From Candidatus Lustribacter sp. (lineage in GTDB: Bacteria; Vulcanimicrobiota; Vulcanimicrobiia; Vulcanimicrobiales; Vulcanimicrobiaceae), in NCBI GenBank assembly GCA_965277805.1, contig OZ255842.1, forward strand, positions 1,376,001 to 1,440,000: DNA of 64,000 nt. The letters are read 5' to 3'. Positions 1 through 64,000 of this stretch are shown here, piece by piece. A program made the translations under genes and the position numbers. The notes below the pieces were generated by a model. That model saw only the letters and a list, made by a program, of their open reading frames with translations, was not told the DNA's origin and searched no databases. Position 1 is the first letter of the stretch, and every line of letters begins with the position of its first letter.

Positions 1-120
1 GGGGAGGTTGATCAGGTTGATGACGGTGAGCGGGGCATCGGCGGCGCGACCGGCCGGCGCGATCCCGAAAGAAAGTGCGGCTGCGAACAGCGCAAAGGTG
101 AGCCGTCGAAGGTGTTTCAC
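1..120 (-). CDS. 5' end of a secreted protein, probably a solute-binding protein; runs off the left edge
   Basis: Manual translation from GTG at 120: MKHLRRLTFALFAAALSFGIAPAGRAADAPLTVINLINLP, a signal peptide with an AxA-type cleavage region; AGGAG upstream. Confidence 0.65.
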   Translation of the reverse strand, partial: MKHLRRLTFALFAAALSFGIAPAGRAADAPLTVINLINLP

Positions 121-196
121 GGAGGAAGTCTCCTGCCGGGAGGCCCGGCTTCCCTCCCAGCCATCTCTATATGGCGTGTGACACTGTAGGCGGTGC

Positions 197-1630
197 ATGC
201 GGATTGCGTCCCGGCATTACACCGACGAAGGGCATCTCGCCGCGATCGACGGGCGTCTGGTTCAGACCCCGGACGCGGTGGACGCGCTCTTCGAGCGCGC
301 ATGCTGCCTCGAAGACCTCGGCTCCGACGACGCCGCGCCGGCGTACCTGGCCGTCCTGGCGCGCGATCCGCACCATCTCGGCGCGCTGACCAACCTCGGC
401 TTGCTCGTGACCCAGCGGGGCGATGCTGCCAGCGGGCGTGCCCTGTTCACCCAAGCCCTCACGCATCATCCGCGCGCACCGATCGCGCACGTCAATCTGG
501 GCCATGCGCTGCTCGAGCAGGGCGAAGTCGACAGTGCCGAGGCGCAGTTCGACGCCGCGCTGGCGGTGGATCCGGATTTCTTTGCCGCGCACCACGGTTT
601 GGCGCTGCTCTACGAGCGCGCCGGCGATGCGGTCCGCGCCGATCGGCAGTTGGAGCGCGCGTTCGATAAACGCAGCGCATGGACGCTGCCGTATAACGGG
701 GCGGGGCCGCCGCTGCGCGTGCTGCTGCTCGTTTCGGCGCGCGGCGGCGACATCGTGACGCATCCGTTTCTGGACGATCGCATCATGCAGACCACGATGT
801 TCGTGCCCGAAGGTTTTCGCTACGGCACCGTTTTGCCGCGACACGACGTGGTGTTCAACGGAATCGGCGACGCCGACCGCTGCCGGACCTCGCTCGAACG
901 CTCGCGCGCGATCCTGGCGCAATCGCCCGCCAAAGCGATCAACGATCCGCAGCGCGTGCTCGCCACCGCGCGCGATAAGACGGCGGCGCTGATGGGGGCC
1001 GTTGCCGGGGTCACGGTACCGCGCACCGAGCGCATCGCGCGCCGCGATGTGGGCGTGGAAGGCTTGATGCACCGCGGCTGGCGGTTTCCGCTGCTGCTCC
1101 GCGCGCCGGGCTATCAAGCCGGGCGCTATTTCGAGCGCGTCGACGAACCCGCCGCACTCGCGACGGCGCTCGCGCGCGTGCCGGGCGAAGAGTTGTTCGC
1201 GATCGAGTTCATCGATCTGCGCGATGTGCAGGGCGACGTGCGCAAGTACCGCGTGCTCTTCATCGACGGCCGGCTCTACCCGGTGCATCTGGCGATTTCC
1301 ACCCATTGGAAGGTGCACTACTTTTCTGCGAACATGGCCGAGCGCGACGAACATCGCGCCGAAGAAGCGCGTTTCCTCACCGATATGACGGGCGTGCTCG
1401 GCGCGCGCGCGCTGGCCGCGCTCGAGGGCATCGGGCGCGCGCTCGCGCTCGACTACGGCGGGATCGACTTCGGCATCGATGCCGCCGGCAACGTCGTCGT
1501 GTTCGAAGCCAACGCGACGATGGCGGTCTATCCGCCTGCGGGGGAGCAGTTTGCGTACCGCCGGCCCGCCTACGACGCCGTCATCGCCGCCGTCAGACGT
1601 TTGATTGCCGAGCGCGCGTCAGCGCACTAG
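197..1630 (+). CDS. TPR-repeat plus RimK-like ATP-grasp protein
   Basis: TPR-like helices (ALTNLG, AHVNLG, AHHGLA) then ATP-grasp motifs FPLLLR.PG, RKYRVLFIDG, LDYGGIDFG, VFEAN. Confidence 0.8.
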   Translation: MRIASRHYTDEGHLAAIDGRLVQTPDAVDALFERACCLEDLGSDDAAPAYLAVLARDPHHLGALTNLGLLVTQRGDAASGRALFTQALTHHPRAPIAHVNLGHALLEQGEVDSAEAQFDAALAVDPDFFAAHHGLALLYERAGDAVRADRQLERAFDKRSAWTLPYNGAGPPLRVLLLVSARGGDIVTHPFLDDRIMQTTMFVPEGFRYGTVLPRHDVVFNGIGDADRCRTSLERSRAILAQSPAKAINDPQRVLATARDKTAALMGAVAGVTVPRTERIARRDVGVEGLMHRGWRFPLLLRAPGYQAGRYFERVDEPAALATALARVPGEELFAIEFIDLRDVQGDVRKYRVLFIDGRLYPVHLAISTHWKVHYFSANMAERDEHRAEEARFLTDMTGVLGARALAALEGIGRALALDYGGIDFGIDAAGNVVVFEANATMAVYPPAGEQFAYRRPAYDAVIAAVRRLIAERASAH

Positions 1631-2814
1631 CGATCGAGCGGATCGGTTGCGCGCGGGTAGGTCACGATCTCGACGTTGACGTACTGACCGTTGCGCCTTT
1701 CGGTGCGGCGGATATACACGGTCTGCACGATGTCGCGCGACTCCTTGCCGATCTCGATCGGGCCGCGCGGGCTCTCGAAGTTCATGCCGGCGAGCAACTG
1801 CATCGTGCGGTCGGGATCGAGGCTGCCCTTTTGCGCGGCGGTCACGTTGTAGATCGCGTGCATGATATCGTAGATCGCAACGCTGTTGTAATCGGGCGGG
1901 GCTTCGCCCTTGTCTTGTTTCTCCACTTCCTTGACGAACGCGTCGTTGAGCTTCGAGGCGTGGTTGGCCGAATAGTTGCCGGTACTGATGATCCCATCGG
2001 CCATGTCGCCGTACGTCGGCAGAAAGCTCTCGAGCACGAGGCCGGGCGTCGCGAGGATCTTCACGCCCGCTTGCGCGAGCCCGGCGTCGTAGAAGGCCTT
2101 GAGAAACGGCTGCCCGCCGCCGTTGGCGTTGACGAACGCGAACACCGCCTGCGGCTTCGCGTCTTTGATCCGCTGCACGTAACCCGAAAAATCCGGGTTC
2201 GTGAGCGGCACCTTCACCTCGCCCGCCAGCGTACCGCCGCCCGACGCAAAGGCTTGTTCGAAGCCGGTCGCGGCGTCGATGCCGGGTGCGTAGTCGAGGT
2301 AGATCGCGAACACCGACTTGAGACCGTTCTGCAGCGCCCAGCGTGCCAGCGGCGCGCTCAATTGCGGCAGCGTCAAGCTGAAGCGCGCCATGTACGGATC
2401 GCCGTGCGTGATCTTCGACTGCGTTGCGTTCATGACGAGGAAGGGCGTCTTTGATTGCGCCGAAACTTGCCCGACCGCCACCGCATTCGGTGAGAAGATG
2501 ATGCCGGCGAGGAAATCGACCTTATCGCCGACGACGAGTTCCTGCGCTTGGCGCTTGGCCACTTCGGGTTGCGGCCCCGTATCATCGCGCCGGATCACGA
2601 CGACTTTGCGCCCGGCGATGGTGTCGCCGTGCTGTGCGATCCAGGAGTTGATCGCCGCATCGGCAACGCGCGATGCGGCGGCGGTCGAGCCCGAGTAGCT
2701 CGTGATAAACCCGATCTTGAGCGGCGGTTGATCGGCGCCCGCGGTGCCGCCGGCCACGTTCGCAGCGGCGATCCCGAAGACCGCCAGCGCTAGCGTCACA
2801 TAACGTCGAGTCAT
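1627..2814 (-). CDS. LivJ-like ABC solute-binding protein
   Basis: Start reassigned to ATG 2814 (GGAGG upstream; MTRRYVTLALAV signal); KIGFITSYSG, RRDDTGPQPE, FESPRGPI. Confidence 0.9.
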   Translation of the reverse strand: MTRRYVTLALAVFGIAAANVAGGTAGADQPPLKIGFITSYSGSTAAASRVADAAINSWIAQHGDTIAGRKVVVIRRDDTGPQPEVAKRQAQELVVGDKVDFLAGIIFSPNAVAVGQVSAQSKTPFLVMNATQSKITHGDPYMARFSLTLPQLSAPLARWALQNGLKSVFAIYLDYAPGIDAATGFEQAFASGGGTLAGEVKVPLTNPDFSGYVQRIKDAKPQAVFAFVNANGGGQPFLKAFYDAGLAQAGVKILATPGLVLESFLPTYGDMADGIISTGNYSANHASKLNDAFVKEVEKQDKGEAPPDYNSVAIYDIMHAIYNVTAAQKGSLDPDRTMQLLAGMNFESPRGPIEIGKESRDIVQTVYIRRTERRNGQYVNVEIVTYPRATDPLDR

Positions 2815-2874
2815 CGAAGCATCCTCCGAAAGCATCATTGGGAGGGCGGTACCGGCCCCTTCACGACACGCTAG

Positions 2875-2899
2875 TGGACTCCCGCGTACCCCCGGCGAA
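2875..2899 (+). promoter_or_regulatory. Putative promoter of the recurring nGGnn-N16-SSAW class (leaderless-looking)
   Basis: TGGAC-N16-CGAA, 11 nt before ATG 2911; no SD. Confidence 0.5.
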
Positions 2900-2910
2900 G
2901 CGCTCGGCTC

Positions 2911-4074
2911 ATGAAGCGTAATCCCGACCGAATCCTCGTCACGCACGCCGGCGCGCTCCCGCGCTCGGAAGAACTGCGCGAACTGATCTTTGCCCGTGCC
3001 GACGGCAAGCCGCACGATGCGGCGGCCTTGAAGGCGATGCTTAAGCGCGACGTGGCGGCCGTCGTGAAGAAACAAATCGCCTGCGGCATCGACGTGGTGA
3101 ACGATGGCGAACTGGGCAAGACCAACTTCACCAACTACGTGCGCGAGCGCGTTTCCGGCTTCGAGCACCGCGAACGCACGCCCGGTGAATACCGCACGCA
3201 GCACAGCATCTCGGCCCGCGACGAGACAGAGTTCGCGGAATACTTCAAACTGGTCGGCGGCGGCTTCCGCAATCGCAGCCCGCGCTTGCACCTCGTGTGC
3301 AACCAGGAGCTGAGCTACGTCGGCCAAGCCGACCTCGATGAGGATCTGAGCAACTTCCGCGCGGCGCTCGAGGGCGTCGACGTCGCCGGTGCGTTTATCA
3401 ACGCCAACACGCCGGGAACGATCGAGCATTGGCTGAGCAACGACTACTATCCGAACGAAGAAGCGTTTCTCTACGCGATCGCCGAGTGCATGCGCGTCGA
3501 ATACAATGCGATCGTCGCGGCCGGCTTCGACCTGCACGTCGACAATCCGGACTTACCGGACGCCTGGCAGATGTATCCCGACATGACGGTCGAGCAGTAC
3601 CGCGATTACGCGAAGCTGCGCGTCGCGGTGCTCAATCACGCGCTGCGCGACATCCCGGCCGACAAGGTCACGCTGCACTGCTGCTGGGGCAGTTTCCACG
3701 GCCCGCACAAGTTCGACATCCCGCTCGAACACATCGCCGACATCATCTTCAGCGTGAAGGCAACGCGCTTCTCGATCGAGGCGTCGAACCCGGCGCACGA
3801 ACACGAGTGGGCCGTCTTCAAAGACGTGAAACTGCCCGATGGCGCGATGCTCATCCCCGGCGTCGTGGGGCACTGCACGAACTTCATCGAGAACCCGCGC
3901 CTGGTCGCCGAGCGGCTCGAGCGCTACGCGAACCTCGTCGGCAAGGAAAACGTCATGGCCGGCACGGATTGCGGCATCGGCCCGCGCGTGGGTCATGAGA
4001 ACATCTGCTGGGCGAAATTCGAGTCAATGCGCGACGGCGCGAAACTGGCGACCAGCGAACTCTGGAGGTCGTAA
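2911..4074 (+). CDS. Single-barrel MetE-like zinc protein (methionine synthase II / epoxyalkane:CoM transferase-like family)
   Basis: THAGALPR, GIDVVNDGE, zinc ligands LHCCWG, SIE, GTDCG. Confidence 0.88.
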   Translation: MKRNPDRILVTHAGALPRSEELRELIFARADGKPHDAAALKAMLKRDVAAVVKKQIACGIDVVNDGELGKTNFTNYVRERVSGFEHRERTPGEYRTQHSISARDETEFAEYFKLVGGGFRNRSPRLHLVCNQELSYVGQADLDEDLSNFRAALEGVDVAGAFINANTPGTIEHWLSNDYYPNEEAFLYAIAECMRVEYNAIVAAGFDLHVDNPDLPDAWQMYPDMTVEQYRDYAKLRVAVLNHALRDIPADKVTLHCCWGSFHGPHKFDIPLEHIADIIFSVKATRFSIEASNPAHEHEWAVFKDVKLPDGAMLIPGVVGHCTNFIENPRLVAERLERYANLVGKENVMAGTDCGIGPRVGHENICWAKFESMRDGAKLATSELWRS

Positions 4075-5339
4075 TGCTCACGCCGAAAGAGAACGAACGG
4101 CTCACGCTCACGGGTCCCGGCACGCCGGGCGGCGATTTGCTGCGCCGCTATTGGCAACCCGTGGCGCTCTCGAGCGAACTGCGGCCGTTCGCGCCGATCC
4201 CGACCAAGCTCATGGGCGAAGATCTGGTGCTCTTTCGCGACGACGATGGCCAGCCGGGCCTGCTCGGGCGAACGTGTCCGCATCGCGGGGTCGACCTGAG
4301 CTTCGGTCGCTGTGAAGACGGCGGGCTGCGATGCGTCTATCACGGGTGGCTCTTCGCGCGCGACGGCGCGGTGCTGGAACAGCCGGGAGAGCCGGCCGAA
4401 AGCACGTTCCGCAATCGCGTGCGCCAGAAAGCTTACCCGTGCGTTGAGAAAAACGGGCTGATCCTCACCTATATGGGGCCGGGCGACCCGCCGGCGTTCC
4501 CGACTTTACCGTTCTTCGATCTGCCGGCGGAACAAGTGTGGGCGACGCGCATCATGCAGGAGTGCAACTACCTGCAAGGGCTGGAAGGCGACGTCGATCC
4601 GCAGCATCTTTCGTTTCTGCACCGCTTCCTCAACGTCGCGCCGGACGCCGTCCGCGACACGACGACGTTCACCGCGAAAGATCCGGCGCCCGAAATTCTC
4701 GTCGAGGAGACGACGTTCGGTTTCCGGATTTACGCCTTGCGCGATGCCGATGAAGAGCAGCGCTACGTGCGCGTGACCAACTTCGTCATGCCCAACAACT
4801 CGGCATTCGCGGCCGGGCCGCCGGTCGATCCCAAGACCAAGAAACTCGGGCGCAACACGCACTACCGCATGCACTGGCACGTTCCGGCCGACGACGTCAC
4901 GCATTGGAAGTACGAGATGGCGGTGCGGCTCGACGGTCCGGTCGACCGCGACTACATGGCCCGCATCTTTCCGCACGCGCCGGGCGAGCCGCTCGAGCGC
5001 AATTTGCACAACCGCTATCTGCAAGATCGCAACGAACAGCGCACCAAAACGTTCACCGGCATCGGCAACGTGTTCAACGATCACGACCGGCTCGCGACCG
5101 AAAGCATGGGCCCGATCTTCGACCGCTCGCAAGAACATCTGGGCGCGACCGATCGCGGCGTGACGCTGCTGCGGCGCATGCTGCTGCGCGCGCTCGACGA
5201 GGTGGAAGCGGGCCGCGATCCGCTGGCCGTGCAGCGCGTGCCGCAGCCCGATCCGTACGACGGTCTGGTCGTGATCGAACAGTTCGTTCCGAAAAGCCGC
5301 GACGTGCACGGGTTCTGGAACGCGGAAGTGCGCGCGTGA
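4074..5339 (+). CDS. Rieske oxygenase, phthalate 4,5-dioxygenase/LigX-like alpha-only family
   Basis: GPGTPGG..LRRYWQP; Rieske CPH...CVYH; mononuclear Fe DPQHLSFLH and DRLATESMG; TAATG overlap with upstream gene. Confidence 0.92.
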   Translation: MLTPKENERLTLTGPGTPGGDLLRRYWQPVALSSELRPFAPIPTKLMGEDLVLFRDDDGQPGLLGRTCPHRGVDLSFGRCEDGGLRCVYHGWLFARDGAVLEQPGEPAESTFRNRVRQKAYPCVEKNGLILTYMGPGDPPAFPTLPFFDLPAEQVWATRIMQECNYLQGLEGDVDPQHLSFLHRFLNVAPDAVRDTTTFTAKDPAPEILVEETTFGFRIYALRDADEEQRYVRVTNFVMPNNSAFAAGPPVDPKTKKLGRNTHYRMHWHVPADDVTHWKYEMAVRLDGPVDRDYMARIFPHAPGEPLERNLHNRYLQDRNEQRTKTFTGIGNVFNDHDRLATESMGPIFDRSQEHLGATDRGVTLLRRMLLRALDEVEAGRDPLAVQRVPQPDPYDGLVVIEQFVPKSRDVHGFWNAEVRA

Positions 5340-6262
5340 AGCGTGCCGCAGCCCTCGCGCTGCTGGCCGCCGCGAGCGCGGCACCGCTGGCCGCGCAAAC
5401 GCTCGCACCGGTGCGGATCGGCACCTCGCTCAGCGATCCGTTCCTCGAGCCGTACTACGGCGTCGATCAGGGATTTTTCGCGAATGCCGGCATCAACGCC
5501 GACGTGCAAGCGCTGGCGAACGGATCGACGATCATGGCGGCGGTGCTCGGCGGCGCGCTAGATACGGGCAATACCGATCTCACGCAGCTGGCTAACGCCT
5601 ACAATCGCGGGGTCGACGTCGGCGTGTTAGCCGCCGGCGCGATCTACGATTCGAAGCTGCCCACGATTTCGCTCGTCGTGCGCAAAGACAGCCCGCTCAA
5701 ATCGCCCAAGGATTTCGAAGGCCAGATCATCGCCGTTCCCAACTTGAAGTCGACCGGCGGGATAGCGATATCCGAATGGCTGATCCGTGGCGGGGCCGAC
5801 CTCTCCAAGGTCAAGTTTTTCGAAATGCTCTTTCCCGAGATGGGTCCGGCGCTGGCGTCGGGCCGCGTTTCCGCGGCGCTCAACGGCGAACCGTTCTTGA
5901 CCGATGCGAAGAACGACATCCGCCGGATCGTCAACCCGTACGACTACGTTGCGAAGAACTTCTACACCGGCGTGTGGTTTGCGAAACGGAGCTGGCTCAA
6001 CGCCAACGTCGCCGCGGCGAAAGCGTTCACCGCGGCGATGTACACGACCGCGCGCTGGGCGAACTCGCACCAGAGCGATTCGGCCGTGATCGCGGCCCGG
6101 CTCACCAAGCTCGACGTGCAGAAGGTGCGCTCGTTCGTGCGCAACACGTTCTCCACATCGCTCGACGTGCGGTACGCGCAGCCGTTGCTCGACCTCGCCT
6201 TCAAGTACAAGCTGATCGACAAAGCCACGTCGGCGTCCGACCTGTTCTGGACCCCTGCCTAG
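5336..6262 (+). CDS. SsuA/TauA-like ABC solute-binding protein (subfamily A)
   Basis: GTGA overlap start; signal peptide; EPYYGVDQGFF, WANSH, QPLLDLAFKY. Confidence 0.9.
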   Translation: MKRAAALALLAAASAAPLAAQTLAPVRIGTSLSDPFLEPYYGVDQGFFANAGINADVQALANGSTIMAAVLGGALDTGNTDLTQLANAYNRGVDVGVLAAGAIYDSKLPTISLVVRKDSPLKSPKDFEGQIIAVPNLKSTGGIAISEWLIRGGADLSKVKFFEMLFPEMGPALASGRVSAALNGEPFLTDAKNDIRRIVNPYDYVAKNFYTGVWFAKRSWLNANVAAAKAFTAAMYTTARWANSHQSDSAVIAARLTKLDVQKVRSFVRNTFSTSLDVRYAQPLLDLAFKYKLIDKATSASDLFWTPA

Positions 6263-6264
6263 TG

Positions 6265-6292
6265 GATTCACGGAACGTGAATCGACTATTTT
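6265..6292. terminator. Hairpin between convergent genes, possible bidirectional terminator
   Basis: GATTCACG-GAA-CGTGAATC (8-bp stem) followed by GACTATTTT. Confidence 0.55.
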
Positions 6293-7464
6293 AACGGCGT
6301 GCCGCCGGGTTTGCTGATCGGCTCGAAGTCGCTCGCGGCCGCGTTGAAGCGCGCGAGTTCGAAGCCGTCTTGGCCCGATCCGCGCTCGCCGAAACGGAAG
6401 TCGTAGATCGCATTCGCGCCCGGCCAATCGTGCAAGTGTGCGAAGTAGGCGTGCAACTGCGCGGCGGTCGGATCGGCCGGCACCTTGCGCAGCGCGTCCG
6501 TGACCAGGATCGTCATGTCGTAGGCGTTCGCGTAGCCGCCGTCGGGCTTGAGCCCGTTCTGCTCGAAGAGCGTGTCGAAGTCGCGCTCGACCTTCGCGAT
6601 GCGCGGCGGCACGGCCGAACCTTTGACGGCGGCCGGTATCGTGAGGAAGTGCAGTTCTTTCGGGGCGATGCTGGCCAGCTGCTGGATCTGCGCGATCGTC
6701 ATGTTGGCGCCGTTGGTCACGAGCGGTATGTCGAGGCCGCTATCGTGGAAGCCGCGCACGACCGTCGAGAACGGGCTGCCGACCGTCCACGAGATCAGCA
6801 CTTGCGGATTCGACGCTTTGATCTGCGCCATCTGCGCGGCGACGCTTTGATCGGTCGGGTTGAAGTACTCGTGTGACACGAGGCTCAAGCCGGCGCTCTC
6901 GTGCAGTGCGAACGCGTCCATGAACGCCTTGTCGAGGGCGGCGCCGCTGGCGTCGGTGGAGTTGAGCATCGCGAAACGTTTGAACCCGCGTTCGCGGTAG
7001 TAGCGCAGAACCACGACTGCGTTGTCGAGCGCGGTTCCGGCGGTCGCGTAGACGTACCCGCCGGTGTTGATGTAGGGCGAGATGCAGAACATCACCGGCC
7101 CGTTCGCGGCGACCAGCGGGGCGACCGCGCCGCAGGTGGCGGTGACGGCCGGTCCGAGGATGACCGGTACTTTCTTTGCGATGAGGCCGTTCGCAAACTG
7201 AACCGATTGCTGCGGGCTCGATTGATCGTCGAGGAAGACGACGTGCAGCGGACGGCCGTGAATGCCGCCCGTCTTGTTGATGCGGTCTTGGACGAGCGTC
7301 ATCGTTTTCTGCGATGCCTGGCCGAAGAACGCAAACGGCCCGGTCAGCGGCAGAATCGCGTTGAGTTCGTACGGCGCCCCCGCCGTTTGAGCGGATCCAC
7401 CGGCCGCGAGCGATGCGACCAGCGCAATAGCGAACGCGAAGGCGGGAATACATCGAGCTTTCAT
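6286..7464 (-). CDS. LivJ-like ABC solute-binding protein
   Basis: Signal peptide; AILPLTGP, INKTGGIHGRPL, DDQSSPQ. Confidence 0.9.
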   Translation of the reverse strand: MKARCIPAFAFAIALVASLAAGGSAQTAGAPYELNAILPLTGPFAFFGQASQKTMTLVQDRINKTGGIHGRPLHVVFLDDQSSPQQSVQFANGLIAKKVPVILGPAVTATCGAVAPLVAANGPVMFCISPYINTGGYVYATAGTALDNAVVVLRYYRERGFKRFAMLNSTDASGAALDKAFMDAFALHESAGLSLVSHEYFNPTDQSVAAQMAQIKASNPQVLISWTVGSPFSTVVRGFHDSGLDIPLVTNGANMTIAQIQQLASIAPKELHFLTIPAAVKGSAVPPRIAKVERDFDTLFEQNGLKPDGGYANAYDMTILVTDALRKVPADPTAAQLHAYFAHLHDWPGANAIYDFRFGERGSGQDGFELARFNAAASDFEPISKPGGTPLK

Positions 7465-7472
7465 GGACGCAC

Positions 7473-7501
7473 AGCGTAGGTGACCGGTACGTCCGCGTCA
7501 A
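7473..7501 (-). promoter_or_regulatory. Sigma70-type promoter, probably leaderless or short-leader
   Basis: Minus strand TTGACG-N17-TACGCT, 8 nt before ATG 7464. Confidence 0.6.
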
Positions 7502-7566
7502 TGGACATTCGGCGCGAAGCCGTGCCGGCCGGAGGAGATTTCCCCCAAAAGCGCCGAGTGGCCGGT

Positions 7567-8508
7567 ATGAATCGCCGCACGACGCTCTCTATGCTTGCCG
7601 CCGCACCCGCGCTCGGCTTCCCCGGGATCGCGCGCGCGGCCGAGCCCGTCCCGCTGCAATTGGGCACGATGGGCGCTGATGGATCCGCCGAGCCGTTCTA
7701 CGGTTCCGATCACGGCTTCTTCAAGGACGCCGGCCTCGACGTGAAGATCACGGTGATGAACAACACTGCCTCGCTCGCATCGGCCGTCGCCGGCGGTGCG
7801 CTCGAGATCGGCTACGGCAGCGTCATCCCGCTCGCCCAAGCGCATTTGCGCGGGCTCGAGTTTCGCGTCATCGCGCCGGCCTTCGAAGCCGGCGGACCGC
7901 AATTGACCAACGTCATCATGGTCGGGAAGAATTCGACTGCGAAAACCGGCGCGGATCTCAACAACACGACGGTTGCCGTGAACGGCTTGCGCGACCTCAC
8001 GCAATACGAGATGCAAGCCTGGATCGATCAGAACGGCGGCGACGTCAAGACGGTCAAGCTGATCGAGATTCCGTTCCCCGAGATGGGCGTCGCGGTCGAG
8101 AGCGGGCGCGTCTCAGCCGCGATTCTTGCCGAACCGTTCACGACGCAAGCGCTGGCGCTCGGACAGGGACGGATCATCGGCAACGCATCGCAGAGCGTCG
8201 GCCGCCATTACGTCGCGACGTGCTGGTTCGCAACGCCGGCCTGGCTGCAAGCGCATGCCGATACCGCGCGCCGCCTGCAAGCGTCGATGTTGAAAATCGC
8301 CAAATGGGCCAACGCGAACCACTCCGATACGCAGCAGATCATTCTGAAGTACACGAAGATTACACCTGAAGTCGCCGCCAAGATGGTGCGCACGACCTAC
8401 GGCGAGGCGAAGGTGACCGCGGCGGAGATTCAACCGGTGATCGATCTCGCCGTCAAGTACGGCGGCATGGATCCCGTCTCCGCATCAGACCTCATTTGGC
8501 AAGGCTAA
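7567..8508 (+). CDS. SsuA/TauA-like ABC solute-binding protein (subfamily A), Tat-like signal
   Basis: Start ATG 7567, MNRRTTLSML...ARA; EPFYGSDHGFF, WANANH, QPVIDLAVKY. Confidence 0.9.
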   Translation: MNRRTTLSMLAAAPALGFPGIARAAEPVPLQLGTMGADGSAEPFYGSDHGFFKDAGLDVKITVMNNTASLASAVAGGALEIGYGSVIPLAQAHLRGLEFRVIAPAFEAGGPQLTNVIMVGKNSTAKTGADLNNTTVAVNGLRDLTQYEMQAWIDQNGGDVKTVKLIEIPFPEMGVAVESGRVSAAILAEPFTTQALALGQGRIIGNASQSVGRHYVATCWFATPAWLQAHADTARRLQASMLKIAKWANANHSDTQQIILKYTKITPEVAAKMVRTTYGEAKVTAAEIQPVIDLAVKYGGMDPVSASDLIWQG

Positions 8509-9002
8509 GCGGGCTTGGGTTTGGGCGGGCGCAGCGGCTCGTACGTCGCCTGCGCTTCGTCTTGCACGCGGCTCGGGTGCTCGCCCCGTTCCAATTGCGC
8601 GAGCAAGTCGTCGAATAGCCGCGCGCCCAGCGGCACGAGCGTCTCGAAGTAGAGCTTCGCGGGCGAACTGTCGGCCGGGATCGGCACGGCGCCGGCGATC
8701 GCGATCGGGCCGGTATCGATCCCCTCGTCGACCCAGAACCAGGTCACGCCCGTCTCTTTATCGCCCATTTTGAACGTCCAGTAGACCGCGTCGCCGCCGC
8801 GGTGGCGCGGGAGCAAGCTCGGGTGAAAGCACAGCACGCCGAGACCGGCCTCGGCGATTTCCGGCGCCTTGAGGATGCGCGTGACGTTGGCCAGCACGAT
8901 CAGCTCGTAGGGCCGCTCCTCGACGATCTCGTGGCCCCGCTTGCGGCAGACGGCAAGCGTTTCGTCGTAGATGGGGCCGGTCCCGAAAACTTTGATGCGC
9001 AT
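8505..9002 (-). CDS. Stand-alone formyltransferase N-domain (10-formyl-THF hydrolase/transferase-like), 165 aa
   Basis: HPSLLPRHRG, GVTWFWVDEGIDTG, QATYE; no C-terminal Fmt domain. Confidence 0.85.
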   Translation of the reverse strand: MRIKVFGTGPIYDETLAVCRKRGHEIVEERPYELIVLANVTRILKAPEIAEAGLGVLCFHPSLLPRHRGGDAVYWTFKMGDKETGVTWFWVDEGIDTGPIAIAGAVPIPADSSPAKLYFETLVPLGARLFDDLLAQLERGEHPSRVQDEAQATYEPLRPPKPKPA

Positions 9003-9028
9003 CGTGTCGCGCCGTGGCTTCCCCATCG

Positions 9029-9053
9029 AGGCGTCGAGTCCATGGCGGGCGAA
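9029..9053 (+). promoter_or_regulatory. Putative nGGnn-N16-SSAW promoter
   Basis: AGGCG-N16-CGAA, 10 nt before ATG 9064; no SD. Confidence 0.5.
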
Positions 9054-9063
9054 CGGCGCGCGC

Positions 9064-10230
9064 ATGTCTACGACGATTTCTGCCTCACGCCGGACCAAGC
9101 CGCCCTTCCGCGCCGACCACGTCGGCAGCTTGCTGCGGCCGGATGCTCTCAAGGTTGCGCGCGACCGCTACCTGGGTCCGCAAACTCCGCTCTCGAACCT
9201 CGGGCCGCACGATTCGGCCGAACTGCGCACGGTGGAAGATCAGTGCGTGCGCGATCTCATTGCGATGCAAGAAGGCGTCGGGCTCCGCGCGGTGACCGAC
9301 GGCGAGCTGCGCCGGCGCAGCTGGTGGCTCGAACTGATCCTCGGCTGGGAGGGCTTCGAAGCCGATCGCACCGGCAATACCAAAATTCCGTGGCGCAATA
9401 AAGACGGCCCGACGCAGGGCTTCTCGCAGTTGAAGGTGACCGGCAAGATCCGCTGGCGTCCGAGTTCCACCGTGCGCGCGTTCGAGTTTCTCAAAGCAAA
9501 CGCGAAGGCGGTGCCCAAAGTGACGCTGCCCGCGATCAACAACGTCCACTACTACATCGGCGATCCCGCGAACATCTCGAAGAGCGTGTATCCGGATATG
9601 GCCGAAGTGTGGGACGATCTGGTGGCGGCCTATCGTCAGGAAGTCGATGCGCTCGTTGCGGCCGGTGCAACGTACATCCAGTTCGACGACACCAGCCTAC
9701 CGTTTCTGTGCGATCCCGTGCATCGCGACTACGTTCGTTCGTGGGGTGACGATCCGGACGTGCTGCTGCAGACCTACGCGGCGAAGATCAATGCGGTCCT
9801 GACCGGACGTCCGGACGGAGTGACGTTCACGCTGCACCAATGCCGCGGCAACCGCGAGGGAAATTGGGCCGCCGAAGGCGCCTACGATCCGGTCGCGGAG
9901 GTGCTGTTCAACACGATCGATGTCGACGGCTACTTCCTCGAATACGATACATCGCGCGCCGGCGGCTTCGAGCCGCTGCGCTTTCTGCCCAAAGGAAAAG
10001 TTGCGGCGCTGGGGCTGGTTTCGAGCAAGACGCCGGTACTCGAGAACGCCGACGACGTCGCGCGGCGCATCGATGAGGCATCGCGCTTCGCACCGATCGA
10101 TCAGCTCGCGCTCTGCCCGCAGTGCGGCTTCGCCAGTTCCGTCGGCGGCAATCCGGTCAGCGCCGATCAGCAGCGCGCGAAGCTGCAGCATCTGGTCGAC
10201 ATCGCGACGCGCGTTTGGGGCGGGGTCTAA
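9064..10230 (+). CDS. Single-barrel MetE-like zinc protein (YxjG/H-like)
   Basis: PPFRADHVGSLLRP, TDGELRR, LHQCRGN, FLEYD, PQCGFAS. Confidence 0.92.
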   Translation: MSTTISASRRTKPPFRADHVGSLLRPDALKVARDRYLGPQTPLSNLGPHDSAELRTVEDQCVRDLIAMQEGVGLRAVTDGELRRRSWWLELILGWEGFEADRTGNTKIPWRNKDGPTQGFSQLKVTGKIRWRPSSTVRAFEFLKANAKAVPKVTLPAINNVHYYIGDPANISKSVYPDMAEVWDDLVAAYRQEVDALVAAGATYIQFDDTSLPFLCDPVHRDYVRSWGDDPDVLLQTYAAKINAVLTGRPDGVTFTLHQCRGNREGNWAAEGAYDPVAEVLFNTIDVDGYFLEYDTSRAGGFEPLRFLPKGKVAALGLVSSKTPVLENADDVARRIDEASRFAPIDQLALCPQCGFASSVGGNPVSADQQRAKLQHLVDIATRVWGGV

Positions 10231-10233
10231 AAC

Positions 10234-11178
10234 GTGCGGATGCTGCTGCGCGCGTTGCTCGCGCTCCTCATCGCGCTGCCGGCAGCCGCGCCGCCGGCGC
10301 AAGCGGATGATGCGAACACGATCCACGTGGTTACGGTGGCGATCGATCTCTACGCCGGCGCGTACTACGCGCAGGATCAAGGCTTCTTCAAAGCGGCCGG
10401 GTTGGATGTCGACGTCACGACGCTGGCCAACGGCGGGGCCGCCGCGGCAGCGCTCGCCGGCGGCAGCACCGACATTGCCGCGACGAACTTGGTCGGTGTT
10501 GCGACGGCGGTTGCCCACGGCGTTCCGCTCACGGTGATCGCCGGCGGCGGACTCTATTCCACCAACGCGCCGTCGACCGCCGTGTGCGTGACGAAAGCAT
10601 CGCCGCTGCGCACCGCGCGCGATCTCGAGGGCAAAACCGTCGGCGTTGCCGCGCTGAACGATCAGGCGACGCTGGCGCTCAAGAAGTGGCTCGCCGCCAA
10701 CGGCGCCGACTACAAAAAGGTGCGCATGATCGAACTCGGCTATCCCGAGATGATCGCCGGTCTCGGTGCCGGGCGGATCGATGCGGCGATGCTGGCGGAG
10801 CCGTGGCAGACCACGGCCCGCAACGGCGACGAGCGTCTCTTCGCCAAACCGTTCGATTCGATCGCGCCGGAATTCAACATCGGCGTGTATGCGGCATCGA
10901 AGACGTGGGCGCAAGCGCATCCCGACCTCGTGCGCCGTTTTACCGGCGCGATCTACGCGGCCGCGAAGTGGGCCAACTCACACCATGACGAGTCCGCGCA
11001 GATCTTGGCGAAGTATGCGAAAGCCGATCCGAAGATGATCGGCGGGATGATTCGCAGCGTGCAGTCGACCGATTTGGCCGTCGCGCACGTGCAGCCGCCG
11101 CTCGACGCGGCGTTTGAGTTCGGGCAAATGGACAAGCAAATGAGCGCCGCCGACCTGATTTGGAATCCGCGCAAGTAA
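10234..11178 (+). CDS. SsuA/TauA-like ABC solute-binding protein (subfamily A)
   Basis: Signal peptide AQA; YYAQDQGFFKAAGLDV, WANSHH. Confidence 0.9.
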   Translation: MRMLLRALLALLIALPAAAPPAQADDANTIHVVTVAIDLYAGAYYAQDQGFFKAAGLDVDVTTLANGGAAAAALAGGSTDIAATNLVGVATAVAHGVPLTVIAGGGLYSTNAPSTAVCVTKASPLRTARDLEGKTVGVAALNDQATLALKKWLAANGADYKKVRMIELGYPEMIAGLGAGRIDAAMLAEPWQTTARNGDERLFAKPFDSIAPEFNIGVYAASKTWAQAHPDLVRRFTGAIYAAAKWANSHHDESAQILAKYAKADPKMIGGMIRSVQSTDLAVAHVQPPLDAAFEFGQMDKQMSAADLIWNPRK

Positions 11179-11236
11179 GCCGATCCGGCGACTGCCCAAG
11201 GAACTAAGCGCACACAGAAGCTAGTAACCCGGCAAC

Positions 11237-14200
11237 GTGGCGCGTTGTATCGCCTTCCTTTTGCTGGCCCTGCTTATGGGTGTGGGCGTCCCGGCATTTG
11301 CAGCTTCCCCGTGGCAGAATCTCGCTGACCCCGTTTTTATTCGCACGGACTCGCGCGAATTGCCCGAAGCGGCGGTCATGGCCTTGGCCCAGGACGGCGC
11401 GGGTTTTCTGTGGGTCGGCACGCAGGGCGGTTTAGCGCGCTTCGACGGCTACCACTTCCGCGGTTTTCTGCCGAACGCGAGCGACCCGAAGGCGCTTCCC
11501 GACGGTTACGTGCGCATGCTGCTCCCAACGGCCGACGGCGGCTTGTGGATCGGCTCGTCCTCGAACGGGCTCGTCCGCTTCGATGCCGCTAGCGAGACGT
11601 TCCGCACGTGGCGGCCCAGCCGGACGGGCGGCAAGGGACCGCGCAGCGCTTCGGTCGACGCGCTCGCCGATGTGGGGGGGAGCCTCTGGGTGGGCGGGGA
11701 CCGCGGGCTCGATCGCTTCAATCCGCGCTCCGGCGTCTTCGCTCCGGTCGAATTGGCCGCGCGCGGCGCGCAGCCGGTCGTGTGGACCTTGTTCGCCGAC
11801 CGCTCGGGCACGCTCTGGGCCGGCACCCAAGCCGGTTTGTATTACCGCCGCGCCGGCGCTGCGAGCTTCCGCCCCTTTCCGCTTTCCGCCGCCTCACCGG
11901 CGCCGCCGGTGTACAGCCTCGTCGAAGATCACCTCGGCCGGTTGTGGGCGGGCTCGGTCAATGCGGCCTACGTCCTCGATCCGGCGCGGAGCCGCGCTCG
12001 CGCGCTGACGTCGGTGCCGGGCGACGCCGCAACGCTGGCGCACGGCCAGCAGTGGTCGGTCGCCGAGGTGACGCCGGGCGTCGTCTGGGTCGGCACCGAC
12101 GACGCGATCTCGATCGTCGATGCTGCCTATCACGTGCACCGCGTGGCGACCGATCCGAAGAATCCGGGCGGTTTGCCCAACGGCCGCGTGTTGCAGCTGA
12201 TGCGCGAACGATCGGGCCTCGTGCTGATCGCCGACCACATCGGCGGTTTGCTGATGTACAATCCCGCCCCCACCGGCCTCTACCAACTCTCGGGCAGCAA
12301 TCCCGCGATCGGGCTCGGCGATGAGGGCGCGCCGGCGCTCCAAGCGCAAGCCGGTCCGGGATTGTGGGTTGGGGGATTCGACGGACGACTTGCCGCTTTC
12401 ACGCCGCCGGCGCTGCACTCGACGGTGCTTCACGTGCCGAACAACGCGGCGGTGCAAGAGTTGCTCGCGGGCAGCGACGGCCGTCTCTGGATCGGAACGA
12501 CCGGCGGACTCTGCCGTTTGCGTCCGGGCGAAACGGATCCGGGCTGTCCCGACCGGCCGAGCCAACTCGCCGGCGCGAGCATCTACGCGCTGCTCGAGGA
12601 TCGCGGCAAGTTATGGATCGGCGGCAGCACGGGCTTGTGGGTCGAGGACCTTGCGACGAGCGAGCTGACGCCGGTGCCCGCGCCCAACGCGCCGGCGCTT
12701 TCCAACAACCAGGTGCGCGCGCTGTTTCTCGATCGCCGGCGCCGGTTGTGGATCGGCACGGAGAACGGGCTCGATCGCATCGATCCGAACGGAAAGCTCG
12801 TGCGCTTCGCGTTCACGCCGGGCGGGCCGAACTCGATCGGTCCCGGCGGCATGACCACGATCATCGAAGACCGGCGCGGGCGCATTTGGGCCGGCGCGGC
12901 CGGCGGTCCCCTCAACGTATTGGAAGATAACGGCAGCGGCGGCATGCGGGTGCGCCACATCGGCGTGGCGGACGGCATGCCGCACGAAAACGTCGACGCC
13001 CTCGCGGAAGACGTGCACGGGCGGGTCTGGGCGAGCACCGACCGCGGGCTGGCCGAGATCGATCCCGATACGTTGCGCGCGCGCGGCTATGGCTATGCCG
13101 ACGGCCTTTCGGCCGGCGCGTTTTGGGCCGGCACGGTGAGCCGGTCGGCCGACGGCACGGTGTTCTTCGGCGGTTTGGAAGGCATCACGATCGTGGCCCC
13201 GGATGCCGCATCGGTTTGGAATTATGCGCCGCCGCTGGTCGTGACCGCGCTGCAGTTGGGCCACCGCAGCGTGCCGGCGTGGCGCGTCAACCGCGGCGAC
13301 GGTTCAGTCGACGTTCCGGCCGAGGCGCGCGACATCAACGTCGAGTTCTCGTCGCTCGATTATTCGGCTCCGCAGACGCTGAAGTACCAATACCGGCTCG
13401 ACGGATACGATCGCGACTGGATCGAGACCGACGCGCAGCATCGCGTCGCGACGTACACGCATCTCTCGCCCGGTAATTACACGCTCGAAGTGCGCGGCAC
13501 GAATCGCTTGGGCAGTTGGAGCCACGACGTGTTCCGCCTCGGCGTGCGTGCGTTACCGGCGTGGTGGGAGACGTGGTGGTTCCGCGTGCTCGTGGCCGCG
13601 CTGCTGATCCTGGCGGCGTACGTGACGCATCTCGTGCGCACGGGCGTGCTGCGCCGTCGCCAGCGCGAGCTCGAAGCGATCGTCGACAAACGCACGCGCG
13701 AACTCTCCGAAGCCAACGTCAAGCTGCAAGAGCTCAGCCTCAGCGATCCGCTGACCGGGCTGCGCAATCGCCGCTTCCTCACGCAGCATCTCGAAGGCGA
13801 CATCGCGATGACGCTGCGCCGGTACGAGGATTGGAATTCGAATGCGGGGGGCGAGCCGCCGGAGTCCGCCGACGTGCTGTTCTTTCTAGTCGACCTCGAC
13901 CATTTCAAGGTCGTCAACGACCGCTACGGTCACCACGCCGGCGATCTGCTGCTGATGCAGATGCGCGAGCGTTTGCAGGAGGTGTTCCGCGAATCGGACT
14001 TCGTCGTGCGCTGGGGCGGCGATGAGTTCCTTACCGTGACGCGGGAAGGCCGGCGCACCGAAGCCGGCCCGATCGCGGAGCGCATTCGCGAAGCGGTGGC
14101 GAGCCGTCCGTTTTCGATCGGCAGCGAGCAGACGCTCGCGGCGAGCGTCTCGGTCGGCTTCGCAGCGTTTCCGTTTCTGCCGGCGGCGCCGGCGGCGGTC

Positions 14201-14407
14201 ACGTGGCTGCAGGTCGTAGGCTTGGCCGATCACGCGCTCTATATGGCCAAGCAGGCCGGCCGCAATACCTGGTTCGGTCTCGCGTCCAACGCGAAGACCC
14301 AGGCCGCGATTCGGGCCAATCCGCAAATCAGCGTCGATCAGCTGGTCGCGATGGAGGCGCTCGACGTGCTGACCCGGGTCCCGGAAAAGGAAACGCGTTC
14401 CCGGTAG
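11237..14407 (+). CDS. Membrane diguanylate cyclase with beta-propeller and Y_Y_Y sensor region
   Basis: Signal peptide; repeated LW(V/I)GT..GL blades; YQYRLDG...ATYTHLSPGNY; TM after PAWWETWWF; DPLTGLRNRR, DLDHFK, I-site RESD, RWGGDEF. Confidence 0.93.
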   Translation: MARCIAFLLLALLMGVGVPAFAASPWQNLADPVFIRTDSRELPEAAVMALAQDGAGFLWVGTQGGLARFDGYHFRGFLPNASDPKALPDGYVRMLLPTADGGLWIGSSSNGLVRFDAASETFRTWRPSRTGGKGPRSASVDALADVGGSLWVGGDRGLDRFNPRSGVFAPVELAARGAQPVVWTLFADRSGTLWAGTQAGLYYRRAGAASFRPFPLSAASPAPPVYSLVEDHLGRLWAGSVNAAYVLDPARSRARALTSVPGDAATLAHGQQWSVAEVTPGVVWVGTDDAISIVDAAYHVHRVATDPKNPGGLPNGRVLQLMRERSGLVLIADHIGGLLMYNPAPTGLYQLSGSNPAIGLGDEGAPALQAQAGPGLWVGGFDGRLAAFTPPALHSTVLHVPNNAAVQELLAGSDGRLWIGTTGGLCRLRPGETDPGCPDRPSQLAGASIYALLEDRGKLWIGGSTGLWVEDLATSELTPVPAPNAPALSNNQVRALFLDRRRRLWIGTENGLDRIDPNGKLVRFAFTPGGPNSIGPGGMTTIIEDRRGRIWAGAAGGPLNVLEDNGSGGMRVRHIGVADGMPHENVDALAEDVHGRVWASTDRGLAEIDPDTLRARGYGYADGLSAGAFWAGTVSRSADGTVFFGGLEGITIVAPDAASVWNYAPPLVVTALQLGHRSVPAWRVNRGDGSVDVPAEARDINVEFSSLDYSAPQTLKYQYRLDGYDRDWIETDAQHRVATYTHLSPGNYTLEVRGTNRLGSWSHDVFRLGVRALPAWWETWWFRVLVAALLILAAYVTHLVRTGVLRRRQRELEAIVDKRTRELSEANVKLQELSLSDPLTGLRNRRFLTQHLEGDIAMTLRRYEDWNSNAGGEPPESADVLFFLVDLDHFKVVNDRYGHHAGDLLLMQMRERLQEVFRESDFVVRWGGDEFLTVTREGRRTEAGPIAERIREAVASRPFSIGSEQTLAASVSVGFAAFPFLPAAPAAVTWLQVVGLADHALYMAKQAGRNTWFGLASNAKTQAAIRANPQISVDQLVAMEALDVLTRVPEKETRSR

Positions 14408-14424
14408 CGATTCTCAGCGGTAGT

Positions 14425-15564
14425 ATGGATTTCTCGACGATGGTCCTGACCATGTACATCGCGTCCGAGGACGGGCCGCAAACCGACGAGCGGGTGCTCG
14501 GCATCGCGATCGAACAATCGCTGATCGCGGCCGAACTGGGATACAACCCGTGGTTCACCGAGCATCACTTCCGGGGCCCCTGGCACAGCAACCCGATGCA
14601 GTTCGCGTCGTACATCGCGCCGCAGATTCCGAAGGATACGTATCTCGGCTTCGGCGTGCTCTCGGCGCCCTATTACAATCCGGTGCGTTTGGTCGAGAGC
14701 ATGAACTTGCTCGACCAGCTCACCAAGGGGCACACGCTCTACGGTCTGGGCAGCGGTTTCGCCGGAACGGAACCCTTAGGGCTCGGCGTCGAGAAAGAAT
14801 ACCACGGCTCCGGGCAAGCGGCGCGCGATACGGTCGACGTGATGGAACGGCTGTGGCAGTTCCAAACCGGCGATCCGGAATATCACTTCGACCTTCCGAC
14901 GCATGAGGGCACGATTCGCCGGCGCGTGGTGCCGGCTGCGTACCGGAAACGTCATCCCACGATGATTCGCACGGCGCGGCTCGATGCGGCGCTCGCCAAC
15001 GCAGCCCAAAAGGGCTGGCCGGTTTTTCTCGGCACGACGTTCGGCGGCGAGTCGCCGCTACTCGAACAGGTGCGCATTTACCGTAAGGCGTTGGCCGAGG
15101 CCGGCCATCCGCAAGAAATCGTCGAGGAATGCCTGCGCTGGTGCACGTGCGACTGGCTGAGCGTCGTCGTCGCGGACACCGATGAAGAAGCGGAAGCGAA
15201 TGCCGAAAAGGCGCGCGCCGAAGCGTTGACCGTCCGGCAGCGGTTCGTCGAACGTTTCGGACCGATGGAAGGCCCGGTTGCGCAGCGCAAGGCCGGCGAG
15301 TCGACGGCCGAAGCCTATGCCAAGGGCGGCGACATGATGCGCACGATCGCGGGCAATCCGGATACCGTCGCCAAGCGCGTGCAGCGCCTGGCCGATCTCG
15401 GTATCAATCACTTGCTCGTGCGATTCCTCGGCGAGTGGACCGGCGAGACGCGCGGCATCTCCGAGAATTCGATGCGCTTGTTCGCGCGCGAAGTGCTGCC
15501 GCGTTTCAAAGACATTCCGCCGCTGCGCGATCCGCTTGCGCTCGACTTGAGCGCGGTTTCCTAA
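14425..15564 (+). CDS. Luciferase-like (LLM) flavin-dependent monooxygenase
   Basis: Start ATG 14425; WFTEHHF, YNPVRLVE, LGSG, GNPDTVA, SMRLFAREVLP. Confidence 0.88.
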   Translation: MDFSTMVLTMYIASEDGPQTDERVLGIAIEQSLIAAELGYNPWFTEHHFRGPWHSNPMQFASYIAPQIPKDTYLGFGVLSAPYYNPVRLVESMNLLDQLTKGHTLYGLGSGFAGTEPLGLGVEKEYHGSGQAARDTVDVMERLWQFQTGDPEYHFDLPTHEGTIRRRVVPAAYRKRHPTMIRTARLDAALANAAQKGWPVFLGTTFGGESPLLEQVRIYRKALAEAGHPQEIVEECLRWCTCDWLSVVVADTDEEAEANAEKARAEALTVRQRFVERFGPMEGPVAQRKAGESTAEAYAKGGDMMRTIAGNPDTVAKRVQRLADLGINHLLVRFLGEWTGETRGISENSMRLFAREVLPRFKDIPPLRDPLALDLSAVS

Positions 15565-16583
15565 AAGTGTAGCGAGCGCTGAACCTCGTGCAGCAGCGTC
15601 AAATCGGCGACGTTGCGCACGTCGACCGGCGTCGCGACCAGCTTTTCGCCGACCCAAAACTGCTGCATGCGGCCGAGCGCATCGAGGCTCACTTCACCGT
15701 GCGCCGTCGGGTAGATCGGGCCGCTAAGCCCGCGTAAAACGTCGGGCGAGAGCTGCGACCATTTGGCGGCCTCCGCGAGCAGCTCCGGCGTCCACTTGCC
15801 GTTGCTCTTCAAGACGTCGTCGTTGGCGCGGAGATACGCGCGCAGGAAGCGCCGTAACAGGTCGGGATGCGCTTTGGCGAACGCGGCCGATGCGCCGATG
15901 TACTCCTGCTGATACCATGGCACGACCGAGGAGAAAGAAATCCAGCGGTGCCCGACGCCCTCGGCCTCGAGTTGACTGGCCGCGGGTTCGGTTGCGCCGA
16001 GTACGTCGACGGCATGATTGCGCAGCGCTTCGAGCCAGTTGGCGATCGAGCGGTAGTGCTCGCTCACTCGCGCGTCGGCCGGCGTCAAGCCGCCCGCGCT
16101 GAGCGTTTCTTTCAACAGAAAATCGATCGGCGAACCGATGTTGGCGCCGTCGACGATCTTGCCTTTGAGATCCGCCGGCTGCGCGATCGTCTTTGCATCC
16201 CACACATCTTGACGTACGACCAGCCACGACGCATCGTGCCAGCCTGCGTGGCTGCCGCCCATGCCGGCCAGCAGCACGACGTTGAAGCCCGCGTTGAATT
16301 GGTTGAAGAAACTCGGGCTCGGGTTCACGGTGCCCAAATCGAAATCGCCGCGCGCCAGCATCGGTAAGAACGCGGTCGACGAGCCGGGGTTCGGCGTGAT
16401 CTGCAGGTCGATGCCCTCGGCGCGAAAGTAGCCGGCGTCGAGCCCGTGCAGCACCGGCAAGTGCGCGTAGAACGTCGGATCCATGATCATCCGGATGCGG
16501 TCCGGCGCGGCAGCATGAGCCGGCGGTGCTGCCGGCGCGAAGGCGAGAAGAAGCAGGAGCAGCGCTGCGGCGATGCGCTTCAT
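15561..16583 (-). CDS. SsuA/TauA-like ABC solute-binding protein (subfamily B)
   Basis: Signal peptide AHA; HAGWHD..LVVRQDVWD, GKWTPEL; ATGA overlap with DyP gene. Confidence 0.9.
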   Translation of the reverse strand: MKRIAAALLLLLLAFAPAAPPAHAAAPDRIRMIMDPTFYAHLPVLHGLDAGYFRAEGIDLQITPNPGSSTAFLPMLARGDFDLGTVNPSPSFFNQFNAGFNVVLLAGMGGSHAGWHDASWLVVRQDVWDAKTIAQPADLKGKIVDGANIGSPIDFLLKETLSAGGLTPADARVSEHYRSIANWLEALRNHAVDVLGATEPAASQLEAEGVGHRWISFSSVVPWYQQEYIGASAAFAKAHPDLLRRFLRAYLRANDDVLKSNGKWTPELLAEAAKWSQLSPDVLRGLSGPIYPTAHGEVSLDALGRMQQFWVGEKLVATPVDVRNVADLTLLHEVQRSLHF

Positions 16584-17494
16584 GCGTCGTCTTCCACGGC
16601 GAAACGGCGCAGTGCTTGCAGTGACGGAACGAAGTAATAGGCGCCCGTGAGCGCGGTCGTGTAGCGCGTCAGCGCATCGCGCACGCCGCCCTCGGCACCG
16701 GCCATGCGCCGCAACATCTTATCCAAGCGCTGCTGATCGGCGCTGAACCCGACGAAGACGGTGCCGTGTTCGGTCACGTTGCCGTACGCGGTATTGCGCC
16801 GGAAAATCTTGCGCTCCTCACCGTCGATGTCGACGGTCGTGCGCGAAACGTGCGAATCCTCGGGCTGCACGTCTTCGGCCAACTCGATGCTGTCGGCTTT
16901 GGTGCGGCCGATCACGCGCTCTTGTTTTTCGACCGGCAGCGCTTCCCACGTTTTCGTTTGGTGCACCCACTGCTGAAAGAGCAGCACCGACCCGCCGGCG
17001 CCCGGAGCGCCGTCGGGAACCGTCGCGATGTCGGGCGCGATCATCAGCGCCGGATTCTCCGTACCGTCTTCGAAGCCGGTGAGATCGCGGCTGTGCCGGT
17101 ACGACCAGCCCTCGAGTTCGCGCACGACGGTTGCGCACGTTTCCAACTTCGCGATCGCTTCGCGCGCGAGGTCGAACACGACGTCGTAGGACGCACCGGC
17201 AATCCACAGCCACAGATCCGCCTGGGTCGCCGGCATCGAGTAGCCGTCGGCGCCGGCCAGCGGCGCATCGAAGCTGCCCAATTCCGCCGGCGTGTCGGCG
17301 GCTGCGACCGCGCGCCAGATTTCGGGCCGGAACCCGATGACGAAGTTGACGCCGCCGACCGTCGTGCGGGGCTCGTGGACCGAGACCACGGTGCGTACCA
17401 GCGTTTCGGGCGTGGTTCCCGCCGTTTGCGAGAATTCGAGATAGATGTGCGCGGCATCGCCGAGCGCAAAGATGCCGGTCTGTGGGGTGCTCAT
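16580..17494 (-). CDS. DyP-type heme peroxidase, no signal peptide
   Basis: Start ATG 17494 (MSTPQTGI); DLTGFEDGTENP, QERVIGRTK, SHV, IFRRN, GAYYFVPS. Confidence 0.93.
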   Translation of the reverse strand: MSTPQTGIFALGDAAHIYLEFSQTAGTTPETLVRTVVSVHEPRTTVGGVNFVIGFRPEIWRAVAAADTPAELGSFDAPLAGADGYSMPATQADLWLWIAGASYDVVFDLAREAIAKLETCATVVRELEGWSYRHSRDLTGFEDGTENPALMIAPDIATVPDGAPGAGGSVLLFQQWVHQTKTWEALPVEKQERVIGRTKADSIELAEDVQPEDSHVSRTTVDIDGEERKIFRRNTAYGNVTEHGTVFVGFSADQQRLDKMLRRMAGAEGGVRDALTRYTTALTGAYYFVPSLQALRRFAVEDDA

Positions 17495-17506
17495 CGTTAC
17501 CGCGAA

Positions 17507-17541
17507 ATGCGTTGCGGGGTGGCGGTTTCCTGTGCGTAGAA
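17507..17541. promoter_or_regulatory. Overlapping divergent putative promoters of the recurring class
   Basis: Minus: AGGAA-N16-GCAT-N12-ATG (17531..17507); plus: GGGTG-N16-AGAA-N10-GTG (17517..17541). Confidence 0.45.
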
Positions 17542-17551
17542 TGACCCGCGC

Positions 17552-18136
17552 GTGGCCGTAGCTGCTTCCGCGTCCGTTCCCGATCGTATGCCGCTCACGC
17601 GTGGGGTCACGTGGTGGGCGCTCGCTTTTCCGGCAGTGATGATCGTGGCGCTCGCGCGGCACGACATCCCTCTGCTGAACTGGGTGCACGTGCTCTCGGG
17701 CGTGCTGTGGACGGGCGCCGATATCTTCCTCGGCTTCATCGTCGGACCCGTGCTGCGCCGCATGGATCCGCCGCAGCGCACCGCGTTCATTACGTATTTC
17801 GTGCCGCGGTCGATCCTCTATTTTCCCTGCGTATCGCTCACGACGGGCACGGCCGGCTGGTATCTTGCCGCGTGGCTCGGCCTAACGTCGCCCGCGAATC
17901 CGCAATTTGCTTGGGTGGTGGCGGCGCTGATTTTGATCACGCTGATGACGATCCTGGGCCTGGGCATCATGACGCCGAACAGTTTGCGGATCTGGTTCGA
18001 ACTGCGCAAGCCTGCGCCCAACCGCGACATGATCATCCGGCTGAACCGCTACAACGTCATCAACGCCGCTGTCCAAGGATCGATGCAAATCATGATCATC
18101 ATCGTTATGTCGCACCTGACGCTCGGAGGTCCGTGA
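17552..18136 (+). CDS. Uncharacterised multi-pass membrane protein
   Basis: About five hydrophobic segments; WVHVLSGVLWTG; coupled to next gene by GTGA. Confidence 0.8.
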   Translation: MAVAASASVPDRMPLTRGVTWWALAFPAVMIVALARHDIPLLNWVHVLSGVLWTGADIFLGFIVGPVLRRMDPPQRTAFITYFVPRSILYFPCVSLTTGTAGWYLAAWLGLTSPANPQFAWVVAALILITLMTILGLGIMTPNSLRIWFELRKPAPNRDMIIRLNRYNVINAAVQGSMQIMIIIVMSHLTLGGP

Positions 18137-19122
18137 ACGTGTTGACGCGCGGACGGTTTGCCGCCGGGAGTGCGGCCGTGCTCGCCGCGATTGCGGGCGG
18201 CGCGCGGACCGCCGGCGCGCAGCCGGTGCCGTTGCGCTTGAACGTATTTGGCGGGCTCGATGCGTGGCCGGTCTACGTGATTCACGATCGCGGCTTGATG
18301 AGCGGCTACGACGTTGCGCTCACGACGACGACGGGTTCCGTGCCGCAGTTCGCGCACATGCTCGCCGGCGATGCCGATCTGGCCCTCACCGCGATGGACA
18401 ACGTGGTCGCCTACGATTCCGGGCAGGGCGATCCGTCGGTGACCGGCGATCTCGATTTCGTTGCCTTTCTCGGCATCGGACCCGGCTTCTTGCGGTTGCT
18501 CGTGCGGCCCGAGATCACGTCGTACGAGCAGCTGCGCGGCAAGACGTTTGCGGTCGACGCGCCGGCCACCGGCTTCTCGTTCGTGTTGCGGCGGTTGCTC
18601 GAGAAGAACGGCATCATGCCGGGCGAGTATTCGTTCGTCGCGCTCGGCAGCACGCAGAAGCGTTTTGACGGCATGGTCGCGGGTCAGGCGGCCGGCGGCG
18701 TCGTGGGCGCGCCCTTCGACGTGATCGGCGCGCAGAAGTACGGCTTCCACGTGTTGGGCAATGCGCTGGACACGCTGGGACACTACGAGGCCACGGTGAT
18801 GATGGCGCGCCGCTCGTGGGCGGCGGCGCACCGGCCGGTGATCGCGGCGTTCGTGCGCGCGTATCGCGATGCGGTCGCGTGGCTCTACGCTCCGGCGAAC
18901 CGCACCGAAGCGATGGCGATTTTGGGACGGAACACCGACCTGCCGCCCGAGATTATCGCGCAGGTTGCGCCGGTCGTGCTCGGTTCGCCGGTCAGCTACA
19001 CGCGCGACGGCAAATTCGACGTGGCCGGCGTGAGCACGGTGATGGAACTGCGCGCAGCGTACGCAACGCCGAAGAAAGCCCTCGGCAGTCCGCAAGCCTT
19101 TATCGACCAGAGCTTTCTCTAG
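18133..19122 (+). CDS. SsuA/TauA-like ABC solute-binding protein (subfamily D)
   Basis: GTG 18133; LTRGRF signal; TAMDNVVAY, LRGKTFAVDAPATGF. Confidence 0.88.
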   Translation: MNVLTRGRFAAGSAAVLAAIAGGARTAGAQPVPLRLNVFGGLDAWPVYVIHDRGLMSGYDVALTTTTGSVPQFAHMLAGDADLALTAMDNVVAYDSGQGDPSVTGDLDFVAFLGIGPGFLRLLVRPEITSYEQLRGKTFAVDAPATGFSFVLRRLLEKNGIMPGEYSFVALGSTQKRFDGMVAGQAAGGVVGAPFDVIGAQKYGFHVLGNALDTLGHYEATVMMARRSWAAAHRPVIAAFVRAYRDAVAWLYAPANRTEAMAILGRNTDLPPEIIAQVAPVVLGSPVSYTRDGKFDVAGVSTVMELRAAYATPKKALGSPQAFIDQSFL

Positions 19123-19610
19123 CCGGCTTTGATGCCACGCTCGACCGGATGCCCGATTCCGAGCGGATGCGCATCGATCAGCACGAACGCAATCCGCGCC
19201 GGCTCGGTACCGCGATTCACCCAGGCGTGATTGGTGCCGCGCTGCACCATCACGTCGCCCGCACGTAATTTGACGGTTGAATCGTCGAGATCCATTTCGA
19301 CTTCACCGGAGATGACGATCACGTAGTCGATCGTCTCCGTGCGGTGCATGTTGCCTGCCTTGCCGCCCGGCGCGATCTCGTTCACCGTGAAGCGCGAACC
19401 GTTCGGCGGCGGTGGCGTGCCGATCACCCGCGCGCCCATGTCCTCGATCCCTTCGCCGAGTGCGATATCGGCCGGCGTGCGGTCGGTGCACCACATCAGC
19501 GTCGACGTATTCCCGTTCCCGCTTGCCGAGCGGCGCGTGTTCGGCGCCTCGCCGTCGATCAGCACGATCGCTTTGCCGTTGTCATCGTGACCGGTGACGA
19601 CGCGCCTCAC
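19119..19610 (-). CDS. Cupin domain protein
   Basis: MRRVVTGHD..GKA, MHRTETIDY, VQRGTNHAWVN. Confidence 0.9.
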   Translation of the reverse strand: MRRVVTGHDDNGKAIVLIDGEAPNTRRSASGNGNTSTLMWCTDRTPADIALGEGIEDMGARVIGTPPPPNGSRFTVNEIAPGGKAGNMHRTETIDYVIVISGEVEMDLDDSTVKLRAGDVMVQRGTNHAWVNRGTEPARIAFVLIDAHPLGIGHPVERGIKAG

Positions 19611-20152
19611 GAGAGCGTGTTCGTCCCGGTCGACGGCGGCACGTCGAACACCGCCAGCATCATCCCGATCATCGTGTACAAACCCGCTGTCGTGACCATC
19701 TCGATCATTAAATCGAGGCCGAAGGCGTCCAAGCCGCGCGCATAGTTGGCATCGCTAAGCGCACGCGTTTGGTTGAGCTCGGTGAAGATGTCGTAGATCA
19801 ACTGCTCGTCGGAGCGCGCGAACGAAGGGACGCGGTTGGTCCGGATCGCCTCGATCGCGCCGGCCGAAATGCCGGCCTCCAGCGCCTGCCTAGCGTGCGC
19901 GGTCCATGCGTACTCCGCGCGCCACGGCCGCACGATCAGCAGCACCATCAACTCGACGAGCCGCTTTTCGAACCCGCTGTTCTTGCGCAGGCGGTCGCTC
20001 AGATGTTCGACCCGCTTGGCGATCTCCGGCACGCGGATCCAGATCGCGAAGGGGCCGCCGATCACGCCCGACCGGGTTCCGGCGATCGAGGCCGCAATGG
20101 CCTTTTGCTCGGCGCTCATTTCATCGTCGCTCAGACGCGTCACACGGCTCAT
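19607..20152 (-). CDS. Carboxymuconolactone decarboxylase-like (CMD/AhpD fold) protein
   Basis: Start ATG 20152; GPFAIW...PE, ELMVL, EYAWTAH, ALEAG, GLYTMIGM. Confidence 0.85.
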   Translation of the reverse strand: MSRVTRLSDDEMSAEQKAIAASIAGTRSGVIGGPFAIWIRVPEIAKRVEHLSDRLRKNSGFEKRLVELMVLLIVRPWRAEYAWTAHARQALEAGISAGAIEAIRTNRVPSFARSDEQLIYDIFTELNQTRALSDANYARGLDAFGLDLMIEMVTTAGLYTMIGMMLAVFDVPPSTGTNTLS

Positions 20153-20201
20153 GCGCTCCCCATTCCGGTTGGTGCGGTCGGCTCCTCGGCGAAGGAAAGG
20201 T

Positions 20202-20245
20202 CCTCCGGCAATACAACCTCCTGAGGAACTCAGTTGCCGGAGGTT
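20202..20245. promoter_or_regulatory. Nested inverted repeat covering the SD of the 20252 gene (operator or cis-RNA element)
   Basis: CCTCCGGCAA (20202-11) pairs with TTGCCGGAGG (20234-43); inner CTGAG-GAA-CTCAG. Confidence 0.55.
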
Positions 20246-20251
20246 CACTGC

Positions 20252-21217
20252 ATGACGGGTTTATCGCGTTCCGCGCTCTTGACCGGACTCGCAGCCGGTG
20301 TAGCAGGTGCGGCACTGCCCCGCGTCGCCCGCGCACAAGCCACGACCGTGCGCATCGCCGGGGTGTTCAGCGACCTCTTCGCGGAGCCGTTCTATGCGAA
20401 GGACGCCGGAGCGTTTGCGAAGGCCGGATTCGACGTGCAGCCGACGAGCCTGAACAACGCAGGCGCGGTCGCCGCCGCGATCGGCGGCGGCAGTCTCGAA
20501 CTCGGCACCGGCGACCTCATCTCCGGGGTGAACGCAATCAACGCGGGCGTACCCGTCGTTTTGGTCGCCGGCGGCGGTCTCTATAATGAACGCGGCGACC
20601 AGAACTCGACGATCCTCGCGGTCGCGAACGATTCGCCGATCAAAACGGCCAAGGATCTGGTCGGCAAGTCGATCGGCGTTCCGACGCTCGCCGGTCTGTC
20701 GACCGCGTGCCTTCGCGCCTGGCTGCCGGCGCACGGCGTGCCGCTCGATAGCGTGAAGCTGGTCGAAATTACGCAAGCCGAATCGCCCGCTGCGCTCGAG
20801 CGCGGCAGGCTCGACGCCGGTCTGCTCTCGGAGCCGTTCGTGACGTTTGCCAAAGCGTCGACCCGCGCGATCGGCTCGCCGTTCGATGCCGCCGCCGATC
20901 TCGCACCGAACAAGATCTTCTGCGTTTCGGTGTGGTACGCGAACAAGACGTGGTTCGAAGCCGACGCCGCGCGGGCGAAGCGCATCGTGCAAGCGATCGT
21001 CGACACTGCGCGCTGGGCCAACACGCATCGCGACGATACGTTCGGAATTCTCGTCCGCGACGGTCACCTCGATCCGGTTCAAGCGAAGGGCATGCTGCGC
21101 ACGACGTACGCCACCAGCCTGACGGCCGATCTCATCGCCCCCGTGATCACCATCGGCAATAACAACAAGATGTTCTCGAAGCCCACGGACGCCGCTTCCC
21201 TTATCACCAAAGCGTAA
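20252..21217 (+). CDS. SsuA/TauA-like ABC solute-binding protein (subfamily A)
   Basis: GGAGG then ATG 20252; LSRSALL...ARA signal; EPFYAKDAG, WANTH. Confidence 0.9.
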   Translation: MTGLSRSALLTGLAAGVAGAALPRVARAQATTVRIAGVFSDLFAEPFYAKDAGAFAKAGFDVQPTSLNNAGAVAAAIGGGSLELGTGDLISGVNAINAGVPVVLVAGGGLYNERGDQNSTILAVANDSPIKTAKDLVGKSIGVPTLAGLSTACLRAWLPAHGVPLDSVKLVEITQAESPAALERGRLDAGLLSEPFVTFAKASTRAIGSPFDAAADLAPNKIFCVSVWYANKTWFEADAARAKRIVQAIVDTARWANTHRDDTFGILVRDGHLDPVQAKGMLRTTYATSLTADLIAPVITIGNNNKMFSKPTDAASLITKA

Positions 21218-21231
21218 GGAGCACCCAAGCG

Positions 21232-22524
21232 ATGTCGCTCAATCGTGACCGCTTTCTCAGAACGACGGCCGGTGCCGTGGCGGGACTCGCTGCCGGCGCG
21301 GCCGAGCTGCAGCCGGGCTCCGCCGCCGACGATTCGGTTTTCCTCGGACTCTGCTGCCCGCTGACCGGCTCCTACGGCGCCGACGGCGAGGATTTGCGCA
21401 AGGGCTATCTGCTCGCGATCCGCGACCTCAACAACGGCACCGGCGTCATGGGTCAGATTCCGAGCCTGCGCGGGAAAAAAGGCGTGCTCGGCAAGCGCAT
21501 CACCTACAAGGTCGCCGACACCGAGACCAATCCCAACACCGCCGTGCAGCACGCGACCGAGTTCATCACGCAGAACAAGGCGATCATGGTCACGGGCGGC
21601 GTGGCCAGCTCCGAAGTCATCGCAATGGCCAAGGTCGCGCAGCAGCAGAAGGTGCTGTTTATGACCGGCGCAAGCGGCTCGAACGATACGACCGGCGTCG
21701 ATTGCCAGCGTTATTCGTTCCGCTCGCAGTGCGATGCGTACATGGTGGCCAAGGCGATCGCGCCGATCCTCGGCAAAGCGCTGGGCACGAAACGCAAGGC
21801 CGTCTACCTCACGCCCGATTACAGCTACGGCCACTCGTTGACCGGATCGATGCGCGAATTCACCGAGAAACTCGGCTGGACGACCGTGGCCGACGTCGTC
21901 GCACCGTTTCCGTCGCCCGGCGATTTCAGTTCGTACCTCACCAACATCGCGAACTCCGGCGCCGATACGTTCGTGAACATCGAGTTCGGCAACGACGGCG
22001 TCGCTTCGACGAAGCAGGCCGCACAATTCGGCATCTTGCCGAAGATGAAGCTCGTCGTTCCGAACGTGTCGACCTATTTTCCCGACGGCGTCGGCGCGGA
22101 GCTGATGGGCGGCGTGTACGGCACGCAAGAATGGTACTTTTCGCTGGCCGACCGCTACCCGCTCTCCAAGCGATTCCTCGACGACTTCGAGAAGATGTAT
22201 CCGGGCGTCGTGCCGCGCTGGACGGCGCACATCGCCTACACCCAGCTCGCGATCTGGGCCGATGCGGTGACGCGCGCGAAGACGTTCGCCGCGCCGGCCG
22301 TCATCGCGACGCTCGAGGCGGGGAAACCGCTCACGCTGATGCTGGGACCGGTGCACTATCGCGCCGGCGACCATCAGCTCGTGCGTCCGGTTCCGGTCGT
22401 GATCGGCAAGACCGCCTCGCAGATGAAGAACAAGGCCGACTTCTTCCAAGTGGTCGACATCATCCCGGGCGACGAAGTGATGCAGCCGCTCGACACGACC
22501 TCATGTACGATGCCGCCCGTGTGA
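21232..22524 (+). CDS. LivJ-like ABC solute-binding protein of the adjacent HAAT transporter
   Basis: AAGGAG SD; LNRDRFL signal; PLTGSYG, ADTET, TPDYSYG. Confidence 0.9.
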   Translation: MSLNRDRFLRTTAGAVAGLAAGAAELQPGSAADDSVFLGLCCPLTGSYGADGEDLRKGYLLAIRDLNNGTGVMGQIPSLRGKKGVLGKRITYKVADTETNPNTAVQHATEFITQNKAIMVTGGVASSEVIAMAKVAQQQKVLFMTGASGSNDTTGVDCQRYSFRSQCDAYMVAKAIAPILGKALGTKRKAVYLTPDYSYGHSLTGSMREFTEKLGWTTVADVVAPFPSPGDFSSYLTNIANSGADTFVNIEFGNDGVASTKQAAQFGILPKMKLVVPNVSTYFPDGVGAELMGGVYGTQEWYFSLADRYPLSKRFLDDFEKMYPGVVPRWTAHIAYTQLAIWADAVTRAKTFAAPAVIATLEAGKPLTLMLGPVHYRAGDHQLVRPVPVVIGKTASQMKNKADFFQVVDIIPGDEVMQPLDTTSCTMPPV

Positions 22525-22555
22525 GGGCATTGAGGATGAGCGCCTGCCGGTTCAT

Positions 22556-23416
22556 TTGATCGAAGCGCAACTCCTCAACGGGGTTGCGCTCGGATCGATC
22601 CTGGCGCTGGTCGCGCTCGGGCTCACGATCATCTTCGGATTGCTCGGCTTCGTGAACTTCGCGCACGGCGGTCTGTTTACGGTCGGCGCCTATGCGGGCT
22701 GGCTCGCATACACGCGCTACGACTCCTACGTGCTCGGCATCGTCGCCGCAGTGGTGGTGACGTTTGTTGCCGGCATCGTCATCGAGCGGCTGCTGATCCG
22801 GCTCTATTACCGGCGGCCGAAAGAAGACCAGATCCTGGTAACGTTTGGTCTGGGCATCGTGCTGGTCGAGATCGTTCGCGCGCTCTTTACCGGCCAGAAC
22901 AAACTCGTGCCGACGCCGTCATGGGCGAGCGGCGCCGTCCAGTTGGCGGATCTCGTTTATCCGCAATACCGGCTCGACGTCGTCGGCATCGTGGCCGTGA
23001 CGCTCTTGGCCGTGTGGGCGATCATCTTCAAGACGCGGCTCGGATTGATCGTGCGCGCGGGTATTGACGACGCGCTGATCGTCGAGATGCTCGGCATCGA
23101 TATCGGGCGCGCGTTCATGCTCGTCTTCGCGCTCGGTGCGTGCGTGGCCGGTTTGGCCGGCTTCGTCGACGCGCCGATCTTGGCGTTGACGCCCGACGTC
23201 GGCACGATGGTGCTCGTCCAGTCGCTGGTCGTCATCGTGATCGGCGGCGTTGGTTCGTTCGGCGGCGCGATCGTGGGCGGCATCGTCGCCGGTGAGATCA
23301 TCAGCCTGACCAGCGTGTTCGCGCCCGATTGGGCGCAAGTCGCGCTCTACATCGCGATGGCGCTCGTGCTGCTGGCGCGGCCGCAAGGATTGCTCGGCGT
23401 GGTGGGGCGCGCATGA
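22556..23416 (+). CDS. livH: HAAT-family ABC permease (LivH-like)
   Basis: ALGLTIIFG...NFAHG, TRLGLIVRA, VIVIGGVGS. Confidence 0.92.
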   Translation: MIEAQLLNGVALGSILALVALGLTIIFGLLGFVNFAHGGLFTVGAYAGWLAYTRYDSYVLGIVAAVVVTFVAGIVIERLLIRLYYRRPKEDQILVTFGLGIVLVEIVRALFTGQNKLVPTPSWASGAVQLADLVYPQYRLDVVGIVAVTLLAVWAIIFKTRLGLIVRAGIDDALIVEMLGIDIGRAFMLVFALGACVAGLAGFVDAPILALTPDVGTMVLVQSLVVIVIGGVGSFGGAIVGGIVAGEIISLTSVFAPDWAQVALYIAMALVLLARPQGLLGVVGRA

Positions 23417-24405
23417 TTCTCGGGCCCGTCGGCGATCGCACCGGCTGGCGGGTTGAAGGCGCGGTCGCGCTGTTTCTCGTGCTCTTTCCGTTTTTGCTCG
23501 GGCTCTTCGGCGCGGGCACCGATCTCGGCACGCGCATCCTCATCTTGGGACTCTTCGGCCTCGGCGTCGATCTGATCTTCGGATTTACCGGCCTGCTCTC
23601 GTTCGGCCAAGCCGCGTTCTACGGAACCGGCGGGTTCGTGACCGCGAACGTGCTCATCCGGCACATCGTGCCGAGCACGCTTGGCGCGCTCGCCGTCGGC
23701 ACGCTGGTTGCCGCGCTTGCCGGCGCGCTGGTCGGCTCGCTCGCGCTGCGGCAGGTCGGCATCTATTTCGCGATGCTCACGCTCGCCTTCGGGCAGCTGT
23801 TCTACTTTCTCGAGAACTCGCCGCTGCGCGCGTTCACCGGGAGCGAGAACGGTTTGCCCGGCGTTCCGAAGCCCGTCTTCGCGCTCGGTCCGTGGACGCT
23901 CGACGCGACGACGAGCATCGGCATGTACGTGTTCGTCGCCGCGATCTACTTCGGCGGTTTCTTCATCGCGCGCCGGATCGTGCGCTCGCCGTTCGGTGCG
24001 GTGTTGCGGGCAATTCGCGAGAATCCCGAGCGCGCCGCGGCCGTCGGTCATCAAGTTCCGAGCTACAAGCTCGTCGCGTTCACGCTCGCCGCAGCCTATG
24101 GCGGGCTCGCCGGCGGACTGCTCGGCATTTTCCAAGGCTACATGCCGCCCGAAGCGTTCTCGATCGATCAATCGGGCGAGATCATCGTGATGACCGTGAT
24201 CGGTGGACCCGGCACGCTGATCGGCCCGCTGGTCGGCGCGGGCGTGTGGACGCTCTTGCGACAGGGACTGCAGAACGTGGACGCGATTGCCGGCGTGTGG
24301 AAGCTGATCCTTGGTCTCGTCTTCATTCTTCTGATCACCGGTTTCCGGCGCGGACTGACCGGCGGCGCGATCGCGCTCTGGGCGCGCCTGCGGGCCGCGC
24401 GATGA
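23413..24405 (+). CDS. livM: HAAT-family ABC permease (LivM-like)
   Basis: GFTGLLSFGQAAF, YFAMLTLAF, SPFGAVLRAIREN. Confidence 0.92.
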   Translation: MILGPVGDRTGWRVEGAVALFLVLFPFLLGLFGAGTDLGTRILILGLFGLGVDLIFGFTGLLSFGQAAFYGTGGFVTANVLIRHIVPSTLGALAVGTLVAALAGALVGSLALRQVGIYFAMLTLAFGQLFYFLENSPLRAFTGSENGLPGVPKPVFALGPWTLDATTSIGMYVFVAAIYFGGFFIARRIVRSPFGAVLRAIRENPERAAAVGHQVPSYKLVAFTLAAAYGGLAGGLLGIFQGYMPPEAFSIDQSGEIIVMTVIGGPGTLIGPLVGAGVWTLLRQGLQNVDAIAGVWKLILGLVFILLITGFRRGLTGGAIALWARLRAAR

Positions 24406-25157
24406 CCGCGTTGCTCGAAGCGCGCGAACTGACCAAACGCTTCGGCGGCCTCACCGCCGTCGACCGCGCGTCGCTCACGATTGACGAGGGAACGATCACC
24501 GCGCTGATCGGGCCCAACGGCGCGGGCAAAAGCACGTTCTTCAAGCTGCTCGCCGGCGAGCTCGAGCCGACGGAAGGCGACGTCGTTTTCCGCGGACGGC
24601 CCATCACCGGGCTCGGCGTCGCGCGCGTGTGCCGCCTCGGCATCGGCAAGAGCCATCAGATCACGCAGATCTTTCCGAACTTGACCGTGACCGAGAACCT
24701 GATCATTCCGGCGCTTGCCGCGCGCCGCGGCGGGTTCCGCGTCGATCTCTTTGCATCGGTGCGCGGCATCGACGGATTGGCCGAGCTCGTCGCCCATACC
24801 CTGAACGAAATCGGCCTCGCCGATCGCGCCGGCGTCCGCTCCGGCGAATTAGCGTACGGCGAGAAGCGGCGTCTCGAGATCGGGCTCGCGCTCGCGACGC
24901 AGCCGCACCTCTTGCTGCTCGATGAACCCGCTGCCGGCATGAGCCCATCCGAAACAGCCGAGACCGTCGCCCTGATTCAACGCTTGCGCACGGGCGTCAC
25001 GATCGTGATCGTCGAGCACGACATGGACGTCGTGTTCGGCTTGGCCGACCGCATCATGGTGATGCAGAACGGCGCGACGATCGCGTACGGAACGCCGGCC
25101 GAAATTCGCGCCGACGCGCGCGTGCGCGAAGCCTATCTCGGCGGAGCCGACGAGTGA
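24402..25157 (+). CDS. livG: HAAT-family ABC ATPase (LivG-like)
   Basis: KRFGGL, GPNGAGKS, LAYGEKRRLE, LLLDEP, VEHD, VREAYLG. Confidence 0.93.
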   Translation: MTALLEARELTKRFGGLTAVDRASLTIDEGTITALIGPNGAGKSTFFKLLAGELEPTEGDVVFRGRPITGLGVARVCRLGIGKSHQITQIFPNLTVTENLIIPALAARRGGFRVDLFASVRGIDGLAELVAHTLNEIGLADRAGVRSGELAYGEKRRLEIGLALATQPHLLLLDEPAAGMSPSETAETVALIQRLRTGVTIVIVEHDMDVVFGLADRIMVMQNGATIAYGTPAEIRADARVREAYLGGADE

Positions 25158-25855
25158 GCCTGCTCGAAATCGAACGCGTCAACGCCTACTACGGCGAATC
25201 GCACGTGCTCTTCGACCTCTCGCTGCACGTTGAAGAAGGCGAGGTCGTCGCGCTGCTCGGCCGCAACGGCGCAGGCAAGACGACGACGATGAACACGATC
25301 ATGGGCGTCGTCGCACCGCGTTCGGGAGCCGTGCGCGTGGCGGGCGAAGACGTCACCGGCATGCGGCCGCATGCGATCGCCGCCCGCAGCGTGCAGCTCG
25401 TTCCGGATACGCGCCGCATCGTGAAGACGATCTCGGTCGACGAGAACCTGCAGCTCGCCGCGCTCACGGCCAAATCGCCGTGGACGCGCGAACGCATCTA
25501 CGAGCTCTTTCCCTCGCTCGGCCGGCGGCGTGCCAGTATGGGGCGCGCGCTCTCGGGCGGCGAGCAGCAGATGCTCGCGATCGCCCGGGCCCTGATTCGC
25601 GAACCGCGCCTGCTGCTGCTCGACGAGCCGTTCGAAGGCTTGGCGCCGCTGATCGTGCGCGATCTCATCGCCACCACGCGCGCGCTGGCGAGCGAAGGCC
25701 GCACGATCGTGATCGTCGAGCAAAACGTGCGGGCTGCGTTAGCGCTGGCCGGGCGCGCCTACGTCTTGAACAAAGGCCAGGTCGTGTGGGAAGGGGCACC
25801 CGCCGCACTCGAGGCGGCGCCCGAACTCATGCACCGGTATCTGGGCGTCTCATGA
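25154..25855 (+). CDS. livF: HAAT-family ABC ATPase (LivF-like)
   Basis: GRNGAGKTT, LSGGEQQMLA, LLLDEP.EGLAP, VEQN. Confidence 0.93.
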   Translation: MSLLEIERVNAYYGESHVLFDLSLHVEEGEVVALLGRNGAGKTTTMNTIMGVVAPRSGAVRVAGEDVTGMRPHAIAARSVQLVPDTRRIVKTISVDENLQLAALTAKSPWTRERIYELFPSLGRRRASMGRALSGGEQQMLAIARALIREPRLLLLDEPFEGLAPLIVRDLIATTRALASEGRTIVIVEQNVRAALALAGRAYVLNKGQVVWEGAPAALEAAPELMHRYLGVS

Positions 25856-26344
25856 ACGCTCTTCGCGCTGCACGTTATCGTAGATCGTCGTGAGCGCGCG
25901 CTGCAGCACTTTCAGATCGTGCGCCGAGAGACGGTCGATGTAGAGCTGGTTCACGTTCTCCGCGAACGGAACGGTTCGCTCGAAGAGTTCCGTGCCGGCC
26001 GGCGTCAGCGAGATGGCGACGCTGCGCGTGTCTTCCTCGATGCGCCGGCGTTTGACCCAGCGCGACTTCGTCATCGCGTTGAGCAGCCGTGAGAGCGTGG
26101 GCGGTTCGATGCTCGTGAGCTTGGCCAGTTCGCCGAAGCGGCACTCGCGGTGCTGCCAAAGGGTCAGCAGAATGCGCCATTGCGGAACCGTGAGGCCGAA
26201 CTTCTCGAACTCGAGCGCAGAGTAGTTGAGCATTGCGGTGGCGGCCCGGTTGACGAGATAGGGAATGTAGCTCTCGATCTGCAGGTCGCCGGCCGGCCCG
26301 GCGCGGCGTTTCAGCCGCCGCCCGCCTTGCTGACGCCGACCCAC
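25850..26344 (-). CDS. MarR-family transcriptional regulator (start uncertain: GTG 26344 or CTG 26314)
   Basis: YIPYLVNR, GLTVPQWRIL, LSRLL, EDTRSVAISLTPAG. Confidence 0.88.
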   Translation of the reverse strand: MGRRQQGGRRLKRRAGPAGDLQIESYIPYLVNRAATAMLNYSALEFEKFGLTVPQWRILLTLWQHRECRFGELAKLTSIEPPTLSRLLNAMTKSRWVKRRRIEEDTRSVAISLTPAGTELFERTVPFAENVNQLYIDRLSAHDLKVLQRALTTIYDNVQREERS

Positions 26345-27480
26345 GTGTTCTTCTCGGGACTCCAGCGCACCATGATCACGCTGTCGACGCCCACGCCCCG
26401 CTGCGGCGTGGTATGGTAGTCGTACTGACCGAACACGCCGACGCCGTGATAGGCGGTGATGTAGTCGCGAATTTGCGCCGGCGTGGCGTTGGGCCCGAGT
26501 TTGTTGATCGCGTCGACGATGATCAAGATCGGATCCCAAACGAAGAGGTGCCCTTGATCGGGCCGCACGCCGATCGCCTTGAATGCATCGAGATACGCGT
26601 TGACCGCGCGTTTCTCGGGCCCGTTCGGCAGCGTCTCCGGCGCAAAACTCGCCGAGCCGGGAAAGTAGAGTTCCTTGGGCAGAAAGTTCACGTACTGCTT
26701 CATCTGCACGTACGTCATGTTTCCGGGCGTGGCGAGCACCGGGATGTCGAGCCCGGTCGATTGCATCGCGTTGAACACCGTCGCGAGCGGTCCGCCGACG
26801 GTCCAAGCAATCAGCGCTTGCGCGCCGGATGCTTTGATGCGCGCGATCTGCGCCGCGACGCTGACGTCGGAGGCGTTGTAGTGCTCGTGCGCCGCGACGG
26901 TGACGTTCTTGTTTTCGGGCAGCGCGAGCATCTGGGCGACGTTGTTATCGAGGTCCTGACCGGTCGCATCGGTCGTCGCGATGATGCCGAGCTTGGTCCA
27001 GCCTTTGGAGCGGAAGAAGCGCAAGGAAGCTTGGATCATGTCCGTCGTCGAGGTGCCGGCGGTGAACATGTAGCTGCCGGCCGGCGGATGCACGCCGGGC
27101 GAGAAGCAGTAGAGCACCGGTCCGTCTTTGATCAGCGCCGCTTGTGCGCTGCAGATCGCCGTCAAGGTCGAGCCCACCATCACCGCGGCTTTCTTCGCGA
27201 TGATGCCGTCGGTCAGCTGGACCGCGACCTGCGGGCTCGACTGATCGTCGAGGTAGTTGAATTTGAGCGGCCGCCCGGCGACGCCGCCGCGCTTGTTGAT
27301 CATGTCCTCGAGCAGCTTGAGCGCGACCATTTGCGCGGTGCCGAGAAACGCGCCGTTGCCGCTCTGCGGTAAGATCGCGTCGATCTCGTAGGGGTCGGCG
27401 GCGCGCGCTGTTTGCGGCGTTGCCGTAAGCGCGACGGTGAGCGCGAGAAGCGCGGCGCAGGCCGCAGAGCGGAGGTTCAT
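26311..27480 (-). CDS. LivJ-like ABC solute-binding protein
   Basis: Start ATG 27480 (ATGA overlap); signal ARA; INKRGGVAGRPL, DDQSSPQ; paralog of 6286-7464 and 40855-42030. Confidence 0.9.
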   Translation of the reverse strand: MNLRSAACAALLALTVALTATPQTARAADPYEIDAILPQSGNGAFLGTAQMVALKLLEDMINKRGGVAGRPLKFNYLDDQSSPQVAVQLTDGIIAKKAAVMVGSTLTAICSAQAALIKDGPVLYCFSPGVHPPAGSYMFTAGTSTTDMIQASLRFFRSKGWTKLGIIATTDATGQDLDNNVAQMLALPENKNVTVAAHEHYNASDVSVAAQIARIKASGAQALIAWTVGGPLATVFNAMQSTGLDIPVLATPGNMTYVQMKQYVNFLPKELYFPGSASFAPETLPNGPEKRAVNAYLDAFKAIGVRPDQGHLFVWDPILIIVDAINKLGPNATPAQIRDYITAYHGVGVFGQYDYHTTPQRGVGVDSVIMVRWSPEKNTWVGVSKAGGG

Positions 27481-28799
27481 GTGGAAGCCCCGTTCTTGAG
27501 TGCGAGCATCGGCGGCGACGCCGTGTACCGTGCGGGCAGGCTCTCCGCAAAATGAAGCAGCGCCGGTCCGTCGTCGGGGTTGCCGGGGAATTGATCGATG
27601 CCGATGACGAGATCGTTGGCATAGGTCGGCGGGACGTCGCTTTGTTCGGCGTACACGCCCGGCGGCGTTTCGCCGCGCTGCACGGCCTCGATACCGTTGC
27701 GCACGTAGCGCCGGTACATGGCGACGCCGCGATCGAGCGACCCGAGTTGCTCCGTCGCATGCACGTTGATCGCGCCTTGGCTCGCCATCGCTTCGTTGTC
27801 GCCCGGTATCCACTGGCGATCCCGGTACGGGCGATCCGCATTTTGACCGAAGATTTCGAGCCGCCGGCGTTCTTCGAACGGCATCGTTTCGTCGTCGCTG
27901 ACGTGGCTGATGAAGAAGTTGACGGTGTTTTCATCGTCGACCGGCAGCGACCAGAACGAGAGGAACGGCCGGCTAGCGGGCTTGCGCTCGCGGCCGCTCT
28001 CGAAGATCGAGTTGATGATGTGCACGCTCGCGCCTTGCACTTCCGAGGAACGCACCCAGACGTTGTCGCCGACGCGCCGGGCCGCGAAGTAGGCGATGCC
28101 GCCCGGCGTTTCCGCCCACGTCATCTCGGGATAGTTGCCGAATTCGTTGGCGAAGTGCTCCATGCCGCGCATCTGCGGGATCACGTGCAGGAAGTGCGTG
28201 TGATGCGGGTCGACGGCGTTTTCCTTGACTTGCAGCCAGTTGCAGGCGAAGTTCGAACGGATGCCCGGCACGAGACGCAGTCCCGGAATATCGAAGCGAT
28301 CGCCCACCGGGAAAATCGGCATCGTTTCGGGCGGCCCCATGTAGGCGAACACGATCCCCGCGAACAGGTGCACCGGATAACCGCCCTGGCTCGCGCGTTT
28401 GCGCAGCTTCTCTTCGGCCGGATCTCCGGGAATCTGCAGGCATTGTCCGTCGACGGCGTACAAGCGGCCATGGTAACAGCAGCGAATGCCCTCCTCTTCG
28501 ATCACACCGTATTCGAGCGAGGTATTGCGATGACCGCAGTGCAGATGCAGGAGCCCGACCCGTCCGCTCTTGTCGCGGAAACAAACGAGATCTTCGCCCA
28601 GCGCGCGCACCCGCAACGGAACGTCGGTCAGTTCGTATTCGTATGCGACCGGCTGCCAGAAACGGCGATGCCATTCGCCGCCCGGCGTGCCGCGGCCGAC
28701 GCCGCAGAGTACCATATTCGGTTCGGCCGTGTGCTGCCGGGAATAGCCGTTGTACGCTAGCGACGGTCCTCCGGCGGGCTTCTTCGCTGTGGTCGTCAT
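27477..28799 (-). CDS. Rieske oxygenase, phthalate 4,5-dioxygenase/LigX-like family
   Basis: GGAGG SD, ATG 28799; GTPGGE..RRFWQP; CGH...CCYH; DPHHTHFLH; D...MASQG. Confidence 0.92.
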   Translation of the reverse strand: MTTTAKKPAGGPSLAYNGYSRQHTAEPNMVLCGVGRGTPGGEWHRRFWQPVAYEYELTDVPLRVRALGEDLVCFRDKSGRVGLLHLHCGHRNTSLEYGVIEEEGIRCCYHGRLYAVDGQCLQIPGDPAEEKLRKRASQGGYPVHLFAGIVFAYMGPPETMPIFPVGDRFDIPGLRLVPGIRSNFACNWLQVKENAVDPHHTHFLHVIPQMRGMEHFANEFGNYPEMTWAETPGGIAYFAARRVGDNVWVRSSEVQGASVHIINSIFESGRERKPASRPFLSFWSLPVDDENTVNFFISHVSDDETMPFEERRRLEIFGQNADRPYRDRQWIPGDNEAMASQGAINVHATEQLGSLDRGVAMYRRYVRNGIEAVQRGETPPGVYAEQSDVPPTYANDLVIGIDQFPGNPDDGPALLHFAESLPARYTASPPMLALKNGAST

Positions 28800-28837
28800 G
28801 ATGGGGATCCTCCGGTGGCGAGCTCTGCCCCCAAGAA

Positions 28838-28862
28838 ATCGTTCCATTTGGAACAATCTCCT
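28838..28862 (-). promoter_or_regulatory. Putative promoter with a MarR-type palindromic operator
   Basis: ATCGTTCCA-TT-TGGAACAAT (28838-57) lies within minus-strand AGGAG-N16-CGAT. Confidence 0.65.
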
Positions 28863-28927
28863 GCATTGGGGGGCGGACGTGAGGTTGCTCGGAAATCGGG
28901 GTAAGGCGGCTGCAAGGAGAATTGCTT

Positions 28928-29119
28928 GTGCCGCTGATCCAAGTTGTCGTCGCTCTGATCGTCGTGGGAGTTCTGCTCGGGCTGATCAACCGCTACATTC
29001 CGATGGCCGACTCCATCAAGTCGATCTTGAACGCGGTCGTCGTCATCGCGGTGGTCATTTGGCTGCTTCAACTTTTCGGGCTCTGGAGCTACATCACGCA
29101 CTTCCGCGTCGGCAGTTAG
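28928..29119 (+). CDS. Small two-helix membrane protein (Thivi_2564-like)
   Basis: AAGGAGA SD; LIVVGVLL.LINRYIPM..SIKSILNAVVVI. Confidence 0.8.
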   Translation: MPLIQVVVALIVVGVLLGLINRYIPMADSIKSILNAVVVIAVVIWLLQLFGLWSYITHFRVGS

Positions 29120-29135
29120 CGCAGAATCCGGGGTC

Positions 29136-29669
29136 GTGATGAGCCGGCTGCCCGACCCCGGCTCCGCGGCGCTGACGCCGGCGCAACGCGCGATACTCGA
29201 TCGGCGCGGCGGACGCGCCGCCGGGCCGAGTGCGGTGTTGATGTGGGTGCCGGAAATCGCCGTCCCCGCGGATGCGCTTATAACGATGTTGCGCAACGGC
29301 AAGCTGGACCGGCGGCTGTATCGCGTGATGTGCATGACGATCGCGCGGCGCTGGAGCGCAGACTACGTGTTCAACTTGCACCAAGCGGGAGCGCTGGAAG
29401 CCGGCGTGCCGCCGGCCGTCGTCGAGGCGATCCGTGTGCGCGCGTTGCCGCCCTTCACCCGCGACGACGAGCGCCTCGTCTACGAACTCGTCACGGAGCT
29501 GCTCGACACGCACCAGCTCTCCGCCGCGGCGTACGCGGCCGCGATCGCAACGATGGGGCTCGAAAATACGATCGAGCTGGTGACGGGCATCGGCATCTAC
29601 AGCACGATCTGCATGCTCTTGCGAGCCTTCGACGTCACGGTCCCGGAAGGTGAACGCCAACTCCCTTAA
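29136..29669 (+). CDS. Carboxymuconolactone decarboxylase-like protein
   Basis: GP...LMWVPE, ARRWSADYVFNLH, ALEAG, ELVTGIGIY; paralog of 19607-20152. Confidence 0.83.
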   Translation: MMSRLPDPGSAALTPAQRAILDRRGGRAAGPSAVLMWVPEIAVPADALITMLRNGKLDRRLYRVMCMTIARRWSADYVFNLHQAGALEAGVPPAVVEAIRVRALPPFTRDDERLVYELVTELLDTHQLSAAAYAAAIATMGLENTIELVTGIGIYSTICMLLRAFDVTVPEGERQLP

Positions 29670-29682
29670 AACCGGGCCGTCA

Positions 29683-30342
29683 ATGCGCATCACGGTTTCG
29701 GCGGCGATGTCGATCGACGGCTACATCGCGGATACGTCACCCGAGCGGCTCCGGCTCTCGAGCACTGAGGACTTCGCCGATATGCGTCGCGCGCGCGCAG
29801 AGCACGATGCGATTCTCGTCGGCGCCGAGACCGTGCGGCGCGACAATCCCGCCCTGTTGCTCGAGGACTCCGTAGCGCAACCCGCGCGCGTGACCGTCAC
29901 TCGGTCCGGCGTGCTGGCGCTCGATTCCCGTTTCTTCAGCGGCGGTGCGCGGACCATCGTGCTTGCGCCGGCCGGCACCGCACGCGCGCTGGAAGGTGTG
30001 CTCGCGGGGAAGGCCGAGGTCGCCGTCTTGGAAACTGACGAGCCGGCCGCGATCGTTCGTGCATTGCACGCTCTCGGCATCGCCTCGCTCTTCGTCGAGG
30101 GTGGCACGCGCGTGCTCACGGCTTTTTTGGCGGCCGGCCTCTTTCACGAATTGCGGCTCGCAATCGCGCCGTTTTTCGTCGGCGTTGCGGCTGCGCCGCG
30201 GATCGTCGGCCCGGCTGCGTTCGTTCACAATAAAAATCACCGTCTCGAACTCATCGACGCCCGTGCCTGCGGCGACACGGCGGTGCAGCGTTTTCGCAAT
30301 CCCGACATCGGCGTGATTTGTGAGCGACTCGGACTTTCTTGA
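29683..30342 (+). CDS. RibD C-terminal reductase-like (DHFR-fold) protein
   Basis: AMSIDGYI, RAEHDAILVGAETVRRDNP, LFVEGG. Confidence 0.88.
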   Translation: MRITVSAAMSIDGYIADTSPERLRLSSTEDFADMRRARAEHDAILVGAETVRRDNPALLLEDSVAQPARVTVTRSGVLALDSRFFSGGARTIVLAPAGTARALEGVLAGKAEVAVLETDEPAAIVRALHALGIASLFVEGGTRVLTAFLAAGLFHELRLAIAPFFVGVAAAPRIVGPAAFVHNKNHRLELIDARACGDTAVQRFRNPDIGVICERLGLS

Positions 30343-30712
30343 GCAGGCGATCGCGCTCTCAGCGCTCGCGCCGCCGTCGGAGGAGGCGTTTGCCGTGGGC
30401 TGCGTTATCGTCGACGCCGGCGGCGTGCCGATCGCAACCGGTTACAGTCGCGAACTCGGACCGCACTGGCACGCAGAAGAAGTCGCGCTTTCCAAAGCCG
30501 CCGGCATCCCGCTCACGGCGGCCACGCTGTATTCCTCGCTCGAACCGTGCAGCACGCGCAAGTCGCGCCCCGTTTCGTGCACGCAGCTGATCATCGAGGC
30601 GGGCATCCCGCGGGTCGTGTTCGGCGAGCGCGAACCGCCGACGTTCGTCGATTGCTGCGGCGCAGAGTTACTGGCGGCCGCCGGCGTCGAGGTCGTGGAG
30701 ATGCCCGGCTAG
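30320..30712 (+). CDS. RibD N-terminal-like zinc deaminase
   Basis: VGCVIV, HAEE, YSSLEPC...SC, AGIPRVV. Confidence 0.88.
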   Translation: MSDSDFLEQAIALSALAPPSEEAFAVGCVIVDAGGVPIATGYSRELGPHWHAEEVALSKAAGIPLTAATLYSSLEPCSTRKSRPVSCTQLIIEAGIPRVVFGEREPPTFVDCCGAELLAAAGVEVVEMPG

Positions 30713-30731
30713 TCGAGTTCACTGGATGAAA

Positions 30732-30774
30732 CAACACAGCAATTATTGACACGTGTTGGCTTTCGATGCACGAT
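30732..30774 (+). promoter_or_regulatory. Sigma70-like promoter with overlapping imperfect palindrome (candidate IclR operator)
   Basis: TTGACA (30746-51)-N17-CACGAT; CAACAC-AG-CAATTATTG-ACAC-GTGTTG spans the -35; AT-rich relative to flanks. Confidence 0.6.
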
Positions 30775-30817
30775 ATGTCTACCGCCGCCGCGTCGCCTTT
30801 TGGAAGGTTTGGTGCAT

Positions 30818-31540
30818 ATGATCGCCACTGCCCAGCGCCCGGAACTCGTTGAAAAGCTTTCGAGCGAGCTGACCGCCCTGGCCATCGCGCAGTTCACGAG
30901 CCCGGAGTTTGAGCTGTACTTCAGCACCCCGCTGACGATGGACCGGGCGAAGTTCAACGCCATCCAAATGGTGTTCTACAATAACAACCGGCGCGAGGGC
31001 TGGGCGTTCGTTCAGGCACGGGCGCCGTGGGCAGTGAAACAAGCAATCTGGCACCACGAAGAGGACGAACTCTTCCACGACCCGCGCGCCGGCACCGACC
31101 ATCGCATCCTGATGTCGACCGAGGCCATCGCGCTCGGCGCAACAGACGCCGAGGTGTGGGCCGCCGAACCGACGCCGCTGATCGAAGCCGTGTTTGCGGG
31201 CTGGAACAGCATGAACGCGACCGATCCGTGGCTCGCCGCGCTCACGGGCTCGCACTTCCTCGAACGGCGCAACAACAGCAATCTCATTCCCGGCGGTGCG
31301 ATGTCGATGCGCTGGCGCAACAAGCTCGTCAAAGAACTCGGCGTCGCGCAAGACTCGCTCAAGTCGAGCAACGTGCACATCGTCGCCGATGTCGATCACT
31401 CCGATGCCATTTGGGACGCGGTCGCCGGCGGCATTTGCTCCGAATACGACTACGAAACGGCCCTGGCCGGCGCGCGCAAGGCCGCGCGTCTCGACCGCGC
31501 GTTTCGCGGCGCGCTCGCCTACGAGATGCGGGTCCGCTAG
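30818..31540 (+). CDS. Heme-oxygenase-like diiron oxidase (CADD/PqqC/TenA superfamily)
   Basis: HHEEDE...TDH, FLE, and H-x3-D-x2-H (VHIVADVDH) match the CADD-type ligand set; 240 aa. Confidence 0.75.
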   Translation: MIATAQRPELVEKLSSELTALAIAQFTSPEFELYFSTPLTMDRAKFNAIQMVFYNNNRREGWAFVQARAPWAVKQAIWHHEEDELFHDPRAGTDHRILMSTEAIALGATDAEVWAAEPTPLIEAVFAGWNSMNATDPWLAALTGSHFLERRNNSNLIPGGAMSMRWRNKLVKELGVAQDSLKSSNVHIVADVDHSDAIWDAVAGGICSEYDYETALAGARKAARLDRAFRGALAYEMRVR

Positions 31541-31542
31541 AC

Positions 31543-32550
31543 GTGGCGGGCGTCTCCCGCGCAGCGCTGCTCGGGGCCGGCGCGGCGGCTGCGCTGTCGA
31601 CCGCATGGGCACCGATCGCCCGGGCGGCAGCACCCTACGGCAAGCCGGAAACGGCTAACCTGAAGGTCGGCATTCCGCTCGACGCCACGTCGTATCTGCC
31701 CGTGTACTTGGCCGCGCAAACGACGTGGAAAGAGGCCGGGCTGAACGTCGAGCTGTTCGCCTTTCGCGGTGACGCGGAATCGTCGCAAGCATTGGCGGGC
31801 GATTCGATCGACGTCGATTGCGGATCGCTCTCGGGTTTGGTGAACGTGATTACGTCGGGGCAGCCGGTCATCGGCATTTACGGCGGTTTCAACGCGGCCG
31901 GCTTTTCGTGGTACGCGCAGCCCAACATGAAGTCGTGGAACGACGTGCGCGGCAAGTCGCTCGGCGTCTCGACCTTCGGTTCGACGACCGACGCGCTGAC
32001 GCGCTACGTGTTGCACCGCCACGGCATCGATCCCGAGAAAGACGCGCATCTCGTGCCGGTCGGCAACAACGTCAGCCAGTACCAGGCGTTGCAATCGAAC
32101 CGCACGCAAGTTGCGATGATCTCGGCGCCGGCCTCGTGGCAAGCGCAGGCCGCCGGCTACACGCTGCTGGGAACGCAGACGCGTGAGGTCGCCCCCGCCT
32201 GGCCCGAGCATATCTATTCGGTGAAGACGAAGTTCCTGGCCGCGAACCGCAATACGCTGGCAGCGCTGCTGCGGGGCCACGTCGCTGCTCTGCGGCTCGC
32301 GAAGGCCAACCGCGCGGCCGCGGTCCAGATCTTCATCGACCGGCTGAAGTACACGCCGGAATACGCATCGCGCTCGTACGACGAGCTGATGCCGACCTAC
32401 GATGAACGCGGCCGTCTCCCGGACCGTTCGATGAAAGTATTCTGGGATATCCTCGTGCACAACGGCGACGTCAAAGCGCCGATGCCGGACAGCGCAATCC
32501 TCGACCGTCAGTTCGTCGACTCGTTCGCGCAGTGGGCGCCGCCGGCGTAG
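31543..32550 (+). CDS. SsuA/TauA-like ABC solute-binding protein (subfamily C)
   Basis: GTG 31543; VSRAALL...ARA signal; FRGDAE..QAL, GVSTFGSTTD. Confidence 0.88.
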   Translation: MAGVSRAALLGAGAAAALSTAWAPIARAAAPYGKPETANLKVGIPLDATSYLPVYLAAQTTWKEAGLNVELFAFRGDAESSQALAGDSIDVDCGSLSGLVNVITSGQPVIGIYGGFNAAGFSWYAQPNMKSWNDVRGKSLGVSTFGSTTDALTRYVLHRHGIDPEKDAHLVPVGNNVSQYQALQSNRTQVAMISAPASWQAQAAGYTLLGTQTREVAPAWPEHIYSVKTKFLAANRNTLAALLRGHVAALRLAKANRAAAVQIFIDRLKYTPEYASRSYDELMPTYDERGRLPDRSMKVFWDILVHNGDVKAPMPDSAILDRQFVDSFAQWAPPA

Positions 32551-33372
32551 GTGATCGCGAAACCGCTACCGGAGCGCGATCCGGCCGACGAAGGACCGAT
32601 CGGGACGCTGGCGCGAGGATTACACGTTCTCTCGCGCGTTGCCGCAGCCCGTGGGCCGATCGGCGTGACCGAGCTCGCGCAGCGCTCGCAACTTGACAAG
32701 GCCACCACCTATCGCCTTGCGTGCAAGCTCGTCACGCTCGGCTATCTCGAGCGCGACGAAGACGGCAAATTTCACCTCAGCCTGCACGTGCTCGACCTCG
32801 GCTTCGCCTATTTGGCCTCGCTCGATCTGCGCACCCAAGCGCTGCCCGAAATGCGGCGGCTGCACGACGAGTATGACGGCGCGATCACGCTCTCGGTGCT
32901 CGACCAGACCGACATCGTCTACGTCGAACGCATCTCGCCGAAGGGCCTGCAGGCGAGCATGCCCGTCGGCGTCGGGGCGCGGCTGCCAGTGCACTGCACC
33001 GCAATGGGCAAGGTGATCCTTGCGAATATCGCTCCCGAGCGGCTGGCGCCGTTGCTCGAGCGCATGGAGTTCACGCAGTGGACGCAGCGCACGATCGGAA
33101 CGCGGGCCGCGTTCGAAGCCGAATTGGAGCGCACGCGCGCGCGCGGCTTCGGCCTGATCGATCAAGAGATGATCGAAGGGCTGCGCGCGGTGGCGAGCCC
33201 GATTTTCGACCGGCACGGTACGCCGATTGCGGCGCTCTCGGTTGCGTTGCCGGTCCAAGCCTGTAGTCTCGACCACCTCCTGGGTAGCGTTGGTCCGCGC
33301 GTCGTAACAGCCGGAAAGATCGTTTCATCTCATCTCGGCGCCGAAGGGGTTCGGCCGCCGGGGTTTCACTGA
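32551..33372 (+). CDS. IclR-family regulator (PcaR/PobR-like)
   Basis: LARGLHVL, KATTYRL, GARLPVHCTAMGKVILA, RARGF...DQE. Confidence 0.93.
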   Translation: MIAKPLPERDPADEGPIGTLARGLHVLSRVAAARGPIGVTELAQRSQLDKATTYRLACKLVTLGYLERDEDGKFHLSLHVLDLGFAYLASLDLRTQALPEMRRLHDEYDGAITLSVLDQTDIVYVERISPKGLQASMPVGVGARLPVHCTAMGKVILANIAPERLAPLLERMEFTQWTQRTIGTRAAFEAELERTRARGFGLIDQEMIEGLRAVASPIFDRHGTPIAALSVALPVQACSLDHLLGSVGPRVVTAGKIVSSHLGAEGVRPPGFH

Positions 33373-33383
33373 CGGAGCACGGT

Positions 33384-34514
33384 ATGGTTGATCTCGCGGC
33401 CGATCTCGAATTACGTCTGACGCGGGTGCAGAGCGCCATGCGCGCGGCCGCGCTCGACGGGCTCGTCATCTATTACGGCGGGCAGCACAACATGCTGCGC
33501 ATGGATCAGATCGCATACCTGACGGATTATCGCACTCTGGGGCCGGCGGTACTCGCCGTGCCGCGCGAGGGCATTCCGGAACTGATCATGTCGCCGGTGT
33601 GGGATGCCGAACGCGCTGAGGAAACCAAAGCGCGCGTGCGCGTCACCGCGGTTACGCCCGACCGCTTGCTCCAAACCGGCGCCGCCGTGGCGAAGACGCT
33701 GCCCGGACGCATCGGTCTCTCCGGCCGTCCGGTCATGCCGATTGCCGCGTTCGACGAGTTTTCGCGCGCGTACGGCGGCGAGCTGCTCGACGGCGAGACG
33801 ATCGTGACCACGGTCGGCGCGACGCGCACGCCGGGCGAACTCGAACGGGTCGAGCACGCCGCGAAGATCGCCGATCAGGGCTTCGAAGCGCTGCGCGAAA
33901 CGGTGCACGTCGGCATGCGCGAGTACGAATTGGCGGCCGAGATCGAGGCCGTGATGCACGCCGCGGGCGCCGAGGACAACTTCGGCTTGATCGCTGCCGG
34001 TTCGCACAACGTGGCCATCCGGCCGCCGACCGATCGCCGGCTCGAAGAAGGCGACGTAATCATCGGCGAGATCACGCCCTGCTATCGCGGCTATCTGGCG
34101 CAACTTTGCCGCACGTATATTTTGGGCGAACCGACCGACATCCAGCGTTCGACCTACGACATGCTGCTGGCCGCGCTGGTCGAGGGAAAAACCGCCGCGA
34201 AGCCGGGCCGGCCGAGTGCCGAGATCGCGCGCGCGATCAACGGCGTGATCGGCGCTGCCGGTTACGAAGAGTATTGCAAGCCGCCGTACATGCGCACGCG
34301 CGGTCACGGCCTGGGCCTCGGGGGTGTTGTTCCCTACGATATCACCGACGGCGCGAGCCCGAAGCTCGAGTGCAACATGACGATGGTGATCCATCCCAAC
34401 CAGTACGTTCCGGAAACCGGCTACATGATGTGCGGCGATACGGTCGTCATCGAAGAGAACGGCCCGCGCGCGCTCACCAAAACGCCGCTCAAGCTATACT
34501 GGAAAGAAGCGTAG
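33384..34514 (+). CDS. M24 (aminopeptidase P/creatinase) fold protein with altered metal site
   Basis: Creatinase-N-like start; GMREYELAAE, RRLEEGD, GYLAQLCRT, GHGLG, MVIHP, GDTVVI. Confidence 0.85.
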   Translation: MVDLAADLELRLTRVQSAMRAAALDGLVIYYGGQHNMLRMDQIAYLTDYRTLGPAVLAVPREGIPELIMSPVWDAERAEETKARVRVTAVTPDRLLQTGAAVAKTLPGRIGLSGRPVMPIAAFDEFSRAYGGELLDGETIVTTVGATRTPGELERVEHAAKIADQGFEALRETVHVGMREYELAAEIEAVMHAAGAEDNFGLIAAGSHNVAIRPPTDRRLEEGDVIIGEITPCYRGYLAQLCRTYILGEPTDIQRSTYDMLLAALVEGKTAAKPGRPSAEIARAINGVIGAAGYEEYCKPPYMRTRGHGLGLGGVVPYDITDGASPKLECNMTMVIHPNQYVPETGYMMCGDTVVIEENGPRALTKTPLKLYWKEA

Positions 34515-34518
34515 CTTC

Positions 34519-35667
34519 GTGCAAACCCTGCATACCGTACTCAAGCACGGCGGCTTGTTTTCGGATTGGGACCTGCTGCCGCGGCCGATGTTCGAAGGAC
34601 GCTACGCACGCATCCAAGCGGCCATCGCGGCCAGCGGCGACGATGCGTGGGTGATCTACGGCGATGCGCAGCGCTATGGCGACATCGCCTATGCGAGCCA
34701 TTTCGTGCCCCGTTTACGTTCCGTGCTCGTGCTGATTCCGAAGACCGGCAAGCCCGATCTGCTGGCGAGCATCGGTTCGCGCGACATCCCCGCATCGAAG
34801 ATCCTGACCTGGTTCGAGGAGATGCGACCGTACACGCGGTTGCCGGGCGAAGCCGTGAAGCTGATCAACGACCGGAATCTCAGCGCGGCGCGCATCGGGC
34901 TCGTCGGCACGCGCGTGTCGCTGCCGATCGCCGAATGGGACGCGATCGCGGCGGAGTTGCCCAACGTCACGTGGACGGAGCGCGATGCGGAGTTCGCCGA
35001 ACTGCGCCGCACGAAAGATGCGGCGGAAGATCTCGCCTTGCGCCGCACGGCCGAAGCCGTCGCCGCCGGGATGCGGGTTGCCGAGCACGCGCTGCGGCCG
35101 GGCCGCACCGTGCGCGAAGCGACGGCCGAGATCGATCGCGAACTGCGTTTCGCGGCCGCCGAAGACATCCGGATCATGATTGCGAGCGGCGCCGCCGCCG
35201 GCGTCGGCCTGCGGCCACCCGACGAACGCATGCTGCACGAAGGCGACACGGTGTTGCTGCACATTCAGCTCGAAGTGCAGCGCTACTGGTCGCAGGCCTC
35301 GCGCACGTTCGTGCTCGGAGATGCCTCGGGTTTGCAATCCAGCTTGACGGCGCATGCGGACGCGGCGCTGGCGGCAATGATCGCGCACGTCGCCGGCGGC
35401 GTTGCTGCGTCGGTCGTGGCGGCCGCCGCAAAGACGGCGCTCGGCGATGAGCTCTTTGCCGTAGCCCACGAATACGGTCTGGGTTCGGGGATCGGGCTCG
35501 ACGCGCACGAACCGCCCACGATCGCCATCGATTCAAACGAGGCGATCCCGAACGACGGCGCGCTCTCGCTGCACGTCGTGCTGCACGAAGACGGCTACGG
35601 CGCCATCGCCGGCAACACCGTACTGATTCGCAAAGGCGTTGCCACCGTGTTAGGAGCATCCGCATGA
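34519..35667 (+). CDS. M24-fold protein lacking canonical metal ligands
   Basis: LRRTKD, LRPGRT, EGDTVLLH, YWSQASRT, GSGIGLDAHEPP, GNTVLI. Confidence 0.82.
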   Translation: MQTLHTVLKHGGLFSDWDLLPRPMFEGRYARIQAAIAASGDDAWVIYGDAQRYGDIAYASHFVPRLRSVLVLIPKTGKPDLLASIGSRDIPASKILTWFEEMRPYTRLPGEAVKLINDRNLSAARIGLVGTRVSLPIAEWDAIAAELPNVTWTERDAEFAELRRTKDAAEDLALRRTAEAVAAGMRVAEHALRPGRTVREATAEIDRELRFAAAEDIRIMIASGAAAGVGLRPPDERMLHEGDTVLLHIQLEVQRYWSQASRTFVLGDASGLQSSLTAHADAALAAMIAHVAGGVAASVVAAAAKTALGDELFAVAHEYGLGSGIGLDAHEPPTIAIDSNEAIPNDGALSLHVVLHEDGYGAIAGNTVLIRKGVATVLGASA

Positions 35668-36653
35668 TCACACGCCGCGAGCTCATCGCTGCCGGGTTGT
35701 CCGCCGGCGCGCTGGGCGCGCTGGGCCGTCCGGCCGCGGCTGCATTCCCGCCGCCCGAACAGTCCAGCATCAAGGTCGGCACCGCGGTGACGGCGATGTC
35801 GTTTCTGCCGGTGTACGTCGCTTATGCGCGGACGTGGAAAGCGCAGGGGCTCGACGTGCAGCTCTTCCAGTTCCGCGGCGATGCGGAAGTTGCGCAAGCG
35901 CTGGTCGGCGGATCGATCGACGTGAGCTTCGGCTCGCTCAACGGCGTGATCAACATGATCTCATCGAACCAGCCGGTGATCGGGTTTTACGGCGGCTTCC
36001 AGCAAGCCGATTTCTCGTGGCTCGCGCAGCCGAGCGTCAAGCACTGGGGTGACATGAAGGGCAAGTCGGTCGGCATCTCGACCTACGGCTCGCTGACCGA
36101 CGCGCTCACCCGTTATGCGATTCGCCACAACAAACTCGATCCGGAGAAGGACGTGCAGGTCGCGCAGGTCGGCACGACCGCAAATACCTATCAGGCGCTG
36201 AAGTCGGGCCGCATCGGTGCCGGCATCCTTTCGCCGCCGTTCAGCTGGCAAGCGCAAGACGAAGGCTTCACGCTGATCGGCACGCAGAAGACCGACGTCG
36301 CGCCGAAATGGCCGAAGCATCTGATCAGCGCGAAGACCGCGTTCATCAACGCCAACCCGCACACGTGCGAAGCCGTGCTCCGCGGACACGTCGCCGCATT
36401 GCGTCTCGCGCACAAAGATCGCGAAGGCACGGCCCAAATCATGGTGGACCAGCTCAAGATCACGAAAGAGTTCGCCCTGCGCGCGGTCGACGTGGAGCTG
36501 CCGGATTACGACGAGCACGGCCTCATGCCGGAGAAGTCGATGCCGGTGTTCTGGGATATCACGAAGCAGCTGGGCGATGTGACGAGCGCGTGGGATGAGA
36601 ACAAGTACCTCGATCACCGGTTTATGAACTCGTTCAAGACGTGGGCCCCCTGA
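35664..36653 (+). CDS. SsuA/TauA-like ABC solute-binding protein (subfamily C), Tat signal
   Basis: MITRRELI; FRGDAE..QAL; close paralog of 31543-32550. Confidence 0.92.
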   Translation: MITRRELIAAGLSAGALGALGRPAAAAFPPPEQSSIKVGTAVTAMSFLPVYVAYARTWKAQGLDVQLFQFRGDAEVAQALVGGSIDVSFGSLNGVINMISSNQPVIGFYGGFQQADFSWLAQPSVKHWGDMKGKSVGISTYGSLTDALTRYAIRHNKLDPEKDVQVAQVGTTANTYQALKSGRIGAGILSPPFSWQAQDEGFTLIGTQKTDVAPKWPKHLISAKTAFINANPHTCEAVLRGHVAALRLAHKDREGTAQIMVDQLKITKEFALRAVDVELPDYDEHGLMPEKSMPVFWDITKQLGDVTSAWDENKYLDHRFMNSFKTWAP

Positions 36654-36662
36654 GGAGCATCC

Positions 36663-37484
36663 GTGGCGCATCTTGAGATCGATGGGGTCAGTCTCGCGTA
36701 TCCGAATGCGCGCGAGCACTCGACTTTTCTCGCGCTCGATTCCATCGGTCTCGGCGTCGAACGCGGCGAATTCATAACGATCGTCGGTCCGAGCGGCTGC
36801 GGCAAGAGCAGCCTGTTGATGCTCATCGCCGCGCTGCTGCAGCCGACCAGCGGCAGCATCCGGCTCAACGGGCAGCCCGTGGTCACGCCCGGATCGGATC
36901 GCGCGCTGGTCTTTCAAGACTTCGCGCTGCTGCCGTGGCGCACCGTGCTCAAGAACGTGGAGCTGGGACTCGAACTCAACGGCACGCCCGCGGCCGAACG
37001 GAAAGCGATTGCGCAAAAGTACATCGCAATGGTCGGTTTGCGCGAGTTCGAAAGTCACTTTCCGCATCAGCTCTCGGGCGGGATGCGCCAGCGCGTCGGC
37101 ATCGCGCGCGCGCTCAGCGTCGGCCCGGAAGTGCTCTTGATGGACGAGCCGTTCGGCGCGCTCGATGCGCAGATCCGTCAAGTGATGGCGGTCGAGCTGC
37201 TGAAGATCTGGGAGCGCGACCGTAAGACGATCGTGTTCATCACGCACGACATCGATGAGGCCGTGTTCCTGGCCGATCGCGTGATCGTGATGAGCGCTTC
37301 GCCGGGCCGCGTGATCGAGACGATACCGGTCGACCTGCCGCGTCCGCGACCGCTGACGCTGCGTAACCATCCCGATTTCGTGGCGTACCGCCAACGCATC
37401 TGGGATCTGCTCGAAGAGCAGGTCCGCTCTTCGCTCAACTGGCAGGCGAGCGATGAGGCGCCGCCTCTGGCTCCGGTGACGTGA
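36663..37484 (+). CDS. NitT/TauT-family ABC ATPase
   Basis: GPSGCGKS, FQDFALLPW, LSGGMRQR, LMDEPFGALD, ITHDIDEA. Confidence 0.95.
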   Translation: MAHLEIDGVSLAYPNAREHSTFLALDSIGLGVERGEFITIVGPSGCGKSSLLMLIAALLQPTSGSIRLNGQPVVTPGSDRALVFQDFALLPWRTVLKNVELGLELNGTPAAERKAIAQKYIAMVGLREFESHFPHQLSGGMRQRVGIARALSVGPEVLLMDEPFGALDAQIRQVMAVELLKIWERDRKTIVFITHDIDEAVFLADRVIVMSASPGRVIETIPVDLPRPRPLTLRNHPDFVAYRQRIWDLLEEQVRSSLNWQASDEAPPLAPVT

Positions 37485-38242
37485 GGCTCTCGCGCCGGCT
37501 GGTGGTCGGCTCGATCTCGGTGCTCGCGTTCCTCGCGCTGTGGCAGTTTGTCGGCCAGCGCGAGATCGTGCGTTCCGACTTGATCTCTTACCCGACCGAA
37601 GTGCTGGCCACGTTCGTTCACCTTACCTCGACGGGCGAGCTCGGGACGAACGCCGCGGTCACGTTGCAAGAGTTCATCGAAGGCTTCGTTCCGTCGGTCG
37701 TTATCGGCATCATATTCGGCGTCGCGCTGGCGTTGATCCGCCCGCTGCGCGAGTTGCTCGATCCGCTGCTGACCGCGATCTACAACGCGCCGGTGATCGC
37801 TTTCATTCCGATCCTCGTCGTGTGGTTCGGCGTCGGGACGTACTCCAAGATCGTGATCGTCTTTATCAGCGCGATCTTCCCGGTCATCATCAATACGCGC
37901 CTCGGCGTCTCGGAGATCGCCGAGCCGTGGCTGCGCGCGGTGCGCTCCTTCGGCGCCGGCCAGCTGCAGATCGTCACGAAGGTGATTCTGCCGGGTTCGA
38001 TGCCGGCGATCATGGCCGGTATTCGCCTCGGGCTCGGTCGCGCGATCGTCGGCTTAATCGCCGGCGAGATGTACGTTTCGCTCAGCGGCATCGGACGGAT
38101 GATTCAGGTCTACAGCAGCGCCGCGCGGTCTTCCGAGATCATCGTTTTGGTCGTCGTGATCGCCGTGTTCGGCTACGCGTGCGTCGCGCTCTTGCGGAGC
38201 GCGGAGAATCGATTGGGGACGTGGCGGTCGGATCTGGAGTAG
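37481..38242 (+). CDS. NitT/TauT-family ABC permease
   Basis: Hydrophobic; PVIAFIP...WFG, AVRSFGA, VILPGSMP..MAGIRLG. Confidence 0.93.
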   Translation: MRLSRRLVVGSISVLAFLALWQFVGQREIVRSDLISYPTEVLATFVHLTSTGELGTNAAVTLQEFIEGFVPSVVIGIIFGVALALIRPLRELLDPLLTAIYNAPVIAFIPILVVWFGVGTYSKIVIVFISAIFPVIINTRLGVSEIAEPWLRAVRSFGAGQLQIVTKVILPGSMPAIMAGIRLGLGRAIVGLIAGEMYVSLSGIGRMIQVYSSAARSSEIIVLVVVIAVFGYACVALLRSAENRLGTWRSDLE

Positions 38243-39027
38243 CGTCGCTACGGCCGATCGCGCTGCCGGCGTTCCGCTCGAAGAATCGCGCGACGCTGCT
38301 GGGCATTCTCGGCGTCGTCCTGTTCGTCGGCTTATGGGAGCTTGCGGCGCAGGTCGGCTGGCTCAATCCGGTCATCCTGAGCAGTCCGAGCCGCATCGCC
38401 GTGGCGTTTGCCGCGCAGTGGCAATCCGGGCAGTTCATCGCCGATCTGGGCGTGAGCCTCTCCGAACTCGTGATCGGCTTCGCGCTCTCGGCGGTGGTCG
38501 GCGTCGGCGTGGGCATCGCGATGGGCCTCAACCGCACGACCGAGTACGCGTTCGATCCGTTCGTCTGGTTTCTCTACTCGACGCCGCTGGTCGCGCTCTA
38601 TCCGCTGATCGTCGTGTGGCTCGGCTTCGGGTTCTGGACCGTCATTGCCATCACGTTTATGCTGACGGTCATTCCGATCGCGGTCAACACGCTCTCCGGC
38701 GTGCGCTCGGTCGATCCGTCACTCGTCGCCGCGGTGCGGGTGTTCGGCGGCACGCGAACCGATGTGGTTTTAAAGGCGGTGCTGCCGGCATCGTTGCCGC
38801 ACGTGATGGCGGGCTTCCGGATCGGGCTCAGCCGCGCGCTGATCGGCGTCGTCCTCGGTGAGATGTTCAGCTCCAACGCCGGCCTCGGTTTCCGGATGAC
38901 GGTCTACGCCGCCCACTTGAAAACGGCCGACGTGTTCGTGCCGCTGGTTGCTTTCGTCGCGATCGGGCTCGTGACGACCCAGTTGGCGCTGTTGCTCGAA
39001 GGGCGGCTGCAGAGTTGGAAGAGCTGA
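38221..39027 (+). CDS. NitT/TauT-family ABC permease
   Basis: Probable GTG 38221; PLVALYPL..WLG, GVRSVD, VLPASLP..MAGFR. Confidence 0.9.
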   Translation: MAVGSGVASLRPIALPAFRSKNRATLLGILGVVLFVGLWELAAQVGWLNPVILSSPSRIAVAFAAQWQSGQFIADLGVSLSELVIGFALSAVVGVGVGIAMGLNRTTEYAFDPFVWFLYSTPLVALYPLIVVWLGFGFWTVIAITFMLTVIPIAVNTLSGVRSVDPSLVAAVRVFGGTRTDVVLKAVLPASLPHVMAGFRIGLSRALIGVVLGEMFSSNAGLGFRMTVYAAHLKTADVFVPLVAFVAIGLVTTQLALLLEGRLQSWKS

Positions 39028-39052
39028 TACCGGGCCTGCCGAACCTATCCAC

Positions 39053-40375
39053 GTGTTAACTCAGCAAGCTGAACCGCTCAGCGCTCCCGGTAGTTGGGCC
39101 AGCCAATACATCCGGGGCGACCAGGTCAATTCGGAGATCTACACGAGCCCCGAAATCTTCGAGCGCGAAGTTCAGAAGATCTTTCACGCCACATGGAATT
39201 ACGTCGCGCATGAAAGCGAGATTCCCAATCACGGCGACTTCGTCACCCGCGTGATCGGCCGCCAGCCGGTGGTCGTCGTCCGCGGCGACGACGGCGTTGC
39301 CCGCGTCGTGATGAACCGCTGCCGCCACCGCGGCGCCCTCATTTGCGAAGTGCAGCGCGGCAGCCAATCGCACTTCCGGTGCTTCTATCACGGCTGGACG
39401 TACGACAACACCGGCAAACTGATCCACATTCCGAAAGACGACGGCTATCCGCCGGACTTCGATCTTGCCGCGTATAGCTTGACGCCGGCGCCGCGCGTCG
39501 ACACCTATCGCGGGTTTATCTTCGCCAGCGTCAACCCGTCCGTCGGCTCGTTGAAAGAATTCCTGGGGCTCTCGGCCGCCAAGATCGACCTGATGATCGA
39601 TGCGTCGCCCACCGGCGAGCTCTTTCTCGACGCCGGCATTCACAAGACGACGTATCGCGGCAATTGGAAATTCGTCGGCATGGACGGCTATCATCCGCCG
39701 GTGGTCCATCAGTCCGCCTTCGAGATCTTCCGGCGCAAGGCTGTCGCCGAACACGGCGGTGAAGACTCCGCCGCAGCGCAAGCCCCGCGCAAGACGATGA
39801 ACGAGTCGCCGCTCGCGGTTTCGCGCGATCTCGGCGGCGGGCACGTGATGCTTGACGTCGTGCCGCACCGCATCTCCGAGAAAGACCATCACCTCGCGTC
39901 GATGCGCCGCCAGCAAGACGGCGAAGCCTACATCGCTGCGATGACGGCGGCGTACGGCGCCGAGCGCGGCAGCGAGCTGATCGCCATCGGCGGCGACCCG
40001 CACCTCGGCATCTTTCCGAACCTGCAACTGATCAACCAGCACGTTCGCGTCACCGTGCCGATCGCCGCCGACCGCACCGATGTCTTCCTTTATCCGGTGC
40101 GCTTGGGCGGCGTCAGCGATGCCATGAACGAGAAACGTCTGCGCAAGCACGAAGAGTTCTACGGCGCCGCCGGTATGGGCCAACCCGACGACACCGAGAT
40201 CTTCGAACGCAACACCGACGGGCTGCAAGCGACCGTGAACCCGTGGATCGAACTCTCGCGCGGGCGCAACCGGGAATACGTCGATACCGACGGCTCGATC
40301 GTCGGCAAGATCAGCGACGAGGTCACGCAGCGCGGGCAGATGCGCGAATGGGCGCGCCTGATGAGCGCATCGTGA
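39053..40375 (+). CDS. Aromatic ring-hydroxylating dioxygenase alpha subunit
   Basis: HESEIP..GDF, NRCRHRG...CFYHGW, GNWK, DGYH....H, PDDTE. Confidence 0.95.
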   Translation: MLTQQAEPLSAPGSWASQYIRGDQVNSEIYTSPEIFEREVQKIFHATWNYVAHESEIPNHGDFVTRVIGRQPVVVVRGDDGVARVVMNRCRHRGALICEVQRGSQSHFRCFYHGWTYDNTGKLIHIPKDDGYPPDFDLAAYSLTPAPRVDTYRGFIFASVNPSVGSLKEFLGLSAAKIDLMIDASPTGELFLDAGIHKTTYRGNWKFVGMDGYHPPVVHQSAFEIFRRKAVAEHGGEDSAAAQAPRKTMNESPLAVSRDLGGGHVMLDVVPHRISEKDHHLASMRRQQDGEAYIAAMTAAYGAERGSELIAIGGDPHLGIFPNLQLINQHVRVTVPIAADRTDVFLYPVRLGGVSDAMNEKRLRKHEEFYGAAGMGQPDDTEIFERNTDGLQATVNPWIELSRGRNREYVDTDGSIVGKISDEVTQRGQMREWARLMSAS

Positions 40376-40854
40376 CCGTCATCGACGTCGACTTGCAGCG
40401 GGCGGTCGAGCAGTTCTTGTATCGCGAGGCGCGCGTCATCGACGCCAACGATTACAAGACCTGGATGACGATGTGGGCCGATGAGTGCATATACTGGGTG
40501 CCTAGCAACGACGACGATTCCGACCCGCAGAAGAAGGTCGCGCTGATCTACGACGATCACAAACAGATCGAGGATCGCGTGTGGCGTCTTTCCGGCATGC
40601 ACGCTCACGCGCAACGGCCCAAGTCGCGCCTTTCGCGCGTCATCTCGAACATCGAAATCGAGCAAAAGGGCGATGAGATCGTGGTCAACTCGGCCTTCGT
40701 GCTGTGCGAAGTTCGCAAGAACGAAACGCGGTTCTGGGCCGGACGCAATCTGCACGTGCTCGAGCAGACGGACGACAGCTTCGTGATGAAGTTGAAGAAG
40801 GTCATGCTCGCCAACAACGACACTGTCGTTTCGAACCTGACGTTCATCATCTAG
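40372..40854 (+). CDS. Aromatic ring-hydroxylating dioxygenase beta subunit
   Basis: GTGA overlap; EQFLYREAR.ID, YWVP, EDRV.RL, R.ISNI, KKVML.N. Confidence 0.92.
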   Translation: MTVIDVDLQRAVEQFLYREARVIDANDYKTWMTMWADECIYWVPSNDDDSDPQKKVALIYDDHKQIEDRVWRLSGMHAHAQRPKSRLSRVISNIEIEQKGDEIVVNSAFVLCEVRKNETRFWAGRNLHVLEQTDDSFVMKLKKVMLANNDTVVSNLTFII

Positions 40855-42030
40855 ATGCTACGTCAGGCTCTCGCCGCCGCGCTGCTCGCGTGTTTGACCG
40901 GGTGGTCCCTTCCGGCCGCAGCGCAGCCGGCGCCGGTCAAGATCGACGTCATCGCATCGCAGAGCGGCAGCTTCGCCTTCGTCGGTTCGCGCGTCATCGA
41001 CACGTTGAACGTCTTGCAGAAGGTCGTCAACGACGGCGGCGGCATCAACGGCAAGCCGGTGCAGTTCGTCTACTCGGACGATCAGTCGAATGCGGTGGTG
41101 GCGGTACAACTCGCCAACGCCGCGATCGCGCGCGGCGATCAGGTGCTGCTCGGACCGGTGTCGGCCGCCGCGTGCGCCGCCGTGATTCCGCTGACCGCGG
41201 CGAGCGGTCCGGTGAACTATTGCTTCTCGCCGGTGACGGTCGGGCCGCCGGGCGGTTACGTTTTTACCTCGGGTGCCGGAACCGCTTCGAACAACGTCGT
41301 GATGGTCCGGTTCTTTCGGAACAAGGGCTGGAAGCGGGTCGCGATCTTGGCTGCGACCGACGCGAGCTGCCGGGACGGGGAGCATTTCATCGACGATGCG
41401 CTGCGCATGCCCGAGAACCGCGAGATGCTGGTCGTCGCGCGCGAGCACTTCGCGCCGGCTGATTTGAGCGTTGCCGCGCAGGTCGCGCATCTCAAGGCCG
41501 CCGGGCCGCAGGCGATTTTGACGTGCGCGAGCGGCACGATCTTCGGGACCGTGCTGCACGGGCTCCACGACGCGGGCCTCGATCTTCCTACCGCGGCTTC
41601 GTCGGCCAACATGGTGTACGCGCAGTTGGCGGACTACGCATCGATCGTTCCGCGCGAACTCTATTTCGCCGCAACGCGCGGCATCGTACCCGACACGACG
41701 CTCGGAAAAGGCCCGGTCAAAGACGCGCAGGACCGCTATTTTGCCGCATTCCGCGCGGCTAAGGTGCGGCCGGAGTTTCAGGCGACGTTGGCTTGGGATC
41801 AAGGCATGATCGTGATCGCGGCGCTGCGCCATGCCGGCGGGCAGCCGACGGCGGCCAAGATCCATAGCTACATCGAAGACATTCACGACTACCCCGGCAT
41901 CTCGGGGATCTATTACTTCCGCGACAACAGCCAGCGCGGAATCGGGGAGAACGCGTTGCAAGTCTATCGTTGGGACGGACCAAAGGCGACCTTCGCGGTC
42001 GTAAGCCGTCCGGCGGGCCGGTTGAAGTGA
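40855..42030 (+). CDS. LivJ-like ABC solute-binding protein
   Basis: Signal peptide; VNDGGGINGKPV, DDQSN. Confidence 0.9.
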   Translation: MLRQALAAALLACLTGWSLPAAAQPAPVKIDVIASQSGSFAFVGSRVIDTLNVLQKVVNDGGGINGKPVQFVYSDDQSNAVVAVQLANAAIARGDQVLLGPVSAAACAAVIPLTAASGPVNYCFSPVTVGPPGGYVFTSGAGTASNNVVMVRFFRNKGWKRVAILAATDASCRDGEHFIDDALRMPENREMLVVAREHFAPADLSVAAQVAHLKAAGPQAILTCASGTIFGTVLHGLHDAGLDLPTAASSANMVYAQLADYASIVPRELYFAATRGIVPDTTLGKGPVKDAQDRYFAAFRAAKVRPEFQATLAWDQGMIVIAALRHAGGQPTAAKIHSYIEDIHDYPGISGIYYFRDNSQRGIGENALQVYRWDGPKATFAVVSRPAGRLK

Positions 42031-43439
42031 TGCGGACGACGACCGATATCGCGAGCGCCAAACAGCGGGCTTCAACGGCGCTGGAAATTGCCAAGGGCCT
42101 TGCGCTCAGTAACGACCGCCGTTTTTGGCAAGTCAAACTGGAGATTGCCGGCGCGGCCGGCGACGGCAAGGCGCTGGCGCTCTTCGCGAGCGACAATCCG
42201 GAGGGGATCGACGACGTCGTCGAGGGCCGCGCTGCGATGGCGCTCATCAACCCCTCGGTCGTGCTGACGCTGGCCTATCGCGGCACGGGTCCGTTCCGCA
42301 CACCGCAACCCGTTCGCGCGATCGCGGTCAACCCGTCCTATGATCTCTTTGCGTTCGTCGTGACGGCGGACACCGGCTTGACGAGCCTCGAAGACGCACG
42401 CGACAAGCGCTTTCCTCTGCGCATTTCGCTGCGCGGTCAGCGCAGCCACTCGATCCACTCCGTGCTCGACTGCGTCTTGGCTGCGGCCGGGTTTTCGGTG
42501 AAAGAACTCGAGAGCTGGGGCGGTTCGATCCATTACGAAACGGGTTTTGATTCGCCCACGAAATCGGGCTTCGATTCGCCGGCGCGATTGGAGATGGCCA
42601 AGGACGCCACGATCAATGCGATCTTCGATGAGGCCATCTGCCGCTGGCTCGACCCGGCGCTCGAGATGGGCATGAAAGCGCTGCCCCTCGGTTCGGCGAC
42701 CGTGCGCAACCTGGAAAAGATCGGCTTTCGCCGCAGCGTCCTCGATAAGGCGACGTATCCGCTGCTGGCCGGCGATGTCGAAACGATCGACTTCAGCGGC
42801 TTCGCGATCTTCGTTCGAGCCGATGCACCGGACGTGCTGGTGACCAGCATCTGCGCCGGCCTGGATCTGCGCCGCGCCGGCATTCCGTGGGAAGGCGCGG
42901 GCCCGCTCCCGATCGCGGACATGTGCCGCGATACGCCCGACGGCCCGCTCGACGTGCCGCTGCATCGGGCGGCGGAGCGCTACTGGCACGAGCACGGCTA
43001 CACGACCGAACCCCTGGATGCGAAGGGTCAAATTCATCCGCGCCGGGAGCCACCCGAACGTCCGCCCCGCATTCGCTCGATGTTGACGCTCGAGATCGCA
43101 TCGGAAATCCTAGCGCGCGCCGAGAGCGTTGCGACCGATGCGTTCTCGACGCGCATCCAGTTGCGGCAGCAAACGCAAGACTTCGACGTGTGGTTTGCGA
43201 CGATTCTGGCGGGCGAACCGCAGGCGTCGCTCGCCGCCGTCGCGGAAGGACGCGCCGATCTTGCAATCGTCGCCAAACCGTTTGCATCGGCGCTGCCCGT
43301 CCGCAGCATTGCGACGCTGGGCGATTGCGAACTGGTTTGCCGCTCGGAAACACCGGCCGACATCGTCGCGGCGTTCCGCGCGGCGGCGGAGGCCCGGAAA
43401 GCGCAACTCGACGTTCTTTGGAGAAACACGACGGCATGA
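42027..43439 (+). CDS. TAXI-like type II binding-fold protein without signal peptide, with an extra C-terminal lobe
   Basis: AYRGTGPF...VRAIA, GLTSLED, VPLH.AAERYW...GY; N-terminus is not hydrophobic; internal repeat. Confidence 0.7.
   Translation: MMRTTTDIASAKQRASTALEIAKGLALSNDRRFWQVKLEIAGAAGDGKALALFASDNPEGIDDVVEGRAAMALINPSVVLTLAYRGTGPFRTPQPVRAIAVNPSYDLFAFVVTADTGLTSLEDARDKRFPLRISLRGQRSHSIHSVLDCVLAAAGFSVKELESWGGSIHYETGFDSPTKSGFDSPARLEMAKDATINAIFDEAICRWLDPALEMGMKALPLGSATVRNLEKIGFRRSVLDKATYPLLAGDVETIDFSGFAIFVRADAPDVLVTSICAGLDLRRAGIPWEGAGPLPIADMCRDTPDGPLDVPLHRAAERYWHEHGYTTEPLDAKGQIHPRREPPERPPRIRSMLTLEIASEILARAESVATDAFSTRIQLRQQTQDFDVWFATILAGEPQASLAAVAEGRADLAIVAKPFASALPVRSIATLGDCELVCRSETPADIVAAFRAAAEARKAQLDVLWRNTTA
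42535..42581 (+). repeat. Imperfect 23/24-bp tandem duplication inside the CDS
   Basis: ACGAAA-CGGGTTTTGATTCGCCC / ACGAAATCGGGCTTCGATTCGCCG; protein TGFDSPTK-SGFDSPAR. Confidence 0.75.
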
Positions 43440-44419
43440 GCACAGGAAACCTCGATCGCGGCAACTTCATCAAGCTCGGCGCGCTGGCGTCGCTGGGTGG
43501 GGTCGTCTCGGCATCGGGAGCGGCTGCGGCGCAAGATCTCAAGACGGTCAACGTGCTGGCGGTGCCGACCGACGGCGCTAAATCGCTTTTGTACGCACAG
43601 AAAGCCGGCATCTTCCGCAAACACGGAATCAACGCCAGCGTCGTCTCGATGGGCAGCGGCGCATCGATCTTTGCGGCCCTGGTGGGTGGGGCCGCCGACA
43701 TCGGGTCGGGCAGTTTGTTTCCGGTCTTTGCCGCGTACGCGCGCAATTTGCCGTTGCGGATCATCGCACCGGCGTCGTTATACACGAGCGGCAACGCCGA
43801 CGCGCTGCTGCTGGTGCAAAAGGATTCGCCGATCCGCTCGGGCCGCGACCTCAATGGCAAGACGATCGGAGTCGATGCGATCAAGGATCTGTATTCCGTC
43901 GCGACGCGCGCCTGGGTCGATCAGCACGGCGGTGACGGCAGTTCGATCAAGCCGGTCGAGCTGAAGCCGTCGGAGCAAGCCGGTGCGCTGGAGTCCGGAC
44001 GCATCGACGCGGCGGTGTTCAAGACGCCGTTCGTTACGATTGCGATGGATTCGGGAAAATTTCGTCTGTTGGGCAAGCCGCTCGACGCGATCGGCTCGCG
44101 CTTCCTCGTCTCGGGCTGGGTGGCATCGGTCGATTTCATCAACAAGAACCCGGCGGTCGTGAACGGCTTCGCGCAAGCGATGGCGGAAGCGGCGAAGTAT
44201 ACGAACGCGCATCAATCCGAAACGACCGACCTCGTCGCCGCATTCACCGGGCAAGACGCGGCCCAAATCGGTCACGGCGTGCGCTCGCTGACGGCCGAGT
44301 CGATCACGCTCGCCGACCTTCAACGGCCGATGGACTTCGCGGTGAAGTACGGCATCATGGACAAGAGCTTCGACGTGGAGGGACTGCTGGCGCCGAGCGT
44401 CCCGCTCGGCAAGCGCTAG
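43436..44419 (+). CDS. SsuA/TauA-like ABC solute-binding protein (subfamily A)
   Basis: ATGA overlap; LDRGNFIK signal; LYAQKAGIF, DLNGKTI. Confidence 0.9.
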   Translation: MSTGNLDRGNFIKLGALASLGGVVSASGAAAAQDLKTVNVLAVPTDGAKSLLYAQKAGIFRKHGINASVVSMGSGASIFAALVGGAADIGSGSLFPVFAAYARNLPLRIIAPASLYTSGNADALLLVQKDSPIRSGRDLNGKTIGVDAIKDLYSVATRAWVDQHGGDGSSIKPVELKPSEQAGALESGRIDAAVFKTPFVTIAMDSGKFRLLGKPLDAIGSRFLVSGWVASVDFINKNPAVVNGFAQAMAEAAKYTNAHQSETTDLVAAFTGQDAAQIGHGVRSLTAESITLADLQRPMDFAVKYGIMDKSFDVEGLLAPSVPLGKR

Positions 44420-44428
44420 GAGCGCGTT

Positions 44429-45238
44429 ATGGCCGCCAAGCTGAACCACATCGCGATCATCAGCGAGAACTATGCGGTCTCGGCGCTGTTCTATGAGTCG
44501 CTGTTCGGGTTGCGCACGGCGGCCGGGGCACCGGTGCAGCGCGCGGTCACGGTCGGTGACGGTTATGTCGGTCTCAACATCAATCCGCGCAAAGCGGGCC
44601 GGCCCGCGCGGCTGGACCACTTCGGCATCGAGGTCGACGACATCGAGACCGTGCTCGACCGGATGCGCGCGGCGTATCCCGAAGTCGAATGGCTCAAGCG
44701 GCCGCCGACGCGGCCGTTCGCCGCAACGACCACCCACGACCCGGCCGGCAACGTGTTCGACCTCTCACAGCGCCGCGGCGGCGCGCAAAAGTATCTCTAT
44801 GCGGAAGACAATCCGCTCACGAAGCGCCACATCACGCATCTCGGCTTGCGCACGCTCCACGCCGAGGCGACGGCGAACTTTTACGTGCAGATGTTCGACT
44901 TCTCGCTCGAACAGCGGCCGGACGATCCCAACTTCTACGTTTCCGACGGTCACGTGACGATCGTGCTCATGCCGTGGCACATCGGCGATTACGACGGCAC
45001 GGGCATCGTCTCGCCCGCACCCGATCACATCGGCTTTACCGTCGAGAACCTGGACACGTTCCGCAGCGATCTTGGCCGGATCGTCGGCGACAATCCGCGG
45101 CTGGCGCCGATTCCGTTCGGGCAAGGAAGCGAAGGCCGTGCGCGCCTCGATCTGGCGCAGCGCAGCTGTCCACTCTGCACCGAACACCTCACCGACGTCG
45201 ACGGGATCATCCTCTCTGTCGCAACGGCGGTTGCATGA
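44429..45238 (+). CDS. Two-domain VOC (glyoxalase/extradiol dioxygenase) family protein
   Basis: LNHIAI...FY..LFG, LDHFGIEV, DPAGNVFDL; second module ITHLGL, DHIGFTVE, DVDG. Confidence 0.85.
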   Translation: MAAKLNHIAIISENYAVSALFYESLFGLRTAAGAPVQRAVTVGDGYVGLNINPRKAGRPARLDHFGIEVDDIETVLDRMRAAYPEVEWLKRPPTRPFAATTTHDPAGNVFDLSQRRGGAQKYLYAEDNPLTKRHITHLGLRTLHAEATANFYVQMFDFSLEQRPDDPNFYVSDGHVTIVLMPWHIGDYDGTGIVSPAPDHIGFTVENLDTFRSDLGRIVGDNPRLAPIPFGQGSEGRARLDLAQRSCPLCTEHLTDVDGIILSVATAVA

Positions 45239-46179
45239 TCGTGCGATGGCTCGGCTGTTCGCTGTTATCGCTCGTGCTGCTGACGGCCGGCGCAGCGCCC
45301 GGCACCGCGCAATCGCCGCTCGTGCTCCGTGTCGGACTCGTTGCCAACGACGATGCGGCGACACCGCTGCTCTATGCGCAAAGCGCGGGCCTGTTCGCAA
45401 AGGCCGGGCTCGACGTGCAGTTGCAGCTCCAGTCGAGCGGCGCCGCGGTGACGGCTGCGGTCATGGCGGGAACGTTCGACGTCGGCAAATCGAGCATCGT
45501 GCCGTTGATCAACGCGCATGCGCACGATCTGCCCGTTACGATCGTCGCGCCGGCCTCGGTTTGGAACGGTAAGGATAAGTTTGCGGCGCTGCTCGTTCGC
45601 GCCGATTCGCCGGTCAAGACGGGAAAAGATCTCGAAGGCAAGCTGATCGGCGTGCAATCGCTCAACGACATGAACCAGGTCGCGACCGACGCGTGGGTGA
45701 GCGCGCACGGCGGCGATCCCGCCACGCTGAAGTTCGTCGAGCTGCCGATGACCGCCGGCGTTGCGGCGCTGAAGAGCCGCCGGATCGATGCGGCCGCGTT
45801 CGTGGCGCCCGTCGTCGACGACGCGCTGGCCGACGGTCAGCTGCGGGCGCTGCCCGGCGCGTACGATGCGATCGCTCCGCAGTACTTGTTTGCTGCGTGG
45901 TTTTCTACCAAGGCGTGGGTGCACGAGCATCCCGACGCGGCGCGGCAGTTCGCGCGCATCCTGGCGGAAGCCGCGCAGTATACGAACACGCACCACGCGC
46001 AGACCGCGGCGATGGTGTCGCAGTTCACGTCGATCCCGCTCGATGTGATCGAGCACATGACGCGAACGCCGTCGGGAACGACGCTGAACGCATCGCTGCT
46101 TCAGCCCATCATCGATTCGGCGGTGAAATACAAGGTGCTCAGCCGCGGCTTTCCCGCGAGCGAGATGATCGGGGGCTAG
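45235..46179 (+). CDS. SsuA/TauA-like ABC solute-binding protein (subfamily A)
   Basis: ATGA overlap; signal peptide; LYAQSAGLFAKAGLDV, QPIIDSAVKY. Confidence 0.9.
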   Translation: MIVRWLGCSLLSLVLLTAGAAPGTAQSPLVLRVGLVANDDAATPLLYAQSAGLFAKAGLDVQLQLQSSGAAVTAAVMAGTFDVGKSSIVPLINAHAHDLPVTIVAPASVWNGKDKFAALLVRADSPVKTGKDLEGKLIGVQSLNDMNQVATDAWVSAHGGDPATLKFVELPMTAGVAALKSRRIDAAAFVAPVVDDALADGQLRALPGAYDAIAPQYLFAAWFSTKAWVHEHPDAARQFARILAEAAQYTNTHHAQTAAMVSQFTSIPLDVIEHMTRTPSGTTLNASLLQPIIDSAVKYKVLSRGFPASEMIGG

Positions 46180-46721
46180 GCGTCCGGTACCGGCCGGCGC
46201 GAGCCCTGAATCGCCGGCCGCTTCCAGGTGTCGTAGCGGATCGCATCGATGTCGACGGCCGTTCCGTGGCCGGCCGCCGGGCCGCGCGGGAACGTGGCGG
46301 CATCGGGAAATCCCTCCGGGCAATAGAGTTCGAACACGTTGCCCGACGGATCGCGAAAGAACATCAGCGCTTCGACGCCGTAGCGCGTCCAGTAATTCGA
46401 CGACGGGACCCCGCACTGCGCGAGCCACGCTTTCATGCGCGCGAGTTCGTCCGGTCCGACTTTGAAACCGATGTGCGGATACTCCGTGCTTGGCTCCATG
46501 AACGTGGTGCCTTGCGCACCGAATCCGATTAGCGTGCCGCCGAGTCGCACTTCGGCGAAGATCGGCGTCTTGACGCGCAGCTCGCCGCCCAGCACGTCGA
46601 TGAAGAAGCAGAGTGCCTCGTCGAGATCGCGGCACGGGACGCTCACGTGATCGCAGGTCCGCAGCGGAACCGGCCCGAGCGGTGCGGCATCCGGCGAGCG
46701 TTGATCGAGTGCTGAGTTCAC
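46176..46721 (-). CDS. VOC family protein (single domain)
   Basis: GGAGG then GTG 46721; DHVSVPCRDL, YPHIGF, FFRDPSGNVFEL. Confidence 0.88.
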   Translation of the reverse strand: MNSALDQRSPDAAPLGPVPLRTCDHVSVPCRDLDEALCFFIDVLGGELRVKTPIFAEVRLGGTLIGFGAQGTTFMEPSTEYPHIGFKVGPDELARMKAWLAQCGVPSSNYWTRYGVEALMFFRDPSGNVFELYCPEGFPDAATFPRGPAAGHGTAVDIDAIRYDTWKRPAIQGSRRPVPDA

Positions 46722-46751
46722 GGCATTTCCTCCGGCAGGCTGTCTCATCGA

Positions 46752-46816
46752 TTGGCGTCCGCCGCGGAACACCCCTGGATTCGCCGAGGACAGGGGTTGG
46801 CGGCGCGCCGGAGCAA
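46752..46816. promoter_or_regulatory. Back-to-back putative promoters of the recurring class
   Basis: Minus: AGGGG-N16-CCAA (46776..46752); plus: AGGGG-N16-GCAA (46792..46816), 11 nt before ATG 46828. Confidence 0.55.
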
Positions 46817-46827
46817 GTCCGCCGATC

Positions 46828-47778
46828 ATGATGATGACTCGCGCTCAGGCCTCGATCGCGCTCCTCGGCGCCGCATCACTGCTCGCGTTCCCGGCTCGCG
46901 CCCGCGCGCAAACGCTCGTTCCGATCCGTATCGCAACGCTGCCGATCGAATCGGCCGCCGAGGTCTTCTACGCCAAGGACATGGGGTTCTTCGCGAAAGC
47001 CGGACTCGACGCCGACATCCAGACGATGCAAGCCAGCGCAGCCATGGTGGCTGCGGCGGCATCGAACTCGATCGACATCGGCTACAGTCCGGTCGACTCG
47101 CTTGCCACGATCCATCAAAAGAATGTTCCCGTTGTGATGATTGCGCCGGCGAACGAATACGTCTCTCCATCGCGCAATGCAGGCCTCGTGTTGGCAGTGA
47201 ATTCAACGGTGAAGCAAGCCAAAGACCTCAACGGAAAGATCATCGCGGTCTCTAACCTGCACAGTATTTCGGAGACGACGGCGCGCGCTTGGATGGACAA
47301 GAACGGCGGCGATTCCTCGACGGCCAAGTTTGTCGAAATCCCGTTTCCGGCGATGCTTCCGGCTCTGCAAACCGGACACGTTGACGCCGCCTGGGATGCG
47401 GAGCCGTTCCTTACCGCTGCGACGAAGGACAGCCGTGCGATCGAATACGGTTTCGACGCGATCGCAAAGCGGTTTTTGATCGGCGGGTGGTTCACGACGC
47501 CCCAATGGGCGAACGAGCATCGGGATACGGTCGCGCGTTTTGCGGCAGCCATGCACGAAACCGCGACCTGGGCGAATAAGAACGCCGCGCAGAGCGCACC
47601 GATCGTCGCAAAATACACGAAGATGGATCCGGCCATCCTCGCGACGATGACGCGTTCCGTTTACGGTGAGTCACTCACCGCGGCCTCGATGCAGCCGTTG
47701 ATCGATATCTCGGCCAAGTACAACGGGTACGCGACCTTTCCGGCGCAAGAACTGATTTACACCGTGCCCAAAGCATGA
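46828..47778 (+). CDS. SsuA/TauA-like ABC solute-binding protein (subfamily A)
   Basis: MTRAQAS...ARA signal; EVFYAKDMGFFAKAGLD; close paralog of 56750-57706. Confidence 0.9.
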   Translation: MMMTRAQASIALLGAASLLAFPARARAQTLVPIRIATLPIESAAEVFYAKDMGFFAKAGLDADIQTMQASAAMVAAAASNSIDIGYSPVDSLATIHQKNVPVVMIAPANEYVSPSRNAGLVLAVNSTVKQAKDLNGKIIAVSNLHSISETTARAWMDKNGGDSSTAKFVEIPFPAMLPALQTGHVDAAWDAEPFLTAATKDSRAIEYGFDAIAKRFLIGGWFTTPQWANEHRDTVARFAAAMHETATWANKNAAQSAPIVAKYTKMDPAILATMTRSVYGESLTAASMQPLIDISAKYNGYATFPAQELIYTVPKA

Positions 47779-48959
47779 CGACGCGTACAGTTGCCGTCGT
47801 CGGGGCCGGCCTCGGCGGTTTAACGGCTGCTCTGGCGCTGATCGGCCGCGGATTCGACGTGACGGTCTTCGAACAGTCGAGCGAGTTGCGTGAAGTCGGC
47901 GCGGGCGTGCAGCTCGGTCCCAACGCAATGCGCGTTTATGCGGCACTGGGCTTGGATCGCGCCATTGCCGATCTCTCGTTCGTTCCCGAAGCACACGTGG
48001 TGCGCAACGGCAAGACCGGCGCCACCATCGCGACGACGCAGATGAAGGGCGTGTACGAGGCGCAGTACGGAATCGGCTACCATACCCTGTTGCGCGCCGA
48101 CCTGCAGAGCTTGCTCGCTTCGCGGCTGCCGGCCGGCGTCTTGCAGCTCGGGAAGAAGACGAGCAGCGTCGCCGGCGGCGCCGCGGAGGCCACGCTGCAT
48201 TTCGAGGACGGTTCCTCCATCGAGAGCGATGTCGTGGTGGGTGCGGACGGCATCCATTCCGCGATTCGCGAGCATTTGCTGGGCAAGGATTCGCCGCGCT
48301 TCACCGGCACGGTCGCGTATCGCGGTGTCGCCAGGGCCGAAGCGCTGCCGAAAGGTCTGCTCACCGGCGACGTTTCGGTCTACATCGGTCCGCACGCGAG
48401 CTTCGTGTACTATTTCATCCGCCGAGGCGAACTCGTGAATTGGGTTGCGCTGGCGGAGGAGACGTCGTGGCAGCAAGAGTCATGGAGCGCGGAGGCCGAT
48501 GAGACCGACGTCTTGCGACTCTACGAGGGCTGGTGTCCGGTCGTCGCCGAGCTCGTGTCGAAAACGGACCGCTGTTATAAATGGGCTCTCTTCGATCGTG
48601 ACCCGCTCGCGCGCTGGGTCGATGGCCGCATCGCGCTGCTCGGCGACGCGGCGCACCCCATGATGCCCTATCTCGCGCAGGGCGGCTGCATGGCGATCGA
48701 AGACGGCTACGTCTTGGCGAACGAACTGGCGAAAGGGCGTGATGACCCGGCGCGAGCGCTGCGCCGCTATCAGACCCTGCGGTTACCCCGGGCGTCGCGC
48801 GTTCAACTGATGTCGCGCAAAGTCGCCCGCGTCAACCAGACCCCATCGCTCGCGGCGCGGATTGCGCGCGATCTTCGTCTGGCGCTGCAAAAGATGCTCA
48901 ATCCGCGGCAGCACGCCTACAAGATCGAATGGATCTACGGCTTCGACGTCACGCGGTGA
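47775..48959 (+). CDS. Group A FAD-dependent monooxygenase (salicylate / 6-hydroxynicotinate hydroxylase-like)
   Basis: GAGLGG, EVGAGVQL.PNA, GADGIHS, LLGDAAHPM.PY.AQGG..AIED. Confidence 0.93.
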   Translation: MTTRTVAVVGAGLGGLTAALALIGRGFDVTVFEQSSELREVGAGVQLGPNAMRVYAALGLDRAIADLSFVPEAHVVRNGKTGATIATTQMKGVYEAQYGIGYHTLLRADLQSLLASRLPAGVLQLGKKTSSVAGGAAEATLHFEDGSSIESDVVVGADGIHSAIREHLLGKDSPRFTGTVAYRGVARAEALPKGLLTGDVSVYIGPHASFVYYFIRRGELVNWVALAEETSWQQESWSAEADETDVLRLYEGWCPVVAELVSKTDRCYKWALFDRDPLARWVDGRIALLGDAAHPMMPYLAQGGCMAIEDGYVLANELAKGRDDPARALRRYQTLRLPRASRVQLMSRKVARVNQTPSLAARIARDLRLALQKMLNPRQHAYKIEWIYGFDVTR

Positions 48960-48972
48960 CCGGCGTCATGCC

Positions 48973-48997
48973 AGGAAAGCGCTGCTTTCTCGACGAT
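48973..48997 (+). promoter_or_regulatory. Putative nGGnn-N16-SSAW promoter
   Basis: AGGAA-N16-CGAT in the gap before the cytochrome c gene. Confidence 0.55.
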
Positions 48998-49033
48998 GTG
49001 ACCATGTAGGTTTCTTACGGGGAGGTGGGCTTC

Positions 49034-49465
49034 GTGAAGTGCTCGCACGCGCTGCCGATGGCGGCGATCCTGGTGGTTGCTATCGCAGCAGGCCTACGTC
49101 CGCTGCAGGCGCAGACGGCCGATCCGCGTTCCGCGCCGGGGGGCTACACCGTCGCGCAAGCCGCCGCCGGTGCGAAGCTCTACGATGCCAATTGCAGTGC
49201 CTGCCATGGGGCGAACATGCACGGCCCCGCGGGGCCGGCGCTCATCGGCGATGCGTTTACCTCGCAGTTTACGAACGAGCCCGTGAGCGACATGTACGGC
49301 TTGATGTCGAAAAACATGCCGCTCGGCAGTCCCGGCAGTCTGAAGCCGGCCGAATACCTGGCAATAACCGCCTATATTTTGCAACGCAACAAGTATCCGG
49401 CCGGTTCGGCGCCGCTGACGCAAGCGAAGCTGAAGACCATCAAGATCCTCGCGCCCTCGAGCTAG
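49034..49465 (+). CDS. Periplasmic monoheme c-type cytochrome
   Basis: GGAGG then GTG 49034; signal peptide; CSACH; GPAL; distal NMP. Confidence 0.9.
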   Translation: MKCSHALPMAAILVVAIAAGLRPLQAQTADPRSAPGGYTVAQAAAGAKLYDANCSACHGANMHGPAGPALIGDAFTSQFTNEPVSDMYGLMSKNMPLGSPGSLKPAEYLAITAYILQRNKYPAGSAPLTQAKLKTIKILAPSS

Positions 49466-49482
49466 CGCGCGGCGGTCCAGCG

Positions 49483-50496
49483 ATGGAATTATCGTCCGGC
49501 GATCGGATCCTCGTGACCGGCGGAACCGGGGTGATCGGCGCATGGGTGGTGCGCGAAGCGATCGACGCCGGCTTCGAGCCGATCGTGTTGACGCGCGGCG
49601 TTACGAAGGCCGGCGTGCCGCTGTTCGCTGACCGGCTCGACCGCATCACGTTCGTCGAAGGGGACATCACCGAACCGTGGACGATCGTCGGGGCCATGCA
49701 GCGTTTCGCGCCGGCCGGAATCATCCATATGGCGAGCGCAAAGCCGTGGCAGATCGAGCCCGAAAGCACGCCCTTTCCGAATCCGGTGCGCGGCTTGAAC
49801 AACATCGTCATGGGCACGGCCAACGTGCTCGAGGCGGCGAAGCAATTCCGCGTCAAGCGAGTCGTCTTTGCGGGTTCGAAGGCCTCCTACGACGCGTTCA
49901 GCGGCGAATACGGCTTTCCGACCTATCGCGCGGTGAGCGAACGCTATCCGAGCAATCCGGCCTCGATGTACGGTATCGGGAAGCGCGCGGCCGAACTCAC
50001 CGGGCAACTCTATCGGGACAAGCTGGGCGTCGATTTTGTCGGCGCGCGTTTCGCAAGCACGTACGGGCCGTTCAAACGCGGGGCCGGCGATCATCCGGCG
50101 GTGTGGCTGCGCCGCGCAGCAGAAGGCGAAAACTTCACGCTCACGTTCACGCCCGACGGCTACTCACGGCGCCGCGATGAGTATGTGTTCAACCAAGACG
50201 TCGCGCGGGGCATGATAAAGCTCTGCACGGCCGGGCATCCCGGCGAGTTGTTCTACAACCTGGGCACCGGCGTCGGCCATTCGCCCGAAGAACTGATCGA
50301 TTTGATCGCAACGCTCACCGGTACGCGTATCCCGGTGAAGATCGCCGAATCGCACGTACCACCCGCGTCAGGGATCGAAGCCTACGCGGGCGTCTATGAC
50401 GTCTCGGCGGCGCGCCGCGATCTGCAGTGGACGGCCGAGTACGATCTTACGGCCGGGTTCGCAAAGACGCTCGAAATGGAACGGGCCGGCAAATGA
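49483..50496 (+). CDS. Extended SDR, NAD-dependent epimerase/dehydratase
   Basis: LVTGGTGVIG, GTANVLEAA, YGIGK (YxxxK), YNLGTG. Confidence 0.9.
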   Translation: MELSSGDRILVTGGTGVIGAWVVREAIDAGFEPIVLTRGVTKAGVPLFADRLDRITFVEGDITEPWTIVGAMQRFAPAGIIHMASAKPWQIEPESTPFPNPVRGLNNIVMGTANVLEAAKQFRVKRVVFAGSKASYDAFSGEYGFPTYRAVSERYPSNPASMYGIGKRAAELTGQLYRDKLGVDFVGARFASTYGPFKRGAGDHPAVWLRRAAEGENFTLTFTPDGYSRRRDEYVFNQDVARGMIKLCTAGHPGELFYNLGTGVGHSPEELIDLIATLTGTRIPVKIAESHVPPASGIEAYAGVYDVSAARRDLQWTAEYDLTAGFAKTLEMERAGK

Positions 50497-52109
50497 AGGT
50501 CGCACGCGTCGTCATGGAAACGATCCGCGATCTGGGCGCCAAACGGTTCTTTTGCCTGCCCGGCCGTGCGGTGTACCCGCTGCTTAACGAAATGGCGCGC
50601 ATCCCGGAACTGCGCTACGTCAATGCCCTGCACGAGTTTTCCCTGACGGCCGCCGCCGACGGGTACGCTCGCGCATCGGGTGAGGTCGCGTTTCTCGGTT
50701 TGTACATGAGCACCGGTGTGATGAACGCGAGCAGCGCGCTCTTCATGGCGCATCGTGACAAGATTCCGATGGTGGTCATCGCGACGCAGACGGAAAGCTG
50801 GGCTGTGAGCGCAAACGCGCGCGCTGAGTCGGCGGGCATCCTCGATCTCGTTCGTCCGGTAACGAAGTGGGCGTGGCAAGCCCCCACTGCCGAACGCGTC
50901 CAGGAAGCGCTCGTGCGCGCGTACGCCATCGCCACGACGCCGCCGTGTGGCCCCGCCTTCGTGGCGCTGCCGGTGGACTTCTTCGACGTCGACGTTCCGC
51001 ACGTGCCGGTTCCCGCCGGCGCGCGCGTTCGCGCCGCGACGATCGCCGGCGGCGGTCTCGAGGCACTGGCCGGCTGGCTCGCGGACGCGCAGCAGCCGGT
51101 GTTCATCATCGGCGGCGAGGCCGTGACGAGCGGCGCTGCCCCGGCCGCGCTGGAACTGGCCGAGCGACTGGACGCGAGCGTGGTCTCGGAGCCCGAACCG
51201 TCCTTCCTTCCGGCCGATACGCTGCATCCGAATTATTGCGGCGAGCTGACGCCGCGCTCGACCGTGTTCGCGGATGCGGATCTGGTTCTGCACATCGGCG
51301 TCAACACGCTCGAGCGCGAACACGCTCCGGTGCTGACGCAGGGACGCGCGAAGCGCCACGTCTACATCGGCACCGACGAGAAAAAGATTCATGAAGCGAT
51401 CACGTACGATGCCGCCGTGGTCGGCAGCATTCCGGCCACGGTTGCGGCCCTCGCCCTGACCGCCGGCACGCGTCCGGCCTCGTCTGCGGCCCGGCCGACA
51501 TGGAAGGCCGAGCGCGATCGCCTCGTGGTCGCTTCGGATGACGCGCTGCCGTTGACGATCCCGGTCATCGCGACGGCCTTGCGCGAGCAGCTGCCGGCCG
51601 AGGCCGTGATCGTCGAACACGCGACGACCGCGGCCAACCTCTTTCGCCGGACGTTTCACGTACCGTCGTCGCGGCACTACATCGCGGCGTCGGGCAGTAA
51701 TCAGGGCTGGGGTGGTGCCGCCGCGCCCGGCGTGAAGATGGCGCTATCCGACGTTCCGGTGGTGGCCGTCATCGGCGACGGCGGGTTCATGTTTTCACCG
51801 CAGACCATATACATGGCCGGTCAGTTCGACGCGCCGGTGATCTACGTGGTGCTCGACAACGGCGGCTGGGCGTCGATGGATTCGAGCGTGCGCAGCGGTG
51901 CGCCGGCGATCGGCGAACGCGGGATCGATCTCGGCTATAGCTGGTCGATCGACGTTGCTGGCGTAGCCGCCGCTCTCGGTGCCGAGACGGCCCGGGCGAC
52001 CACGCGAGCCGAATTCATCGCGGCGCTCCAGGCGGCGCTTGCAAGCGGCCGGACGACGTTCATCGGCGTTGCGTCGCGCCGCATCGGAGCCGGCCCCGCG
52101 CCGGCGTAA
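50493..52109 (+). CDS. Thiamine diphosphate-dependent enzyme (benzoylformate decarboxylase-like)
   Basis: LHE....AADGYARASG, PVTKW, GP.FVALP.D, IGDGG...VVLDNGG. Confidence 0.9.
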   Translation: MKVARVVMETIRDLGAKRFFCLPGRAVYPLLNEMARIPELRYVNALHEFSLTAAADGYARASGEVAFLGLYMSTGVMNASSALFMAHRDKIPMVVIATQTESWAVSANARAESAGILDLVRPVTKWAWQAPTAERVQEALVRAYAIATTPPCGPAFVALPVDFFDVDVPHVPVPAGARVRAATIAGGGLEALAGWLADAQQPVFIIGGEAVTSGAAPAALELAERLDASVVSEPEPSFLPADTLHPNYCGELTPRSTVFADADLVLHIGVNTLEREHAPVLTQGRAKRHVYIGTDEKKIHEAITYDAAVVGSIPATVAALALTAGTRPASSAARPTWKAERDRLVVASDDALPLTIPVIATALREQLPAEAVIVEHATTAANLFRRTFHVPSSRHYIAASGSNQGWGGAAAPGVKMALSDVPVVAVIGDGGFMFSPQTIYMAGQFDAPVIYVVLDNGGWASMDSSVRSGAPAIGERGIDLGYSWSIDVAGVAAALGAETARATTRAEFIAALQAALASGRTTFIGVASRRIGAGPAPA

Positions 52110-52128
52110 TCGCATCGATTCACGAAGG

Positions 52129-53179
52129 ATGGCACACGTGCGGGAACTCGGTCTCAAACTACGAGCGTTCGCGTTTTGGCTGGCGGCGGCCGTACTGATT
52201 GCCGGGTCGCTGCCCGGCGCTTCGCAGGCTGCCGACGCGAACGATGTCGTGCGCATCATCATCAATCCCGGCATTTACGATGAGCTGCCGCTGTACTGGG
52301 CGGTCGACAAAGGCTATTTCACCGACGCCCACATCGACTTGCACATTACGAAGGTCACCACGTCGGCCGGCACGCTCGTGCCGTTCCTTGCCCGCGGCGA
52401 CGTCGACGTTGCACCGATGGTCATGGTCCCGGCATTTTTCAACCAATTCGATCAGGGCTTCGGCTCGAAAATCGTCGCCACGATGGACGAGTCGCACAAG
52501 GGGTGGAGCGATACTACAGCCTTCTTGGTGCGCCAAGACCTGTGGGATTCGAAGGCGATTCGCAAGCCTTCAGACTTGCGCGGGAAGAAGCTGGTCAAGC
52601 CGATCGGTGCGCCCAACGATTTTCTCACGCTGGAGATCATGGCCAAGGCCGGCTTGACGATGGCCAACGTGGAGATGCATACGTCGCTCAACGGGCAGAC
52701 GACCTACTTGCCCTCGCTGATGAATCACCAATACGACGCGCTCAGCGCGCCGGAACCGATCGCTTCGCAATTGGAAAAAGCGGGCGTGGCGCACAAGTGG
52801 CTGAGTTTGCAGGACGTCATCCCGTACTATCAGGCGACGTACCTCGCGTACTCCGAAGCGTTTGCCCGCGATCATCGCGAGGTCGCCCAGCGCTTCATGA
52901 CCGCGTATCTTCGCGTGCAAAGACGTCGCGACGAGCAACGGCAAGTGGACGCCGCAACTCGTTGACGAAGTGGCGAACTGGTCGGGGCAGAGCCGCGACG
53001 TCGTGTTGGCCCTCCCGGGACCGGCATACCCGGGCATAAGCCGGATCTCGCGGGAGTCAATTACGCGTCAGGAAGCGATGTGGTACCAGCTCGGCATGAT
53101 GAAGAAAATGGTTCCGATCGAGCAGTTCATCGACGAATCGTTTGCGGAGAACGCGCGCAAGGAACTCCGCATCAAGTAA
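52129..53179 (+). pseudogene. SsuA/TauA-like solute-binding protein (subfamily B) interrupted by a frameshift near 52912-52915
   Basis: First frame matches paralogs up to FMTAYLR; the conserved tail (CKDVATSNGKWTPQL...PGPAY) continues in another frame to TAA 53179. Confidence 0.85.
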
Positions 53180-54371
53180 AGCCGGCTAGACTCGCAACCT
53201 GCATGATGACGGCCGATAGCACGACGATGAGCCATGGCGGCCATTTCCAGACGGTGAGCGCTGCGAACGCGAGTACCGCGAGGGCGGCGTCGGCCGGAGC
53301 GTGGATCGCGCTCACCCAGACCGGTTGATAGAATGCGGCCAAGAGCACGCCGACGACCGCGGCGTTCACGCCCTGGAGGGCGCCAACGATGGCCGCGTTG
53401 CCGATCATGCCGTTCCAGTACGGCAACACCGCCGCGATGAGCAAGAACGACGGCAGGTAGATTGCGAACAGCGCGATCGCTGCACCGCCGGCCCCGCTTA
53501 CCGGTCCGTGCATCGCTGCACCGAGGTAGGACGCGAACGTGAACAACGGTCCGGGCATCGCTTGTGCGGCTCCGTAGCCCGCGAGGAACGCATCCTGACC
53601 GATCCAACCCGGCGGCACGACGCGCGCTTGTAACAGCGGCAACACGACGTGACCGCCGCCGAAGACGAGCGCTCCGGATTCATAGAACGCGGTCACGACA
53701 TGCAGGATGCCGTTCGTCGCGAAACGGTCGATCAGCGGCAGACCGAGGAGGAGCGCGAGAAACGCTGCACCGGCAACAGCGCCCGTCGTACGATTCCCGG
53801 CCGTTGGGATCGGGCGCGTGCCGGCCGGCGTTGCGGCGATGAAGAAGCGGCCGTACACTGCACCGGCGACGATGACGAACAGCTGCACGAAGCCGGTCGC
53901 CGGCAAAATCGTGATGAGCGCGGCGCTAATAAGTGCGAGGCTCTTGCGCGGCACATCCGGACAGAGCGAGCGGTACATGCTCGCCACGGCGGCGGCCACG
54001 ACCGCGACAGCCGCAACGAGCAGGCCGTGGATCCACGGCGCGTCCGCTACTCCGGGAATGCGTGCGATGCCCAGCGCGAACGCCGCCATCAGGATTGCGG
54101 AGGGCAGCGTGAACGCGATCCAGGCGAGCGCGCCGCCGGGCACGCCCGCCCGGCTGAGACCGATGATGATGCACACCTGACTGCTGGCCGGCCCGGGCAG
54201 AAACTGACATAACGCGACGATCTGCGCGAACGTGTCCGCGTCGAGCCATTTGCGGCGCTCGACGAACTCGGTATTGAAGTAGCCGAGATGCGCGACCGGA
54301 CCGCCGAATGCGCTCAATCCAAGCCGAAGGAAGGCGCCGAACACCTCGCCGGGTCCGCGCGATGCCGGCAA
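53172..54371 (-). CDS. chrA: CHR-family chromate/oxyanion transporter
   Basis: LGLSAFGGP.AHLGYF, LCQFLPGPASSQ, GALVFGGGHVVLP, AQAMPGPLF. Confidence 0.93.
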   Translation of the reverse strand: MPASRGPGEVFGAFLRLGLSAFGGPVAHLGYFNTEFVERRKWLDADTFAQIVALCQFLPGPASSQVCIIIGLSRAGVPGGALAWIAFTLPSAILMAAFALGIARIPGVADAPWIHGLLVAAVAVVAAAVASMYRSLCPDVPRKSLALISAALITILPATGFVQLFVIVAGAVYGRFFIAATPAGTRPIPTAGNRTTGAVAGAAFLALLLGLPLIDRFATNGILHVVTAFYESGALVFGGGHVVLPLLQARVVPPGWIGQDAFLAGYGAAQAMPGPLFTFASYLGAAMHGPVSGAGGAAIALFAIYLPSFLLIAAVLPYWNGMIGNAAIVGALQGVNAAVVGVLLAAFYQPVWVSAIHAPADAALAVLAFAALTVWKWPPWLIVVLSAVIMQVASLAGFT

Positions 54372-55472
54372 CTAGTGTCCTTGCATGATGATTGCGGTGA
54401 TCTCGCGATTGAAGTCCGCGAACTGCGGATAGCGCTCGTCGAGACCGGTGCCTTGCGGTCCCTCCATGATGTTCACGTGCGAGCGTCGCAGGTCCGCGAT
54501 GACCTTTGACATGTGCGAGCCGCGCATGATGTCGCTATCCTGTCCGGTGAGATTCCATAAGTCATCCTGGCCTTCGCGCGTGAGAAGATAAGTGAGAAAG
54601 AGTCGCGCGGCGGCCGGGTGAGCCGCGGTGAGCGGGATGCCGGGCGAGATGTAGTTCACTTCGGTCGCCTCGCGCGGATAGATCGAGGCGATCGCTTCGC
54701 CTTTACGCTGGCGCAGGCGCACCTCATGATCGCCGCAGTCGAGTCCGAAGATCAGGAACTCGCCCGAGACGACGCGGTCGACGTCACCGCAGGTCATGAT
54801 GCCGTCGACCTGACCGTTGAAGCGCTTGACGAAATCGAGCATCCGTTGCGGTCCGAAAGCGTTCGGCAGACCCAGCACGGCCATGAACGTTCCTTGATAG
54901 GGCGAGGTGGCGATCTTGCCTTTCCACTGCGGTTTCAACAAGTCGGCGTACGAGCGCGGGACGTCGCTCGGCGCAATCAGCTTCGTATTGTACGAAAAGC
55001 CGACGAGTTCGGTCATGAGCTTGACGGCGCGATGGTCGTACACTTCCGCCGCGGCCGGCAAATCGGGCACGTATTTGTGCCATTCGACGCGCTGCATCAC
55101 CGGCGGCAACGAGCGGTCGTTCGCGGTGAAGAGAATGTCCGAACTGGACGTCTGGCCGGCGCGCACCTCCTGCGCTAACTGCCGTAAGAACGCTCCGCCT
55201 CCGCCCACCGGCGAATAATGGATCTCGTACTTGATGTGATACTTCTGCTCGATGTGCTGCTGGATGAGCGCAGCGCCCGCGAGGCCGCCGAAGGTGTCGC
55301 TCGCGCCGAGGGTGAGGGACCCTTCCTTCGCCGCGGCGGCAACCAGGGCAGCAAGGTTTGACGGCTCGGCGTATCCCGCGGGAGCACTCTGTCCCGCGGC
55401 CGGGTTCAGGGCAGCCAGCCATAACAGCGTTGCCGCGCCGATCCATCGTGTTGCTTTCAGGTTACGCCACAC
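54372..55472 (-). CDS. ABC solute-binding protein, Fe/polyamine/thiamine-type
   Basis: Signal peptide; LVAAAAKEGSL, YNTKLI...VPRSYADLLKPQWKGKIA, AAHPAAARLF..YLL..EGQ. Confidence 0.85.
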   Translation of the reverse strand: MWRNLKATRWIGAATLLWLAALNPAAGQSAPAGYAEPSNLAALVAAAAKEGSLTLGASDTFGGLAGAALIQQHIEQKYHIKYEIHYSPVGGGGAFLRQLAQEVRAGQTSSSDILFTANDRSLPPVMQRVEWHKYVPDLPAAAEVYDHRAVKLMTELVGFSYNTKLIAPSDVPRSYADLLKPQWKGKIATSPYQGTFMAVLGLPNAFGPQRMLDFVKRFNGQVDGIMTCGDVDRVVSGEFLIFGLDCGDHEVRLRQRKGEAIASIYPREATEVNYISPGIPLTAAHPAAARLFLTYLLTREGQDDLWNLTGQDSDIMRGSHMSKVIADLRRSHVNIMEGPQGTGLDERYPQFADFNREITAIIMQGH

Positions 55473-55480
55473 TGCGCCAA

Positions 55481-55499
55481 GCCTTATACGTTTTAAGGC
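55481..55499. promoter_or_regulatory. Palindrome between divergent genes (candidate operator)
   Basis: GCCTTA-N7-TAAGGC; overlaps minus-strand TATAAG 10 nt before GTG 55472. Confidence 0.4.
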
Positions 55500-55550
55500 A
55501 CGAGAACCTGCGCGCTGAGTGGAGGAGAGCCGCCGCAGTTCAGACTAGAG

Positions 55551-56753
55551 ATGCTGGTGATGCTGATGACGATCGAGCCCGGCGAGCTCGTGGCGCGCGC
55601 TCGGGCAATGGTTCCGTATCTGCGCGAACGCGCGCTCGAGGCCGAACGGCAGCGGCGAATCTCCGCCGAAACGATCTCGCGCTTTAGCGAGGCGGGATTT
55701 TTCCGTACGCTGGCGCCGGTGCGCTTCGGCGGGTTCGAATACGGCTTCGGCACGATGATGGACATCCTCGCCGAAGTCGGGCGCGGTTGCGGCTCGTCGG
55801 CGTGGCTCTGCGGCCTCGGCATCATTCATCGCTGGCTGCTCTCGCTGTTTCCGCTTGAAGCGCAGATCGACGTTTGGGACGATGATCCGGACGGCATCAT
55901 CACCGGTTCCTACGCGCCGCAAGGCGTTGCGCAACCGGAGGCCGGCGGCTACCGCATTCCGGCCGGCAAGTGGTCGTTCTCGAGCGGCGTCGATCACTCG
56001 AGATGGTCGGTCATCGGCGTGATGTTTCCGCCCGGCAAGGACGAAACGGCGCCGTCTCGCGGCCTCTTGCTCGTTCCATCGTCGGATTACACCATCGAGG
56101 ACGACTGGTATGCGAGCGGGTTGTGCGGCACCGGCAGTAAGACGATCGTCATCGACGACGTGTTCGTGCCGGCACATCGCAAGCTCACCTTTCCTCAGGC
56201 GGTTTCAGGCAGCGCACCCGGCAGCCTCGTCCACGAGAACCCGCTCTACAAGGTGTCGTTCATGGCCGGCATGCCGTGCGCGCTCGCCTCGCCCGCGTTC
56301 GGCATGGTCCAGGGTGCGATCGACGACGCTCTGGCATCGATCAGCAAGCAACTCACGCGAGGTGCGGCCGGCGGTGCCGGCAACCGAGTCGCCGATTACG
56401 CGGCCGTCCAATCGCGCATGGCGGAAGCCACAGCCGCGCTCGACGCCGCGCAGCTCTTGCTGCATCGCGACTGTGATGAGTTGCTCGCCGCGGTGCGCGC
56501 GGGTGAACGTGTCAGCGTCGACATGCGTATCCGCAACCGGCGCAACCACGCCTTCGCCGTGCGCTTGGCGGTGCAGGCGGTGGACGCGCTCTACGAATCC
56601 TCGGGCGGCCGCGGCCTCTACCTCGACAACACCGTTCAGCGGGCGTGGCGCGACGTCCACGCGGTTTCGAAGCACATCGCGCTCAATTGGGATGCCGTCA
56701 GCACGATGACCGGCCAGCACTTACTGGGTCTGGAACCGAAGGGAACCTATTGA
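55551..56753 (+). CDS. Acyl-CoA dehydrogenase-fold flavin monooxygenase oxygenase subunit (HsaA/DszC-like); start may be 55560 or 55566
   Basis: P.RFGGFE, GCGSSAW, GKWSFSSG.DH, DDWYASGL.GTGS, DVFVPAHR, QRAWRD.H....H. Confidence 0.9.
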   Translation: MLVMLMTIEPGELVARARAMVPYLRERALEAERQRRISAETISRFSEAGFFRTLAPVRFGGFEYGFGTMMDILAEVGRGCGSSAWLCGLGIIHRWLLSLFPLEAQIDVWDDDPDGIITGSYAPQGVAQPEAGGYRIPAGKWSFSSGVDHSRWSVIGVMFPPGKDETAPSRGLLLVPSSDYTIEDDWYASGLCGTGSKTIVIDDVFVPAHRKLTFPQAVSGSAPGSLVHENPLYKVSFMAGMPCALASPAFGMVQGAIDDALASISKQLTRGAAGGAGNRVADYAAVQSRMAEATAALDAAQLLLHRDCDELLAAVRAGERVSVDMRIRNRRNHAFAVRLAVQAVDALYESSGGRGLYLDNTVQRAWRDVHAVSKHIALNWDAVSTMTGQHLLGLEPKGTY

Positions 56754-57706
56754 AGAAGATGACTCGCGGCGCCGCGTCGGCGTTGCTTTTCGGCGGGGCC
56801 GCGTTTGGCTTCGCCGCAGCGCACGGCGGCGCACAAACGCCGGCGCAGGTGCGGATTGCCACGATCCCGATCGAGCCCGGCGCCGAGGTCTACTTTGCAA
56901 AGGAGCGCGGCTTCTTTGCTAAGGCCGGCCTCGATGCCGATATTCAGCCGATGCAGGGCGGCTCTGCAATTGCGGCGGCGCTGGTTTCGGGAGCGATCGA
57001 TATCGGCTTTCTCGCGATCGACGCGCTGGCGGCGATTCATCGCAAAGGCGTTCCCCTGGTCGCGCTTGCGCCTGGGACGGAGTACCTTTCTCCGTTCACC
57101 ACCCAAAATGCGGCGTTGATGGTACCGGCGAACTCGACGGTTCAGAAAGCGCCGGACCTCAACGGGAGAACCGTTGCGGTCATCTCGCTCAACAGCCTCA
57201 CGCATACCGCGGTGCGGACGTGGATGGATAAGAACGGCGGCGATGCATCGACGGTCAAGTTCGTGGAACTGCCGTCGTCTGCGATGGCGACCGCGCTGGG
57301 CGGCAACCGCGTGGATGCCGCCGAGGTGGCCGAGCCGTTCATCGGGGAAGCGAAGAAATCGGCCCGCGTTCTGGCGTACGGATTCGATAGCATCGCGAAG
57401 CGCTTCATCACGACGGGATGGTGCAGCACGCCGCAATGGGCGAAGGATCACGCGCCGCTCGCGAACCGCTTTGCCGCCGCGATGCGCGAGACGGCGGCTT
57501 GGGCGAACGGTAACCCGCAAGAGAGCGGGGCCATTCTCGCGAGTTCGCTGAAGCTCGATCCGGCGCTGGTCGCGGCCATGACCCGCGTGCGTTACACCGA
57601 CCAGCTTCTGCCCGCGCTGATGCAACCGTTGATCGATGCGACGGCGCACTACAACGGTTTCAGCACCTTTCCGGCACAGGAACTCATCTACACGCCCGCG
57701 CGCTGA
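56750..57706 (+). CDS. SsuA/TauA-like ABC solute-binding protein (subfamily A)
   Basis: TTGA overlap start; EVYFAKERGFFAKAGLD, QPLID, FPAQELIY. Confidence 0.9.
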   Translation: MKKMTRGAASALLFGGAAFGFAAAHGGAQTPAQVRIATIPIEPGAEVYFAKERGFFAKAGLDADIQPMQGGSAIAAALVSGAIDIGFLAIDALAAIHRKGVPLVALAPGTEYLSPFTTQNAALMVPANSTVQKAPDLNGRTVAVISLNSLTHTAVRTWMDKNGGDASTVKFVELPSSAMATALGGNRVDAAEVAEPFIGEAKKSARVLAYGFDSIAKRFITTGWCSTPQWAKDHAPLANRFAAAMRETAAWANGNPQESGAILASSLKLDPALVAAMTRVRYTDQLLPALMQPLIDATAHYNGFSTFPAQELIYTPAR

Positions 57707-57719
57707 ACGTCGCCGGCAG

Positions 57720-58694
57720 TTACGACGGGTTGGTGATCAGCGCTGCCGCATCGATGGGTTTAGGGACCAGTTTATACTTCACCGCCACATCGATGACGGG
57801 CTGTACGAGCTGCGGCGTGAGCACGGTCGAATAGTCCGCGCGCCGGATGCCGCGCATTTGATCCGGATCGACCTTGAGGTACTTCACCAGGATCGGCAGC
57901 GACGCATCGTGGTGGGTGTTCGCCCAGCGGGCTGTGTCGTAAATTGCGGCGGTGAGACGCTTGGCGCCGGCGGCGTTATTGGCAAGCCACGAGCGCGTGG
58001 TGATCCACTGCGAGATCAAAAACCGGTTCGCGACCGCATCGTAGGGTTTTCCGAAGACGCGGATATCGGCTTTTGCGTTGCTGAAGAACGGTTCCGAGAT
58101 CGTGGCCGCGGCAACCGTCCCCCGGCGCAGCGCTGCGCGCATCTCCGGCTGCGGCATCTCGATGATTTTGATCGTGCTGATGTCGGCGCCGTTGTTCGAA
58201 AGCCATGCGCGCGTGGATGCCGCGGATAAACCGACCAGCGTGACGACGGCAACGGTTTTGCCGTTGAGCTCCTGGGCCGTCTTTAGCGGCGAATCTTTAT
58301 CCACGCAGAGCAGCGTCGCCGGGTTGCTGCTCATATAGAGGCCGCCGCCGGCAAAGACGACCAGTGGGATGCCGTTGCCGATCGCATCGGCGATGCCGAC
58401 GATATCGCCGAGGCCGACATCGATCGTTCCCCCGGCGACGGCAGCCACGACGGCACCGGCGTTATTCAGAACGGAGATCTGCGGTTCGAAGCCCGCTTTC
58501 GCAAAGAAACCGTTGTCGGTACCAAAGAACGGTTCGGCAAATGCATCGCCGCCGGGCGTGCCCATCGTGATCGGTGCGAGGGTGCTCTGCGCGCGCAATG
58601 GCGCCGCCGTAGCAATTCCGGCCGCGAACAATGAGAGCGCCGCCGACCGTGAGAGGGTCGAATGGCCGGCGCGTGATCCGGATGGTGTGCTCAA
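57720..58694 (-). CDS. SsuA/TauA-like ABC solute-binding protein (subfamily A)
   Basis: GGAGG SD, TTG start; LSRSAAL...LRA signal; EPFFGTDNGFF, WANTH, QPVIDVAVKY. Confidence 0.9.
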   Translation of the reverse strand: MSTPSGSRAGHSTLSRSAALSLFAAGIATAAPLRAQSTLAPITMGTPGGDAFAEPFFGTDNGFFAKAGFEPQISVLNNAGAVVAAVAGGTIDVGLGDIVGIADAIGNGIPLVVFAGGGLYMSSNPATLLCVDKDSPLKTAQELNGKTVAVVTLVGLSAASTRAWLSNNGADISTIKIIEMPQPEMRAALRRGTVAAATISEPFFSNAKADIRVFGKPYDAVANRFLISQWITTRSWLANNAAGAKRLTAAIYDTARWANTHHDASLPILVKYLKVDPDQMRGIRRADYSTVLTPQLVQPVIDVAVKYKLVPKPIDAAALITNPS

Positions 58695-58732
58695 ATGAGT
58701 CCCTCCGACTATGAGTTCCGTTTTCCGACGTC

Positions 58733-58757
58733 ATCGCGACGATGAGGAAAAGTCCCT
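58733..58757 (-). promoter_or_regulatory. Putative nGGnn-N16-SSAW promoter
   Basis: Minus strand AGGGA-N16-CGAT upstream of the 58694 start. Confidence 0.5.
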
Positions 58758-58924
58758 GCGCGAGGATGCGTATTTTCGCCCGGTGAGCCGCCAAGAACGA
58801 AAAGTTTCTTCTAATGTTCGGCGTTACTGTTTTGCGTTTGGCACGATTTAACGCGGGTACGCAATTCGCGTCGGTCCGTCTCTGCGGCCGGCATCTTTCT
58901 CGAAAAGCAATGAGGTATTCCACT

Positions 58925-59095
58925 GTGAAAAAGCTACCCAAAGCGGCATTCCTCGCCGCGTCGCTCGTCGTTGCCGGTGCGGCCTTTGCAGTCGCCGGGC
59001 AAGCGGGTGCTGCTGTAACCAGCGCACTACCGAGCGTGACGAGTGTGCATCCGCAACAAGCGAGTTCTCCCACTCCTAGTCCGCTGCCGACCTAG
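58925..59095 (+). CDS. Small secreted peptide (56 aa)
   Basis: GAGG SD, GTG 58925; MKKLPKAAFLAASLVVAGAAFAVAGQAGA signal then AVTSALPSVTSVHPQQASSPTPSPLPT. Confidence 0.65.
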   Translation: MKKLPKAAFLAASLVVAGAAFAVAGQAGAAVTSALPSVTSVHPQQASSPTPSPLPT

Positions 59096-59112
59096 CAGAT
59101 CGGCATCACTGG

Positions 59113-59943
59113 GTGCGGTGGCTCAGTGCCGCGGCAATCGGATGCTGCGCCATCGCCCTGCTCGCTCCGGCGCACGTGCGTCCGAGCGCAACGCCACATC
59201 CGCACCCGTATGTTTCGGGTGCGCCGCCGAAGCCGCCCGGCAATCTGCGCCGGCGCAATTCGATCGTCGTCGACGTCGATTTCGAAGAGTCGGCCGCGGC
59301 GATCAACAGCGACGTTATCGATATCGCGGGGACGATTCAGCTGATCCTCGATCGTATCGCTGCCGAGACCGCGCCCGCGAACGATTTTGGGGAGCCGCGC
59401 CCGATCGTCTGGGTTTCGCTGACGTCGGATAAGGAGTGCCACGACAGCACGGATGCAGCGATTCTCGAAATACGCGTCGCGCGCTTCGTCGGCCGCACCT
59501 TTAATTACGTTGTCGTCGGACGCCAAGTCGAAGAGGCGGATCTGGGCTTTCGGCTCTACGATTGCTCGGGTCGCGAAATTTTGCACTACCCGCTCGATGA
59601 ATCGTCGCCGTACGGCGAGGGCCGCTTCGCGCCGTACTATCTGTCGATCACCGGCACCGTTGCGACCGTGGCGCTCGCCAACGCACATTCCAACAACAGC
59701 AGTATCGCCGCGGTCCTCGGCATCTTCAACGGCTACTATCCGCTCCAAGCGAACGTCGGCGCGCACGACCCCAACGCGTTGCGCCTACTGGCGCTCTATC
59801 GCCTGATGGGCAATATCCCGGGATCGAACGTCCCGCCACCCGCCGCAGGCAGCGTGTCGGCGCTGCTTCAAACGTGTGCGTTCGGGGCCGATTCCGACGG
59901 CGTTATCCGGCTGCATTGTGCCCAGAGCGACGGGCATGGTTGA
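59113..59943 (+). CDS. Hypothetical secreted protein
   Basis: 276-aa ORF with signal-like N-terminus, Pro-rich linker and four Cys in the mature part; no recognised domain. Confidence 0.7.
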   Translation: MRWLSAAAIGCCAIALLAPAHVRPSATPHPHPYVSGAPPKPPGNLRRRNSIVVDVDFEESAAAINSDVIDIAGTIQLILDRIAAETAPANDFGEPRPIVWVSLTSDKECHDSTDAAILEIRVARFVGRTFNYVVVGRQVEEADLGFRLYDCSGREILHYPLDESSPYGEGRFAPYYLSITGTVATVALANAHSNNSSIAAVLGIFNGYYPLQANVGAHDPNALRLLALYRLMGNIPGSNVPPPAAGSVSALLQTCAFGADSDGVIRLHCAQSDGHG

Positions 59944-60553
59944 GCTCCGGTCGAATATAGGTAAGTAACACGACGCTGACCAAGGCGAACCCAAGCCACG
60001 GAAGTTTGAGCGATAACAGCATCGCCGCGGTGAACAGTCCAATACTCACATACGATCGGGTCAGTGCCCGGCGGCGAAACGCCGAGGCATCGGGCTCGCG
60101 TCCGTCTCGAGGCAACGTTGCCAAAGCGAGTGCGTGATAACCCAAGTTCACCATGAGGATGACGGCCGCATAGACGAACGCGGGAACTGCCGCAATGCGC
60201 GTTTCGGCGAGCCATGCTGTCGAGAACGGGACCAGCGACGCCGGAAACATGTGAGCGAAGTTGCATAAAATCAAACGCAGCGTCGAGATGCGCGCGAACC
60301 GCAACAGGAAGTGGTGGTTCATCCACATGATGGTTATCAAGAGATAGCTCACGGCGTAGCTGATCGCCGTCGGCCACAATTCCAGCAGCGCGCTAAACGT
60401 CGGCTGCGTCGGCAAGCGTAGTTGCAGCACCATGATGGTGATGATCACCGCGAACACGCCGTCGGAGAATGTCGCGAGCCGCTCCGGGGTGATGCTGCGG
60501 ACCAGGTGCCGGTCCCGCTCGTTTAGATGAGCCGTCTCGTCGTCATCGGACAT
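59903..60553 (-). CDS. TMEM175-family (DUF1211) potassium channel
   Basis: ATG 60553; RLATFSDGVFAVIITIMVL, W.NHH, LVPFST.W. Confidence 0.9.
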   Translation of the reverse strand: MSDDDETAHLNERDRHLVRSITPERLATFSDGVFAVIITIMVLQLRLPTQPTFSALLELWPTAISYAVSYLLITIMWMNHHFLLRFARISTLRLILCNFAHMFPASLVPFSTAWLAETRIAAVPAFVYAAVILMVNLGYHALALATLPRDGREPDASAFRRRALTRSYVSIGLFTAAMLLSLKLPWLGFALVSVVLLTYIRPELNHARRSGHNAAG

Positions 60554-60563
60554 GGGGCTGAAT

Positions 60564-60621
60564 TTGCCGCCGCGAGGATGGCCACCCGGTCGCCCAAGGA
60601 TCGGGTATCGCTCGAGAGCAA
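60564..60621. promoter_or_regulatory. Back-to-back putative promoters of the recurring class, both leaderless-looking
   Basis: Minus: CGGGT-N16-GCAA-N10-ATG (60588..60564); plus: AGGAT-N16-GCAA-N10-GTG (60597..60621). Confidence 0.55.
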
Positions 60622-60631
60622 CCGTCTCGGG

Positions 60632-61657
60632 GTGAATCGGCAGCGTTTCGCACTCGCCGCGCTGGCCGCGGCGCTTGCCGGCGGTCCGTCGCGGGCAAGT
60701 GCGCAAGAGTCCGCACCCGACAAGGTTCGTATCGCGCTCAATTTCACGACGTATACGTACCTGCCGATTTTTCTGGCGATCGACAAGGGCTACTTCACCG
60801 AGCAGCATCTCGATGTCGAGGTCACCCAATATCAGGGCTCGTCGGTCGTGAACGTTCCGCGCCTCGCGCGCGGCGATCTCGACCTCTCGCCGATGGTCCT
60901 CAGTCCCGGATTCTTCAATCAGGGGAGCCAAGGCTTCAGCGTGCAGCTTATTGCTGCGTTGACGGAAGCGCACCAGGGCTGGAACGATGCCACCTGGATC
61001 GTCGTGCGCCAAGACCTCTGGGATAGCAAAGCCCTGCGCACGCTCGACGATCTGCGCGGCAAGCGCATCGACGGCGTCTCATCCGGCTCGCTGGTCGATT
61101 ACCTCGTGCGGATCGCGCTGGCCAAAGGCCGCATTCCGCTGAGTGCGGTGACGTACACGAACAAGATCAACGACAGCGCGTCGGTCTTCGCCGCGCTGCA
61201 CAACCGGGCGATCGACGTACTCGGCAACACGGAGGTAACCGTCACGGCGCTCGAGCAGCAGAAGCTCGCGCACAAGTGGCTTACGACCAACGACATCGCG
61301 CCCGGACTCCAAGAGAGCTTCCTCGCCGCGTCGCCGCAGTTTCTCAAGGGCCATCGCGATGCGGCAAAGCGCTTCCTCATGGGTTATCTCAAGGCAGCCC
61401 ACGAGATCGAAGTCACCAAGGGTGCCTGGACACCCGAACTCGTGCGCACCGTCGCGAAGTGGTCGCAGCTTTCAGAAGAGGTGATCCGCAGCGTTCCCGG
61501 ACCGGCCTACAACAGTCTCGGACTCAAGCTCGAATCGATCGATCGCCAGCAGAAGTTCTGGACCGCGCTCGGCCTCGTGCAAACGCCGGCCGCGTTGAGC
61601 TCGCTTGTCGATCCCACGATCCTCGCCGACGCGCGCCGCGCATTGGGCATGCGGTAG
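60632..61657 (+). CDS. SsuA/TauA-like ABC solute-binding protein (subfamily B)
   Basis: GTG 60632; NRQRFAL...ASA signal; HQGWND..IVVRQDLWDSK, GAWTPEL, PGPAY. Confidence 0.9.
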   Translation: MNRQRFALAALAAALAGGPSRASAQESAPDKVRIALNFTTYTYLPIFLAIDKGYFTEQHLDVEVTQYQGSSVVNVPRLARGDLDLSPMVLSPGFFNQGSQGFSVQLIAALTEAHQGWNDATWIVVRQDLWDSKALRTLDDLRGKRIDGVSSGSLVDYLVRIALAKGRIPLSAVTYTNKINDSASVFAALHNRAIDVLGNTEVTVTALEQQKLAHKWLTTNDIAPGLQESFLAASPQFLKGHRDAAKRFLMGYLKAAHEIEVTKGAWTPELVRTVAKWSQLSEEVIRSVPGPAYNSLGLKLESIDRQQKFWTALGLVQTPAALSSLVDPTILADARRALGMR

Positions 61658-61665
61658 TTGCGATA

Positions 61666-63192
61666 ATGTTTCACCTTTCCCGCGTCCTGGTGCGTGCGGC
61701 CTCTCTTTTTGCCGGCCGGATTGCGGTGGAAGACGGCGCCGTAGCGCTGACGTACGGGGCGCTGGCTGCGCGCGTCGCCGCGCTGACCGCTGGGCTCGCC
61801 CGGCGTGGGGTCAAACCGGGTGATCGTATCGCGCTTCTGGACCGCAACAGCTTCCGCACGATGGAGGTGCATTTCGCATGCGCAGCGCTCGGGGCTGTTC
61901 TCGTGCCGCTCAACGTGCGGCTGGCCCGGCTCGAGATCGACCGTGTCCTCACACAGACGGAACCCGTGCTCGTGTTCGCACCCGCGAGCTTCACGGCGTC
62001 GATCGGCGACGGTTTCAGCACGGTATCGTGGAACGACGGTGATCCGGTCCAAATGCCCAGCGACTACGAGAGCTTGCTTGCCGAACCGGCGCCGCTGAGT
62101 GAACGCACGGCGCCGGCCGGCGATCTGGCGCAGATTTTCTACACCAGCGGTACGAACGGCGAGCCCAAGGGCGTGTGCCTCACGCACGGCAACCTCGCTG
62201 CCAGCGCGCTGGATTCGATCGTGGCGCTGGAACTCAACGCCGGTGATGTGTGGCTGCACGTTGCGCCGATGTTCCATCTCGTCGATGCCTTCGCAATTTG
62301 GGCCGTTACGCTGGTCGGAGGACGGCACGTGGTCCGGCACTTCGTCGCCGAAACGTTTGCCGACGAGATCTCCGAATACGGCGTAACGAAGACCAGCATG
62401 CCGCCGACGCTGATCGCCCTTGCCGCCGAGCGTGCGGAGGACAGCGATCCGCGCTTCGCCTCCCTCGTGCGCGTGAGCTATGGCGGCTCGCCGATGGCCG
62501 AGGCGGTCCATCACCGCGCGTCGCGCGTCATGGACGCGGCTTTCGTTCAGGCGTACGGGATCACCGAAACGTCGGGTCTGGTCACGCAGCAGGTCCCGGG
62601 AGATTATCGTCCAGACGGCGATGACATGCAACGCGCGCGCATCGTCTCGGCCGGCGGTCCGGTCGTCAGCATCGATCTGCGCATCGTCGACGACGCGGGC
62701 GCAGACGTCGCTCAAGGAAGCGTCGGCGAAATACTCGTTGCGGGCCCGCGGGTTATGGATGGGTACTGGCACAACCAGGAAGCGACGCGCGCTGCAATCT
62801 GCGACGGCTGGTATCGCACCGGTGATCTCGGCCGGCGCGACGCGGGGGGCCATCTCTTCATCGTTGGACGAAAGAAAGACATGATCATCACCGGTGGGGA
62901 AAACGTGTATCCGAACGAGGTCGAAAACGCCCTCGCGCTCCATCCCGCGGTTCTCGAGGTCGCCGTGTTCGGCATCCCGAGCGTTCGCTGGGGAGAAGAG
63001 GTCCGCGCGGCGATCGTCTTTCGCGACGGTTCGAGCGCCGAGCCCGACGAGTTGATCGCGTTTTGCCGCGAGCGGATCGGCGGTTACAAAATTCCCAAAT
63101 CGTTCGAGTTCCGGTCCGAACCGTTGCCGAAGACCGGACCCGGGAAGGTGGCCAAGAACATCTTGCGCGATCCCCACTGGAGTTCAGTATGA
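61666..63192 (+). CDS. Acyl/aryl-CoA ligase (AMP-binding enzyme)
   Basis: YTSGTNGEPKG, QAYGITET, WYRTGDLG, GRKKDMIITGGENVYP, PKTGPGKV. Confidence 0.93.
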   Translation: MFHLSRVLVRAASLFAGRIAVEDGAVALTYGALAARVAALTAGLARRGVKPGDRIALLDRNSFRTMEVHFACAALGAVLVPLNVRLARLEIDRVLTQTEPVLVFAPASFTASIGDGFSTVSWNDGDPVQMPSDYESLLAEPAPLSERTAPAGDLAQIFYTSGTNGEPKGVCLTHGNLAASALDSIVALELNAGDVWLHVAPMFHLVDAFAIWAVTLVGGRHVVRHFVAETFADEISEYGVTKTSMPPTLIALAAERAEDSDPRFASLVRVSYGGSPMAEAVHHRASRVMDAAFVQAYGITETSGLVTQQVPGDYRPDGDDMQRARIVSAGGPVVSIDLRIVDDAGADVAQGSVGEILVAGPRVMDGYWHNQEATRAAICDGWYRTGDLGRRDAGGHLFIVGRKKDMIITGGENVYPNEVENALALHPAVLEVAVFGIPSVRWGEEVRAAIVFRDGSSAEPDELIAFCRERIGGYKIPKSFEFRSEPLPKTGPGKVAKNILRDPHWSSV

Positions 63193-64000
63193 GCGCGCTG
63201 CGCGACGTTGCCGTTCCGGTCGACCTCGAGCGCTTCCGTTTACGGCGCTTCGTCGAATCGCTGGTCGAAGCCGGCGAATGCGAAGTCGTCGATGGGCACA
63301 CCGAACTGGTCGACGTTGCCAAGCGCCTCGATGGGAATCTCAAGGCCGTCTGGCTGCGCGACGCGGGCGGCGCGGAATTAGTCGGTAACGTGATGGGGTC
63401 GCGGCGCCGGCTTGCGCTGGCGCTCGGCACCACGGAAGCGGAACTCTCGATCGTGATGCAAGCGCGGCTGAGCCGGCCCGTCGCGCCGATCGAAGTCGAC
63501 TCCGCCGATGCTCCCGTGCACGAAGTCGTGCGCACGGGTCGTGAAGCGACCTTGCTCACGCTGCCGGTGCATTTGCAGCACACCCTCGACGGCGCGCCGT
63601 ATATATCGGCCTCAATCGACTACGCCGTCGACCCGCGGTCCGGATGGACGAACGTCGGCTGCCGGCGGATCATGCTGCGCACGGCGACGACGGCCGGGAT
63701 CGACCTGAACGCGCCGAGCGATTTGCGCGCGCTGTACGCCGAATACGTCGCGCGCGGCGAGATGCTGCCGATCGCCTACACCGTCGGTTCGCACCCACTC
63801 GATTTTCTGGGCGCGATGGCCGCCGCACCGGCGTGCGATGAGTTGACGCTGCTCGGCGCATTGCGCGAAGCGCCCGTTCCGGTCGTCAAATGCATCACTA
63901 ACGACGTGCGCGTCCCGGCCGATGCCGAGATCGTGCTCGAAGGCTATCTCGACGCGCGCGGTCTGGTCGAACCGGAGGGTCCGTACGGCGAGTACATCGG
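63189..64000 (+). CDS. UbiD-family (prFMN-dependent) decarboxylase, truncated at the right edge
   Basis: Not in the ORF track; manual translation from ATG 63189 (ATGA overlap) gives LPVH...DGAPYIS, NVGCRR, VPADAEIVLEG, EGPYGE. Confidence 0.9.
   Translation, partial: MSALRDVAVPVDLERFRLRRFVESLVEAGECEVVDGHTELVDVAKRLDGNLKAVWLRDAGGAELVGNVMGSRRRLALALGTTEAELSIVMQARLSRPVAPIEVDSADAPVHEVVRTGREATLLTLPVHLQHTLDGAPYISASIDYAVDPRSGWTNVGCRRIMLRTATTAGIDLNAPSDLRALYAEYVARGEMLPIAYTVGSHPLDFLGAMAAAPACDELTLLGALREAPVPVVKCITNDVRVPADAEIVLEGYLDARGLVEPEGPYGEYI

Follow-up and report, generated by a model that had tools for sequence, protein, structure and literature searches.

Sixteen genes, all on the forward strand, lie side by side between positions 30818 and 46179 of the window (the whole stretch of 64,000 nucleotides that was analysed), as established from the open reading frame listing and start-site analysis. 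They are divided here into module 1 (g01-g09), module 2 (g10-g14) and module 3 (g15-g16). Five of them encode binding proteins (SBPs), each with a signal peptide. The features and their Pfam domains are:

30713..30817, + strand: 105-bp spacer with TTGACA, likely promoter region of the array (read from the sequence; conserved)
30818..31540, + strand: g01, heme-oxygenase-like diiron protein of the CADD/BesC fold, module 1 (Haem_oxygenas_2; AF2, Foldseek)
31543..32550, + strand: g02, NMT1/SsuA-type SBP of a small subfamily, module 1 (NMT1)
32551..33372, + strand: g03, IclR-family regulator, module 1 (HTH_IclR + IclR_C)
33384..34514, + strand: g04 (M24a), pita-bread fold hydrolase with a non-canonical metal site (Peptidase_M24 + Creatinase_N)
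34519..35667, + strand: g05 (M24b), degenerate paralogue paired with M24a (Peptidase_M24 + Creatinase_N)
35664..36653, + strand: g06, NMT1-type SBP with a Tat-like signal, module 1 importer (NMT1)
36663..37484, + strand: g07, NitT/TauT-type ABC ATPase (ABC_tran)
37481..38242, + strand: g08, ABC permease (BPD_transp_1)
38221..39027, + strand: g09, ABC permease, last gene of module 1 (BPD_transp_1)
39053..40375, + strand: g10, Rieske oxygenase alpha subunit, first gene of module 2 (Rieske + Ring_hydroxyl_A)
40372..40854, + strand: g11, Rieske oxygenase beta subunit (Ring_hydroxyl_B)
40855..42030, + strand: g12, LivJ-type SBP (Peripla_BP_6)
42030..43439, + strand: g13, cytoplasmic TAXI-fold protein, 469 aa (NMT1_3)
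43436..44419, + strand: g14, NMT1-type SBP of an expanded family, travelling with the Rieske genes (NMT1)
44429..45238, + strand: g15, divergent two-domain VOC protein, 269 aa, module 3 (Glyoxalase x2)
45235..46179, + strand: g16, NMT1-type SBP of an expanded family, paired with the VOC gene (NMT1)

The IclR gene is thus third in the array and not first.

This 15.4-kb run is a real gene array. The successive spacings (2, 0, 11, 4, -4, 9, -4, -22, 25, -4, 0, -1, -4, 9 and -4 bp) never exceed 25 bp; seven of the fifteen junctions overlap, with a start-stop overlap at g12/g13, and two more have no gap. The junctions between modules (25 bp at g09/g10 and 9 bp at g14/g15) are as tight as those within them. 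The only sizeable spacer precedes g01; it carries the conserved TTGACA and is retained in the related loci L089 and L001 despite about 1.1 kb inserted upstream of it there. A consensus promoter scan returned chance level only, and no terminator-like signal above chance was found at the array, which is probably co-transcribed. The preliminary description of 16 co-oriented genes with gaps of no more than 25 bp therefore stands, as do, from the Pfam results, the gene families and the order that it gave. It had also reported the lack of a diol dehydrogenase, an alpha/beta hydrolase and a reductase, and within 30818-46179 Pfam indeed detects neither SDR-type nor PdxA-type diol dehydrogenases, nor any alpha/beta hydrolase, reductase or ferredoxin. 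None of the 16 proteins reaches a curated NCBIfam cut-off, and neither literature searches nor Pfam and NCBIfam scans returned a characterised pathway with this gene set, in agreement with the earlier claim.

Module 1 begins with a protein whose Haem_oxygenas_2 score (28 bits) falls slightly short of the Pfam cut-off of 28.9. Its AF2 model (pLDDT 92.9) has CADD/CT610 (1rcw) as its top Foldseek match, at TM 0.75/0.84, followed by BesC, and the predicted fold confirms the CADD-like assignment made earlier. The residues invariant in the family (H80, E81, E84, H95, H146, E149, H187, D191 and H194) align with the 4-aminobenzoate synthase 9pj4, the His/Glu/Asp motif columns of these heme-oxygenase-like diiron oxidases being in register. 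However, identity to CADD and BesC is about 16%, g01 has family invariants of its own, and its context is catabolic and uptake-related, whereas CADD and BesC serve folate or natural-product synthesis. The SBP next to it, g02, belongs to a subfamily with only three copies in the genome. The IclR regulator lies below the NCBIfam cut-off for the PcaR/PcaU subfamily (193.7 versus 284.75 bits), and the best NCBIfam matches of the ATPase, SaoA and a taurine ATPase, are likewise under cut-off. Orthologues of the ATPase (67-79%) follow the M24 pair in L008, L014, L019 and L020, with g08 syntenic in the last three; g06 lies downstream of M24b in L002, L005, L014 and L020, and the SBP in its position in L019 scores best as g02 type. 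In L039, too, an IclR gene precedes the M24 pair.

At the core of module 1 are two proteins of the M24 family. At the prolidase ligand positions D209/D220/H284/E313/E327, M24a has E229/Q240/H308/H337/G351, so that only one of the five canonical ligands of the dinuclear metal site is kept; all five of its residues are invariant among 14 homologues. In M24b the aligned positions are H, Q and S, none of the three canonical, and they are not conserved in the family. Among genome contigs, 345 relatives of M24a were found. In 71 of 80 loci M24b is the next gene 3' of M24a, and the two proteins may form a heteromer. HyuA or HyuB is present in 48 of these 80 loci, and in 13 of the 14 that were scanned with Pfam. 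Such uncharacterised operons occur in Rhizobiales, Chloroflexota, Binatia, Gemmatimonas and 'delta' MAGs; their M24a proteins are orthologous (40-65%), M24b follows directly, many of the loci have an NMT1 SBP along with the same type of ABC importer, and some include IclR. The array differs from them in lacking HyuA/HyuB, in the diiron protein at its head and in the Rieske cassette appended to it. Its closest HyuAB orthologues (77/73%) are encoded elsewhere in the genome, at C1:690-694 kb. A further cluster at C1:303-319 kb combines Haem_oxygenas_2, HyuB, HyuA, an M24-like gene, an NMT1 SBP and Amidohydro_2.

Creatinase and the ectoine hydrolase DoeA are non-peptidase members of the M24 fold which hydrolyse C-N bonds of small amidine or guanidino compounds. 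The M24 pair shares their Creatinase_N and pita-bread architecture and matches them weakly (1chm, E 4.6e-9; 6twk, E 3.5e-7; DoeA models). In contrast to these enzymes, it scores 65 bits against a cut-off of 575, is encoded by two genes with a degenerate partner, and has the distinct E/Q/H/H/G set.

Module 2 opens with a two-subunit Rieske oxygenase that probably belongs to the carboxy-aromatic group. In its alpha subunit the CxH..CxxH motif and H214/H219/D379 are invariant, and it scores 237.7 bits against the NCBIfam BenA model (cut-off 780.95). The beta subunit adjoins alpha in most of 79 Rieske loci. The closest structures are those of Variovorax IadD (9o71, E 1e-54; 7yls/8h2t, E 1e-52 for 7yls), a kinship below orthologue level. 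The iad locus, which encodes the indole-3-acetate oxygenase IadCDE with ABC/SBP uptake, resembles the array in having an alpha/beta Rieske enzyme beside SBP genes; unlike that locus, the array holds no IadC reductase, CoA ligase, thiolase, dehydrogenase or amidase (IadF-J). A preprint describes IadCDE as a monooxygenase, so it needs no diol dehydrogenase. Homologues of alpha and beta that are 50-52% identical are found on two plasmids, Caballeronia zhejiangensis p3 and Sphingobium sp. AntQ-1 pANTQ-1, in classical operons with a tph-like layout. These operons also carry a PdxA-type dehydrogenase, an alpha/beta hydrolase, ring-cleavage and other lower-pathway genes and a VOC-type enzyme nearby, and that of Caballeronia a ferredoxin and an FAD oxidoreductase as well; PdxA follows the Rieske genes in six of nine metagenome loci scanned. 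None of the dehydrogenase, hydrolase, lower-pathway and electron-transfer genes lies within the window, where SBPs and a cytoplasmic TAXI-fold protein are found instead.

This last protein, g13, had been described as a signal-less binding-fold protein, and no upstream start provides a signal peptide. The TAXI fold (about residues 10-325) is followed by a degenerate partial repeat (about 330-469). A single-sequence PDB search gave no match; a profile of its family reaches solved TAXI SBPs at E 7e-18, and Atlas clusters match at 0.96. Its 685 representative relatives are mostly of about 320 aa and lack a signal peptide. Unlike the TAXI subunits of TRAP transporters, g13 has no DctQM membrane gene nearby. 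The SBPs of module 2 recur with Rieske genes: g12 orthologues follow them in L092 (80%) and lie beside an alpha subunit in L093 and L165 (65-67%), and the latter two loci also have g14 orthologues (52-53%).

Module 3 pairs a VOC protein with its own SBP. The best PDB matches of g15 are weak (FosA, E 0.003; Rv0577), with H7/H64 and H137/H200 conserved across the aligned homologues. It aligns weakly but in register with VOCs beside Rieske homologues, at 28-29% identity over about 130 aa. Three paralogues occur in the genome, two with an SBP of their own; the VOC-then-SBP arrangement is repeated at L172 (9302-11056), and L173 also has such a pair.

The SBPs of the array have to be seen against the rest of the genome. 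By a crude gene caller, which mis-called g13, there are about 273 NMT1-type SBPs among about 4770 genes, compared with 32 permeases, and 29 of the 273 lie within four genes of a permease; tblastn with g14 and g16 gives 262 and 268 matches, respectively. SBP genes adjoining enzymes are the rule, and the abundance of SBPs in the array is genome background. The host, a soil bacterium, has unusually many binding proteins. Orphan binding-protein expansions are represented by the Bug/TctC family of Bordetella and Cupriavidus, which is similar in its hundreds of SBP genes beside catabolic enzymes, far in excess of permeases; here a different family has expanded (NMT1/SsuA type, and also LivJ type), in a host of the Eremiobacterota. 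Likewise, the gene calls give about 90 Rieske oxygenases but only two FNR-type reductase genes, and a Rieske cassette without an adjacent reductase is normal for this genome. The earlier argument that the unusual proteins fill 'missing' steps is therefore weak, all the more because several known Rieske systems, such as anthranilate and 2-halobenzoate dioxygenases and salicylate 5-hydroxylase, need no diol dehydrogenase.

The complete gene order is found only in the near relatives L001, L021 and L089 (88-99% identity). Beyond these, the units come apart. A Binatia MAG (L003 and L020, taken to abut from their common MAG name and matching ends) has a g01 fragment (72.6%), a g02 orthologue (73%) adjoining IclR (57%), HyuA, HyuB, M24a (65%), M24b (54%), g06 (56%), the ATPase (79%) and two permeases, but no module 2 genes; past the g09 position, L020 continues with unrelated genes on the opposite strand. 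L005 (82%) has g01-g02-M24a-M24b-g06-permeases, and L002 (85%) has M24a-M24b-g06 without g01 or IclR; neither has the Rieske genes. Conversely, L090, L091 and L092 contain alpha (75-78%), beta, g13 (67-72%) and g14 (65-69%) in three different orders and lack M24, g01, IclR and VOC genes. These few loci, mostly short metagenome contigs, are joined by two larger counts: M24a, M24b or VOC matches occur in none of 78 Rieske loci other than L089, and Rieske alpha/beta, g13 and VOC in none of 80 M24 loci outside near relatives. In 150 other species of the phylum there are no orthologues of g01, M24a or g13, and for g10 a single 37% paralogue in one genome. Co-occurrence of these families in other genomes, the check on which the single-pathway reading had been made to depend, is thus confined to near relatives.

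We consider it probable, at roughly 60%, that the array was strung together in this lineage from three or more cassettes, each inherited separately and each combining uptake with enzymes. Module 1 would be a self-contained, IclR-controlled unit of a CADD/BesC-type diiron oxidase, two small-subfamily SBPs with a NitT/TauT-type importer and the M24 hydrolase pair. Since HyuA/HyuB, an ATP-dependent ring-opening amidase, belongs to this unit elsewhere, we infer that module 1 takes up a small N-containing compound (lactam-, cyclic amidine- or ureide-like) and cleaves C-N bonds in it, HyuAB being absent from the unit in this lineage. The oxygenase of module 2 would use its own LivJ-type and NMT1-type SBPs and draw electrons from a reductase encoded in trans, and the VOC enzyme of module 3 may cleave its ring product. 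Because the module junctions are tight and the full gene order is kept in three relatives, the modules may be co-regulated, and there may be a functional link between them.

That link is taken furthest by the reading of the preliminary description, in which all 16 genes serve a single streamlined pathway, so far undescribed, whose substrate is a nitrogen-containing aromatic compound (e.g., of the indole, oxindole or anthranilate type). Ring oxidation would fall to the Rieske enzyme and ring cleavage to the VOC protein, the C-N steps would be the work of the diiron enzyme and the M24 pair, and the TAXI-fold protein would be an enzyme or carry an intermediate. Spacing and shared order in the near relatives agree with it, as does an ENA contig of 94,489 bp that appears to hold M24a (85%), g01 (73%) and Rieske alpha (84%), the matches being joined by equal contig size. 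At C1:684-700 kb HyuAB is flanked by an M24 gene on one side and a Rieske gene on the other, and g15 weakly resembles the VOCs of classical Rieske operons. A preprint on Rhodococcus ruber R1 reports that skatole there induces a Rieske oxygenase together with an M24 protein and a caprolactamase-like pair (bioRxiv 10.1101/2024.12.29.630347), which, like the kinship of g10 to IadD, is a precedent for a single N-heteroaromatic pathway. However, g10 is not an IadD orthologue and its homologues of about 50% sit in classical operons, the SBPs and missing reductase are genome-wide features, and the units are apart in every more distant relative seen. What stands of this reading is the operon-like array with its unusual proteins; one pathway for all of them is unlikely. 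At the other extreme, the array could be a chance juxtaposition, each cassette having its own promoter and sharing neither transcription nor regulation. The independent occurrence of the modules elsewhere and a genome-wide gene density of about 93% (by a simple gene caller) fit this idea, but the overlapping and gapless junctions, the lack of terminator-like signals above chance and the position of the sole sizeable spacer before g01 make it decidedly improbable. More improbable still is an ordinary Xaa-Pro dipeptidase or aminopeptidase in a unit for peptide scavenging. Source names such as 'Xaa-Pro dipeptidase' suggest it for the M24 pair, and prolidases head its matches in PDB and NCBIfam, but the scores fall far short of the NCBIfam cut-offs (112 versus 630), the metal ligands are largely replaced, in M24a by invariant residues, and the genes conserved beside the pair encode HyuAB, MmgE/PrpD, cupin and Amidohydro_2 proteins, with no peptide transporters among them.

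With the array read as a concatenation of cassettes, two of these hold enzyme types that nobody has characterised: the unit of the M24 pair and diiron protein, and the cytoplasmic TAXI-fold protein that accompanies the Rieske oxygenase.

The array comprises 16 genes, which we divide into three modules:

30818-46179, + strand: complete array, g01 to g16
g01 to g09, + strand (module 1): diiron protein g01, binding protein (SBP) g02, IclR-family regulator g03, M24a g04, M24b g05, SBP g06, ABC importer g07 to g09
g10 to g14, + strand (module 2): Rieske alpha subunit g10, beta subunit g11, LivJ-type SBP g12, TAXI-like protein g13, NMT1-type SBP g14
g15 and g16, + strand (module 3): two-domain VOC protein g15, NMT1-type SBP g16

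The preliminary description had assigned these families in this order with no gap wider than 25 bp. Pfam returned an exact match for all 16 genes, and the spacings from g01 to g16, based on open reading frames and start-site choice (2, 0, 11, 4, -4, 9, -4, -22, 25, -4, 0, -1, -4, 9 and -4 bp), reach 25 bp at most. Three of the functions it listed as missing are indeed absent: Pfam found no diol dehydrogenase, alpha/beta hydrolase or reductase inside 30818-46179, nor any ferredoxin. As none of the 16 proteins reaches a curated NCBIfam cut-off, all assignments are at the family level only. Signal peptides are found in the NMT1-type and LivJ-type SBPs of the array, and the binding-fold protein described as signal-less is the 469-aa g13, which has no signal peptide at any possible start.

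Directly before g01 lies a spacer of 105 bp with a TTGACA box, and both are kept in two relatives despite an insertion of ~1.1 kb upstream of the spacer there. Generic promoter and terminator scans gave results at chance level, and a permissive Rfam scan of 26000-48000 returned 0 matches and no riboswitch clue. The array is probably transcribed from the predicted promoter before g01, and a spacing of ≤25 bp is compatible with co-transcription of all 16 genes; the assignment of g03 to the IclR family comes from Pfam (HTH_IclR, E 1e-13; IclR_C, E 4e-40). Just upstream of the array, at 29136-30712 (+), are genes for an unassigned 177-aa protein (a paralogue of the CMD-like gene at 19607-20260), a RibD_C-type pyrimidine reductase and a CDA-fold deaminase, which resemble a split, reversed RibD-like pair with scores below the RibD cut-offs and are kept in the related loci L001 and L021. 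Directly after it, at 46176-48959, are a convergent single-domain VOC gene (FosA-like, below cut-off), another NMT1-type SBP and a flavoprotein resembling 3-hydroxybenzoate-6-monooxygenase (299 against a cut-off of 459), all conserved in the related locus L089.

How far the set recurs in other genomes was examined from two starting points. With M24a as the query against one-genome-per-species contigs, 345 relatives were found and 80 loci kept, in which 26 window proteins were located by tblastn. Within the limits of the 10-kb flanks, the full order was present only in L001 (96% identity) and L021 (98%). The diiron protein, SBP, M24a, M24b, SBP and permeases are kept in L005 (82%), where IclR is absent and no Rieske genes follow, and L002 (85%) retains M24a, M24b and SBP without the diiron protein or IclR. 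In L021, a long-read MAG, the g01 orthologue lies in three pieces in different frames (7429-8150) and the M24a orthologue (about 10001-11963) matches only residues 1-248, at 98%; frameshifts or misassembly could account for these breaks, without any gene having been lost.

The second query, an alignment of the Rieske alpha subunit, gave 152 relatives in metagenome contigs, from which 79 loci were kept. Among these, only L089 (91%) carries the whole array, including the VOC gene and genes beyond. In L090, L091 and L092 (75-78%) the alpha and beta subunits, the TAXI-like protein (67-72%) and g14 (65-69%) are kept in three different orders, joined in L092 by the LivJ-type g12 (80%), and no M24, diiron, IclR or VOC gene is found in any of the three. 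L093 and L165 have the alpha subunit together with g14-type and LivJ-type SBPs, with no beta subunit and no g13; their alpha subunits (L093 4843-6159, L165 9416-10735) are 75-78% identical to g10 and are followed by a polysaccharide-deacetylase-like gene and a TauD-like gene, respectively. At 45-58% identity only the Rieske genes are kept, usually alpha and beta together. The closest public relatives of the window are Eremiobacterota/Vulcanimicrobiota MAGs. Across 150 other species of the phylum, orthologues of g01, M24a and the g13 domain were found in none, and the Rieske alpha subunit was represented by a single 37% paralogue.

The strongest single result for module 1 as a unit comes from a MAG of the Binatia. 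One of its contigs, L003, begins partway through a g01 orthologue (72.6% across the 73 residues it covers) and continues with g02 (73%), IclR (57%), HyuA, HyuB and M24a (65%). Another, L020, begins with M24b (54%), followed by g06 (56%), the ATPase (79%) and two permeases, after which unrelated genes for an M48 peptidase, an HD protein, an Mrp-type ATPase and phosphofructokinase lie on the opposite strand. We infer that the two contigs abut, and their content argues that g01 to g09 form a unit in another phylum, with HyuA and HyuB placed between IclR and M24a. The Binatia unit ends at the point where the Rieske genes of the window begin. M24b directly follows M24a in 71 of the 80 M24a loci, HyuA or HyuB is present in 48 of them, and 13 of the 14 loci scanned with Pfam contain both HyuA and HyuB. 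Common neighbours there are genes for MmgE/PrpD, bicupin, Amidohydro_2 and nitroreductase proteins and for SBPs of the TctC or NMT1 type. HyuAB of the same clade also occurs elsewhere in the window's own genome, at C1:690033-693820 (77/73% to the L003 pair) and at C1:308650-312443 (73/69%). Around the latter copy (L178, C1:303000-319000), HyuB and HyuA are accompanied by genes for a Haem_oxygenas_2 protein, an M24-like protein, an NMT1 SBP and an Amidohydro_2 protein, so the association of diiron protein, HyuAB, M24 and SBP is repeated. In the region of the former (L177, C1:684000-700000), the HyuAB genes, likewise of the M24-linked clade, have an M24 gene on one side and a Rieske gene on the other, with SBPs and an FrsA-like hydrolase also present. 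A second M24a/M24b pair at C1:2623393-2625605 (L169; 49% and 43% identity) has no HyuAB; a divergent NMT1 SBP is encoded nearby, as are an FAD monooxygenase and a type III polyketide synthase.

The M24 pair itself departs from the canonical enzymes of its fold. M24a and M24b have a pita-bread catalytic domain and a Creatinase_N domain (Pfam E 5e-36 and 2e-22). Ligand positions in M24a were read from an alignment to Pyrococcus prolidase 1pv9, in which we take the five positions to be the dinuclear-metal ligands Asp, Asp, His, Glu and Glu. M24a instead has E229, Q240, H308, H337 and G351, all unchanged across 14 homologues with identities as low as 60%, and M24b has His, Gln and Ser at the first three, which are not conserved within its family. 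Thus, neither protein carries the five-ligand set of M24B metallopeptidases, and with these changes the pair is not a standard prolidase; its closest, though weak, resemblance is to creatinase and ectoine hydrolase, members of the fold that are not peptidases. We infer that M24a is the catalytic subunit and M24b its structural partner in a putative heteromer.

The preliminary description called g01 CADD-like, which is right at the level of fold. The AF2 model (pLDDT 92.9) has CADD/CT610 as its best Foldseek match (TM 0.75/0.84), followed by BesC, TenA-like proteins, PqqC and UndA. The g01 family profile matches the 4-aminobenzoate synthase 9pj4 (E 4e-6), with the HxxE and HxxxDxxH columns aligned to it and invariant in 26 sequences; the invariant residues of g01 are H80, E81, E84, H95, H146, E149, H187, D191 and H194. 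With its modeled seven-helix heme-oxygenase-like fold and predicted His/carboxylate ligand motifs, g01 is a candidate heme-oxygenase-like diiron oxidase. On two metagenome contigs, heme-oxygenase-like proteins 60-61% identical to that of L178 (L109 17882-18586, L136 17410-18117) are encoded ~6-7 kb downstream of ~50% Rieske homologues.

In module 2, all the Rieske and mononuclear-iron ligands of g10 are invariant (C90, H92, C110, H113, H214, H219 and D379), and with the adjoining g11 (Ring_hydroxyl_B) the pair has the features of an alpha3beta3-type oxygenase. No cognate ferredoxin or reductase was found in the window between 26 and 53 kb. The scores of g10 fall below the NCBIfam equivalog cut-offs for BenA (237.7 vs 780.95) and AntA (223.5 vs 671.9), and its closest solved relatives are Variovorax IadD structures (9o71 and 7yls/8h2t, E 1e-54 and 1e-52), a likeness short of orthologue level; the other iad genes of the Variovorax auxin locus are absent from the window. 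Homologues at ~50-52% on plasmids of cultured Proteobacteria lie in a classical operon context. On a Caballeronia plasmid, the Rieske alpha and beta genes are accompanied by genes for an alpha/beta hydrolase, a VOC protein, aldolases, acetaldehyde dehydrogenase, ferredoxin, a PdxA-type dehydrogenase, an FAD oxidoreductase, an MFS transporter and a porin. On a Sphingobium plasmid, their neighbours include a PdxA-type dehydrogenase and an alpha/beta hydrolase as well as catechol 2,3-dioxygenase. In the metagenome Rieske loci scanned, PdxA follows the Rieske genes in six of nine and alpha/beta hydrolase in four of nine. These classical and PdxA contexts group g10 and g11 with the oxygenases that act on carboxylated aromatics. 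SBPs and g13 take the place of the classical operon partners in the Eremiobacterota versions.

In g13, the TAXI domain spans residues about 10-325 and is followed by a C-terminal partial repeat that is degenerate. Its family profile matches the solved TAXI proteins 9oz4, 4ddd and 1us4 (E 7e-18 to 4e-14), from which a TAXI fold is predicted. No export signal was found in g13 or in the homologues listed, and window scans revealed no DctM or DctQ, so the adjacent membrane component of a TAXI-TRAP system is missing. The family has 685 representative relatives, mostly of about 320 aa and signal-less; five copies occur in the window's genome and none in 150 sampled relatives. A constant association with Rieske genes was considered and rejected, since the four paralogues in the genome are not regularly beside them; what ties g13 to the oxygenase is its context in the window lineage and in L090-L092. 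A cytoplasmic ligand carrier and a binding-fold enzyme are both possibilities for its role.

The 269-aa g15 of module 3 has two VOC domains, and both contain a pair of conserved His residues, H7/H64 in one and H137/H200 in the other. H137 and H200 align with His residues of VOC proteins in classical operons, and the similarity of g15 to the VOC proteins beside ~50% Rieske homologues is weak and in register (28-29% over about 130 aa; pairwise E 1e-5 and 8e-7). No conserved Glu that would complete the C-domain His/His/Glu iron site of type I extradiol dioxygenases was found in g15, neither PDB nor NCBIfam gave a match to an extradiol enzyme, and no solved relative was significant, the best being FosA (E 0.003) and Rv0577; the Atlas clusters contain only unnamed 267-aa VOC proteins. 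It is possible that g15 cleaves the ring after the Rieske step. The VOC-then-SBP pair is repeated at L172, with a third copy at L173 that has a divergent SBP.

The abundance of binding proteins is a property of the genome as a whole. The window lies within a single 5.53-Mb contig (C1:1376001-1440000), and its 64 kb contain, by Pfam, 15 NMT1-type and five LivJ-type SBPs beside oxygenases, decarboxylases and hydrolases. Genome-wide we count ~273 NMT1-type SBPs, 85 LivJ-type SBPs and 85 LigXa-like Rieske proteins among 4770 called genes, numbers that are approximate given crude gene calls, which mis-called g13; tblastn gave 262-268 matches for the same NMT1-type SBP. NitT/TauT-type permeases number only 32, and 29 of the 273 NMT1-type SBPs lie within four genes of one; the majority of these SBPs have enzyme genes as neighbours. 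Only two FNR-type reductase (NAD_binding_1) genes are present in the genome, both far from the window. With such a surplus of SBPs and so few reductases, runs of SBPs without a reductase are the rule here and do not mark a special pathway. A guanidino compound had been considered as the ligand of the g02/g06 SBP subfamily and was dropped: the arginase-family neighbour at L174 scores as a true arginase (298.5, cut-off 227.6), and the accessible part of a guanidine review holds no transporter link. Elsewhere in the window, at 2875-10230, two MetE-like (Meth_synt_2) genes, a LigXa-type Rieske gene, a formyltransferase gene and SBPs resemble an aryl O-demethylation and one-carbon cassette.

In our reading, the array is a set of cassettes concatenated at the level of the genus. 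Module 1 would import and hydrolyze a small nitrogen-containing compound, module 2 would oxygenate an aromatic acid, and module 3 would perform a separate or downstream VOC step. The preliminary description had proposed a single dedicated pathway from all 16 genes, and its reading retains some weight. The tightness of the array and its unusual families stand, the spacing is equally tight at the module junctions, and at C1:684-700 kb HyuAB separates an M24 gene from a Rieske gene. Furthermore, a skatole-induced cluster of Rhodococcus ruber joins Rieske, M24 and caprolactamase-like genes, on transcript evidence only in the part of the preprint available. However, the set does not co-occur beyond near relatives, the full order being confined to L001, L021 and L089, and its units are apart in L002, L005, L003 with L020, and L090-L092.

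The claim that no described pathway has this gene set agrees with the literature searched, where the available parts of the skatole preprint and the iad papers offered only partial parallels. A bolder version of the single pathway, which we regard as unlikely, is a streamlined route for a nitrogen-containing aromatic built on three unprecedented parts. The cytoplasmic TAXI-fold protein could act as an enzyme or intermediate carrier for the Rieske oxygenase, the M24 pair could be a heteromeric hydrolase with a His/His/Glu-type site replacing the dinuclear center, and g01 could be a CADD/BesC-type diiron oxidase working in catabolism. If true, even with independent modules, the M24 hydrolase and diiron oxidase would constitute a new phylum-spanning C-N-cleaving system, and g13 a new intracellular use of the transporter binding-protein fold. 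The array itself is a new form of a familiar arrangement, the composite catabolic and uptake operon.

When an uncultured soil bacterium has a long, tight gene run, that run does not necessarily encode a single pathway, and comparison with relatives at 50-85% identity resolves this one into cassettes. Three of the parts are worth experimental follow-up. One is the conserved unit of diiron oxidase, IclR, paired non-canonical M24 proteins and dedicated importer, usually with HyuAB, found in at least eight bacterial lineages. Another is the cytoplasmic TAXI-fold family, a binding-protein fold inside the cell that travels here with a Rieske oxygenase. The third is the very large expansion of orphan NMT1-type SBPs, which account for roughly one gene in 17 and are set beside oxygenases. 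This pairing of binding proteins and oxygenases hints at the way in which Eremiobacterota of peat and soil scavenge a multitude of aromatic and nitrogenous compounds that are present in dilute form.
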